DNA of 61,209 nt, counting the filler, from Globobulimina sp. (Eukaryota): the NCBI GenBank assembly GCA_003354225.1. It is 12 parts of 12 records of this genome, joined end to end, with 100 filler letters (N's around TTAATTAATTAA, not from the genome) between each part and the next. Parts side by side here need not be neighbours in the genome. Positions count along the whole stretch, not along the records: positions 20,461 to 25,469 come from PIVH01000775.1; positions 25,570 to 30,577 come from PIVH01000776.1; positions 30,678 to 35,684 come from PIVH01000777.1; positions 35,785 to 40,791 come from PIVH01000778.1; positions 40,892 to 45,896 come from PIVH01000779.1; positions 45,997 to 51,001 come from PIVH01000780.1; positions 51,102 to 56,105 come from PIVH01000781.1; positions 56,206 to 61,209 come from PIVH01000782.1; 4 more parts are not named here. One strand, written 5' to 3'. Under the pieces are notes generated by a model. It saw only the letters and a list, made by a program, of their open reading frames with translations, made no database searches and was not told the origin of the DNA. The translations under genes and the position numbers were made by a program. Below, one piece after another: positions 1-61,209 of the stretch; positions within the stretch are counted from its first letter, which is position 1, and every line of letters begins with the position of its first letter.

Positions 1-1421
1 CTATATTAAATTGACTATATCTGCACATATAGCCACTGTTACTGCCATTGCTGTGATCTGCAATGTATACATCACCGCCAATATCCTCATGCACTGTGAC
101 CGCAGAATCATAAAAACCATATCCCAACACCGTCGTATCTCTGATTTGGAGTGTTTTCGCGATACAAGCGAATTGAATATCGAGCTGATAAAATCCCTGA
201 TTGCTACCTGTAGCTGCTGTGGAATTACTAATCAATAACACATCTCCCAATACCGCACCAAAAATAAACGAGCCGTTATTAGAATGTTGAAACCCGCGGT
301 ATATATCACTAACAAATGTGACATTGCCCAGAACTGTAGCACTTATATTAAGTGTTGCTTTATAAAATCCATAAGTACCATTTGAAAATGCAGTAAAACT
401 GTTTATTGCATACAGCTCGCCACTCGACAATGTCGGCAAACAATACACTTTTAAATATCTGCTGCCACCGTCCCAGAATGCCCTATTCGCCAAGGCTCGG
501 ATAATAATATTCGCGTTGTTCTGCGAAGCATATAAATGGAGATGCATCGCTTCGTAAGCACCAGAAATAACAGATATTGTGTAAGACTCATTGGTAATGA
601 ATGAGTGGTCCGCGTACACGGTCGCATCCATAAAGTCAATGACACTCGAACTCGGATTGACGCTCTCGATATTCCAGTCGCCGTGATCTGTGCCATAATA
701 TTCGAAAAATCTGAACGAAGGGTGATCAGAGTACAGCCGGACTGGAGCACGGTAGTACGGATTGATAGTGCCAGGTTTATCGATGCTGAAATATGGATTA
801 TGCGTAAATATGTTTCTCACCACTACGTTATCAAAGGCGTAGGGTCGAAATGCTTGCAATGTGACTCTGGTGGAATAGTCTTCGAATATTTGACAGGAAT
901 CAAGCTGGTTAGTTGCTGATGTACCGGTTTCTCCGCCAACGATGGTTAACTGACTGCCTTCGCCGTACGGAGCGAATATTTTGCAATCTCTCATACCGCT
1001 ACTACCTATTTTACAGAAACAGATTGCAGTTTTTATGGAATCTGTTGTGTAAATCAGTGCGTGACAGACCTGTTGCTGCAATCTTCAATTTGGCACCGTT
1101 TTGATTGTGTGCGTAAATGGTGCCGTTTTGTAATGCGGTGGAACCATACACTGTGATATTGATAGTTGTGGAGAAGTGGGTGAAGATTGTGCTTTCATAG
1201 GCTGCGGTATTTCCAATTATATTGATGATACATTCACCTGTTCCTGCTGCTGGACAGGAAATGTTGGTTTCACGACAGCTTGACGTAGCAACGCAATTTA
1301 TAATACATGGGAATGATGCACAAGCGGCAGGGGTGTAATCAGTGGCGAAGCGATTGATAGTTTCACTTATTGTTATGGTGATTAATGTGGACAGGAGGAA
1401 TAAAAAATGCCTTGGTGCCAT
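1..1421 (-). CDS. Secreted Cys-rich surface protein, 3'-partial; intron 1006-1069
   Basis: ATG at 1421 gives a signal peptide (MAPRHFLFLLSTLITITIS) and a Cys pattern (CIINC...SCRETNISCP...ECIINI). After a 64-nt GT..AG intron the frame stays open to base 1; the ORF track misses this exon. Confidence 0.8.
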
Positions 1422-1437
1422 GTTGCATACAAAAGGA

Positions 1438-3210
1438 TTAGAACTGAAAGTTTTTGAATAATTCAACACAATGATAAAAATAAAATAAAAAAATAATCGA
1501 ACACAAACACGTCGCCAACAAAAACCATTCAACGTCGGTATATTTTTCGAGCGAAACGTCCTCCAAATCCTCATCATCCTTCGTCAAAATGCCAACCAAT
1601 AAAAAAAACAGTCCCAACACGAGATTGTACGCAGAAGTCGGGATTCCATAGCCAGTGCCCACCAATTTGGAAGGAATTGTGACTGCAAAGGCGGGCCAAA
1701 TCACTGCGCAAAACACAGAATATCCAATGCCTAATCCGACCAATCCCGCCAATGGCAGCAAATCCTTGTTCTCCGGATCAATGCCAACGTCGTCGGGAGT
1801 TAACCACCCTAAAATATAATGCGATATTGTCAAAATAACAGTTGCTATCAACAATAATTCGCAGCGTCTGCCTAATTTGTCAACGCCAAATCCAATGACA
1901 GGCGTTATGACCGCCGACACAATGTAGGGGATCATCAGATATTCATTTGCTTTGTGGTGACTGTACTCGTACTTGACCTGCATGTAACTGCCACCGATCT
2001 TCATCCACGGCACCACGCAGCCATACTGAAAGCAGCAATTTACCACAAGCAGCCAATAGCGAGTGTCAAACCGCTTGAAATCGCTGAATCTGAATTTGTT
2101 CGCCTCCACCGAGTTCACCCCTAAGTTGGAGTATTCGTTGTGAGTCACTATGGAACCTATATCCGTTGAATCACCCGTATCATCCTTATTATTCATGCCA
2201 TTGTCCTCATGAGCTGCAGCTGTATGGACGTGTACCGGCATGGAAGCAGAGCCATCCATCAATGTGTGATCCAGCTCGGGCACCGCCATTGAAAAGTCAT
2301 ATTTCGACGCCATTGAGATTTCCATTCTGGCCGACATATCCATCTCATCATCCAAAGTCTCCTGAATCGCATCGTAACCAAAACCAATCTCATTCGTAGT
2401 CGTCGTTGATATTAATTTGGTCGTCATGTCAATCTCCGATAAGGCGCTGCGACCATCCATGTCACCATCGTCCGCTAGCGACACTTGATAGATACTGTGT
2501 TTATATTTTGTCTTCTTCTCAAAAAATACGCGGTACGCTATCAACATTGACAGTATCAGCAAACAAATGGGCATCAATACAAATGCTCCCATCGCCATTG
2601 AGAAAACCACGCCTTTCAAGTGGTAAAACTCGTATGTTAAGACGTCATTTGCTGCAGAGCCCAGCCGCGAAAATGATAAATTGAAACCCAATGCGAATGA
2701 CAATTCTTTGCCGAAAAAGTATTCGTATAATAATGGTGTTTCTGCCATGGCAAAGGACTCCGCAGAGATGCCATAGAAACATCTGCCAATCAGCATCACT
2801 GCGAAATTGTTCTCGTGAATGCCCAACACAAAGATGCCATTTCCTATTACCATTCCGGTGTAGAGTGCGATCAACATCTTATTCACTCCTATCACATCCG
2901 TGAAAATGCCAAATATTATTGGAAATATGACATTGGGCCAGGCGTACGCCGAAAACTATAATATGGTCATTTGTGTGGTTGATGTAGTGCTTTGTGGCTT
3001 GCATATAGTAAAAACAAACCAGTAAAAACAAACCAGTAAATTATATTCCACATTGGATAAGTCCCATGGTTCGTGTTGTAGTGGTTCTTGTAGAGCAACG
3101 GGCGTATCGTAAGTGTACATATAGGAAAACATGCACAGCGATAGGACAATAAATACTGTCCAACGGATTGGTACAGGACAAATTTGGTAGCCCAGGATTG
3201 TTATTGTCAT
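1438..3210 (-). CDS. MFSD1: MFS transporter, MFSD1-like; intron 2956-3033
   Basis: Spliced YTYDTPVALQ...YNLL|FSAYAWPNVIFP, GRCFYGISAES, FFGKELSFALG, LSFSRLGS, GFGVDKLGRR; many TM helices and a long central loop. Confidence 0.88.
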
Positions 3211-3353
3211 GGTTCAAATCCAGAAAACTTGACTGAAGTTCAACGTAAGCCTTCATTAAATCATTACATCATTACAGAGCAGCTTAGTTTCTCGCACTTT
3301 CGCAGTTTCTTTTATCGTTTGCAACGCGTGCTATATTTTTTAATTAATACAAC

Positions 3354-3935
3354 ATGGAACAATGTATGGAAAATCCAGGTAGAACAAATGAAGGGACCCA
3401 GTCGTTTGATTCGTGGATTGAAGAAAATGGATTAGAAGTGATAAAGGATGTATTTGTGGAATGTAAGATGAATAATTTGTGTTCTGTTCATAAAGAAAAC
3501 CAGAATTTTATGAAATTATTGACAAATGAAAAAGTATTAAATAAACCATATTTAATTCAAAACATACTGATTGGGTTAAAAGAGCTGCAGTTAAAAAGGA
3601 AAATATATTTAATGTCTGAAAAATTGAAAGCACAGTCACAACACATTAAAAATTTGAATGCAATGATTTGTGAGTTTCGCAAGAAATGGAAAAATCAACA
3701 AACTGACATTGGATCATTGAAAAGAAACGCTAAACATTCCAAAGCAACAATTGATGTGTTGCGAAATAAGAAAAGAAGCATGTTTGTTACGATGTGTATT
3801 ACAATATTTGTTATAATTTTGGCGTTGATGGCGGAGTTTGGAGGATTTGGTATCAATGACATTGTCTGTGTTAATGTTTGTGTTGGACTCATGTTATTTG
3901 TAATATACAAAGTGTTTAAAATTAATACTGTTTGA
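3354..3935 (+). CDS. Hypothetical coiled-coil protein with C-terminal TM helices and possible SAM-like N-terminus
   Basis: 193-aa ATG ORF with a coiled coil followed by two hydrophobic segments. Confidence 0.65.
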   Translation: MEQCMENPGRTNEGTQSFDSWIEENGLEVIKDVFVECKMNNLCSVHKENQNFMKLLTNEKVLNKPYLIQNILIGLKELQLKRKIYLMSEKLKAQSQHIKNLNAMICEFRKKWKNQQTDIGSLKRNAKHSKATIDVLRNKKRSMFVTMCITIFVIILALMAEFGGFGINDIVCVNVCVGLMLFVIYKVFKINTV

Positions 3936-3991
3936 ACGACTTCGATTCAACGTTTAAATAAACAAAGGGTGACTGGGACAGTGGGTGATGT

Positions 3992-4609
3992 TCAATGGAA
4001 TTCATCATCAGAAGGCTCTTCTGATGCAGTCCTTGCTCGTTGTTCTGGTGTTTGACCGCAAAACATAAATTCCACCAAATACTTATCATTTTTCCTGTTC
4101 ATTTTGATGTTTTTAGTTTCAATTTCTTTCATCTTTTCATCTCCATCTCCATCTCCATCCTCATCATTTTTATCATTGCTCTTTGTTTGAGCGATACAAA
4201 TCGAGTTAAATTGATCCAACACAGATAACATTTTATTATAATCCGTCAATCTGTTTATTAACTCGGATTCATCGTATTTATTCGCAAAGTGATCCTCATT
4301 ATTGGTATAATACTTATTTGTGTCCTCGATAATTTGTGGCATTTTCTTAATTCCTATGGTTTCACAATCAAAATGTCCGTGGCCAGGTTGCACAGTAAAT
4401 TTACTTAATTGCAAACCAATTCCTTTTTCAATGTCACTCTGAATGTTTAATAATTGAGATGAAACCACACTGAATTCATTTAACACAGTGCTCCAATCAC
4501 TATTCGGTCTTCGCAGCTCTTGCATGGTTTTACTAATTCCTTTGGATAATTCTTGAGCTCTATGCCGTAATGCATATAAATCTTTGTCCAAAGGCCTCGG
4601 AGACGTCAT
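3992..4609 (-). CDS. MED8: Mediator complex subunit 8
   Basis: LYALRHRAQELSKGI...DWSTVLNEFSVVSSQL matches the Med8 N-terminal pattern; probable ATG at 4609. Confidence 0.75.
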   Translation of the reverse strand: MTSPRPLDKDLYALRHRAQELSKGISKTMQELRRPNSDWSTVLNEFSVVSSQLLNIQSDIEKGIGLQLSKFTVQPGHGHFDCETIGIKKMPQIIEDTNKYYTNNEDHFANKYDESELINRLTDYNKMLSVLDQFNSICIAQTKSNDKNDEDGDGDGDEKMKEIETKNIKMNRKNDKYLVEFMFCGQTPEQRARTASEEPSDDEFH

Positions 4610-4674
4610 GTTAACAACAGTTTTTTTTTTAGTTAGCTCTGCCTTACAAATCAAAACTAACTGTTTCAATCACA

Positions 4675-5016
4675 ATGCCATCGGGGTTTGTTCGGTGTTT
4701 TTACTCATTTTAAATATTATGCATTCATAAATAATTATAATATTTAGAAAAAGAAGCAAAGGCAAGAAAAAATCCAAAGCCAATGCAAAAAATAAAAATA
4801 AAAAGAAAAAAAATACAAAGTCAACAACAAGTAACATAGCAGAGATTGCGGAAAACAAAAACGAATCAGATGGCGAAGATGATGAATATTTTCGATCCGA
4901 ACACTATTTAAGAATTAATAAAAAATCAAGGTCAAAAGCAAGATTTACAACAATCGATTGCTTATCTTCGCAAGTTAAGTATTTAAAGTTTAATATAAAT
5001 ATATTTCCGAAGCACG
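4675..5016 (+). CDS. 5' part of an intron-containing Lys-rich protein, partial, head-to-head with MED8
   Basis: ATG CCA TCG GGG TTT GTT CG, a short GT..AG intron, then KRSKGKKKSK...ESDGEDDEYFRSEHYLKEL. Confidence 0.5.
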
Positions 5017-5118
5017 NNNNNNNNNNNNNNNNNNNNNNNNNNNNNNNNNNNNNNNNNNNNTTAATTAATTAANNNNNNNNNNNNNNNNNNNNNNNNNNNN
5101 NNNNNNNNNNNNNNNNTA

Positions 5119-5860
5119 ATCCATTCGGAATGGTGTAATCCATTACTATTTTACCAGTTTAAAAATATTACCACTTTAACAATTTTTCCTATTATATTAA
5201 TTACTTTTAGTTTTACTATGTAAAGCAATTTATTCTTTTACTTTTTTCTTTTTCTCTGTTTAAACAAAATTGAATATAACAATGGATCAATTAAATGTAT
5301 TCTTAAAATTAAGTTATGTTTTATTCCAATGTTTTTTTCTGTTTCTTTGTTTTTATTATTCTTTTTATCATTTGATTGGGATGCAAATTATTTAAACATT
5401 TTACAAATTTATGTCTATTTTATATTTATTCCCTTTTATGTTCCCTATACATTAAACCATTTACTTTTTTATCCTATGACTGTTTGATTTATTTGATTTG
5501 TATACAACAACTATGTGTTATTATATATGTGTGTTTCACTCATATATTTAGTAAATCCCCTGTGGATAAGTAGTAACGTGAATTATTGTGTGTATTTAAT
5601 TAAATTAAAACCCTTGCAGTCTTAGGTCAATATAGGCCTGGAACATCAAAAAAAAATTGATAAAAAAAGCAAGTTCAAAATATGTGAATGTCATTTTTCT
5701 GAAAGTTGACATTGATGAATGTCTTGATTCCGCGGATGACTACGGAGTAAAAAATCTGCCGACAATAAAATTTATCAAAAACGGGAAAATAATTGGCGAA
5801 TTAGTTGGTGCCGGAGGTGCTGCCAAATTTGAAGACACACTCAAAAAACATTGTGGATAG
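5119..5860 (+). CDS. Thioredoxin-like protein; C-terminal exon about 5636-5860, possible active-site remnant IHSEWCNP at 5119-5142
   Basis: KYVNVIFLKVDIDE...YGVKNLPTIKFIKNGKIIGELVGA is a typical thioredoxin C-terminal half. Splicing to the upstream WCNP is unresolved. Confidence 0.7.
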
Positions 5861-6092
5861 TATCCTTGCACATGATTTTATATTATATTTAACCTAATTT
5901 GAGTTCTTCAAAACGTCAAACTCGTTAATCGTAAATAGAGTAAAAAATAAAAATAACTAGTACTACCTTTTCACACTAGGACTGACATAATAAAACAATA
6001 ATAAACAAACAAAAACACACACACTGAGATCTTTTGTTTGCCACCATAATAATATGAAATAGTACATACTCATTGTAGTACATACTCACTAT

Positions 6093-7571
6093 TTATGTAT
6101 TTTTTTTCCTCCAATCTTTCATCAGTATATAATCGTGGCCAAATAAGATTTGTTTTAAAACATCTATTTTGGACATTCGTTGGATTGATTTGTCAAAAAT
6201 TAAAATATCTAATTGAATATCTACATATATTAAAACACCAATAACTAATCTTAAAATAGAATTGATTGATTGAGATAAAGTGAAATATTCACCATGATTT
6301 GCAATAAAAAGCCATCCAAATCCGTATAAATAAACCAATAGTATAAAAAAGGCAGAGTACCAATCATAAATAAATTGTTGTATTGAATGCTTTGCTGTGT
6401 GCTGCATGAGCGGCACATATGATTTAAAATACATATTCATTACTAAATATTCTACCAATTTATACAACGAAGCAGCAATAATCAACAAAATAATGTTAAA
6501 TATTTCAAAATTACTGTTTGAATTGAAGTTATTGCAATAAATTTGTAAGTATACTTCCGCAATAATTAGACATGATATTCGAGAGCCAATCCATCCATCG
6601 ACAATTATTCGCAATATATCACGATATAAAAAAATAGCAAAAAACCACAACATCATAAAAAAAAATGTTATTTCCAATCCGTTGTAATTCATTGAAAATC
6701 GATACATTTTCCAATAATAAATGCTAAGCATAAAACATAATAATGGTTTAAATAAACAATAAATTATATATAAACATAGAGGATTTGCAAACTGCCAATA
6801 TGACGAATGTACAGAATTTCGCAATAATTGTAAATTATTAAAATTTAAATGTGGCATAAGATAATAATTACGGTGAACACAACACCATTTTTGAAATGGA
6901 TATAATAATTCAAACGGATACGATGAGGACGGTAATTTCAACACATTTTTAAGAACAATCCATTTTTGACAATATTCATTTTTATAATTTAAATATAACG
7001 CTGCCAAACATCCGGTTAATTGTAATGTTGATGTTATTGACAATAAAAAGCCAAATAGTTCATGATCTGTGTATAAATATTCATATTCATACTCCTCATT
7101 ATATGTGTAATTAATGCCATATTTATCAATACTGATTATATTGAATAAAGCACTGAAAAACACACAATTTGGTGGTAATAATAATAATGTAACCAATAAT
7201 ATAAAGTATATTAAATTTAAAATTTGGGGTATTATGTATTGATATTTCGATAAGTCTTTGTGCATTGACAGTATATGCTCATAGTAATCATTGCTAAATC
7301 TCAATATCTCCATTAATATTTCTGCGGGAATCTCCAAATCAGCGTAATTATCATCTGTCACATGCCTTAATTTTTTTATCTTTCTTTTTTGTCGTTTCAC
7401 TTTGGTTTTGAAATTGATTCGGTCCGTATTAATATTCATTTTATTTAAGCCTATTTCATCCAAAAGATGTATCAATGGGGATCGGAAAAATTGCATTTGA
7501 TTCCATTTCACTATTAAAGTCCTTCTGATTTCATATACTGAGCATGATGACATTGAAAATATTTTAATCAT
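6093..7571 (-). CDS. Multipass membrane protein with an F-box-like segment (LEIPAEILMEILRF)
   Basis: 492-aa ORF with many hydrophobic helices. Confidence 0.7.
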   Translation of the reverse strand: MIKIFSMSSCSVYEIRRTLIVKWNQMQFFRSPLIHLLDEIGLNKMNINTDRINFKTKVKRQKRKIKKLRHVTDDNYADLEIPAEILMEILRFSNDYYEHILSMHKDLSKYQYIIPQILNLIYFILLVTLLLLPPNCVFFSALFNIISIDKYGINYTYNEEYEYEYLYTDHELFGFLLSITSTLQLTGCLAALYLNYKNEYCQKWIVLKNVLKLPSSSYPFELLYPFQKWCCVHRNYYLMPHLNFNNLQLLRNSVHSSYWQFANPLCLYIIYCLFKPLLCFMLSIYYWKMYRFSMNYNGLEITFFFMMLWFFAIFLYRDILRIIVDGWIGSRISCLIIAEVYLQIYCNNFNSNSNFEIFNIILLIIAASLYKLVEYLVMNMYFKSYVPLMQHTAKHSIQQFIYDWYSAFFILLVYLYGFGWLFIANHGEYFTLSQSINSILRLVIGVLIYVDIQLDILIFDKSIQRMSKIDVLKQILFGHDYILMKDWRKKNT

Positions 7572-7690
7572 CTGACTTTCGGAGGTTTAGTTTTTGTTTT
7601 TGTCTGTTACTTCACTTCGACTAATAGCTTATTCACAGTGGTACAAACAAAAATTTGTACTTCTTAGAAACAATAAAATCGACCATTAAA

Positions 7691-9826
7691 ATGAGTGCAC
7701 CAACATACAGAGGGACCTATGATTGGGAGTTGGATGGAGAAACATTAAAAAAATTCAAGAAAGGCAAAACCGGCGACGAATTTAAATCACCCGAATTTGA
7801 GATTGGTCCATTAATAAAATGGCATTTACGAAGTAATCCGAATGGCACAGAGGAGAACGATGCAGGTAATTGCCAGTTACATTTAGTATTATCATCCTAT
7901 CCAATTCATTTTACAAATATTATAATATTTTACCAATTGCATTGCGCACAAACCGCCTCCAATTTCAGCGCCATTAAATCGTTTAAAAAAGTGGATGAGA
8001 GCGTGGTTTGGTTTCGTGGCGTATTTCGAAACGATGAGTTAATAAATTTACCAGAAACAGTTAAAAAATTAGCGTTCCAATGCAGTATAAACATATTAAG
8101 ATTAGAAAGCGGAGAAAATGTATTATTTGAATACCCGCTGGACATTGATTTTAAGAAGAAATCGCAATTTGTATTAGATTGGAAGATTAAGGATGATATG
8201 TTGCAGAAATTCCAGACTGCCAAGCATGGCAAATTCGTCTCTGACAATACCATCCATGATAATATGTGGAGTCTACAATGTGCGCCAAATGGCTACAGAG
8301 CCAACGACCATGGCTCTGTCCGATTATTTATGCAATTATGCGCATTGCCACCCGGCATAAAATCAGTACATTTGAGCCGCAAATTAGAATGTATTGATAA
8401 GGAAGTTACACGGGCGAAGACCAAAGATTTGCCATGGGGCTATGACACGGCTACGGCGGATATTGCTATGGCTGATAAAAGCAATACAAATAATAAGCAG
8501 CGACAGAATAGTGGCTGGAGCAGAACCGCATTGCTACGGAGATGTGTCTCGCATTTGGATGAAATTAATTTTCGCGCTACCATCGATATTAAGGGCTATA
8601 CCACCTACGATGGCAAAAAAATAAATATTGCCGCCGCTGGGAAAAAAAGAAAACGGTCCTCGGCGACGACTGCACCAAAGATAGATGTAAACGACATGGA
8701 AGTGGATGGTGAGGAGAAAAAAGAGGCGGAGGATGGGGATGATTTTGGTAAGAAACCGCCAAAAAAGAAAAGGAAAACGTCGACCAAAGATACAGACAAA
8801 AAGAAGAAAAAAAGTGAGAAAGAAGAGCAAGAGTCAGAAGAGGATGGTGATGGTGGCAGCGATATGGACGTGACTGATATTAAACGGATAGAAGTGGACA
8901 ATAACATTAGTGGCGGATATGAATGGAGATTAAGTAATGATTTGTTGCGCCAATTTAAGACTGCTAAATATCGCAAAGTATGGCAATCTGAGGAGTTTAC
9001 AGTGTGCGATTTAAAATGGGTCATTGAGGTCTATCCCGCTGGGCAGCGTAAGAAGGACAAGGATGATGGCTCCGCGTGTGTCTTATTGACAATGGTCAGT
9101 GAATTGGACGAGGCTATCGGCAAAATGGGTGTTTGTTGGACATTATATGTTAAACCAGCGGGGTTATCCTATACAACCATCTCAGAGTTTACAGGCAGTA
9201 ATAACTCCTTTGGTTGTGATGCTCTTTTATCTCAAAATGAAGTGAAAGCATTGAAGAATACCTTTGAAGAGAAAGTAATGATTGGCTGTAAGTTGACCGT
9301 GTTGAATAGCATCGAGACGAAAGATTTGAAAGCAAAGATTTATAAACAAATCTATCCATTAAAAATCAAGAATAATGAGGATGGGATCAGTGGTGCGGAC
9401 AATGAGTTTTTTTCGAAGCACTGCGCGTTTGGATGGGACATTGATGAGAATTTGATGAAGCAATTTAAGGCTGCACCGATTGGGAAATATTTTGAGTCGT
9501 CGCGGTTGAATGGAAATATGTGGAGTTTACGATGTGCCCCAAATGGGGAAAGGAAAGAAGATGAAGGGAATGTTGCGTTGGTGTTGCAATTAAATGCATT
9601 TCCTGCAGGTATTGGAAAAATGAAAGTTGAATTTAAATTAAAATGCAGTGAGGCAAAGACCAGTGGTCTTTTGGTGCATAATTATACCATCGCTAAATCT
9701 GAGGCTGGATGGAATTGTAAATTAAAAAAATCAGAGATTGAGTCATTCAATTCATTGACATTTAAAGCATTTGTTGACATTACAATGTTTTATGATACTA
9801 AATATAAACGTATTAAAACATTATAA
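7691..9826 (+). CDS. Tandem MATH/TRAF-like domain protein (4 copies) with a central acidic/basic NLS-like linker
   Basis: Four repeats of W-x-[LI]...FKxAxxG..F.S...W.L...P[NA]G...L.L; KKRKR and KKKRK motifs in the linker. Confidence 0.8.
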   Translation: MSAPTYRGTYDWELDGETLKKFKKGKTGDEFKSPEFEIGPLIKWHLRSNPNGTEENDAGNCQLHLVLSSYPIHFTNIIIFYQLHCAQTASNFSAIKSFKKVDESVVWFRGVFRNDELINLPETVKKLAFQCSINILRLESGENVLFEYPLDIDFKKKSQFVLDWKIKDDMLQKFQTAKHGKFVSDNTIHDNMWSLQCAPNGYRANDHGSVRLFMQLCALPPGIKSVHLSRKLECIDKEVTRAKTKDLPWGYDTATADIAMADKSNTNNKQRQNSGWSRTALLRRCVSHLDEINFRATIDIKGYTTYDGKKINIAAAGKKRKRSSATTAPKIDVNDMEVDGEEKKEAEDGDDFGKKPPKKKRKTSTKDTDKKKKKSEKEEQESEEDGDGGSDMDVTDIKRIEVDNNISGGYEWRLSNDLLRQFKTAKYRKVWQSEEFTVCDLKWVIEVYPAGQRKKDKDDGSACVLLTMVSELDEAIGKMGVCWTLYVKPAGLSYTTISEFTGSNNSFGCDALLSQNEVKALKNTFEEKVMIGCKLTVLNSIETKDLKAKIYKQIYPLKIKNNEDGISGADNEFFSKHCAFGWDIDENLMKQFKAAPIGKYFESSRLNGNMWSLRCAPNGERKEDEGNVALVLQLNAFPAGIGKMKVEFKLKCSEAKTSGLLVHNYTIAKSEAGWNCKLKKSEIESFNSLTFKAFVDITMFYDTKYKRIKTL

Positions 9827-10232
9827 AAACATAAATTTTTTATAACCATAATTATCCAACGAACTTTTCTGTCTTGCTGCTAGTGAGAGCATCATGGTAA
9901 CACTTTGCTTTTCGTTATGCCTTATGAGTCTGATGCAAATGCTTTCGACACGAATTGTTGACTTCAACATTGACCATTTACTCGACAAGATTCCAAGCGA
10001 ATTTGTGCCTGACACTAACAGGGAGAAGACATCACATGACCTATCAGCAGTTGCTGTTGTATCATCAGGCGGACAGTCAGATTGTCCTCAACTCGCAATT
10101 GTAAAGGGTTTCATATAATTGTGATTTCTAATNNNNNNNNNNNNNNNNNNNNNNNNNNNNNNNNNNNNNNNNNNNNTTAATTAATTAANNNNNNNNNNNN
10201 NNNNNNNNNNNNNNNNNNNNNNNNNNNNNNNN

Positions 10233-13200
10233 TAATAATCCAGATGAAATTAAACTGGGAGAAGTCGGCTTTGACTATGAAAAATGCAGTGGCTGTCAGC
10301 TCTGTATTGTCTGTATTGACGCTATTTAGCTTTGCTTCATTTAAAATCATTTCCCTTTCGTTGAACTGTATTTCTTTCAAATATTTCTTTAACTGTTTGA
10401 ACTTTCTTTTTCCTAAACATGTTAAACCCGGATCGTCGTCGCAGATTTGTCGCATTTTGATTTTCTTATAATGGCATTTTGTGCGCAAAACACTTAATAA
10501 ATGTTTCAATACCTTTTCCGGAATGCATTCGTTTTTATTTTTTGTTTTGTAATCTCCAAAAATGGCCATTTCGTCACGTGCAGTGATGTACAAATCCCAT
10601 AAATTGTACCTTTCAGTGCTACTTTTCGCAGCTATCCCAATTTTAAGTCCTTCCTTTTCTTCCTCTGCGGCATCGTGCCTTTGTTTCCGTGTATGATGTT
10701 TTTTGCGTTTGCTTTTTTTGCTTTTCTTATATTTCAGCGCCGGCCTTGGTTGCTGTGGTTGTGGCTGTTGACTTAATGCGTTCTGCTGATAATTGGGAGG
10801 ACTGTTCATTGAATAATTATAAGGGTCAGGATACCCGAACGCATATGCATCGTTATAGTAATTTGGATATAATTGTTTTTTCTTTTTAATATTACGGTCA
10901 ACGTTCATATCAACAGCGGCAGAAATAGGCTTATTATTATATTGCGTGAATGCGGCATAGTTTTGCGATTTTGAGGCAGCATAATTTCGGCCCGCTGCTG
11001 ATTTATAATGATGTCGATTTTCGTGGTAAAACGCTGGTGCTGCGACTGGCGATGCTACGGATGAGCCGTAATGTATTTCTTCTTCGTTGGCATCGTTTGT
11101 ATTCTTATTTTTATTTCCAAGGTAAGCTTGTTGATATAGATTAGGATCAAATAAGGATTTATTATTCTGGTTGTTATCCATTATCACAATATTTTCATTT
11201 AGCTTCAAGGGGTCGATATCTTTAAGCTCCACAATCGGCGGTCTCTCGATGCAGTATGCACTATGAATGAATAAATACTGTAGGCATATTATTGGAATGT
11301 ATGATAAAACGGATACCAAACAACACACAAATATGAAATTGCCATATTCTCCGCCAATGCTGGTCATAATATTCGTTGGTATTAAATATTTGTTATATTC
11401 ATACTCGAAACATAACACAACAAATACTGTTAACACGTACAATAAAACTAAAACGATTCTATGTCCGCAAAATAAATGACTTCCGTCGTATCTCCAAAAC
11501 CAACATGATATCCATGCATCGGATCGCAATTTCAGTATAAATAATTCGTACCATTTTGATAAACAAACCGTAAAATAACATTCATGATACTCTTTAGATC
11601 CAAATATTTCATCTTTTCTGTTAATTATAACGCCTTCATGGTATAATGCAGTATTTAATAATATTTTCATTTCTAAACGTTTGATATCTTTTAATTTCGA
11701 GGATGGCTCATCCACAAAAAGTAATAATGGACGGTCATTATCCGATGAATATTTGCAAAAAATAAATACAATAAATAGGGAAAATATTATTATACTCACA
11801 ACCATAACAATTATATAATATCGATGCGTTGTTAAGACATTAATATCCCACAGATCTATGTCTTGAGTGTGATAATCATTATTTTCAATCTGTGTGTCGT
11901 TGTAATTGACAAACTTTTGCAAATTAAAATCATGCAGTAATTGAATCAATGGATTCAATTTTACATTTTCAATATAAAAACCATAATGGTTCAAAGAGTC
12001 AGTAAACTGAGAAACATTACATTGACAATAAATTAATCCCTCATCAGTATCATGCAGAGTTCTACATAGTTTTTGATCATTTTTCAAGTTATTATCTGTT
12101 AATAGTATAGATTGACATTGCGGAATATTGAAATCATAATCGTTTAATATATCTGCAGTTAATATTGTTTTATTTAATGTGTCTAAATAAATATCAACCA
12201 ATTCATAATCAAAATCAATCTTAAATTCAATCAGTAATAAATTCGTGTCATCGGAACATAAATTATCAACGGTACCGGTCATGTTTGTGTTAATTGGGTT
12301 ATGTATCCATGGCAAACCAATGGTATTTGCAATAGAAAATGAATATAATTCAATCCTTAGTAATTTTGATAATATATATTCGGGTTTGATATTCAAAAGA
12401 ATTGAAAGTAAATCTTGCTTCATTCTAAAACAAAAAACAAAAAATATTTCTATTTATAACAAAAACAATAAAAATTAATCTTAACTCCATAAAGAAACAG
12501 TCAATATTTTGAAACAGCGCAGTTTGATTATTGATTCTGTATTGGATCAATGATTGGAATGAAGTGACTGAAGTTGGCCAATAAATATTGTCATAGCTGC
12601 ATCCAAAACTCGATATATCGTTTAGATTCAAAACATTTCTTTGTGATTTCCAATGGATGGAATTCGTTTGTTGGTCAAATACGATTTCATTATTTTGGAT
12701 GTTGTAACTATTTGCATGGATATTTGACGTTATATTGCTCAAAATATAAATGCATTCCAGTACAAGAGTTGAGTCGATATTATGGTATTCCTTTGAACAT
12801 ACAACATCGATAATGTTATCATAAAAAAATTGAAATTGGCGGTTATTTGTTGCAATGGATGCATAGATGTACCATGTTTTTGTGATATTATTAATGTTTT
12901 CATCCAACACAGCATTATAAAATCGCGATAACAAATTGTGAGACACGTTCAATGCTCGCACTGTATTTTCAAATTAAAAACAAATTAACAGTGAGGATAG
13001 AAAATATATTTGTTAACTTTGGGATATTTTAATTAAATACGATAAGACTTGCAAGTATCGCAAAGGAGAGCCATTATTCATATACAAATTCCAATGATAA
13101 GTGTCTGATATTCCTATTAACGCAGTAAACCAATATTGAACAGATACATTATATCGTAAATCATCAATGTCTGATAAAAACGATGCAATCCACTGATTTG

Positions 13201-15246
13201 CACTTAATTCCTTATCAAACACTTGCTGGGACTGATTTTGTTGTGGATGTACCTGAAATGTGTATATTGTAAACGCATACTGTGAATCATAAATATATGC
13301 AGAAACATTTTGTGCATCGAACGGTAAAAATACATTTGATAAAACATTACTGATTTGCAAATCACATAAATTAATATTATCATTCAATACAAAGGCATAA
13401 AACAATGGGTAATCCAATTCGATATCATTCCATCCATAACACCCAAGTTCGTGCATATTATTTGCATATTTATACTCACAATATCCACCTTTCGGTGCCT
13501 TATTTAATGAATTTGAATAATTATAATCAAAATATATCATTCAGCAGTGATAATATCGAGTTTCACTGTTCGTTAAGCAATGATTTGGTTGCGTGGAATA
13601 TAGATAATACGATGATATCTGTTGATTGGTATAATAGATGGATTACAATGGATTCTTCATTTATTTCCATTGCAGATACATTAGATATAAACTGTTTCAT
13701 TAACGAAAAATCACTCGCGAATACGTGCTTGGTAAATGTATCATATTTCCCATTAAGAATAGCTGAGTCTGTGTGTTGTCGTTTTGATCATAGTGCTGAA
13801 TGAAGAAAGTGATGATATGTGAGGTTATAATGCGGCGATACTGAACCGGCAGTTGTTGTAAATCATAAATTGAGATAAAATGGTCAGAAACGGTTAATTC
13901 CGCAGTCATATTTATTTGGATTATTTTCTTGCTGATAATTGAATTTTGACTAAAGCCGGCAACGTGTATTCCATTCATGGAACGAAAACAATTTATATTT
14001 AAGCGATGACCGCCGGAGGTAATCGCAATGCATTTGAAGTCCCATACATATTCATTCTCGTCATCGTTATAAATTAAATTGAAATCATTATCATATTGTA
14101 ATAAATATAAAGGATGGAAATTAAAGAAAGAATCGACATTTATATATGGATCATACGTATATGGATTAATGTATTCAATTTGAGACTTTATTGGCAGTGG
14201 TTTTGGCATTGGATATTTACATCGAATAAATACATAATCCCATAAACATAGACCATTGTTATTATTGTCACAGACCTCTACACCGAATAAATAATCATTT
14301 GATTGTTTGACTGCAAAGATGGGGAATATTATGGTTGTATTTTCCATTTCGTTTTCGTATTTAAACTCAACTGAATCAGTGCTAAATTTTGTATTAAATT
14401 GGTTGAAATTAAATTGTTTAAATTTGTTGCCGATGATATTTGGTGTAAATACTTGATACCATTTAATAGAAAAATTATTGCGATTTTTATTAGAATGCAT
14501 CGATATTGACAGCGGATAATTGTTCCAATTTGGTTGAATTTGTTGTTTATTTCCATTATCTATAAATATAAAACCTAATGAAGCCGCAGGACAATGACTT
14601 GATGCTATTTGTTGAACATAAATGGTATGAAATATTGTTGTGTTTAAACCAAACCAATTGGAACAAATTAATTTTATTTCCAAATATGAATCAATCAAAT
14701 TTTGCAGATAATAGTTTGGAAAAAATAAGCTTGCTTTGTTTAATGAAATATTCCAATGCGTGGAATTATTAATAAACCATTGATATTTTAATAACCGCGC
14801 CCCATTATTTAATGACTGTTTGGAGACAGAAATTGTTAAATTGAAACATGGATTGATCATTGTTGGGGCTTCAAGTGTTAGATAGGGAGCGTACATGTAA
14901 TTATTTGTTGCTATTGTATCAAGCGCAAAACTTGAGTTATATGCTGGATAAATATATAAGATTTTAGTTGAATACCATATACATTTTGGATTATTATATG
15001 GTGACGATATCGTTTGTAATACATTTGAATTTATAATTGAGTCACATGTTGCATATTGGGTAATATTTAAAGAATTATTAAATCGCATTACGAAAAATAA
15101 GGCAGATGCATCCAATTCCATTGTTGACGGATAAACTATTTCACTGCAGAAGGTCATACGTGTATAGTATAGAAAACACAATAAAAAACAAAAAGCCATG
15201 CTTCAACGAGTGTTCTTACCTAAAAACTGTAAAAAGTAAAAAACAA
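10233..15246 (-). CDS. Polycystin-1-like REJ/GPS multipass receptor, partial at both ends, multi-exon, possibly disrupted at 13541-13702
   Basis: NKAPKGGYC...GWNDIELDYPLFYAF (REJ C-terminal motif), CRTL...IYCQCNVSQFT (GPS-like), then TM helices including HRIVLVLLYVLT. Introns near 15150-15219, 12960-13050 and 12425-12484. Confidence 0.7.
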
Positions 15247-15346
15247 NNNNNNNNNNNNNNNNNNNNNNNNNNNNNNNNNNNNNNNNNNNNTTAATTAATT
15301 AANNNNNNNNNNNNNNNNNNNNNNNNNNNNNNNNNNNNNNNNNNNN

Positions 15347-16851
15347 GCAAGCTGATCCGCAAGGGTGATGCGATGCAACAAGCACCTGCCAACAACCCAA
15401 CTGGAACAACCCACAGATAATATCAACATTGCCAATCCACACAAGCCAATCAAAGCAGCAACATATGAGAATAAACCAATAACGAATGCAATGTAATTTG
15501 CATAATTATTTGCATAAACAGCACAGCACGCAATAGTTAATATTGTCAATACCAAATGTAAATATATTAAATTAATCGATTTATCTTTATTTTCACCAAA
15601 TGGTGACGCAATCCATGGCAATATACATTGATCATCAACTCTGTGTACAATAACAATTGCGACTAAAAATAATATCATCATTGAACATAATGAAAGATAG
15701 ATTTGTTTCAATATTAATGATAAAATATACATAAGTATGGGAATAATATATCCAATCAAAAAATAAATATTATATTTATCTGCTTTGTAATTATATTTGT
15801 ATTGTATCATATTATCATCTCTAGATTTCATTGCTTTAATACAATGAATAATTCTATTCTGATGTCCTATTTTTGTAATTCCAATGTCCTTTAAATCATT
15901 TCTTGTTATGTCATATAAAAATAATACATTATCATATCCATTCATTACAAATAAATCATAATATTCACTCAATTTAATATCATTCACTAAGAATTTTAAT
16001 AATTTATCCTCCGATAATAATGCTTTATTCTCATTATCATTCTCATCCTCATTCTCGTATTTCCCATCAATATCAATATCAATATCTGTAATATGTGTTA
16101 ATTACGATAATTTACGCTCAATGTCATGAAATTTGTTGTCGAATTCATTTAACTTTCGATCAATAATATGTTCATAAGACATATTGTTCCATTGTATAAA
16201 AATATCGTTATCATCGTCGTTTTGGATTTTATCAATTTTATAATAATCTGCACACCGATAATAAACAGTTGCTCCATTGCTATATTTATATCGTATTTGC
16301 AATATTTTAATGTTTATAATAAATGTCAATTGATCATGACTTAATTCATTCATATCCAAATTGCTCGTGTCCCATATATTTGATATACATTCCAATAATA
16401 TACCATCTGTCCATATGATTTGGGTGTCTTTCCATTTGGCCTCTTTGCATTCAAAACTACATAAAAATTCTATACCTTTCCATAAATCAGTTGGTAATTT
16501 TGATATGCATCGTAATAATAATCCTAAACCATAGTGGTTTTTAAATAGTTTAATTTTCCATTGTAATGTTGCAATTTTAAATGTTTCCGATGAAATTATT
16601 ATGCGATCATCTTCATATTTTTCCGTATCGGATATTTGTAATAATTTCTGTATGTCAGGTTGATTTATATTCCACTCAACTGCTCCACAATAAATCATAA
16701 AGTGATCACCAATGTATTCCAATATTACGTCTTTGATATCAATGATATCATCAAGAAAACAACATATTCTCTGTAAATCCTTGCTGAAATTATTCACAAT
16801 GTCTCTTGTTTGCTGATCAATGTATTTGATCTGTTTTGTAATGCAAGACAT
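15347..16851 (-). pseudogene. MATH-like / coiled-coil / SAM / multipass TM gene with one in-frame TAA at 16102-16104, 3'-partial
   Basis: ORFs 16102-16851 and 15295-15987 share a frame and are separated only by that TAA. SAM: KLSEYYDLFVMNGYD...DLKDIGITKIGHQNRII. Confidence 0.65.
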
Positions 16852-17045
16852 GTTGAATTCTTTGAAAATCTCTCAGTGGAAATTAGAAAACGAACCCTTA
16901 ATTATTTGCAACTCCGATAAAATGCATAATTCATTCTAATTATATTCTGTTATTCATAACCGCACAAAAAATCGAGAACACAACACAACACAATTGACAA
17001 TTTACTAGTATATATTTGTTTGGTTTTGATTACTCTCTGTTTAAT

Positions 17046-18005
17046 TCATTTGGCTCCAATTGGTTTCTGGAACAGTCCCCAAGTTTGTGACACATGAAAT
17101 GGACTATTTTTCAAAGGTTCATAATCCTCATAAAATGTGTATGGAGGCCACCAATGTGTTGTAAACAAGGCATCAATGTATTGTTTATGCCCCCAAAAGT
17201 CCATTGTTTTTATTTGAAATCCAGACTGAACCGCTAACATCAACAAACCCATTGGCTCAAAATGTTGATAATGGATTGGTGTCATATGTGGGATATTTAT
17301 GGTTGGTACACTAACATACAAATATCCTCCTTCTCTCAAGTGATGAAACAAATTGTCCATAATCAGCTGTGGGTTATAAAAATGTTCCAAAAACTGTGGT
17401 AATAAGATAACATCCCATTGCTTAAAATCCAAATCCAAAGTATACAAATCACATTTTGCTCGATCAGCCTTAGCATGCAAATTACTGTAATACAGCGACG
17501 TAAAATTTTCACATTTCGGTATCTTATGTGTTTCAGAGAAGAATCCATTGAAATATTGCACTTCGGGATCGACGCCGACGTCAAAGGTTAGCGTGTTTGC
17601 ACATTTTGATGGCAATGTTAGTTGGTATTCTTTGACATATTTGCTGAATGAAGCGGTTTGTATAACTCTGCTGATATCAAATTTAAAGTTGTCTTTGTTT
17701 TTTCCAACGAAATATTTAGGGTCAAATTCTGGTGCTAACCATGTCGCATTCGATATCCATTCATATTGGCTCAGATACTCATCGTTATGCATTTTTTGCC
17801 AAATATATTTGTGAAAAAGTTGCTTAATGAGATTGTCATTGAATGTCCGCGTTTTTTTCTGTGGTTCAATTCGAGATATTGGTGTATTAATTACATTGAA
17901 TTTGAATGCATTGCCGTGTTGTTCCACTATTATTATGCCTATATAGGTTCCGATGAATATAGAAAAAGTGTACGTTAAAATTAAAATTACCCATTCTTTT
18001 TTCAT
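17046..18005 (-). CDS. Class I SAM-dependent methyltransferase with an N-terminal membrane anchor
   Basis: TFDVG (motif I-like) and WDVILLPQFLEHFYNP...LREGGYLYVSVP; hydrophobic N-terminal helix. Confidence 0.82.
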   Translation of the reverse strand: MKKEWVILILTYTFSIFIGTYIGIIIVEQHGNAFKFNVINTPISRIEPQKKTRTFNDNLIKQLFHKYIWQKMHNDEYLSQYEWISNATWLAPEFDPKYFVGKNKDNFKFDISRVIQTASFSKYVKEYQLTLPSKCANTLTFDVGVDPEVQYFNGFFSETHKIPKCENFTSLYYSNLHAKADRAKCDLYTLDLDFKQWDVILLPQFLEHFYNPQLIMDNLFHHLREGGYLYVSVPTINIPHMTPIHYQHFEPMGLLMLAVQSGFQIKTMDFWGHKQYIDALFTTHWWPPYTFYEDYEPLKNSPFHVSQTWGLFQKPIGAK

Positions 18006-18041
18006 GTTTCTTAAAGCTCAGTTAATCGAGTCACTCTAATC

Positions 18042-18733
18042 ATGGCACTAGTTAAGTTATTAATTATTGTAATCTTCCCAATAGTGACTAGAAGCGGTTG
18101 CGAGGATTATGAGGACATTGAATCATGTCAAGGTAATGCACCATGTATATGGCGGCAACGGATTTGTTTTGGTCGGAAAAATTCTTCTATAAAATGGTAC
18201 GAAATATACAGAAAGGTAGAATGTGAATATAATGATGTAAATGTCACAAAACCAATTGCTGTTAAAATAAGTGCATCAAACAATAATTCACATAATAATT
18301 GTTCCGAAATAAGTGCACCTTTTGTTGAAAATGGACGACATTATTATGTGTCATATGGCACATTTGATCATTGTGCATTCAACACAGATTACATAAATGC
18401 AACGTCGATAACTTATATCCATGTATTCTGTGATACAAACGGGTAAAAAATAAAATAACATTCTCTCTCTCTCCGGTTTTGCACAAATAGTTTCTATGTA
18501 TACATAGTGTGTGGGAACGCTGTGAACAATTTGATTATAGATATGGAGTGTATGCAAATGTGAGCAGATACCGTTGTGTATGTGGCCAGTTACAAACAAC
18601 CACAATACCAATAACTGTTAATTACGGCGGCTTATCTCACCACGGTTACTATACATTTAATGAGACAGAGATTAGAATTGATAGAGATTATCCTCTCTGC
18701 GTTCAAACATGGACTTTGCATCTTCATTTATAA
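18042..18733 (+). CDS. Small secreted Cys-rich protein; intron 18443-18507
   Basis: Signal peptide; a 65-nt phase-2 GT..AG intron joins ORFs 18042-18446 and 18509-18733 in frame. Confidence 0.65.
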
Positions 18734-19309
18734 GCTAGTTGCAATTTATTTTGCCGATTGTTTTAGAATTAGATATTTCACCTCATGTTAATTATAAATT
18801 AATGTTTTTAAATTACTGCGGATTTTGTTGTCTACAAATGAAATAATTACTGTTTTTTGCTAAATATTATTCTAAGCGGCCTCCTTTGGGGATCCATACA
18901 ACACCGTACCATAACACAATTTTGTATTATTAAAATAAAACCAAACAGATAAATATATAATATTTATATTTTTTGAAAAATAATTAATAGGAAAACACCT
19001 TGAAACTTTGAACAATTTGAATAAAGGCACAAAAGACATAAAGAACTGAAAAAAAAAATTATTTACATTTATTTTTTTAACATGGAGGGGAGGGAGGGAA
19101 CAGAAAGAATAGCAACCATTCTAACCACACAACAATTTAAATCAAACACAAAAACATGCAAAACAAATATATTAAATAGGTGTGAGGAGAGGTTAACGGT
19201 TAACTTCCCTCACTTTCATAATAATTAATAGCAAGACAAAATAATTAAAGCTAAATTTTGTCGCAAGATAGGATATAATACCTGATAAGAATAAGTATAA
19301 CTGAATTTT

Positions 19310-20360
19310 TTAAGCTTCCTGTAATGTGTTCGAATTCACAACGATATGTACTTTTTCATCATCCGAATCTTTCCCGGTCCCAATAAATCTGTTGTTAACC
19401 AGACTGAACGTCGGAACACCACCATTTGGCGTGGAATATTGTGATCTTGTAAACAATCGTTGTGTTCGTGGTTTGCCCAATTTATAAAATGCATATCCCT
19501 GATACATTTGCAATACAAATAAAACAACGGAAATAATTGGCAATGCAATCTCAAACAATTGCTTCCAATCAATAAACTGCACCGAATATTCATCGTATTT
19601 CAACCATTCACTATACGAATAATCATAAAGATACCACGATTTATTACAATCGCCATCCGCAAATGGATCAAGCCAATCATAGCCAGTCACCATTAATACA
19701 TAATAATACCACACAATAACCGATGTTGTGACTTTTGTCATATAGTGCCAAACCACAGCAAAATAGAACATTTGTGGATAGTTTTCTGTTGAAACAATGT
19801 TCAATTTAAGTTTACGAATAAACAATGCAATGAACACAGGCTGTTCTAAGGCAACCTGCAACATCCAATAATAGGCAATTTTAATTAAAGTCAAATTTAT
19901 AGTCATTTGGATTGTGGTGGTCAGCAAAATTAAAATCAAAATTGTTAATAAATGATGCAAAAATAAATCCCAATTTACATTGAATCTGTAAATCAATTCC
20001 ACGCAAAAATAAATCAGTACTAAATTGATAGCCACTGTCAATCCATACGGATAAGTCACATACGACTCGCCACTCTTAAACTGATTGAAAATTATCTCAC
20101 ATTCGGGATTTATTATATACTCAGTCGCGTTACTCACAATTGCGAATATTAAAAGAGCCAAAATAAGCGTAAAAAATATGGGCGAAAACACATAAATATT
20201 GATCTTACGCCGATCCTTTTCGCTCTGCAGGAATGACAAATATATTCCAGGTGACAGTAATTCCAATGTACGGCCAACGCAATTGAATGCAAACAAAATG
20301 CCTAATAATATCACAATGGCTGGATACAAAGTGATGTACGGCAAATCAAGTAGCCATAGC
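19310..20360 (-). CDS. TLC (TRAM/LAG1/CLN8)-like multipass membrane protein, 5'-partial
   Basis: YFCVELIY...WDLFLHHLLTI...ALEQPVF pattern within multiple TM helices. Confidence 0.6.
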
Positions 20361-20647
20361 NNNNNNNNNNNNNNNNNNNNNNNNNNNNNNNNNNNNNNNN
20401 NNNNTTAATTAATTAANNNNNNNNNNNNNNNNNNNNNNNNNNNNNNNNNNNNNNNNNNNNAAAAACATAATCACAATATACAAAGACATGCACAACAAAC
20501 AGCTGTGATTATGATATGTTTATAGCTATAAATATAATACTCTGACAATTATACAGCTATATTTAGCTTCAATTAATTTATCAAAGGCCTGACTATCGTA
20601 TAACAAACAATTTTACATCAAATCCTCTGTTAAGACTGCAGTATTCA

Positions 20648-21768
20648 ATGGGTTCAATTTTAACGTCCTGCAAAACCTGCAGTTGTCCACGAGAAACAGA
20701 CACAGCTCCTGGACGCAGGAGAATTTCTGCAACCAAAGTTAGAAAAAAATCATCGACAGTCAAAATAACAACGGAATACATGGAAAAAGCAGACGGCACA
20801 TTACTGTTTGGCAAATTATTTGAACCCAAAAATCCGAAAGATGCCAAAGCAATGATATGTCACTGTATTGGTTTTGCGGATCATACAGAATCGCTTTGCC
20901 ATGAAATTGGTGTTGTATACGCAGAAATGGGCTTTGTTCTATTTATGGTTGATTACCAAGGACAAGGTCGATCAGATGGAGATTACCTACACGTTAAAGA
21001 GTTTGATGTTGATATTGTTGATCAAGCAATGTGGGCTTTTGATTACGCAATCAAGAAACATATAAAATCGCACCACATATATGCGGCTACGATACATAAA
21101 AATAATAATTATTTCTTAAGGTATGTAATTATTTCACACCACGTATATGTAATAAGTTAATGTATTTTTTATTTTGAAACATAAACAGTGGAGTTTCGAT
21201 GGGAGGAGCTATTGCTATTAAAATTGCCATGAAATCAGCAATTAATCGTTGGAGAGGATTAGTACTCGTTTGTCCGATGGTGGCAATTAAAGAGGAAGCA
21301 AAACCACACAAAATGGTGGAATGGTGTTTGAAAAATGTCTGTTTACCATTCTGTCCGAAAGCAAAACTTGTTCCGAATTCTTTGACGACGGAGAATCTAA
21401 CAACAGACGAGAAGATAAGAAAAATGATTAACAAAATTCAGATCTGTTCTTCACAAGCCTTGTCATTGACGGTTGGATGGAATTTATTGAATGCAACACA
21501 AAGCATTGAATTAGAAAAAGGTAAATTAACATTGCCATTGTTTATAGGTCATGGCGATGAGGATAAAATGACAGATTGTGCACTGAGTAAAGCATTTTAT
21601 GAAAGTTGTGGATGTAAAGATGAAGATAAAATGATAAAAATATATAAAGGGAAAGGACATATGTTGTATGAGGAAGAACATGCTGTCTTTGAAGATATAG
21701 TGGCATGGATTACGGAGAGGATGTTAATCAATACAAAAGACAGTAATGTGACTTCTTGTATGCTGTAA
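20648..21768 (+). CDS. Monoglyceride lipase / lysophospholipase-like alpha/beta hydrolase; intron 21121-21188
   Basis: DYQGQGRSDG, spliced nucleophile elbow G-V-S-M-G-G, HGDEDKMTD (Asp) and KGHMLY (His). N-terminus MGSILTSCKTC could be acylated. Confidence 0.88.
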
Positions 21769-22098
21769 GTGCTATTAATATTTATTCTATTTATTTAAAC
21801 TTCATAGTTTCATCACGTGCAAATTATTTGTTTTATTTGCCTTTGTACTTTCAAGTAAAGTTAAATTTAATTAACCCAACGATATATTCCAAAAGATAAA
21901 CCCCACCTGTTTGGATAACCCACCCTTTATAAATTTGTTCTGATAATAAAATGTGTACAACTTATATCAATCAATTGAGTGATATAAACGCATTGCATGA
22001 AGCATATTTCAATGGGCAATGAAGCATATAGCGAATGCCGACTCGGCTGTTTGATTACTTTGCTGAATAAAAAGAAAAAAACCTATTTGAATTGAAGC

Positions 22099-23090
22099 AT
22101 GTCGTCGGGATGGATTCGTCTGAAAGGTTCTCCAAATCCAAATACCGGTACCAGCAATATTCAACAAGTTGACAACTTCAATTTTATCGTTGCATCTGAG
22201 TTTGAAGCAAAGGATAAACATTCTGGAGTTTACAATTACAACACAGTACTGAATGAATGGACATTATTTGCAAAATATCCTGATTCAATGTACTGCACAA
22301 AGAACCAAATATGTTATGATAAAACAAGTAAAAATGTCTTCATGATTGGCTATCAAGAAAACTTTATAAAATGCAATGACGAAAAAATGTTTAAAACATT
22401 GAAACAGTACACACAAATATCGTCATTTCAGAACCTCATATTACTAAATAATAAGATCCATATAATTGGTGGAGCTGATCATAATTTTCATTCTGTGTGG
22501 AATCAGAAACAAAATAAATTTAAGAAAATATATAGATTCAACCACTGGAAATATGGCTGTAATGATGGAAGATTAATCCATATAAAATCAAAAGGTTTAT
22601 TGTTATTTTTTGGTGGTTATGATTATGGCGCTTATTTCTCTCGCGATGCCATATGGTGTCATTCCATTGGAACATCAAATGGACAAAATTAAATGTGGCA
22701 ATGCCTTATAAAGTGCATGGTTTTGGCTGTATTCTGAGTTTTGATGAGAAATATGTTGCAATATTTGGAGGGAAATCAGAGAAAGTGGCAGGGAAAAGAT
22801 CTATGGATGAGATTTGGATATTCAATGTCCATCAAATGGTATGGAAATTGAGCAAAATAAAATGTCCGCGCAAGGGAGGATATTTTGCGACTTTAATGAA
22901 AGTGAATGATGAGTTATTGGTGTCTGGCTTTGTGAGAATGAGTGGCGAAATTGGCGATGTTGTTAATCTGCCTCAAGATGTAATGAATACATTATTTAAA
23001 TGGTATTCCAAGGAAATGGCATTTGTTCACTTATTGGCAAAGGACATGTCATCACATTGGAAAATAAATGTTGATGAGCTTTTCATTTGA
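22099..23090 (+). pseudogene. Kelch-repeat protein with a frameshift near 22677-22679
   Basis: IHIIGG, LLFFGGYD and VAIFGG Kelch blades are split over two overlapping frames (...SIGTS / KWTKLNVAMP). Confidence 0.75.
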
Positions 23091-24208
23091 AGTTATTTTT
23101 GAACGTCTGCAATCTTTATAAACTATCAGCTAAAAATAAACATATTTCACAACATGAAGCAAAAACGACATAAAACTAATATTATATTTATAATTACAAA
23201 CACATTGACAACAAAATATAGTTAAAAAAAAAACACGATGTTAAAAATATATATTAAAAAAATAATGCTGTAAAATAATCATTGTGTATCATCAGCGAAA
23301 CACAAAAGTGAATCACTCTTCGTTCAACAACAAAAATATTACACTCAGATACATTGTAAATTAAAAAGGATAAAAGATGATAGTTTTGATTATAAAAAAA
23401 TTTATGAACGTATAACAAATTAAAGCATATGTCCATATCCCATTTGAATTGGTCAGGCATACAAAGTATAGCACCAAATAGCGTGGGCAGCTCATTTTTG
23501 CATAATTAAATATACGATATTGCATATCTTATTAAGTTAAATTAGCACTACTACCATCTCTATGGGGCGAGATCTTGACGAAACTATTAAACCAATGTAT
23601 CAATGACAGGTAATTAATTCTCCTGTGTATAAGACAATATTTATACAAATATAATTTCATGCATCTTCATTTCTTAACTAATATACAATTTGATTATACG
23701 CGAATTGATGGCTTTGAGATAATACAATCCAATAATAATTTCACCTAAAAAAAAGCACAGGATTTTGTTGTTTCAATGTAAGCTGCGACTCGATATAATA
23801 CAGCTTCTAATTTGGTTAAATGAAAACCACAGTTTAAACAGTTGTGAAAATAGGAGGATTAATTGTTTAGAAAAGGGTAAGTTTTGAAGTTTTTTGGTTG
23901 AAGTTTTTCAAAACATTTAAAATATTCATAGTGAATAATACATTATGAAATATGTTTATTTTTAGCTGATACGTTAAAAAATAACTTCAAAAAATAAAAG
24001 AAAAAATCGATCGAGAGGAGCATGTCAATACATTACCTTATTAAAGAGATATAAAATGCAGAGGCAATCTGAATTTAATTGCTAATACTGCCTCAAACAT
24101 CACATACTATTTAACAAAAAACACACAAATATAAAATTTAAAAAAAAACTAACTTAAATTCAATATATAAATATAAATTACATAAGAGATTGAGTATAAA
24201 TCGTATCA

Positions 24209-25469
24209 TCAGTTCTGCACCGTAATAAGTGCAGTATCCATATCAACATTGGACCTGAGACTATCCAAATGTGTATACTCCGCTGCGCCATACTCATGAT
24301 TCTCCGAATCTGAATCTTCCATAGAATCACTTTTCTTATTTAATAGCCTTCGAACCTCCTCTGCCTTCATCGAACAACTATGACTGTTCCTGGTTGGATT
24401 ATGATTATCAATCGGCTCATATCCATCTTTATAAAAAGATTTTAAATGTCTCCACCGCGCAACCGATACAATACAAATCACAATCAACGCAACAAAAACG
24501 ATCCCAATTATCGTATATATATACCACGACTTTACTGCTCGCGCTGTTACATACGACGGCGGCTCCCATTTATGAAAATATAATCCTTTTAACCTCTTAC
24601 TAATCGGCACCGTCTCCGTAAACTCAACTCCATCCTCCATAGCCTGCACCGCCGCGGCTTGTACATTCTCCTCAATTCGACTGAAGCCTTTGGCCAAATG
24701 TTGAAAATATTCCTCTTCCGTTAAAAAGGAAGAAATAAACGATCCCTCCCCAGACAACTGAGGGTCTCCCACAGCTAACCTGTTCCATAAAAATGGCAAA
24801 TGTTCAGAGAAAAGTGAGTGTTCAGTGTATTGAGTCAATATATCCTTTGCATAATTCACAAGCGCCGTATTATCTGCATCCTGCTGCGATAATTGCAATA
24901 AATTGGTTCTTTCAGAGATATCATAGCTTAAATCGAATAGATATTTGTTATTTACATCCTGGGCCATAGAGATATCGTCATCTAATATCATATTCCAATC
25001 GCCATTCTTCTCCGGCACACACCAGCCGTCCTCGCGTTTATAAGTCCATTGGTCAATGATGGAATCCTGCGCAATATATTTGTACAAATGATTATCTTTT
25101 TGGAACACTATGCTTGCAGACTCCAAGCTTTTTAAACCTATCACAATGCGCGTTTTTTCAGAGTAGGAACAGATTGTAATCCAATTACATTTACATACCT
25201 ATATTGAAAACAATATGATCCCTTTTTATATTTGCATCGTCAACGCCCACACCTTCCATAATGAGGGCTTAGTGATGGCATGCAATGAGCGCGCAAAATG
25301 TAGCAATGTCTGAATATTGGAAGTATAATGCAAACAGAATTTATTTTAATTGGTACAAGGACATACGCTCTACTTTAAGGTTTGCCGTACGTATTTCTGG
25401 TTTCTTGCCATATGTGTTGTTTCAATCTCACGCAAGAACAATGGATACAATGTACATTATCAGTTAATA
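24209..25469 (-). CDS. Arylsulfatase B/I/J-like C-terminal region followed by a TM anchor, 5'-partial, intron-containing
   Basis: TLLHFA...RDHIVFNI|GL...YLFDLSYDISERTNLL...GDPQ resembles the arylsulfatase C-terminus; TM WYIYTIIGIVFVALIVICIV. Confidence 0.6.
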
Positions 25470-25569
25470 NNNNNNNNNNNNNNNNNNNNNNNNNNNNNNN
25501 NNNNNNNNNNNNNTTAATTAATTAANNNNNNNNNNNNNNNNNNNNNNNNNNNNNNNNNNNNNNNNNNNN

Positions 25570-26317
25570 TATGTTTCATAATTGTTTGAATGCATTTATT
25601 TGTGATATTTGTTGCTGATAAAAGTAATTCATCCATTTGCGGAATATATTTCTTGATTGTTCTCAGCATTAATCCCAAATATTTACCACTAATTTTCTTG
25701 TTTAATGATAAGTTCACCACTTTCAAATTCAGTGTTATATTTCCAATGTGTTTCCGGTTTCTTTGTCTTTGTCTTCTTTTAATTTCAGGTTTTTGTTTTA
25801 AGTTTTTATTTTGTTTTGACTCAATTCTTTCCTTTGCAGTTTGTCTGTGATGTTTTACAATATTTTCAAACATATTGCATAAATATAAAACATGCTCATC
25901 ATTCAAATCCAAGTTTGATAAATCAATTTGTTTCACCATTTTATATTTTTTCACTAAAATATATTCTACAAATTGCAAATTATATTCATCCATAACTGTT
26001 AATTTAAAACGATCAAAAAAACATTTCTTACTGATTATATTTCGACAAACTATCCTTTTTTGATATGCTTTCAATGAATTAAAAGTGTCAGCAAATAATA
26101 ATTCTGTCCATTCTTCTTCAGACCAATAGCCATTGAATAATGTATATTTACCGAATGACGTATATTTCTTTCGCATTCTTGCTATCAAATGCTCGAATTT
26201 GTTGCATTTCCATGTAATGAATGGCGGCAAAAATGAGGAACATAATGATTTAATGTCTATAGATGTAATCTGTGAGGAAATATTTCGGATATATCCACAT
26301 AACAACATATTATGCAA
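25570..26317 (-). CDS. Leucine-rich repeat protein, 3'-partial
   Basis: IDLSNLDLND, LKVVNLSLNKKIS, ELLLSATNITN. Confidence 0.7.
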
Positions 26318-26527
26318 GTGTTTGGCGCAAATCTTTTGAATTTATTCTATATATTTCATTTTTAAATTTTGTAGATGCGTTCATTGTGTTTCTTTTGCGA
26401 CTTCTACTGACAGTTGAAATCATTGTTAATGGAAAAAAATGTTTTTGTCAAAGAAATGCATAAATGAGCGTATCAGTATCGTGATCAAAAAAAATTTACA
26501 ACAGTCTGCAGTGATATATATAGCTCA

Positions 26528-28285
26528 TTAAGCTGTGATATTTATTTCAGACTCTGAGTCACTTTGTATATTTGTTCCATATTTACCTTCTCGTTGGTTT
26601 TCAGTACGAATATCACTCTCTGTCTTAGTACACATCGCATTCAAATTATTATCAGTGTCACTATGTATTATAAATTCATCCATTTTCAAATTAGGATTAT
26701 TATGCTCTTCATCATAGCCCTTTGTGTGTCCATCATTAATATCATCCTCATCCGTATTATTTGTACACACAGTGCCTATATCATCCGTTTCTGTGTTATC
26801 ATCATTCGGAGTAACAATTGTTGTCATTTCAATATCATCATCACTCCCAACATTTATATCAGTAATCATATTATTTATTATTAAATTATCACTAAAATGA
26901 CTAAATGTATTCACGCGTTGTAAATCCTTCCCAGTTTGTACAGATGGTAACGGTCGAACTTTTTGCATCTGACCAATATCATATTTCGCTTTCAATGATT
27001 TATTTTTTCGGTTACCAATAACTAATATAACGGCGATCCAACAAACGCAGCAAATCAATATGTATAATAAAATTACATATATTGCATCATACATATTGTC
27101 ATTTGCTGAATCTGTCATAGAATATACAGTCTCTACAGTCGTATCTTCGGTATCCACGGTCATAATACTTGTGGGTGATGCTGTTTGTCGAGGTATAATT
27201 ATTGTAATTGCCGGAGTCGTCGGGTGTTTAGTTGTTGGTGTTTTTGTTGGATTTTTTGATGGATTTTGGGTTGGATTTTGTGTTGGATTTTTTGATGGAG
27301 TTTGGGTTGGATTTTGGGTCGGATTTTGTGTTGGGATATTTGTTGGAATATGTGTTGAAATATTGGTTGGAGTGCTTGTTGGGATATTTGATGGTATATT
27401 TGTTGGGTCGTTTGAAGGGAAATTTGTCGGATTTTTCGTCTGATTTTTCGATGGAATATTTGTTGGAAACTTTGTGGGAACGTTTGTTGGATTTGATGTA
27501 AGAAGTTGAAGACTTAATTGTGTATATACATAATCACTGGTACTCACTTCACAAAATATATTGTTATTTGGTGTACCGATCCATACAAATGAAGCTCGAT
27601 AAGGCATTGATGAGTAAGCAGCACAGCCGCCCCATGATCGTAACAATGAAAACGTATTGTCTCCACCGTATGGATCATCATCGGAAGTAACTATAATAAA
27701 TTGTCCTTGGTCTGGGAGGTTGTTTAAATAATTCATAGCTTGGTTATCATCGGATGCAGCATAGTCGTACCAACAACCACTTGATGCGCAGACATCGTAT
27801 GATACACTGTCTATTAATGCACCATTGCTCGCATCCAAGACAACTATGTTATATCCGCGATAACCACTGTTTCCATGGTCCCGTCCATCATTGGCATGAT
27901 TAGCGATTAAATTCGAACCAGTATCAACTGTGATGAATGAGTAATCACCATATGGACGATTTGAGTCATCATACGATTTGGAATATATTTGTAGTGATAT
28001 CATTGATGGTATGTTGCCTGTGCCGATGCAGTGACCTGTACCATCTCCATATAATTGATTGATTTGAAATCCCTCAATGCATGTCATACAATCGTCGTTG
28101 TCACAAGCGTTAGACATGCTATGTTGACAGTATACACACAAATTCTCCACATCTTGGCATGTGGTACATCCATTGTCAGCATTACAACCAGCTATGCTTT
28201 GAGGACATGTGGGTTGCCACATTGTTCGACAAATCAATATCCATTGCGATATACATGCGACTGTAAGCATGCACTTCGATGACAT
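26528..28285 (-). CDS. Type I membrane protein: Cys-rich N-terminus, ILEI/GG (FAM3-like) domain, PT-repeat stalk, TM, acidic tail
   Basis: RGYNIVVLDASNG...SYD...YLNNLPD.G..IIVTSDDD...YRASFVWIG (ILEI pattern); PTxx repeats; one TM. Confidence 0.8.
   Translation of the reverse strand: MSSKCMLTVACISQWILICRTMWQPTCPQSIAGCNADNGCTTCQDVENLCVYCQHSMSNACDNDDCMTCIEGFQINQLYGDGTGHCIGTGNIPSMISLQIYSKSYDDSNRPYGDYSFITVDTGSNLIANHANDGRDHGNSGYRGYNIVVLDASNGALIDSVSYDVCASSGCWYDYAASDDNQAMNYLNNLPDQGQFIIVTSDDDPYGGDNTFSLLRSWGGCAAYSSMPYRASFVWIGTPNNNIFCEVSTSDYVYTQLSLQLLTSNPTNVPTKFPTNIPSKNQTKNPTNFPSNDPTNIPSNIPTSTPTNISTHIPTNIPTQNPTQNPTQTPSKNPTQNPTQNPSKNPTKTPTTKHPTTPAITIIIPRQTASPTSIMTVDTEDTTVETVYSMTDSANDNMYDAIYVILLYILICCVCWIAVILVIGNRKNKSLKAKYDIGQMQKVRPLPSVQTGKDLQRVNTFSHFSDNLIINNMITDINVGSDDDIEMTTIVTPNDDNTETDDIGTVCTNNTDEDDINDGHTKGYDEEHNNPNLKMDEFIIHSDTDNNLNAMCTKTESDIRTENQREGKYGTNIQSDSESEINITA
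27200..27495 (-). repeat. Coding 12-bp-period PT/PS repeat (PTNI/PTQN/PSKN)
   Basis: Tandem GTTGGATTTT-like units on the + strand. Confidence 0.85.
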
Positions 28286-28318
28286 TGAAGCAAAAGTTAA
28301 AAAAAAAAGTGCTTTTAA

Positions 28319-30577
28319 ATGGCTATGTCAACGCAACAACAACAAGCACCTGATCCAACTGCACATTTAGTAGGCGCGCAATTGCAGACATATCAGGTGC
28401 TTATCACCATGGGATTTACTCCAACAGAATGCGGAAGTGTAGCGCAAATATTTGGATCAAACATAGAAGCTGCAATAAATTGTATATTAAGTGGTGATGC
28501 CGCAAACTTAACACCTCCCACTAGTCCCATACAACAAATGCAACCATTTATTCCGCCAAATCCATTTGCTTCATTACTCTCAGCACATAGCACACCGCCA
28601 CCGAGTTTTTCAATCCCCAAACCACAAACAGAATGTATTCAATTTCGAAGCACTTTTATGTCACAAATATTAATGACTGGTTTTGTTCGCAGCTCGCAAG
28701 ATCGAGATATTTTGCCGACTGTTATTAAAGATATAATCATACACTATTTCAATTTATATTTTATTAAATTACATTTCAACATCAACATCAACAAAGAAGC
28801 AAAAAAGGAACAGAATGAATTGTTTTACCCAATATATGTGGTAAGAGGCAACACGACGTTAAGAAACATTGCAATCGAATTAGAAAGCAACATGGCAGGA
28901 ACTTATAAATATGATTATGATTTTTTAAAAGAGAAACTGGATTATGTTGACACTGAGCAGTATTCATATTTTGTGCATATCTGGATTGAATACAGTTATT
29001 TTAAACATATTTATCCAATCGATACTGCAAAGTTGACAGTGGATATGGCTGCCATTGATGGGTATAATGCGGAGGAAGAAGCTAAAGAATTTCAACCTAA
29101 ATTTCGATGGGTTGAAATTCCAAATGATTTTGAACCAGTTTCGATAGTGGACATTGACAGATTAATTGTGGCCGGTCGTAAGAACAAGAAACGCATTTTA
29201 CAATTAGGAATAGAAATATTTGATAATATTAACAAAGAATGGCCCTTCAGAAATAAAAATATGTTGCCGTTGCCACATGAAATAAGCGATAACAATAAAC
29301 CTAAATTAATTAAACCTGCCGCGAAGTACGCGATGATCTCAAAACGGCCGGCAATTTTAACATACCGTTCAGGTATGTTATTTTTAGTTATTTTTATGTT
29401 GTTTTTATATATTTTGATGTTTGTAGATAGATCAAGTGATAATATCAAGAACTATCCTATCCTTAGAAGGTATACACAAATCAAGAATTCCAGAACAATG
29501 ACAACAGAGACAATTAGTAATAACATAGCAGACACGGAAGCAGATCGAGTGTCAAATGCTTCCGTGGAGGCAGCGTATGGAGGCTCGCCTACTCCACCAT
29601 TCTCTGACGATGATACATCGGTTTTATCTGATTACGAACATACAAACGTTACAATGGAACAGTGGCAACAGGCAAACAATGAGATGACTGAGTTAGAAAC
29701 TGTGCAATTTTCTGATATTGAGATGTTAGAGTATGTGCTTTACTGCATTTTAAAATGTGTACACTGTAATTAAATATAATATATGCAGCGAAACTATTGG
29801 TGATCTGCTTTATGGGAATGATTCAAACAACGTAGTCTTATCAAATAATGGTAATCATAATAGGAACAACACAGTGAGCACACCACCAAACTCACCAAAG
29901 TATAAGTTACCTTTTATTTGGTTCACATATCTGTGCAAAGCACCGTATATTTGTCATACATTAATAATAGCTATAGTCAGCAAGCAAGATTGCCACAGTC
30001 AACAACGTTAACAAATATTAATGAGCAGTATGCTACATTTCCATTGACCTCACTACAGGCAACAGATAATTTTATTTATTATAGCCAATCCTTAGCACCA
30101 ATATTAATGCAAAATGAGATATTGCCACAAACAAAATCTGCAGAATTAGGTGCAAATAATCCAAAGATTCTGCACAGTAAATACAAAACACGTCACACAA
30201 CAAACACCTAATACAGGTCGACAATTTACATTGGCAGCACATCAAAATACGCATTATGATGTTAACAAAGCCGATAACGCATTACATTTCTATGCGAATT
30301 CGAATCCAACACAACGAGCATTGTCGTATGTTCAACCAAGACAACGACAATTTAAATATCCTCCAAATTCGAATGTAACATCAACGGAAATATTACGCAA
30401 TTGGATATGTGAGTGTTGTGGCACAACGAATGATAAAACATTTGTTTTCTGTGCTAAATGTTTGGTGGAAAGAGATATCGATGGAGCACAGTCATTGTCT
30501 CTGTCTTCGACACCGGAGCCTGTACCATCGTGTAATGAATGGACAAAATATTTAAAGATTGGAGATATTGTGGATGC
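28319..30577 (+). CDS. UBA + RanBP2-type zinc finger protein, multi-exon, 3'-partial
   Basis: QVLITMGF...SNIEAAINCIL (UBA); WICECCGTTN...FCAKC (zf-RanBP2). Likely introns about 29373-29426, 29731-29788, 29900-29976 and 30150-30217. Confidence 0.75.
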
Positions 30578-30677
30578 NNNNNNNNNNNNNNNNNNNNNNN
30601 NNNNNNNNNNNNNNNNNNNNNTTAATTAATTAANNNNNNNNNNNNNNNNNNNNNNNNNNNNNNNNNNNNNNNNNNNN

Positions 30678-33342
30678 CAAATTTATATTGTTTTGAAATA
30701 CTTCATTGCAAATACAAAATATTGCTAGCACAATCACTTTTGTCAAATTTTCAATGAACTTAAAAACGATCATTTTACTTTTTACCGATTCACTTTGCAA
30801 ATACGATCACTTGCTGTGCATTGCTCACCTGTTCGGCCACGTATTCATAGCACAGATTGTTCATTAATTCGTATTGTTTGAAGGGTTTTTTGAGTGTAAT
30901 GCCGGCAAAGCGCGAAATTAATGGAATGGGCCGATATGACGCGCCGAAGACAAACAAACCGCGGTTGTACTTTACGCGCAAAAAGGAGGCAATGTCGATG
31001 TAGTTTGGCATGGTGGCGGATAGTCCAATGATACGGATTAAGTTTTCAGTCTTTTCAATGTTGCGGATGGTTCGCATGACGATGGATTCCAACACACAGC
31101 CTCGCAAATCGTGCAATAAATGGATCTCGTCAATGATTACTAGTTTAACCAACGACGCGTATGAGCGGTCCATGCCTTTTCGGGTAATAATGTCCCATTT
31201 CTCCGGTGTGGTGACAATGATCGTCGTCTCTGCAATTTGTTGGTGTGACAGTTGTTGGTCTCCGGATAATTCTGCCACGCGCACATTGTAGCTCGCTAAG
31301 CGTTTGCTGAATTTTAACACAATTTCACGCACCAACGACTTCATAGGAGCTATGTATACAATTTTGAATTCGTCATTGCGTACGGTTTTGTTGTCGACAT
31401 TCAATCGAATGCCCAGTTCCCGTAAAATGCACAACATCGCCACATTGGTTTTACCAGCACCGGTTGGCGCGGATAATAATATATTTTCAGAGCTTAAAAA
31501 CGCGGTTTTATAACACGCCGATTGCACCGCATTTAATTTCGTGACTGCAAATTTCACAGTTTTCGACTTCATTTCTTCCTCACTGTCACTGGCAGCATCC
31601 TCTCCTTCTTCCTCTTCGTCGCCGTGATGTATAAAGGCAGTCTGTGCCCAAACGGGTAGCTCAGAAATGGCAATTTCGCGCGTTTGTTTTGGTGGAGTCG
31701 CAATGTGTGGCACAAATATCTCTTGATATCCTTTGTGATTATGATAAGTTGAGCCGTTCCGCAACTTCCATTCACTCGCACCCATAAAATGTCCACCTTC
31801 GCGAAACGTCAATGCGTCCAAATCCAATTTCATTTTATTGCTATGTTTCAAGTTCCATTCACGCAAATCATAGGACACATTCTTCTCATTACGACTGCTT
31901 TTCTGCTCAGATTGGATTTGCTGCGTTTTGCGTATTTCCTGCGCTTCCTTGTAGGCATTTTCCCGGAACCTTTTGATTTTTTTGTGTGTGGTGCCGTACG
32001 TTGCTTGCAAATCTTCTAAAATTTTGCATAAATAATTATTTGCAGCCATTACGGCTTCAATCTCCTTTCTCTCCGTCTCATTCTTGGCTCGCTTCAACTT
32101 CGTACACCAAACAATCACATCTTTATTTCGCAGCATTTTCTTTGTAAATTCCCAGTTTGTAAAGCCCAGAACATCCGACACCTTATTCTCCAATTTACGC
32201 TTATCTCGAATCTCTAGAATCTGCAGCAATTCATCAGCAGTCTCCTTGGCCTCATCCTGCTTCGATGGGAAGTTGTCTTTGATGGCACGTTGCAGCCAAT
32301 ACGCGTCCACTTCCTTGGGATCCACTTCCTTTTTCGTGCTTAACTCAACCACTTCGACATCGCCGCTGCCATCTCCATCTCTCATCTGTTGCGCCACCAA
32401 TTTCTTATTCCACGTTTTGTGCCTTTCTTCTTCGTGTTTCTTGATATTGGGATCTTCCACGTTCGGTTCAATGCGGTCATCGCCAGAGTCGTCTTCATTG
32501 TCACCGACCATCGACACGAAAAAAGGTTCCTCGTCTTCCTCCTCGAAGCTCTTAATGGGAACCACTGCGATATTATTATTATTGGAGTGAGCAGCACGTA
32601 CAAATTGAGAGTTGTGTGCAGATAAAAAACGTACCTCTGTTGTTTTCGCGCGCGGCCTTTTCATCCGGATCCACTCCGATGATGCCAAAGTCGTTTATTT
32701 TGCGGCAACACTTTTGCAAAAAAGATAGCTCGTTTTTATCGAAAGTAGTGAAGAGTTTAAATTGTGCGTTTAATTGATTTATTTTGGTTTGCGAGGCGGT
32801 GAATTTGTCGTTTTTGATAATGGAGATCATTTCGTGTGCGATGCTGTGCATAATGGAGGCGTTTTGCGAGGCGAACTTGTCCTCAATGAATCTGATGATG
32901 AGTTCGTAGGATTGCTTGGATTCGGTGCAGGTGGGTTTGTACGTGGTATCTACGTCGGTTTCCAGCACCGATGTGGTGTGGTCTGTGTCCATCGGCGTCC
33001 GGCTTTTGTTGGTGTCGTCTTTTTCTTTGCGCAGTGTTTTTTCTTTTGCCTTTTCGATCTCTTCTTTGGGTTTGCCATAAGCGGAACGAGCGCCCATTTG
33101 GTCTCTGAGTGTGGTTTGATCGAACTGTGTAGAATGTGAATGTGAATGGAATGGTTTAAGAGCAAGGATTATAACCTTGCACCACGTCTGTGCGTGTAAT
33201 GGAGAGTACGTACTGTTGAGAGTGTGGAGGATTCGCCAGTTGGCCCTGTTTCTCGTGGGATGCCACTGTCTAAGCGTTGGATTACTAAGTTGGCATTTGA
33301 TTGGTATTTGTATTGTTTTGTTTTTTCTAGTTCTTCTGCCAT
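30678..33342 (-). CDS. SNRNP200: U5 snRNP 200 kDa helicase Brr2, N-terminal part; introns 33125-33213 and 32565-32634
   Basis: QYKYQSNANLV, VDAYWLQR, GGHFM, SAPTGAGKTNVAML, YIAPMKSLV, TTPEKWDIITRK, DEIHLLHD, GLSATMPNY. Confidence 0.95.
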
Positions 33343-33848
33343 GGTGTATGATGTAAAGAAAACGTTTTTTTGGTATGTGTGAATAAACTTAATCTGCTTT
33401 TAGTAGCTCTTTCCACAGAGACAGTATGATGTGAAGATATTTAATAAGTGAGTTGAATAATAATTTAATAATATACTGTAATAACTACGATAAATTGAGG
33501 TCATATTATTTGGGAAATATAAAAAAAATTCAGACAAACAAAAAAATAGAGACTAAATCTTTAATAACATATTCAATCACAAGCAAACAACATATGAAAC
33601 CAAAATAGGGAGTAATAGCTTGCAAAATAAAATTTTTTTAAAAAAACATGATCAAAAGCAATAAATCTAATAAATTGAAAACAATATTAATAATGCTTCT
33701 GATCACTCATGTTTACACATTATGTATTTGTCATTATATCATATATATACACACAACAACAAAAAAGGTTTTTATATCTACACAAAACAAATAAATCTAT
33801 GGCACTGAATTAATACTTAGTTAATTGAAATATGCCTAAACAAAATAT

Positions 33849-35684
33849 TTAAAACATCCCTTTCATTTTTTTAAGACTTTTCCGTTTCCACGCCGGTTGC
33901 GCATCAAATGCATCCTTATCCATTCCAAATACACTCTGAAAATCTTCATCACTTAAAAACTTCACTTTGTCCCCGCCTTTCAATTGCTTTGCCTCTGAAA
34001 TCGATAAAAACTGCACTGCTCCCGGTTCAGTTTCCGGTTCAACATCAGCTTTAACCTCAAATTGCTCCACGACAGCTGGCTCAGTCATGCTTACTTCCAA
34101 AACACTATCATCCCACGCAGGGACTGGTGGTAATATACTGGGAACCGGCGGTGGCACTGCAACAACTTCAACCTGTTCTTCTTCCTCATACTCATACTCT
34201 TCATACTCATATTCATATTGCATATCATAGTCCTCATCAGCCACAGCCACCGCCGCATAATTATCTGTTTCAGGCACCCTTGGATCATCAGTGGCAGCTG
34301 CTGCCTGTGGTAGTGCCACAGCACCGTCTTTATCATCTATCATGCCACTACCAAACGCCATTAATTCGTCATCATTAAAATCAACTGGAGAGGTCTGTAT
34401 TGGCTGAGCTTCCGGCGACGGAGATGGGTCAGCTGCAATAATATGTGCCTGGATTGGACTCCCTTCCACTACATATTCACACAAAATATTAGTGTTTATA
34501 CATTGGTGGACATACAACATAACTTATACCATCACCGGTAATCGCAGTATCAAACGGAACCACTCCTTTCGCTCTTCGTTCTGACGCAGGAATGATAAAC
34601 ATTTCACTTTGTTTAATACCAGTACTCATACCCATCATTGAGGCCTTCCGCGAACTTTTCTTCTTTTTCATCAAACAAAATATGAGCAAGCCAATGATAA
34701 TAAGTACAAGTGAGGAAATGATGACATATAAAATCCAATCAACTGATCCAGAGTCCTGTACTTGCGCTGCTTCATTATCATCGTCATTGTCTTCTGCTGT
34801 TGTGGTAAAGTATGCCAATAAAGTAAACTCTGAGGAACTCGCTCCAGTATTAAAGCCAAAATTATCCAAACCACGTTTCAAATTACTTTCAATCGAACCA
34901 TTATCGCCTTCGGCGGTAAAATGAGCGTTATATATATCACCATCTTGTTCTCCAATCAAAATTGTAATTTGTACATTGGCAGTACCATCTCCATTATCTG
35001 TAATGACCGTTGTTATATCGATATTTTCCTGCTCCTCCACCAAACCGCCCCATTGAGTCTCAACCTGCGTTTGTATCACAGTGCTCATTAAAGCTTCATC
35101 GAAAGCATCAGCGGCTGCATTCGTGCTACTTCCATACGTAAACTCAATGACCACTACGGCCTGTACTTGATATCGGCATCGGGAGTTTCTGCATTGATGC
35201 CATGGGAACCTCGTAGGTGGTCTGGTGGGTGGGGCGTTGGTTGGATTTTGTGTGGACTGCGTCTGTGATTGTGTGGTATCCGTGGATGGAGCGGGTGTAT
35301 TGTTTTGAGTGCGGGTAGGGGGTGGAATGGTGCTTGGATTTTGAGATGGTGATGGCGTTGGGTTTGAGGATGGATTTTGTGAAGGTGAGGGAGATGGATT
35401 TCGAGATGGTGAACGAGTGTCGCCTGGTCTGGAGGGTGCGGACGTTATCGGACTGTCGGTTGGTAAATGGGTTGGGGATTTTGTGGGTGATGATGATGGG
35501 AATGGAGTTGGTGAGGTGGTGGGATATTTTGATGGCGATTTTGTGGGTGTTTTTGAAGGGTTATTTGTTGGTGATTTTGTGGGTGATGCGGTGGGTTTGT
35601 CAGTGGGAGAGATAGTTGGTGGAGTTGAAGGTGATGGCGTTGGACTTGGATTTGTTGGTGCTTTCGTAGGTGTTGCTGTGTATT
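33849..35684 (-). CDS. Single-pass mucin-like membrane protein with a C-terminal villin headpiece, 5'-partial; intron 34469-34529
   Basis: Open frame of PT/PS repeats from the contig edge, a globular juxtamembrane region, [24 protein letters not shown] followed by KKKK, an acidic Pro-rich tail, then [35 protein letters not shown]. Confidence 0.85.
35210..35684 (-). repeat. Coding P-T/S mucin-like repeat
   Basis: PTKSPT / PSKTPT / PSPSPS repeats. Confidence 0.85.
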
Positions 35685-35966
35685 NNNNNNNNNNNNNNNN
35701 NNNNNNNNNNNNNNNNNNNNNNNNNNNNTTAATTAATTAANNNNNNNNNNNNNNNNNNNNNNNNNNNNNNNNNNNNNNNNNNNNAAAAAAAATTCATGAC
35801 AAATATTCTAAATCCAATGCAAATACCATACAAAAAGAATGTTATGACAAAGAAGAAACGCCATGACAAAGAAAAAAAGTGACAACAAAGCCTTTGTCAT
35901 AACCAACCAACATTTGAAAACCCTGCAAAATTGAAAAATAAAATAAATAATTAAATATCAATCACA

Positions 35967-36740
35967 TTATGGATTTGCTTGGATAAACGCAAACATCCTA
36001 CACCAAGGTTTGTGCGCAAAGTTCCAATTTTCAATTTGACAGTCTTTGCTGCAATAAAACACTGTCATACACCCCGTGCACTTCAAACGTTTCCGGACAA
36101 ATCGAACCTGACAATTGGAACATTTCATAGCTTCCACAGTCTTGGACTCCTTCAAATAATGTGCATACAATTTTGATTTGAGCGCTAACGATTTGATGAC
36201 ATTTTGTTCTGTGATATGAAACCTTTTCAAATGATTGTCCAAAATCATGGAGGCACTGAATTGTGCCACATTTAATACCGCCTCGTTGCGGCAATTGGGG
36301 CATTTCCATATGGTTCTATTTGCTTCGTCATAGGAAGCATTTAAAACGCTTTTGAGTATGCAGATAACGCAGGCTTTGAAACCGCATCTACCGCAGCTGG
36401 AACATCCTATTTTGTTGGACTTTGGGAATGAACACGTCGTCATTTGCAAGCAACATATGGGGCAATCGAGCAGCTCGGATGAATCTAACCATTTTTCTAA
36501 CAGCACTTTGGTGCAATTATTGGGATAAATGTCGTAGATCTTTTGTTTGAAAGAGAGGGTTCCAATGTATCTGTCTTCTGACATTTTGGGCCCTGCGTAT
36601 TTTTTGGGAATGTAAAAGACAGTGTTCCTTGGCTTTTCGGCGTCAGTTGGATAACGATGTAATTCTTGGAACTCATAGTTGAGAGCGGTTAAGACTTTTT
36701 TGATTTCTTCGATTGAATTTAATGTTGGCAACGAAGCCAT
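35967..36740 (-). CDS. RING-like Cys-rich finger + MYND zinc finger protein
   Basis: CPIC...CGRCGFKACVIC...WKCPNCR and CSNC...CTGCMTVFYCSKDCQIENWNFAHKPWC. Confidence 0.85.
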   Translation of the reverse strand: MASLPTLNSIEEIKKVLTALNYEFQELHRYPTDAEKPRNTVFYIPKKYAGPKMSEDRYIGTLSFKQKIYDIYPNNCTKVLLEKWLDSSELLDCPICCLQMTTCSFPKSNKIGCSSCGRCGFKACVICILKSVLNASYDEANRTIWKCPNCRNEAVLNVAQFSASMILDNHLKRFHITEQNVIKSLALKSKLYAHYLKESKTVEAMKCSNCQVRFVRKRLKCTGCMTVFYCSKDCQIENWNFAHKPWCRMFAFIQANP

Positions 36741-36913
36741 GGTTTAAGTTTGCAATTTGAAATTTAAGTTTTGATTTTCAGAAAAAAAACTGTAAGACTT
36801 AACGTAGCTGCCAGTGCTGTACGTGCAATATAAGGATGCGGCGAATTGTTATTTAGCAATTTCGCATTGGATTCATAGCAGCCACCACAATGCGCACAAG
36901 TTGTATGTATTAA

Positions 36914-37446
36914 TGAAACACAATGATGGGATTGTTGGTGGATACATTAGTTCAACAAATCGGAAACATATGTGTTTGATTAATAAAAGCGATTATGATC
37001 CATTAATTGCAATACAACAAGAGATGAAAACACCATCTCCTGATCATTATTCATTAATAACATCATGCGATTGGTCGCGAAGAACATCAATACAAGGTTT
37101 GGGTGCTGCATGGAGCAAATCAAAAAGGAAATGCGTACGCGTTGTCCCGAATGCAATTCCGAATATATCCATCACAAAATCACCGCAAAATCACTCAAAA
37201 AATATCCATTCACACAACAAGAAATCAGCAAAATCTGCTACAATGATCACTAAAAATGGACCACCTGATGAGATGCCGAATGTTTTTGCAAATACACGCA
37301 CAGTACAAGAAGTTGTGTGGTATTTGATATTCAGCTTTTCAATCTGTTGTGGCCTGGCAATTTTATTGAATGAGTATGAAAGTTTTACACTGTATTCATT
37401 ATTTTATGAGTCTGATAACAGTTTGTTTTATAAATTCTTCGTATGA
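36914..37446 (+). CDS. Hypothetical protein with a C-terminal TM helix
   Basis: Open ORF ending in a hydrophobic segment; start uncertain. Confidence 0.45.
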
Positions 37447-37488
37447 TTTTTGAAAGTCGTTTTCATTTTTGATCCGTTAATCTTTCGT

Positions 37489-38190
37489 TTAAAGAAGAAA
37501 TTTCATTTCAAAGTGCTTTTGATCCTTTGCTGTGTTTGATTTATTAGCGATGCTTGAAAATCCGTATGGAGCAAAATACCAAATTATGGCAAAAAATGAG
37601 ATCCATTCAGCAATATAGAAACTGTCCAGTGATATTGCAAATATTATTGATGATGATATTGATATCAGATTAGTTAATACAAAATATAAACAGAGTAATA
37701 ATTCAATTTTTTGTTTCCTAGTATGTTGAAGACAGTACAAAATTGAATAACTTGTTTCATAAATTAATAAGAATATAAAAGCAAAATATGAACATATTCT
37801 GTGATACTTCCATCCCCATTCAAATTTGACGAATATTAAACACAAAATAAATGCTAATGTGCTCAATAAATGAATGACTATCAACATAAATTCAAATTTT
37901 GATACTGCATTGTTGGCAATTTTATGTTTATAAATCACCAGAATTGAACAAAAAATGCAGAAAGATATATATGTAATAAAATTTCTCTCATAATGCATAT
38001 CATCCAATATCAAACAATCTGACATTGTAAACGTAGTAAATGAACATAACGGCGGCAACCGAGTAAACATCATTATAGTGATAATACAACAATAACATAA
38101 GGGTACAACATGTAATATACATATACACCTATTCCATAGCAATAAAGGTATCATTGGCAATCGTTTTGGGTCACGGATAATTGACATCAT
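37489..38190 (-). CDS. Frag1/DRAM/Sfk1-family membrane protein
   Basis: About six TM helices with FTMSD, KYHRICSYFAF and IAEWISF motifs. Confidence 0.65.
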   Translation of the reverse strand: MMSIIRDPKRLPMIPLLLWNRCICILHVVPLCYCCIITIMMFTRLPPLCSFTTFTMSDCLILDDMHYERNFITYISFCIFCSILVIYKHKIANNAVSKFEFMLIVIHLLSTLAFILCLIFVKFEWGWKYHRICSYFAFIFLLIYETSYSILYCLQHTRKQKIELLLCLYFVLTNLISISSSIIFAISLDSFYIAEWISFFAIIWYFAPYGFSSIANKSNTAKDQKHFEMKFLL

Positions 38191-38500
38191 AACGTGTTAC
38201 AAAATACTAGAAGTGCACTGAAAACGTTTTTGATCCTACAAGAAGTATAATTCGTTCTTAGCGTTCCTTTCCATAACAAAAAATCAATTAACATTTACAG
38301 AAACGACAACTTTTGGGAAAAGCGGAAAAAAAGTACAAATAAATAATACATTAAAAAAAATAGACATAAAAAAAATACAACGATTATATTCTTTAAATCA
38401 AAAATAAAAATAATCGTAACATACTCAAACATAAAAAAATATTAAACCAAATCAAACAAAATTAAATGCAAACAACAAAAACAAACACAATTAACAATAT

Positions 38501-39775
38501 TCAATACTCACTCTGCGATTCATCACTGACCGAAGATTGAAGTTTCCCCGCATAGACATCTCCATTTTGAACATCATTCTCCATCTCATCCACCGTATCC
38601 TCATCAATGCACTGCTCATAAATTCCAGAATGTCCTTTTTTATGTACACCCATTCCAATTTCAACTGTGCTCTCCTTCGATTTAGACTCTTCCTCCGCAC
38701 TCTCATAGTTACTCACAGTGTTCTTATCATACACATCGTCATACTCTTCCTCTTCCTCATCCTCATCCTCATCAAAACACTTATCCTCAATCGACGAATG
38801 TTTATGTTCCGGATCGCTTTTCTTTTTCATCGCAAATATCCCTAAACCCATACAAATACATAACATGGCAAACACCGGCAATATTATCACCAATACCCAT
38901 CCTGTTGTATTTAGTCCACTTCCCTCCCCATTTCCAGGTATTCTCCCCATCACAGCAGCTGTTGTAGGCGTAAACGTAGGCGCTGAGGTGGTCGGGTTCA
39001 CAGTGAGTGAGTCTGTATTGATGGTCGGTGCCATCGTTGGAGAGTGCGATGGGAAAAGTGTTGGCATAGTGGGAGAAGCTGAGGTTGGCGCACCAGTGTC
39101 AATGGTGTAACTCTCGCAAGTTTGGTCTGTGATTTGGTGCACATAATCTTGGCATCCATAGGGTGCAGTACTGGTCATTTGACACGTCGCAGAAAAGTTT
39201 TCTGTGCAATATAAAGTTGCTGCTCGTATGCAATAATCTGTGTGGTACGCAGTGGAATTAATATATAAATCGTTGAAACCTTCAACTGCATAGATTTTGG
39301 GCCTACGGATTAAATCGTCGCCATCGCAATTTATTATGCATGGCTTTATGCCGCTGTTTCTGCCGTTGTGCGGACAGTAAATAGTGGCATCTTCTAAGGT
39401 GCGCGGAAAAAATTGCGTGTCTGTTGGTGCTGCGTCGAGATCACCAAAGCTTGCGGAGAGGATTAGTTGGGAGGAATGTGCTGCGTTGATGGTCATATGC
39501 ATACATATGAAGGCGTTGTTGGTTGGTTGTGTATTGGGAGGGCGGTAGCATTTAATATGACATTTTTTAGCGATTGGACAGTGAATTATGGTGTCGCGAC
39601 AGGCTGCAGAACCTGAACATTCTATGAAACAATCTTGGTTGGCGCTGCATGTAATGGTCTCACCTTCGCAGCTGTTGTGGTTTGAGGTGGAGTTACATAT
39701 GCGGTGAGTGAACGAGTATACTGTTATATGTGTGGTCTGTGATAGTAACCATATGTAGAGCCAAATAGGAAACAT
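38501..39775 (-). CDS. Cys-rich type I surface protein with PT stalk, TM and acidic tail (same family style as 1-1421)
   Basis: Signal peptide, CFIECSGSAACRDTIIHCP...CHIKC, PTxxPT repeats, one TM. Confidence 0.8.
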   Translation of the reverse strand: MFPIWLYIWLLSQTTHITVYSFTHRICNSTSNHNSCEGETITCSANQDCFIECSGSAACRDTIIHCPIAKKCHIKCYRPPNTQPTNNAFICMHMTINAAHSSQLILSASFGDLDAAPTDTQFFPRTLEDATIYCPHNGRNSGIKPCIINCDGDDLIRRPKIYAVEGFNDLYINSTAYHTDYCIRAATLYCTENFSATCQMTSTAPYGCQDYVHQITDQTCESYTIDTGAPTSASPTMPTLFPSHSPTMAPTINTDSLTVNPTTSAPTFTPTTAAVMGRIPGNGEGSGLNTTGWVLVIILPVFAMLCICMGLGIFAMKKKSDPEHKHSSIEDKCFDEDEDEEEEEYDDVYDKNTVSNYESAEEESKSKESTVEIGMGVHKKGHSGIYEQCIDEDTVDEMENDVQNGDVYAGKLQSSVSDESQSEY

Positions 39776-40891
39776 TTTTTTGTGTGATAATTGTTTATGA
39801 CACTGCTTTTTGACTTGATTGTAATTGATTTGGATGTTGGAATTTTAATCAATTTGGTGTACGAGTTATTGGTGGGATAGTGTTATGTGCTGAACGGTTT
39901 TTGAGAGAAACTTTTCAACCCTGTCGTTTTCTTGTGATCAAGAAACAAAGGGTACAATGCAGATACAAATGGATACCGCTGTTGATAAATTTATGTTTAA
40001 CAAATTTAGATATGCTACATATGCATATATTGCCATATAAAAACGTATGCAATATAATATAATTAAATATATTTGCATGCCGCCTATCCATCCATTTCTT
40101 CGGAGTGCAAGGATATGCTGGAAAGCAATTTCTGTGTAAATTATATTATTAAACATTTGATAATAAATCTTTGAAAAAAGGCGCATCAATGTATGGCAAC
40201 ATGCTATGATAACAATAGAAAAGCAGAACCAGTTAATTATAAAATATATAATAAAATTATCATTTGTGTCAATCATAAATAATATTCGTTAGATATGGAA
40301 TTGTTTAAAAGATTGTAGCGGAGTTTCTAAATGAACCGTTTGTAAATATATATATTTACATATTATCGATCCGAATATATATTTTGAATACAGAGCGTCT
40401 GAATGTTTAAGAGATTCAATTGGAAACACTCAATCATCAGCAAATGAGATATATACAAAATGTATTAGAAATCAAATAAGTATATTTCAAAAAGTAAGAA
40501 ATGAATGTATGGCATAAATAATGTTAATGTTTTTGTGGTTATTATATTGTTGTTTGCAATTGCAAGATCCCTCCTCTCTATCAACGTTTTTATTGTTGAA
40601 TTTTTCACAAAATCGATCCAAATTAAATCATCACAAAATCACTGGAAAAAAAAACGTTCATACAACACAAACAACACAGAAACGTCACAAAACAACACAA
40701 GCAACAACAGAATTTACTTTATAAATTCTATTTTTTTTTTAGAAAAACAAACAAAAAAATTTACGGAATAAAAAGCAGAAAAACAAACAAANNNNNNNNN
40801 NNNNNNNNNNNNNNNNNNNNNNNNNNNNNNNNNNNTTAATTAATTAANNNNNNNNNNNNNNNNNNNNNNNNNNNNNNNNNNNNNNNNNNNN

Positions 40892-42697
40892 GACGGTTTT
40901 GGCCATTTCCGTCTCCAGCATCATCATGATCAGTTTTTGTAACAGTTAATCGACCGTATGTATCAGTTTTCGATCGTAATCGCGTTCGCGGCGAAGAACC
41001 CACCGACGAAGAGCTCCTACGTTTTTTAAATGGAAATAACGCTTGTGCCTCGTTCACAAAATCAATTAATTGTATTTCATCGCATCCTCTCAATGCGACT
41101 GCAAGCCCTAAGTTTGGCATTTTATTCCCAGGAAAATGTGACCGATCAAACGCAATGCCCCAATTTATATTATTCACAATGAATGATATCGTATGACCTC
41201 TATAATCACACATAATTTGCACCACATCGCCCTCTTTAATAGCTTTCCCAAATACGCGTGCATTTTTTGTATGATACACGTCTCCGTTTGCGGTAAATAT
41301 GCCATATCCAATCCCAATTTGTGAAAAACATTGATTTAATGTCTTCAATTTTTGTTTGTTATCCCTGCGATTCATATTTATTACGCCAAGCATGGAGGAA
41401 CACTGTTTTCTATTCGGATCACGTTTTTTTATTTTTAATGTCCATACATTGACTCCTTTGGACACGATCAAAGTACCAAAAATATGTCGAAACTTACCCG
41501 GAATGTCTCGGGTCACCACCTTTCGATTAAAAAAACCTATTCGAACTTGTTTCTGTTTCTTTTCCAAATTCCACTCATCCGAAATATGTCTGATCTTGAT
41601 TTTAAATGTGGTGATCAGCATTTCCTTGGATGAGATCTTACTATTTCGAGTATATAAAGTGATACGAAAATAATATATTCCATAACGAGTGGTATTCAAA
41701 ATGTGATCAAAAATCGATGTATCCAAATTAAACGCTAATATTTTATGCTGGTCCACGTCCAAAATATTGTATTTATGTTTCACTGTTTGTCATATCATTC
41801 ATATCTATCTCAACTGTCATGCAGTCACATACCTTTTTTGTTGCCTTTATTGGTCAAATCTTCTTTGTTGTCACTGTATCGCCACTCAATATCAATGGAG
41901 CAAATGTCGTGAACATTCATAGACAAACAGCTGGTGTCGATCCCATCCGTCATAGAGAGACTATGCCGTCTTTCTCTATCCATATCTTTGCTGCTTTCGA
42001 TGGTTGGAGTGGCTGCGCGATCGTCGTCGTCGTCGTCATCCTTTTTTTTTTCGAATTCGTCATTAATATTTTGTGGTAAACCATTGATATTTAATATTGG
42101 CGAACGACTGGGATGCAATTTCCATGAAACACAGATTTTGGTGTTTAAAGAATTTGTATTAAGAGCAATGATTTCTGGTTTGACTGACAAATTTTTATTA
42201 TCATCATGGAAATGGAAATGTTTTTGCTGCGACATTTCTTCTTTTGTTTTTTCTTGAATATAGGCAATTTTTTGTATGGAGTTCATAATCGTTGAGGTAT
42301 CCAATACGACATTAATATGACTATGGATATATTTATCTTGTTTTAATTGATTGAAATTATGGGTGACTCTGTCGTGAATATCAGCAATTTGTGTGATATT
42401 CTCTTTATTGGCTTCACTATTTTCCTGACGATATGTTTTGATGAAATTATAATATTTTGAGATTTTATTGTTTAATTCATTTTGTTGCGATTTATGTTTT
42501 TCTTCTAATTGTGTCAATAACTGTGATTGTGTGGCTTTTAACATATTTATAACCATTTCAAATTGATTTTCAATCTCGATTTTTTGCGTTTTATATTCAT
42601 TTTTTCCAATTCGACTTATTGTTTCCAATGAATTTTGCTCTGCGGCGCAATTGTTTATTGTCGTCAATATCTCATCCATTAATTTCTGTTTATCCAT
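40892..42697 (-). CDS. Coiled-coil + B30.2/SPRY protein, 3'-partial; intron 41783-41832
   Basis: Coiled N-terminus; GVNVWTLKI...MLGVI...FGKAIKEGDVVQI...TISFIVNNINWGIAF (SPRY). Confidence 0.8.
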
Positions 42698-42824
42698 ATT
42701 AGAAAATATTGGTTGCTAAATGTCAATAAATATTTAGTGTTTGACAGACGTTTCCATGGTTAACGCTTAGTGGGGCGGTGTTTTTTAGTGAATTAAATGA
42801 TTTATATTCTGACAACACTCACCT

Positions 42825-43514
42825 TTATTTTTTGGATTTTTTGCCTTTGCCCTTCCGCTTCCCTTTGCCTTTTCCTTTGGCATTAACTGCGCTAAACCTC
42901 CAGTCCAAAATCGTAAGCGTCATCAAACATTCATTGGTTTCATCATAGTCGCTCCATTCAAATTGTTTTTTGTTTTGTTTATTTTGTTCCCATTCATAGA
43001 TTTTAAATGTTTCACCCGAACTGCTCTCGACCTCAAAGCCTAAACCATCCTCGTTTTTTGTCGGTATATTCCAAATTAATGGTTGTATTCCACGGCATTC
43101 AAATCCAATGATTGGAACATAATTTCCTTGCTCACAGTCGTCAGAATTTATAGAACTACGCATTTCATTCACAACCACCAAACACGATTGTTTTTTACTC
43201 CCTGGCCATGTCATGGAAAAATTAACAATATCATCGCCTCCGCAATCTTTTAATTCCTCCTCATTCTCTGAGGATATTATAACCCCTCTTCTTATTTCAT
43301 CACTTTTGGGTTGTTTTAAATCCATTGGCCATTCATTCATATCATCCACTGTTAATTCAGGGATTGTTGTTTTAATTACATACTGTAACATAGACAAATT
43401 TCGTTTTTCCAAATGTGAGTCGATCTGCAAAATAGTGCGTAATTATAAACAACAACCCCTTAATACTGAACAATTCTCCATTTCCACCTTTATTTCTAAA
43501 ACGTAAAGCACCAT
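42825..43514 (-). CDS. CZIB: DUF866 / CZIB (UPF0587) family protein; probable intron 43349-43456
   Basis: First exon MVLYVLEIKVEMENCSVLR (missed by the ORF track), then PIIGFECRGIQP, FEVESSSGETF, EWSDYDE. Confidence 0.78.
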
Positions 43515-43653
43515 GTTTATTGTATAAAAACTTTAAAGTGTATAAAAACTTTCTCTTGCAAAACATTGTACTGAACATGAACACAATCAGCAGCTAAGTA
43601 GAATAAAATGAGTGTACAGCAAAAGACGCAATTTCTAGAAAATTATTTCATTG

Positions 43654-43694
43654 TGGAATTTAAACGAACCGTATAAGAATGGAATTTAAACGAA
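43654..43694. repeat. 15-bp perfect direct repeat TGGAATTTAAACGAA (43654-43668, 43680-43694)
   Basis: Seen directly. Confidence 0.85.
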
Positions 43695-43737
43695 TTGTGA
43701 AATATAAAAATTGGATATGGCAATATATTAAAAAATT

Positions 43738-43798
43738 TATCTTCAGAAACTTATTTGTGGAAAACAAAAATTATGCCACCAATAAGTTTCTGGAGATA
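43738..43798. repeat. Inverted repeat with 23-nt arms (21/23 complementary) and a 15-nt loop
   Basis: TATCTTCAGAAACTTATTTGTGG ... CCACCAATAAGTTTCTGGAGATA. Confidence 0.85.
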
Positions 43799-43836
43799 TA
43801 ATTGTTTTTGATTAAAATAAAAACTGCTACAACTAT

Positions 43837-44937
43837 TTAATTATCATCTATCTCCATTAAGTTCATTTTCTTCACCCAATTTCTGACCTTTTGTACGGAT
43901 TCTTGAACCAGGTATGGCGGATTATAACCAATGCATCGATCAAATTTGTCTGCATTCATAGTGTGTTTTGATGTTACCATTGATAATGTAAATGAATTCA
44001 AGGTAGCCATTGGATCTCCCAATAACACACCAAACCAATGATAAAAAATGTGTTGAGTAAAACCAGCAACTTTTGCAATAAATAATGCTACAAAATATGG
44101 AATATGACGAATATCATCTTTTGTGTAACCAAATAATTCTTCATCGATAAACTCTGAGGTGGCTGCATCAAAATCTTTATAATGAAAGCATTCTCCATCA
44201 GCATTACCATTAATCATCAATGTTTTTGCAATCTCAATATGAGCCCATGCTGCATTTTCAACATAGCAAAAGGTAATTATCCCATCTTTGTTACCAACGC
44301 TCGAGCTCACCACTCCAATTTTCTTAGCAGGATTAGCCAATTGATTTTTCAAAAGCGGACTGTCAACACCAAAAATGAAACCTAACCTGATTGCTGATAC
44401 GCATAAATCTTTGTTTTGTGATTTATTGTTTAAGATCAATTGTTCTGCAATGCATTTGGTTTGACCATAATTGAATGTATTGCCTTGGTTTCTGATTGCA
44501 ACAAATTGAGTTTCTTTTGCATCAACAAAAGGTTTGAAACAGTTTAATACTTCAATTGATGAGGTATAAATCAGTCTTTTTGCACAGTTTAAATCATTTT
44601 CTTTGTCATTACAAAACTTGAGGATGTTTTGTGTTCCATTTACATTTACATGATACATTTTTGGTTGTGGACACAATCTGACATCAATGATTGACGCACA
44701 ATGGAATATTGTCTCAACTCCTGACAAAGCATTACATAATTCACCATAATTTGTGATATCACATTTTACATATTGGATATTTGATGGTTTTTTAGATTTT
44801 GTAAACTCATTTTGGTTCAATTTATCTGATACATCCAACACCTTTACTTTGTATCCATTTTCGCTTAATTGTTTGACGATATTTGAACCCAAAAACCCGT
44901 TGCCTCCAGTAACTGCACACACTCCTAAATCTTTCAT
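43837..44937 (-). CDS. 3-beta-hydroxysteroid dehydrogenase / NSDHL-like extended SDR
   Basis: VTGGNGFLG, FHCAS, VNVNGTQN, YTSS, YGQTK (YxxxK), YVENAAWAH. Confidence 0.88.
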   Translation of the reverse strand: MKDLGVCAVTGGNGFLGSNIVKQLSENGYKVKVLDVSDKLNQNEFTKSKKPSNIQYVKCDITNYGELCNALSGVETIFHCASIIDVRLCPQPKMYHVNVNGTQNILKFCNDKENDLNCAKRLIYTSSIEVLNCFKPFVDAKETQFVAIRNQGNTFNYGQTKCIAEQLILNNKSQNKDLCVSAIRLGFIFGVDSPLLKNQLANPAKKIGVVSSSVGNKDGIITFCYVENAAWAHIEIAKTLMINGNADGECFHYKDFDAATSEFIDEELFGYTKDDIRHIPYFVALFIAKVAGFTQHIFYHWFGVLLGDPMATLNSFTLSMVTSKHTMNADKFDRCIGYNPPYLVQESVQKVRNWVKKMNLMEIDDN

Positions 44938-45489
44938 CTTTCTATAAAAGGTTGTTGTTTTTTATTTGGGTTGTTGTAATGTTGTTGAATGTGTCGAAAT
45001 TGTGATTCTAATTCTGTTAATTTCACAATAATTAACTATATTTGGACAACATAAATAGTGAGTGGCAGCTGATTCAGTTATCATAATTAATGTAAATTAA
45101 TTTAAAAATCCTCTTAGCAAAACATTGCTGGTGGGCATCACCATTATATGAATGTGTTAGACATCATATGCATGGTAGAATGTGTTGAATTGACTAAGTT
45201 TTTTAAAAAATTTTGCAAGGACGCGATCGGGGCGCTGACCCTAAATGTAGCCTAAAGTAGGTGCAAAAAGCTTTAAAAAACTTGCACGCTGTGATCGTTA
45301 TCTATCCTCCTAGCCATCCTAATACATCCTTAATTTCAGAGTTCCGGTGGTGCTGACACACTGCGCTGTGCACATCGACCTTGATAAGCAAACACAAAAC
45401 AAGTACAAGAAAATTTATAATACTAAACCCAGAAAAAATTCTATTATTTTATTTATTTACAAACATTACATGAAATAGTAAATAAAAGT

Positions 45490-45896
45490 TTACTTTGTAG
45501 TCAACCGTTGCCACCACGATTTCTGTGCAGTTTGTGTCTGTTCCACCAACTTATTATATAACTGATACAATGCATTTAATTGCACGTCCTTATGTTCCAA
45601 TTGCAACTCCAAATTATGTATTTTCTTCACAAATTGCTTCCTCTCAAAGTCCAATTGTTCCTGCATGGCAGACAACATAAAGGCAAACCTATTCGCATCT
45701 TTCATCCTTTGCTTCAACAAATCATCGGCAGTCAGCCCAGTCGACGTCGCTGTAGGCGTACTTTTCCGCGTATTCACATCCAACGCAGTCTGCGCTAACT
45801 CCCTATTCATCTGCTTACTAATCGCCAACTCACGTTGCAAATTGGCCACTTCCTCATCCTTTTCTACAATCTGTTCCACATCCGTTAAATCGACAG
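45490..45896 (-). CDS. Coiled-coil protein C-terminal fragment
   Basis: Open frame from the contig edge with heptad-rich sequence ending SWWQRLTTK. Confidence 0.6.
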
Positions 45897-45996
45897 NNNN
45901 NNNNNNNNNNNNNNNNNNNNNNNNNNNNNNNNNNNNNNNNTTAATTAATTAANNNNNNNNNNNNNNNNNNNNNNNNNNNNNNNNNNNNNNNNNNNN

Positions 45997-48900
45997 GTCG
46001 CGGCCGCATCGAAGGTTTGCTCATACCTTCAATCAACGGCAATATCTCTAAGAAATCAGACAAGGTTTTGTTTAATTGCTTATACTGCGCCCATTTCTTG
46101 ATTTTCTTGTTCAATTTCTTGCATTTGTTCTCATACAATTCCGCATTGTTCCGCATCTTCTCAATGGAGGACATGACCTGCGTCCAGCAGATGTTTCGGT
46201 ATTCATCCATGGTATCAATGACATTGCCATACACGTTGTAGAGCTGCCGCATGAGAAATAACTCATCTTTGATGACGATGATCTCTTCGTATTTGGTTTT
46301 GGGTAAACCGAACAGAGTTTCACCACTCGAATACAACTCATATTTGCGGAATAATGTATCGAATTCGCGCTCATATTTATGCAACGCCACCATGGCATCG
46401 GTGGGTTTGCCCAAATCGCAACTGAATGGCCCTTCCGACTTATACGAGGTATTGAATTCATTGATATCTTTTTTGAACACGCAAATGTTTTTAATCAACG
46501 ATTTTCGAAATGGTTCTTGTAATTCATTGACTTTATCGCGAACTGTCTCGGCAGAGACTAACAATCGTTTCCATAATACGCGTAACATCGATTTATTATC
46601 GGTTTCGATGTTGGATAAGAATTCGGAGCCTAAATATTTTTCTAATAATTCATAGCGACTAAATATGGATAGGAAATCCATGGAAATCCACGATTGGGTG
46701 TCGCGGATATCGGTCAATGCATCAATTACGAATTTAAGCGATGTGAAATCTTTTACTTCGCGATTTAAGCGGTTGTTGTAATTTTTGATCATTTCAATTC
46801 GCGATTCCAAGTCTTGTTTAACTTCTTCATGCAATTTCTCGCAAAATTGCAACTTCCAACGCTGACATTCATGCTTTAACTGATACTTTAAGTTTTTAGT
46901 ACTTAAATTAAAACATGCTAAGCTTTCGATATTATTTAGTTTATCAATTTCCGATTCCACATTGGCCACTTTTTGTAATTCATCGATAAAATCTTGTAAG
47001 ATACGCTTTTGTTTAATAAATTCTTTGTATTCATCCTCTGGTTCTTTTAACCAGAGCCATTCGAATTTCTTATATTTCTCCAAATGAGATTGTGCGAATT
47101 GTTTTGTGTCTTCGACGGCTCCGGTTAGCAATAACAATACGACCACCACATTTTTATCCGACGACAATGTGGTGAAAAATGGAATATTTTCTCGCGACTC
47201 ACCATTTTCCGAGACTCCCCAATCCAAAATATCTTGTGTGGTATGGATTACTTTCTTAGCAATACAATTTATGGAATCTTGGATCTCATCCAAACTTGGT
47301 TTAATTACAACTTTGGGAACCATTAAACTCAAATTTACTTCAAATAATGCCGTATCTGATAAAAATGATTTGGAGGATCGCGACGAGGCTCTATCTTTTA
47401 ATTTATTCAACGAGGTTTTAATGCAATTCAGTATGGAATGATACATCATAGTCTGATAATAATATATGACTTTATTAAATTCGATTTGCGAAACCGTTTC
47501 AATTTCAGAGGCATATTGTGGAGGAATGGCAAAATCCTTTACTTGCGTTATTAAGTCTTTTATGGCATTATAAATTTCGACATTCTTTTCTAATAATAAT
47601 TTAGAGGCATTATTTATGGATTTTTCCTGCTGTTTGACGAAGGATTTACAGGTAAATGATCTATTGGATGGCAAATTTAACAGTGATAAGTTTGCGATAA
47701 AGCGGAAATTTGCGAGAATTCTATTTTCTAAAATATCATTAATATGAATTATTAAGGACCATAATCGTTGTATGGCAGTATGTGATTTTTCAATATATTT
47801 CAATATATTCATCGAATTCCAGGTTAACTGAGTCAAACCGGGCTCCATTATTTTTTTCAGTGCTTCAAAATGAGGAACTATGATTTTCTTAACAATGGGC
47901 GAGGTACTTTTGATCATATGATTGTACATTTCCGTGATGTTCTTGATTTTGCAGAAATATAATTTAAAATTTGATTCTAATAACAGCACAATTTGAGCAG
48001 ACGCAGGGATTTTAAAACCCATTCTTTTTAAGAATTTGGTCTCTCGAATTAATTCGAAAATATGTCGATCGAAATTTGCATAAAATTCACCAGTTTTGGC
48101 ATGTTGTATAATGAGAGAAGTTTGCAATTTCTTCTTGCCCACATTACAACAATTTGTCCACGCGGCAAAATATTCCATTTCATAATGTATTAATTTTTTG
48201 GTTAAAGAATTATATTTTTTTATAATTTTATGCGATTCTTTCGGATGAAATACTTTCGGGTTTTCGCGAAATTTATTCATTGGAATGGTTATACGCCGTA
48301 ATAATTGTCTCGACCATGCAATATTGCCAGCTACTTTTGTCATATTCTTACCAATGGACGGATTGATACGTTTTTTATAAAATATATCTTGAATTATTTC
48401 TAAACTCTTACCATACGATTTGAACAATAAAACATATTTTATATCTAAGATATTTTGCAATGCTTCGCGATGTAAAATTAATTTAAATTTATTTAATAAT
48501 TCTAATGAAGTGATAATATTGGAAATGTCGTGGCCTTTATTATTAATGTTATTGTCGTCCAAACTGTCTTCGCCTTCCATAATGTCATCGTCATTTATTA
48601 TTTTATTGAAATTGAGCTCAATGTATACTTCGATCTTATTCTCCAACACAGAATTATTCATTGTAAATTCAACATAATCTCTCTCGAAGGCAGTATCACT
48701 GTCATTTAACAGATTATGTTGTTTTTTACGAAACTCTCCAATCAATTTATTAAAATTTATGATAATCTCTCTTAAGCCATCAATATGCTGCGATTCTAAT
48801 AATTTAAATTGCTGAATCGACGAAAATAAATCGATTAATTTCTCCAATCGTCGACAAAATTTCTCAAATTTCACGAATATTATCGATTGGTCAAAGGTCC

Positions 48901-50527
48901 ATTGTTTTCCTTTTGGGATTTCCTCCAATTTCTTGCAGGTTGAAAAATATTCGCTGCGATATAAATTCTTTAATTCTATGCAATCTTTCATTGATCCTAT
49001 TAATGTTTCAATCTCTTGACTCCATAAACTTTCTTCTTTTTCTTTTCTATCATCGCCATCACAGATAACATTATTCCGACACTCAATGCATTCTATACAT
49101 TTCTTAACCATTTGAAACGTAATCCGTGTCAATAAATTGCTCATTCTCGTCTTCCAGCAATAATTTCGAGATAACGTAAATATCATTTTTAAATTGTTAA
49201 ACAACAACGGCAATGATTCCCGCATGATTGCTATCTTATTCTCTGAATTGTATAATGGAGCTATAAAAATGCGTAATTTCTCCAAAAATTTCTCATTATC
49301 TTCCGCTTCATTTAATGCTCGATTTAAGTATTTTGTTACTTTTTTATAAGCCATATAAACCGCAATGGAATCACTATCATCACAGCCTTCCAATGGATTT
49401 ACCCAATTATGGCTATTCTCATCTTGCCGTTTCTTATCTTTCTGCTTATTTCCAGCTAAATTGCCATTGCGTGATCTCACGCGTCTTCTCGATGGAGAAG
49501 TTACGCGATTTCTTCTGGATGGAGACAGAACATTGTTATTGCTTTCATTTCGATTCTCAGTATTTACTGATATTGCATCTGTTAATAATGAGGTACCATT
49601 TCGTTCAGCTTCTTCTTCAGCGTTTTGTTGCAAAACAGCAATAATGGCACGATATGAGCGCATATTTAATAATTGATAGGTTTTGGTTAATACTAAATTT
49701 CGTTTACACCAAAAATTAATTTCTTCCTTTGGTCCAGAATTTATTTCCTCAGATCGATGAAAAATGTATGATCTATCATTACAAATGAATGTATAAATAT
49801 TTTTAATCCATTTTGAGACACATTGTCGAATAATATTCATCGAAGCGGTATCTTCAATCAACTATTTGTGCATTTGTATATTTGTAGAAGTCGGAATAAT
49901 AATATATTTGTATAAATTACTAAACTGTATCAAAATTGTCATTTGGATCTATATTTTGTAAATTTGCCTTGTCAGGCAATTGTAAACTAATCCCATTGTC
50001 CAAATTATTGATTGATGTGGTCAGTAATTCAGAAAATTGTTTTCCTTTTTTAATAAATTTTCTTTTTTCTTTTGAATCGTTGATTTTTTCCCATTCATTT
50101 GTCGTTGAAATGATTGGGGAATAAACATCGGAAATGCACGATTTTAATATAGGGATTAAGGAAGATTTGGATATATTGCCTGTTAATATATTATTATCAC
50201 TGCGGTTTTTAAGATTTATTTGTTTCGAGGTATTTCGTAAAAAGTATACACAGTTTCCACATAATGTCGGTGATTCTTGGCTACATTCAATTAATTTGGT
50301 TTCTGTTTCGTAAAAATATACTCTCGATGCGTTTTCTCCTGATTTTAACCAAACAGATATTGAATCACGATTTGAACTATTTTTATTTGTTTTTTTTTGT
50401 ATTTGCTTTTGTAAAAAAGAAATACAAAAATTAGATTTAACTCAAAGCATTCAGATATTTTTGATATGTTACAATTGAGAGAGTTTTGAATGACTAATTG
50501 CATCCATTGTGTTCTTGGATTACTCAT
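45997..50527 (-). CDS. Axonemal dynein heavy chain (outer-arm gamma, DNAH5/8-like) N-terminal tail, 3'-partial; introns 50377-50441 and 49862-49925
   Basis: GPKEEINFW, EAEDNEKFL, VAGNIAWSRQL, GETLFGLP, LPLIEGMSKPSMRPR (DHC_N1 into DHC_N2). Confidence 0.93.
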
Positions 50528-50591
50528 TGTTCGCTATCAGGAACAATGATTGATTTTGATTTTACTATTTTACTAGAGATCAAGGAAAGTT

Positions 50592-51001
50592 TTGATTTTT
50601 GAGAGCAAAGAGAAAAAAAAGCAATATTATCTTTTACGTACAATGCGTTCACTTTTACAACTTGTCTTATTTATGTTTCTTACATTTCATCAAATCATCG
50701 TTATGATGGCAACTGTTCACGATTTGGCAAATGGAAAGTTGGAGAGAGGATCAATTCGATTACGACATTCTGATAAATTGGATTTGAATCAAATCATTTC
50801 ATTCGACAAAGTATTGTCGATTTTAATGAATAACCCATCGATAAACACTCCTTATGGTCAATCTCAATATTTACAAATCATTACAATAATCAATAAAATC
50901 ATTCAAACAAATCATCAAAAGCATCAATTTTTTGCACCAATGTTTGGATCTGACCTTTTTTTGAATTGTATGAAATGCAAAATGTTATTGAATACACAAA
51001 A
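50592..51001 (+). CDS. Hypothetical protein, 3'-partial, divergent from the dynein gene
   Basis: Open frame to the contig edge; start uncertain. Confidence 0.4.
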
Positions 51002-51101
51002 NNNNNNNNNNNNNNNNNNNNNNNNNNNNNNNNNNNNNNNNNNNNTTAATTAATTAANNNNNNNNNNNNNNNNNNNNNNNNNNNNNNNNNNNNNNNNNNN
51101 N

Positions 51102-54100
51102 TCGAAGTCAGGCTCGTCAATAATCGGTCCGCGCGAGTCTTGTCATCCAATAAATAGTTATCCAAATATAAGTTATTATCGTCGTCATTGGCTTGTTGCT
51201 GCTTTTTAATTTTCCATAAATCGTTCCAGAAATTCTCGCCGGTCACATCCAACGATGCAGTGGCTTTCGCTTTGTCCGATTCAAAGGTCTTCCGCGTGAA
51301 TGAGTGCATGCCAATGCCGGCATTGTTGTTATTCGTCTCCACCGCACTGCGATCAATCCGATGTGCCGCATGTTGCAATAACTCATCAATATCGCATTCT
51401 TGCCACTTCTTACTGGCAATGATGGCATCTTCGTCGTTCAATATGGCATAGGCGCCATGGCGCAGCATATTATCCAATTGCTTCAAATCCTGCACATCCT
51501 TCTTCTTCACGCCATGCTCCACTGATTTCAAGATCGCTTGGCCTAATCCCAATTTCTTGCTCGCTCGCTCAAACATCTGCGCCTCGTACGTATTCTTAGT
51601 GACTAAGCGGTACACACTCACGGCTTTATGCTGCCCAATCCGATGACAGCGGGCTTGCGCTTGGATGTCTTGCTGCGGATTCCAGTCCGAATCAAATATA
51701 ATCACTGTGTCCGCAGCCACCAAGTTCAAACCCTGTCCCCCGGCCCGTGTGGTCAATAAAAATACCAATCGGTCGCTATTCGGCGCACAAAAGCGGTCAA
51801 TGGCGGCCTGGCGATCGTGTGATTTGGTCGTACCGTCAAACCGCTCATATTTATAGCGCTTGTAATCCAAATATTCCTGCAATATATTCAACACTTTGCG
51901 CATCTGACTGAAGATCAATACGCGATGGCCCTCCCGCTTCAATTTCGGCAATAACTTGTCTAACAACACCATCTTACCCGAGGCGGCGATGGTTTTCTCC
52001 ATATATTCTTCGTGCGATATGCCTTCACCGCACTCGCGATCGATAGTGCCGTCAATGAGCCATGGATGGTTGCAGCATTTCCGCAGTTGCACTTCCAGAT
52101 TGATTAAATTGGGCAGATTTCCTTTATCCACGCCGGCTTCTAAGAATTCGCGATTGCGGTCGAATAAGGCGCGATAATATGTCTTTTGGATGGTGGTTAA
52201 CTCGATGTCGATGATGGTTTCCTCTTTCTTAGGGATGGATTTCTCCACATTCTCCTTCAACCGCCGCAATATATATTGCTGTATCCGCAGTTGCAGCGCA
52301 TTTACCTGCGTCGAGCTGTTAATTTGTGAGTGCTCGTCCACCATATTCCCGCCGTACGAGCGGTTAAAATCGCGGAAGTTTTGAAACTCAGTCGGCTCCA
52401 AAAAATGCAATAAATTGAACAGTTCATCCATCGAGTTCTGGATCGGCGTACCCGTCAATAATATGCGTCTCTGCGCGTCCAATAACTCAAACGATTTACT
52501 TAACTGCGTACTGCGCGATTTCAACCGATGTCCTTCGTCCACGACGCATAAAACCCATTTGATATTGGCCAACCACTCCAAATCGCACATCAATATCTCG
52601 TACGTGGTCAACAATATGTTGAATTTGGGCGTCTTCCGCTGACTTTTGCTGTAATAAAATTCATGATTGCGTATAATTTCACGCGAAACCTGTCCCCGTT
52701 CGCTGTCGTGATACACCACGCAATTCAGATCCGTCCAGGTCTCGATCTCGCGCTTCCAATGAAACAGCGTGCTCAGCGGCGCCACGATTAAAAAGGGGCC
52801 GTGGATGTTATTCACGCGAAACAAATGCTCGATAAAGCAGGTACTCTGAATGGTTTTGCCTAAACCCATCTCGTCCGCTAATATACTATTCGAGCCCTCG
52901 TAAAATTTCTGAATCAGCCAATTCAACCCAATCACCTGATAGTCGCGCAACTTATTCTCGCCTTTATACACCCTCTGCTCGTCCGGCACCACTTCATTGG
53001 CCGAATCCTCCCGCAATTCTTGCTTCATCTTCGCGTCCGCGGCGTTCTGCGCAGGCTGGTCGCAATCGCCTTGCCCTTCGCGGATCTTATACCAGCCATA
53101 CATACCTTTCTTGAACGCCAAGTCATCCAAATGCCGCTTCTTGGTATCGGCCGGGATCTTATTCCACAGCTCGTACTGCGTAATCTTGTCCGCACAGTCG
53201 ATGTCTTGCGCGGTTTCATACGTACAACACGAGTACGATAACCCCATCCATTTCACATAGTATTTCTTCTCTCCATTCACGTCGATACAATCAATGATGC
53301 GGTCCACTTCACTGAACGACGGGTCATACGGCTCGCCGCCCCATAATAAGCCACATTTACTCTCATAATCAAAGGCCACTCGCTGCCAGGATGTTATCTT
53401 GCGGTTTACGCGTAATTTGCCAAAGCGATGTACCATTTGCTGCTCCGTCTCCCATTCGCAATGTAGGTAAGAAATGCCTTCCAATTTGATGAAATACCGC
53501 GTCTGCTCCAATAACTCGCTCGCTTTGCACCCATTATCCAGTGCATGTTGCATGTCGTCATAGACATGGTCGGTTTTCGGCGCCACGAAGACCGTACACA
53601 CCGCCAATATCCGCTCGATCTTCTCCTCATAGATATCGTTGGCTTGTTTCTGTTGCAATAATACCTCCGCCTCTTCCCGCGCCAAATACTTATCAATGGC
53701 CTGTTCTTCCGCATAGTTCGGCCGTTTCTTCTTCTTTTTGGCCAAACGCGTCGATTTCCTCTGTCCACTCCATAAATGATCCTCGTCATCGTTCAAATCA
53801 CCGTCATACTCTTCGTCGTCACTGCCCACGGATTTATTGCGTCGGCCCCCGCTTCGCGTCGTGTACCCGGCGGTGGCAGCACTGCTCGACTTGGAAGGGT
53901 TTTGCATCTGTTGTGCGTACAACATAATCTCTTCTAATTTGGCCTGGCATTCGCGTGGATTGTTATGGCGAGCGGATAACTCGGCATCTTGCGCTAATAA
54001 ATCGGTCGTAAATTGATTGTCATTGGCTGCGGCAAACGCGACCAAAGCCATTATCTCATTGTGGGTCCAATTGGTGGCCAATAAGGCCTTGAAATTGAAG

Positions 54101-56105
54101 GAGGACGGCGCGGCATGGCGAGAACGCATAGCCTGCCGATTGAGTAACATCTCATCTTCGTCCAAATCGCTCTCCGACTCGCCATATTCCTCATCGTCAG
54201 TGGTATCGTCGCTATCCGGTAGGTACTCGTCGTCGGAATCTTTGCCTTTCAGCTTCTTCTTCTTTGCCTGGCGAGTGGCCTCTTTCTCTTTGCGCTTGAC
54301 GCGAATGGCGGCTTTTTCCGCTACTTTCTGTTTTTTCAATAACTCGAAGCGTTCATCGGCTTCCTTGCGGTCGCGGGTTTCGATCAAACCCATGAGTTTG
54401 CCAAAGGTTTCGTTGTTTTTGTTTTCGAATTCCATGCGTTTCTGGTACGCATGCATGCGTTGTTGGAGCACGGTGTTGGAGCCATGCTGTGCTTGATGGG
54501 GGTTGTTTTTCTGCGACGCTTCCATTTTGATTTGACGCTGAATGGTCAATGCGGTCAATTGCAAGGCAGAGTAGGCAGACTGGTCCGGCTTTTCCTGGGG
54601 ATAATCGCAGGAATTGTTTGGTGCTTCGCCGTAGGAACATGCCCAATTGGACGGTTCCAGCCAAGTGGAGATGTCGCGCGTGGAGACACTGAGTACTCTC
54701 CATTTGCGACAACTTGTACATTGCACCCATTGCGGCACAAAGCCGACGTTGGAATCGATGATGGCTTGCCACGGATTGTTGTTTGCTGGATAGGAATGTG
54801 CGGTATGCGCTTGTTGTTGATAACTGCTTCTTTGCTGTTGCTGATAACGTTGGTGATATTGCTGCGTGTTACCTCCATTGGAATATCGCGAGTCCATCGC
54901 CATTGCACCGGTTAATCCGCCCCGTTTGTTCATATACTGTGCCTGTAATGTAACATAGAAAAAACATATATATTTAATATACAAAACAAAACCAAACAGA
55001 AAATGTCAGAAATAAAAAAAAAATGAGCAAATAATAACAAATCAGTGTATACTGTATATATAATATAATAAATGTAGGATATACTTCGAAGTCAGCAATA
55101 GGGCCAGAAGGTGTATTCCGTGCGGCAGTGTTCCTCTTTTTCGTCAATTGCAAAACTTGATTGTTTAGGCCCTTTATCTTATTTTGCAACTGCGTCATGT
55201 CATTGTATGCGTTGCTTAATTGCGATTGCAATTTGTTCTGTTCATGCTGCCATTTTTGATTCGCAGACTGTTGCGCGAATGCATGCAATTGCTGCGGAGT
55301 GTATTGTGTGGCATATTGTGGATGAGAGGCAAACGAGCCATAGTATTGCTGCACTAATTGTTGTCGATGTGCTTCTGCGCTGTTTTTCAGCCACGAACTG
55401 ATAGAGACATAGGTTTGCTTTGCTTTGTCGAAATTGCTTTTGGCAGTGGCAATTTCCGCATCTTTGCCCTTTAAATCGTTTTCTATTTCTTGTAAGTTAT
55501 AATTAATGTTTTTTTTATTGCGGGAACCTTTAGGTCGGCCCCGACCGCGTTTGGGTTTAGAGACTGCCGCAGATTGGGCATCATCGACAATGCTACTTAG
55601 AACAGATTGGGGAGCACCGGGTGTCTCGATGATGTTATTGGAGTGATTCGGGGGTTGTTGTGGTTGCAACTGGTTGCCCTCATTGTTGCTATCATTGCTA
55701 TTGCTGTTACTGCCGCTGTTGCTGTTGCTGTTGGTATTGAACATAGATTCATTTAAATTCGGCAAACTGAGTTGTACATTGTTAGAATTATTATTATTGG
55801 GTGATTTCGGAGTGGTATCGGAGATATTTTGTGGATTATATTTTGGTATTCTGCGTAAATCCATATCGGTGCCCTCCTCATTATTGTTGCTGTTGTCATT
55901 GTCGTTGGCGTCATTATCATTGCTTTGTGCCTGATTTGGCGGGTTTGGATTCGGCGATTCATTCGCATTTAAATATGAACTCAAATCCGGTAATTTCTCA
56001 GTGCCGATATTTTCAAAATTCAATCCACTAAAATCCATTGGTTGCGGTGTGTGTTGTTGTTGTTGAATTGGTGCAGTTTGATGGCGTTGCACCGCAATAA
56101 TTTGT
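51102..56105 (-). CDS. CHD-family (CHD6-9-like) SNF2 chromatin remodeler with AT-hook, zf-CW and double chromodomain, partial at both ends; intron 54943-55084
   Basis: KRGRGRPKG; WVQCTSCRKWR...W.C...C; two chromodomains; LADEMGLGKT, DEGHRLK, LTGTPIQN, LRKCCNHP, DSDWNPQQD, ARCHRIGQ. Confidence 0.95.
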
Positions 56106-56298
56106 NNNNNNNNNNNNNNNNNNNNNNNNNNNNNNNNNNNNNNNNNNNNTTAATTAATTAANNNNNNNNNNNNNNNNNNNNNNNNNNNNNNNNNNNNNNN
56201 NNNNNAACAGAAACAAAACCATCACATTCCAGCATAGCGGGATTACCACCAAATTAATAAGTGATACAAGAGAATGTTCGTCCATTTTAGAGACATTT

Positions 56299-57807
56299 AT
56301 GGCCACAAATCCCAAAGTAATCGGTTTCGACTGCGAATGGGTTGGAAATCATAAAATAAGTTTATTACAAATTGCAAATAACAATTCAATAATATTAATT
56401 CGCTTAAATCGATTGTTATCGACACCCATCCAATTAATAAGTTTATTGTCCAATATTGGGATAATAAAATGTGGCGTCGGCATTAGAAATGATGTCAAAA
56501 AACTAAGATCTCATTACAACCTCGAAACAGTTGGTTGCATTGAGTTAAATAATTTGCATCAACAAACCAAGAATATGACAACATTCGTTTCCTTAAATAA
56601 ATTATATCAGTTATTATTTAACAAAAATATGAAATATAAACAAATCTGCATCACTCGCAGTAACTGGGAAGCACAGATATTAAATGATGGACAGTGTCAT
56701 TATGCTGCTGATGATGCACTTGCTGGATACCAAATATTTTGCAAATTAATCAAAACTTATTTCAAACAGGACATAGATATGCAAGCACTGCATGGATTAA
56801 TTGATAATTTTGAAAACAATAAATCAATGAAATCAAAAACTTATAAACTCAATACTTCAGCCGCAAAATCAAATTTTTTCCGAAATAATGTTGGTAAACG
56901 AACCTTATTCGATAACTGTAAGATGCTGCAGCCGGATGGCTCTGTTTTGGGATTCTGTTCCAGATTCGCTTTGAAATGGCATTTGAATGAAGGGCTGGCA
57001 ATAAAGTTAAATGAAACAACCATACAACTAAAAAATACAAAGGCTGTTAAAATCCAAATATTTGACGAATACATAAGGACCGAATCACCAAATATATGTT
57101 TTGTTTGTGGCAATAGAAATAATCTGAGGAAATATAGTGTGTTTCCAGTCGGATATACCTCGCATATTAACGAAGAATATTATGATCGCTCATGTTTTAA
57201 TCATGATAATATTTTGCTGTGTTTGCCATGCAACAAAAAAGCGCAAAAAACGGAAATTGAATTTAAGAAATTGCTATGTTCAAAGTATGCGGATGTGACA
57301 TCGTTTGAGATTGCGAGCAAGTTATGGCACACTATGAAATGTGCAAAAACATTGCGGAGAGATGCGACAAGAAAACAGATACCAATTCGTAAACAAATTG
57401 AATTAATGCAACACATATTGACGTATTCCAAAGTGAAATATAAAGTGATTCATCAACAACAATATAAAGTATGTTTGGAGGAGTTGATTGTTTATGGATT
57501 TTTAAGAAGCAATGCAATGAAAACACTCAACATATTTGAAGAATGTTTGTCGTTTTATTATAACAAAAAAGATATTCCAATGAGTGAACTGATTAAACTT
57601 TCAAAGCAAGGAAATGAAGAAAGCGATGAAATTGTTTTCCACAAACTTTTAGATAAATTGGCAGGTTTTGATCAGAAAAAACAATCAAAATTGCATTGCA
57701 AACAATTGGTGTCAGCATTTGATGGGAAACAGTTGGAATTTATTGAAATGTGGAGAAGGAATTTCATTCACAATCTGAAGCCTCGTTTTCTTCCAAGTAA
57801 TTGGTGA
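56299..57807 (+). CDS. EXD2: EXD2-like DEDDy 3'-5' exonuclease with a C-terminal HNH-like Zn module (may be 5'-partial)
   Basis: IGFDCEW, SNWEA.L...Q.HYAADDA, LFDNCKMLQPDG, NICFVCG, HDNILLCLPC, WRRNF...LKPRFLPSNW. Confidence 0.88.
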   Translation: MATNPKVIGFDCEWVGNHKISLLQIANNNSIILIRLNRLLSTPIQLISLLSNIGIIKCGVGIRNDVKKLRSHYNLETVGCIELNNLHQQTKNMTTFVSLNKLYQLLFNKNMKYKQICITRSNWEAQILNDGQCHYAADDALAGYQIFCKLIKTYFKQDIDMQALHGLIDNFENNKSMKSKTYKLNTSAAKSNFFRNNVGKRTLFDNCKMLQPDGSVLGFCSRFALKWHLNEGLAIKLNETTIQLKNTKAVKIQIFDEYIRTESPNICFVCGNRNNLRKYSVFPVGYTSHINEEYYDRSCFNHDNILLCLPCNKKAQKTEIEFKKLLCSKYADVTSFEIASKLWHTMKCAKTLRRDATRKQIPIRKQIELMQHILTYSKVKYKVIHQQQYKVCLEELIVYGFLRSNAMKTLNIFEECLSFYYNKKDIPMSELIKLSKQGNEESDEIVFHKLLDKLAGFDQKKQSKLHCKQLVSAFDGKQLEFIEMWRRNFIHNLKPRFLPSNW

Positions 57808-58344
57808 CAGTCACAACAAATCAAAGTATGCCATCAATCCATAATGATCAGACACCACCAACCCGTTTTCCGTCCAATCTTTGACCTCATGCTTAACCTT
57901 TGCTTGTTGCAACTTGTCATTAATAAACATATGATCGTAGGTTGCATTCGGTCTTTCTTCCAATTCATAGCGGAATGTTCTTTTACATTCTTTGAACACA
58001 TCATGTTGTAATCCACAAATATTTTTCAATGCACGCGACAATATCGAATATGCCCTATCTTCTTGTTTCCACTTTAATTCCCACGACCAATTGCTACAAA
58101 TATTGAAATCACCCAAAACCATCACATATTTCATAGTGTTGCAACTTAGCTTCGTGTTCATATAATTTGCTAACTCTTTGATTTCCGACAACTTTGCTGC
58201 GCGAATTGCAAACAATTGGTGTCAGCATTTGATGGGAAACAGTTGGAATTTATTGAAATGTGGAGAAGGAATTTCATTCACAATCTGAAACCTCGTTTTC
58301 TTCCAAGTAATTGGTGACAGTCACAACAAATCAAAGTATGCCAT
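57695..58344 (+). repeat. 140-bp direct repeat, 57695-57834 and 58205-58344, one mismatch
   Basis: Identical except G57780 versus A58290; offset 510 bp. Confidence 0.95.
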
Positions 58345-58829
58345 TCTCCAAATGCGTATTGACGATAAGTAATGTGTCTGTTTCTTTGTCTGTCACCGTC
58401 TCATTATTTATTTCATAAATCGCATAAATTAATCCTCGACAAACAAGAGACTTTGGAAAAGGTAAAAGTGCCCCGTCATAATTGAGTGATCCACACAATT
58501 TCCATGCCATTTTACTGTATGTCATGAGACCATTGTTAAACCCAAAATATTTCGGCAGCGATTCCTTTGGATTGTTACCCCAATCACAAAAGAAGTGTAA
58601 GCCTAAAAAGTCAAGTGACACATGTACAAGGATATGTTGCGAGGTGTGATGCAATGATACATTGAAAGATGGAAAAAAAGGACAAAAACAGTTGCACAAT
58701 TAAAAAAAAATAAGAATTAACACATACAAATATATTACCATTTACATTGAATTTTATCATTGTCACTTTGTTAAAGCAACAGCAAATCCAATTAAAAATC
58801 CTGTCGATACAGTAAGCATTCTTTGCCAA
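57811..58829 (-). pseudogene. EEP (endonuclease/exonuclease/phosphatase, sphingomyelinase-like) gene interrupted by the duplicated segment
   Basis: NNGLMTYSK, LIVNTHL, VLGDFNI, TYDHMF and VSDHYGL motifs; a stop is introduced right after NTHLENG. The N-terminal start is unclear. Confidence 0.75.
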
Positions 58830-58851
58830 TATTTATTGTCTGTATGAAACC

Positions 58852-60649
58852 CTAAAAACTATACGTACGGACATGGTTATATACATTAACATAGATTTTA
58901 TATAAATATTTAACTGAAATCGTGGCTATTACCATAGCAGCAACAGCATATATTATCACCCAAACTCTTTTAATGAATCCCAAATTATTTTTATCAATCA
59001 CATTATTTTGAATATATTTCAGCACTGCCTCATTATCGTCATATTGTTTTACCTCATATTCCAATTTATTTATTTTAACATCTTTATCCAATAATTCCTG
59101 TTTCATTGATGCCATCATTTCTGTATTAATGTCATTTTGAAGCAATGATTGTATCCCTTTGAACTGTTTATCATTTCCCCTCCGTAATACTTTCAAAATC
59201 TCTTTTAATTCGTTCAACTCATTAAATATTTTCATATTCATATTATTAAATGCATTATTTTTGTCTTTATATGTCATAAAAGACACAATTTTTTTAGCAC
59301 TTTTATTTACAAATCGTAGGAGCTAAAACATTTTGGAACAAAAAGTGCAAAAAAATTGTACCATTCAACTCATTGTATTCATCAGATAAATGATTATATT
59401 TTTCAATAATATCTTGATACATTTTATTTTGTTTAATTGCAGGAATCCCATTTTCCTCAATCCAGCGCCATAAATCTCGCACACAACTCTCGATTTCGTA
59501 ACCTGTTTTGTCGACATTTCTGCTAAATTGGTCCCTGATATTTGTAGCTAACACTATTTTATCCACAGAGCTTCTATCCAAATCATCATATGTTAATATT
59601 TTACATTCTGCAATTTCCCTCTCACCAAACACGGACATTAATATCTGTAAAAACGCATTTTTCTCTGGGAATGCAGTCAATATTTTCATTTTTGCAGCAA
59701 AGTTCTGTATCTTTTGTTTGTATTCAAAATCAAATAAAACATTGTCATGAATGTTTAAAAAAATATTGACACAATCATCGTCATTCAGATCTGGATATAA
59801 CTCAAGTAACAATGATTTAAATTGCGCTATACTTAATTTCCCGCATTTCCTGGAATCAAATGTCTCAAAAAACGTTTTTGCATCTTCCATGAACAATATT
59901 TGTGCTTCTTTCTCGCTGATATCGATGGATGAATTAATGACAAACTCATCATCATCGATATCAAGCAATGGAGTGTGTTCATTGATACTTTCCAACGGCG
60001 AAGAACTTGGATCAGATAACGTTCTATGAACAGTCCGCGCGGTGTACACATTCAAAGCTTTTATAAACTGATTTTTTGTTAATGTGTTTACTGCATTCCA
60101 TAAATGCGCAAACTGGATTTCATCGCTATTACGAAAACATATGTAATCAAACATTGCTTTTGCAATAATTTGTTTGTTTTGAGGCAAATCATATTCATCA
60201 TCGTCGATGCATAGAGTGGAATAGATATATTTGTCAAAAAAAGCTATAAATTTGTCGATGTTCATCGTGCGTTTATCTTTGGAATCAATTTCAGTTTCAT
60301 CCCAGGAACAGATTGAATCATATATATCGTCGATTACTTCATCCGTGAGATCCAATGTGTTGATCATGACACAGCTGTCAATATTTGTATTTGTGTTGTT
60401 GTACATATGTGTTTTGAATGCAAACGAATTGGAAACATCGCAGTGTGCTAAATCCAGTGCAGGCAAAGTATATGAGTTTGATGACCGGGCCTTTTCGCCC
60501 CGGGATTTATTTGGTTTTGGTTTTGGTATAGGTGATGTGTCGGAATTGGGTGAGCTTGATGAAGATGATTCTTCTGATGGTCGTGAACCTCGCCGTTCAT
60601 CTGTTAATTTGTCTGAATTGCTGTTACTATCTGAATCTGCTGGTAACAT
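58852..60649 (-). CDS. EF-hand protein with coiled coil and C-terminal TM anchor; probable intron 59300-59369 joins the two ORFs
   Basis: FETFDSRKCGKLSIAQFKSLL EF-hand-like loop; a phase-2 GT..AG intron restores the frame into ORF 58852-59286. Confidence 0.65.
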
Positions 60650-60941
60650 TATGTTTATTTCTTAATTGCAGTATTTGCTGAGATAAGTGTGAGTTATGCA
60701 GACAGTTTGAGTGAATTTATTATTACTTTGCTGTGATCACGGAAAGATGATTGTCTATACTTCAGTTAAAAACTTCTTTCATAAATCTTTTCGCAAATGT
60801 CCTTGCAAATGCATATTTTTAGTATTAATTTTAAAATGGCGGAATGATCTTCATTTTCAAAACTTGCAGAATGGGAAAATGTACAAATAAGAAGAAGTCA
60901 GAAGTGGAGAAACCTTTTTTTTTTTTAACTATATTTAAACC

Positions 60942-61209
60942 ATGTGCAGTTCGTTAATCCTTGGTTCATTAAAAATTAGTTTAACAATATTTAACATACT
61001 ACATGTATTGGTAGGATTATGTGTGACAGCATTTGGTGGTTATTTGCAAATTGATTATGGAACATATGTCGTGAGTTATTTTAATTATTGATTGTATCAA
61101 AAGTACAATTACTGTTATCAATAATAAATTGTTTTTGATGCAATCAATCATTAATTGTCTAGATAACAATAGTTACATTAATCGTGGGCGTATTTATTAC
61201 AATTTTAGG
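60942..61209 (+). CDS. Tetraspanin-like protein, 3'-partial; intron 61071-61162
   Basis: MCSSLILGSLKISLTIFNILHVLVGLCVTAFGGYLQIDYGTYV|ITIVTLIVGVFITILG matches tetraspanin TM1 (KxxLxxFN) and TM2. Not in the ORF track. Confidence 0.75.

Follow-up and report, generated by a model that had tools for sequence, protein, structure and literature searches.

The GYIR box, an abundant motif of foraminiferan proteins, and its predicted pairing with a rebuilt Skp1 paralogue

A two-part motif, here termed the GYIR box, recurs in unrelated proteins of Globobulimina sp. and is best read as the element by which these proteins dock on an SCF-like cullin-RING ligase system of foraminifera, which would work beside the ordinary SCF (probability about 0.6). 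New here are Skp1 paralogues with a rebuilt C-terminus, proteins in which the box is fused to a Skp1-like domain, and the predicted pairing of the box with one of these paralogues, Skp1B. The literature searched, mainly titles and abstract openings and with subscription papers largely outside its scope, yielded no description of the GYIR box or of Skp1B. If the reading holds, there would be a second, F-box-independent route for choosing proteins for ubiquitin tagging, and one motif would give a role to proteins without annotation on the order of a thousand or more per genome. Foraminifera are shelled marine protists with a central part in the marine carbon and nitrogen cycles.

The motif and its copies in the window

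The window, that is, the whole stretch of 61,209 nucleotides analysed here, consists of 12 contigs of about 5 kb each, joined by spacers of the form N44-TTAATTAATTAA-N44, so that the box copies sit on separate contigs. The box reads h-L-V-x-G-[YF]-I-R, followed by a linker of 6–18 residues and then by I-P-x2-I-x2-h-C-x2-[FY]-Y. It is modelled as two helices (pLDDT 85), and in a 209-sequence profile the conservation of its columns tracks the helix faces. The four peptides named in a preliminary description of this DNA were found at the positions given there, and a degenerate copy is listed with them:

22911..23006, + strand: box near the C-terminus of a Kelch-repeat protein; 22.3 bits (209-sequence profile)
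26231..26308, - strand: box at the N-terminus of an LRR-like protein; 20.5 bits (209-sequence profile), 21.0 bits (45-copy profile)
28664..28750, + strand: box at residue 116, behind a UBA-like N-terminus; 13.5 bits (209-sequence profile), 15.7 bits (45-copy profile)
57481..57561, + strand: divergent box within the C-terminal helical part of an EXD2-like exonuclease; 13.1 bits (209-sequence profile)
16714..16803, - strand: degenerate box at the N-terminus of a MATH-like protein, with NFSK in place of GYIR; -1.4 bits (box profile)

The motif is real. The 209-sequence profile was built without any window copy, and all four named copies pass it (13–22 bits), against 0.02 matches per shuffled window at 12 bits or more; the recurrence of a module of about 30 residues in unrelated proteins on independent contigs is thus borne out. 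A smaller profile, made from 45 copies on other contigs and also independent of the window, gave three of these copies 21.0, 15.7 and 13.2 bits, and the EXD2 copy 5.3 bits, which is at noise level. A regular expression for the first half, composed with the window copies in view, matched 5 of 93 long window ORFs against 0.45 in shuffles. Patterns for the motif gave 104 matches against 13 in the control, and 199 against 22; the two halves are in frame in 88 of the 100 matches listed.

The labels first given to the hosts hold unevenly. The Kelch gene (about 22099–23090, with one frame break near 22675–22692) is backed by Pfam matches and has two Kelch paralogues, L002 and L083, that also bear the box, and the EXD2 exonuclease label (ORF 56206–57807) also has Pfam support. 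The LRR label was assigned by eye, with no Pfam match, to an ORF truncated by the contig edge (25570–26341), and the UBA match in ORF 28319–29773 is weak (E 0.21); the zinc finger lies in an ORF downstream of the latter and would belong to the same protein only through splicing. The LRR-like and EXD2 copies lack the usual Pro. The EXD2 box is read through without a joint by contigs from runs X1 and X4, and is retained in two of two orthologues (66% and 54% identity over residues 260–533).

Of the two weaker matches proposed earlier, one survives as a degenerate copy. The MATH-like N-terminus aligns by BLAST in register with a true box-MATH protein, L032 (26% over 113 columns, pairwise E 1e-6), with IVNNFSK opposite IVFGFIR, and is therefore counted as a copy by position; it is probably no longer a binder. 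The SAM domain ascribed to this protein lies in a separate ORF (15295–16101), and the join between them is putative. The other, IPAEILMEILRF (7296–7331, - strand), is not supported: it scored no higher than 0.3 bits against the box profile and gave no match at 9 bits to the genome's F-box profile.

Family size, hosts and relation to known boxes

The copy number in the genome, estimated by sampling, is about 1,600 (900–2,700), in agreement with the very large family that had been expected. A further 883 proteins elsewhere match the box, and every named one is foraminiferan. The box begins within the first 60 residues in 129 of 167 cases and is therefore mostly N-terminal, with some C-terminal or internal copies and tandem boxes in P0106. 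Its hosts carry SPRY, Kelch, RCC1, TLDc, MATH-like, Ras and other bodies, and it also stands on or inside cullin, CAND1, kinase, myosin, RasGEF, EXD2 and Skp1-like domains; 74 of 112 box proteins have no Pfam body at E 0.002. Receptor-type bodies were thus rightly foreseen, but the partners are not only the classic substrate-binding domains.

Some copies lie inside the EXD2 domain, a cullin repeat (L121) or a kinase lobe, the last with an 8-residue flanking repeat (P0104), and likeness at fourfold sites is 0.36 against 0.29 predicted from codon usage. Both would suit a small mobile element of DNA whose insertion into genes leaves the box as a peptide trace. This origin is largely refuted and we give it almost no weight: there is no hairpin (mean fold z -0.18, with 1 of 49 below -2), flanking direct repeats are absent (6.3 against 5.9 bases), conservation runs along the helix faces, and the EXD2 copy was kept in orthologues at 54–66% identity.

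The likeness of the second half to the F-box core, suggested earlier, is supported. Helix 2 of the box fits the F-box helix 1 pattern [LI]P-x2-h-x3-h, and in hhalign it scores 19.4 against the genome's F-boxes (probability 61–80%), above a null maximum of 14.1 in 40 column shuffles. The sequence following F-box helix 1 (V-[CS]-[KR]-x-[WF], helices 2–3) was found in 0 of 165 boxes vs 18 of 30 canonical F-boxes, and an extra helix, hLVxGYIR, precedes helix 2. Pfam F-box models matched none of 45 box members at E up to 10, while the same library gave 88 F-box-like matches in this genome; neither F-box nor SOCS models recognised any of the 45. By these sequence comparisons the GYIR box is not a canonical F-box. 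Swapping the halves in hhalign, as for a circularly permuted F-box, brought no gain. A 30-sequence F-box profile gave 4 matches at 9 bits or more in a 606 kb sample against 4 per shuffle, that is, no convincing F-box, so the ratio of boxes to F-boxes is only rough.

Two further families share the general design. The SOCS box has a helix-loop-Pro-helix layout, which the GYIR box recalls, and SOCS/BC boxes carry the spacing L-x3-C-x3-h; a motif of this kind would bind Elongin C. Some box copies are C-terminal, and an Elongin A match above the cut-off points to the presence of Elongin C in this organism. That the GYIR box is such a motif is nevertheless highly improbable, as SOCS_box matched 0 of 45 members and nothing in the genome at E 0.1, the box column profile lacks L-x3-C-x3-h, and none of the 17 Skp1-like loci examined is an Elongin C.

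Self-association hairpins such as LisH (G[YF]-x2-[TA]A-x2-h-x2-E), which also accompanies SPRY and Kelch, or RIIa/Dpy-30, would instead make the box a dimeriser of its hosts. The two amphipathic helices of the model, the tandem boxes and a weak LisH_TPL match in 1 of 45 members (E 0.032) are compatible with this. We regard it as very unlikely: hhalign against two LisH and two RIIa/Dpy-30 D/D sequences stayed within the shuffle null, a comparison of low power with single sequences, and the heterodimer model with Skp1B described below passes with a high score. Beyond single weak matches, Pfam found no family in the 45 box segments; a PDB sequence search with the profile gave only a chance CDC50 match (E 0.13), and the ESM Atlas no box match. 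Fold searches with the lone box (best Z 5.0, generic helical pairs; no Foldseek match at E 0.001) are uninformative because the fold is so small. A candidate sister pattern, h-h-x-[HY]-W-h-R, had 235 matches against 98 in the control, with the box present in none of the six matches lying in examined loci.

Rebuilt Skp1 paralogues as predicted partners

Foraminifera, this genome included, encode conserved Skp1 paralogues, Skp1B and Skp1C, with a rebuilt helix 7–8 region; these have neither the FNIxNDF segment nor the terminal Trp that canonical Skp1 carries. Skp1B has a Skp1_POZ domain (PF03931, 34.3 bits) but no PF01466 match at E up to 1, where the canonical L106 scores 100 bits. Among its 120 nearest relatives, 108 are standalone proteins of the Skp1B type, most of which lack the C-terminal Skp1 domain of Pfam, and the named ones come from five foraminiferan genera; in the ESM Atlas it finds only generic Skp1 clusters.

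Co-folding of one box (from contig C1268, outside the window) with Skp1B, without alignments, gave an ipSAE of 0.82 against 0.02 for the best of three controls. The three runs share at least 95% of contacts, and partner pLDDT is at least 76. Among microbial pairs, 51 of 78 solved ones and 2 of 108 mismatched ones reach the same mark; among eukaryotic pairs, 39 of 65 solved ones and 2 of 126 unrelated ones do. The best predicted contacts on Skp1B are I130, I138, I141, I142 and E145. I130, I141, I142 and E145 are invariant across 87 Skp1B sequences, and positions 141, 142 and 145 are R, F and Q in the genome's canonical Skp1; it is with residues differing there that the GYIR helix is predicted to make its tightest contacts. 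Conservation is 0.98 at the predicted interface vs 0.82, a difference confounded with the generally conserved C-terminal half. Since Skp1–F-box complexes have been solved, the pass may come from likeness, and such a model does not name which member of the Skp1 family binds. The earlier suggestion of a Skp1- or Elongin C-binding box is thus supported as to a Skp1-fold partner by prediction, the passing partner being the remodelled Skp1B; its Elongin C branch found no support in sequence.

Box and Skp1-like domain are fused in 38 of 75 longer Skp1-like proteins and at 9 of the 17 Skp1-like loci of this genome. A fusion model aligns with Skp1 1ldk_D at Z 13.7 (rmsd 2.9, 115 aligned) and with Elongin C at Z 9.3. 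The 5–10 residue linker of the fusions probably rules out binding in cis. As the box is fused to many things, the fusions are weak evidence for binding.

Alternatively, the box could be a clipped F-box able to bind every Skp1, the canonical one among them, and to supply the ordinary SCF, with Skp1B incidental. Helix 2 matches F-box helix 1, the box profile gives two true F-boxes 13.4 and 12.7 bits, the co-fold does not tell family members apart, and helices 5–7 of Skp1, the core interface for F-boxes, are enough for F-box binding (PMC12101541). We consider this unlikely. The tightest contacts of the GYIR helix are predicted on residues different in canonical Skp1; the GYIR-box fusions are with Skp1B, Skp1C or degenerate types and none has a canonical C-terminus, although the canonical paralogue L253 bears a box-like insert without GYIR; and canonical Skp1 and canonical F-boxes (the 88 matches) persist beside the Skp1B/box set.

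Proposed mechanism and closest known systems

In the proposed ligase system, box helix 2 would occupy on helix 6 of Skp1B the position that F-box helix 1 has on Skp1. The GYIR helix would stand in for F-box helices 2–3, with its invariant Gly packed against the paralogue-specific helix of I141, I142 and E145. Skp1B may then connect to one of several Cul1-like paralogues (there are several Cul1-like genes among 21 cullin matches, with classes assigned by eye). With this bridge, whatever the body of each box protein binds would be brought for ubiquitination. Ubiquitin-ligase activity is here inferred. Boxes grafted on pieces of housekeeping proteins might serve as baits for the partners of those proteins.

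A stronger form is held tentatively, at a little under even odds: the box would define a new cullin-RING receptor class of foraminifera's own, alongside F-box, SOCS/BC box, BTB and DCAF, binding only the rebuilt Skp1 paralogues with a matching Cul1 paralogue, outnumbering F-boxes many times, amounting to a few percent of genes, and grafted on housekeeping domains, including Skp1, the cullin N-terminus and CAND1, as baits or regulators. An orthogonal adaptor pair would then have arisen from the SCF, in which the receptor gives up two helices of the F-box and acquires another, and a Skp1 copy rebuilds its surface to match.

The link to a cullin bears on a further alternative, in which the box binds Skp1B or Skp1C in a cullin-free complex as a scaffold, chaperone or trafficking adaptor. 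The canonical stretch PLPNV, presumably part of the Cul1 contact, is EIRQV in Skp1B, and many bodies are enzymes or cytoskeletal domains. There is also a precedent, the divergent trypanosome paralogue SkpZ of the TUS complex, never found with a cullin according to the available part of the preprint (bioRxiv 2020.11.10.376269). Like Skp1B it is divergent, conserved and lineage-specific. It differs in its partners, which that part gives as a deubiquitinase together with a TPR protein, and no box family is reported there. This arrangement appears quite unlikely, as Skp1B retains the AANY-x-DI end of helix 5, which we take to be the main Cul1 contact, several Cul1-like paralogues are present, and pieces of ubiquitin, UBA, cullin and CAND1 occur among the bodies of box proteins.

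Among known systems, the F-box/Skp1 pair of SCF/CRL1 (PF00646, PF12937) is similar in that a short, mostly N-terminal helical tag precedes SPRY, Kelch, RCC1 or LRR-like bodies and is predicted to sit on helices 5–7 of a Skp1 fold. The GYIR box differs in having two helices, not three, with the GYIR helix first, in occurring also C-terminally and internally, and in a predicted partner without the canonical helix 7–8 loop and Trp. The SOCS/BC box with Elongin C (CRL2, CRL5) likewise joins a short box to a Skp1-fold adaptor with a shortened C-terminus, but there is no sequence match, and Skp1B is close to Skp1 (Z 13.7 vs 9.3 for the fusion model).

In trypanosomes, as far as the accessible text of PMC12816148 describes them, TbCul-E, -F and -G work with the novel Skp1 paralogues Skp1.2, 1.4 and 1.3, with Kelch (Cul-E) or LRR (Cul-G) receptors that have no F-box. 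Lineage-specific Skp1 paralogues and F-box-less Kelch and LRR receptors are thus shared. The trypanosome systems belong to another supergroup and their few receptors come from proteomics, with no docking motif described in that text; the foraminiferan motif is defined and has about 1,600 copies, known here from sequence and not proteomics. The 40-residue box and 155-residue adaptor are directly testable as purified proteins, and would offer a concrete model for the docking of F-box-less receptors on Skp1 paralogues in other protists.

The box in the window and in the assembly

The GYIR box, a two-helix motif with G-[YF]-I-R in its first helix, was found at the four positions given by the preliminary description. 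The window strings together 12 contigs, each of about 5 kb, from the 70.2 Mb Globobulimina assembly (G000). The four copies and the two weaker candidates are:

22911–23006, plus strand, box of the Kelch protein
26231–26308, minus strand, box of the LRR-like protein
28664–28750, plus strand, box of the UBA-like protein
57481–57561, plus strand, box of the EXD2 protein
16714–16803, minus strand, MATH N-terminus, weaker candidate
7296–7331, minus strand, IPAEILMEILRF, weaker candidate

The Gly, the aromatic residue, the Arg and the hydrophobic positions are retained in all four copies. To avoid circularity, box profiles were built without the window's own copies. The 45-sequence profile clearly recovered three of the window copies, with the EXD2 copy at noise level only; a 209-sequence profile scored all four at 13.1–22.3 bits, shuffles giving 0.02 matches per window at 12 bits. 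The MATH N-terminus can be retained as a degenerate copy by position only, and IPAEILMEILRF found no support. The Kelch gene contains a single frame change inside a short A run (22675–22692), either an assembly slip or a broken copy, with no intron evident; its paralogue L083 reads through in a single open frame.

A DNA pattern covering just the first half matched 104 times in the assembly, against 13 for the control, and 23 open reading frames from the 30 loci it returned formed the seed, short frames and frames lacking the second helix being omitted. A second pattern that left the gap free gave 199 matches against 22, both halves being in frame in 88 of the 100 matches listed. In 120 contigs picked by number (605.7 kb, biased to long contigs), 14 matches reached 12 bits or more, 3 of them already in the seed, against 0.2 in shuffles. 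This sample yields an estimate of about 1,600 copies genome-wide (95% range 900–2,700), which bears out the very large family proposed earlier. Among 1.84 billion representative proteins, 883 matched the profile at E 0.001. Foraminiferan names were attached to four of the ten matches looked up, one was an unlabelled transcriptome name and five had no name, so that a restriction to foraminifera is only not contradicted among these ten. No description of the box turned up in the literature searched.

Architecture and relation to the F-box

In the consensus, a linker that varies in length joins h-L-V-x-G-[YF]-I-R to I-P-x2-I-x2-h-C-x2-[FY]-Y; AlphaFold2 modelled it as two helices (pLDDT 85). Of 167 boxes in the best 150 proteins, 129 begin no more than 60 residues from the N-terminus, 32 are internal and 6 C-terminal. 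A Pfam scan of 112 of these proteins, the shortest being omitted, matched no body in 74 and a body in 38, these including SPRY (11), Kelch (9), TLDc (3), RCC1-like and RasGEF (2 each), and Ras, PX, FH2, FKBP, kinase, CAND1 (TIP120), ubiquitin and UBA once each. The assembly's own copies add a myosin head, F5/8 type C and two cullin N-terminal pieces, one of them Cul3-like. These truncated Cul3-like and Cul1-like pieces (L121 on C9314; L122 on C11199) carry the box in or behind a cullin repeat, and in L122 a stop codon directly precedes it. In P0104 the box lies inside a kinase C-lobe and has the same 8-residue stretch on either side, as though its grafting had duplicated a short segment.

Functionally the box would resemble an F-box or a SOCS box; by its features it does not qualify as an F-box. 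No F-box or SOCS model of Pfam matched any member tested, so the box is not simply a known Pfam F-box family; ordinary F-box-like matches in the assembly number at least 88. In profile–profile comparison the second helix alone matched, its counterpart being F-box helix 1, and no part of the GYIR helix matched the F-box profile, also after permutation. The V-C-K-x-W helix that follows 18 of 30 F-boxes was absent after all 165 boxes. Judged by sequence, the box is not a canonical F-box.

Skp1 paralogues and the predicted complex

The assembly encodes a canonical Skp1 and a paralogue, Skp1B (C37101), in which helix 7 continues directly as an acidic helix and both FNIxNDF and the terminal Trp are missing. 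In canonical Skp1 the corresponding region meets F-box helices 2–3. Skp1B is strongly conserved, with named relatives in five foraminiferan genera. A further paralogue, Skp1C, ends after helix 7; in both, I, [IL] and an acidic residue take the places of R, F and Q in canonical Skp1. PMC12101541 assigns the core F-box interface to Skp1 helices 5–7 and the variable interface to helix 8, and on this map the rebuilt region is the part meeting the back half of the F-box.

All 17 Skp1-like contigs found comprise two Skp1B, two Skp1C, two canonical forms, two other fusions and nine box fusions, of which two are degenerate and one is split across two frames. Outside this assembly, the box directly precedes the domain in 38 of 75 longer Skp1-like proteins. 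A short FastTree phylogeny, with branch support not tested, divided the fusions into B-derived and C-derived groups; therefore the fusion copies are not independent. An L-x2-[DE]-G-[YF]-C motif recurs upstream in many fusions (L247–L252, P0281–P0345), often together with an N-terminal SAM or PH domain.

The best-scoring own-genome box (C1268) was co-folded with Skp1B, custom alignments being left out. The ipSAE was 0.82 (0.82–0.83 in three runs), against 0.02 for the best of three controls, with the three runs sharing 95% or more of their contacts and partner pLDDT of at least 76. In a microbial benchmark, 51 of 78 solved pairs attain the mark applied, as do 2 of 108 mismatched ones; in a eukaryotic benchmark it is attained by 39 of 65 solved pairs for which no similar older complex exists and by 2 of 126 unrelated ones. 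Box helix 2 (T37, C38, F41) is predicted to contact Skp1B helix 6 (L119, H120, C123, A124, A127), and the GYIR helix (I11, I12, V13, G15, Y16) to contact I126, L129 and I130 and, on the rebuilt helix, I138, I141, I142 and E145; such packing would explain the invariant Gly. Likeness to solved Skp1–F-box complexes may have helped the pass, which predicts binding to a Skp1 fold and does not tell which Skp1 binds.

A possible ligase, and minor observations

The box is thus predicted to dock on Skp1B, which would link to a cullin, and whatever the bodies bind would be ubiquitinated. For the cullin step, Skp1B keeps the helix-5 end, presumably the Cul1 contact; against it, PLPNV is replaced by EIRQV. 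Also in its favour are several Cul1-like genes, classed by eye and not separated by BLAST-type ranking, with the adaptor-binding helix YDTIFT in some and YTTVYN in one. Trypanosomes offer a precedent in novel Skp1 paralogues used with F-box-less receptors (PMC12816148); SkpZ, a divergent trypanosome Skp1 paralogue working without cullin (bioRxiv 2020.11.10.376269), counts against a ligase step for Skp1B.

A second canonical-type Skp1 (L253, C28028) has an acidic-loop insert resembling the box, with HWLK replacing GYIR, possibly a sister motif; patterns of this type show an unexplained excess. A further shortened Skp1 type, ending KGQP-x-E-x-I-K-E-I-L (P0331, P0332, P0338, P0341, P0342, P0344, P0351), lies in several cases on long contigs, with a fused box in none of the seven. 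The rebuilding of Skp1 may predate the box. In the window, 7694–9826 encodes a three-MATH-domain protein without the box, and 30790–33388 and 51046–56149 hold what we take, by eye, to be part of a Brr2-like helicase and a remodeller of the CHD type that carries a CW-like zinc finger.
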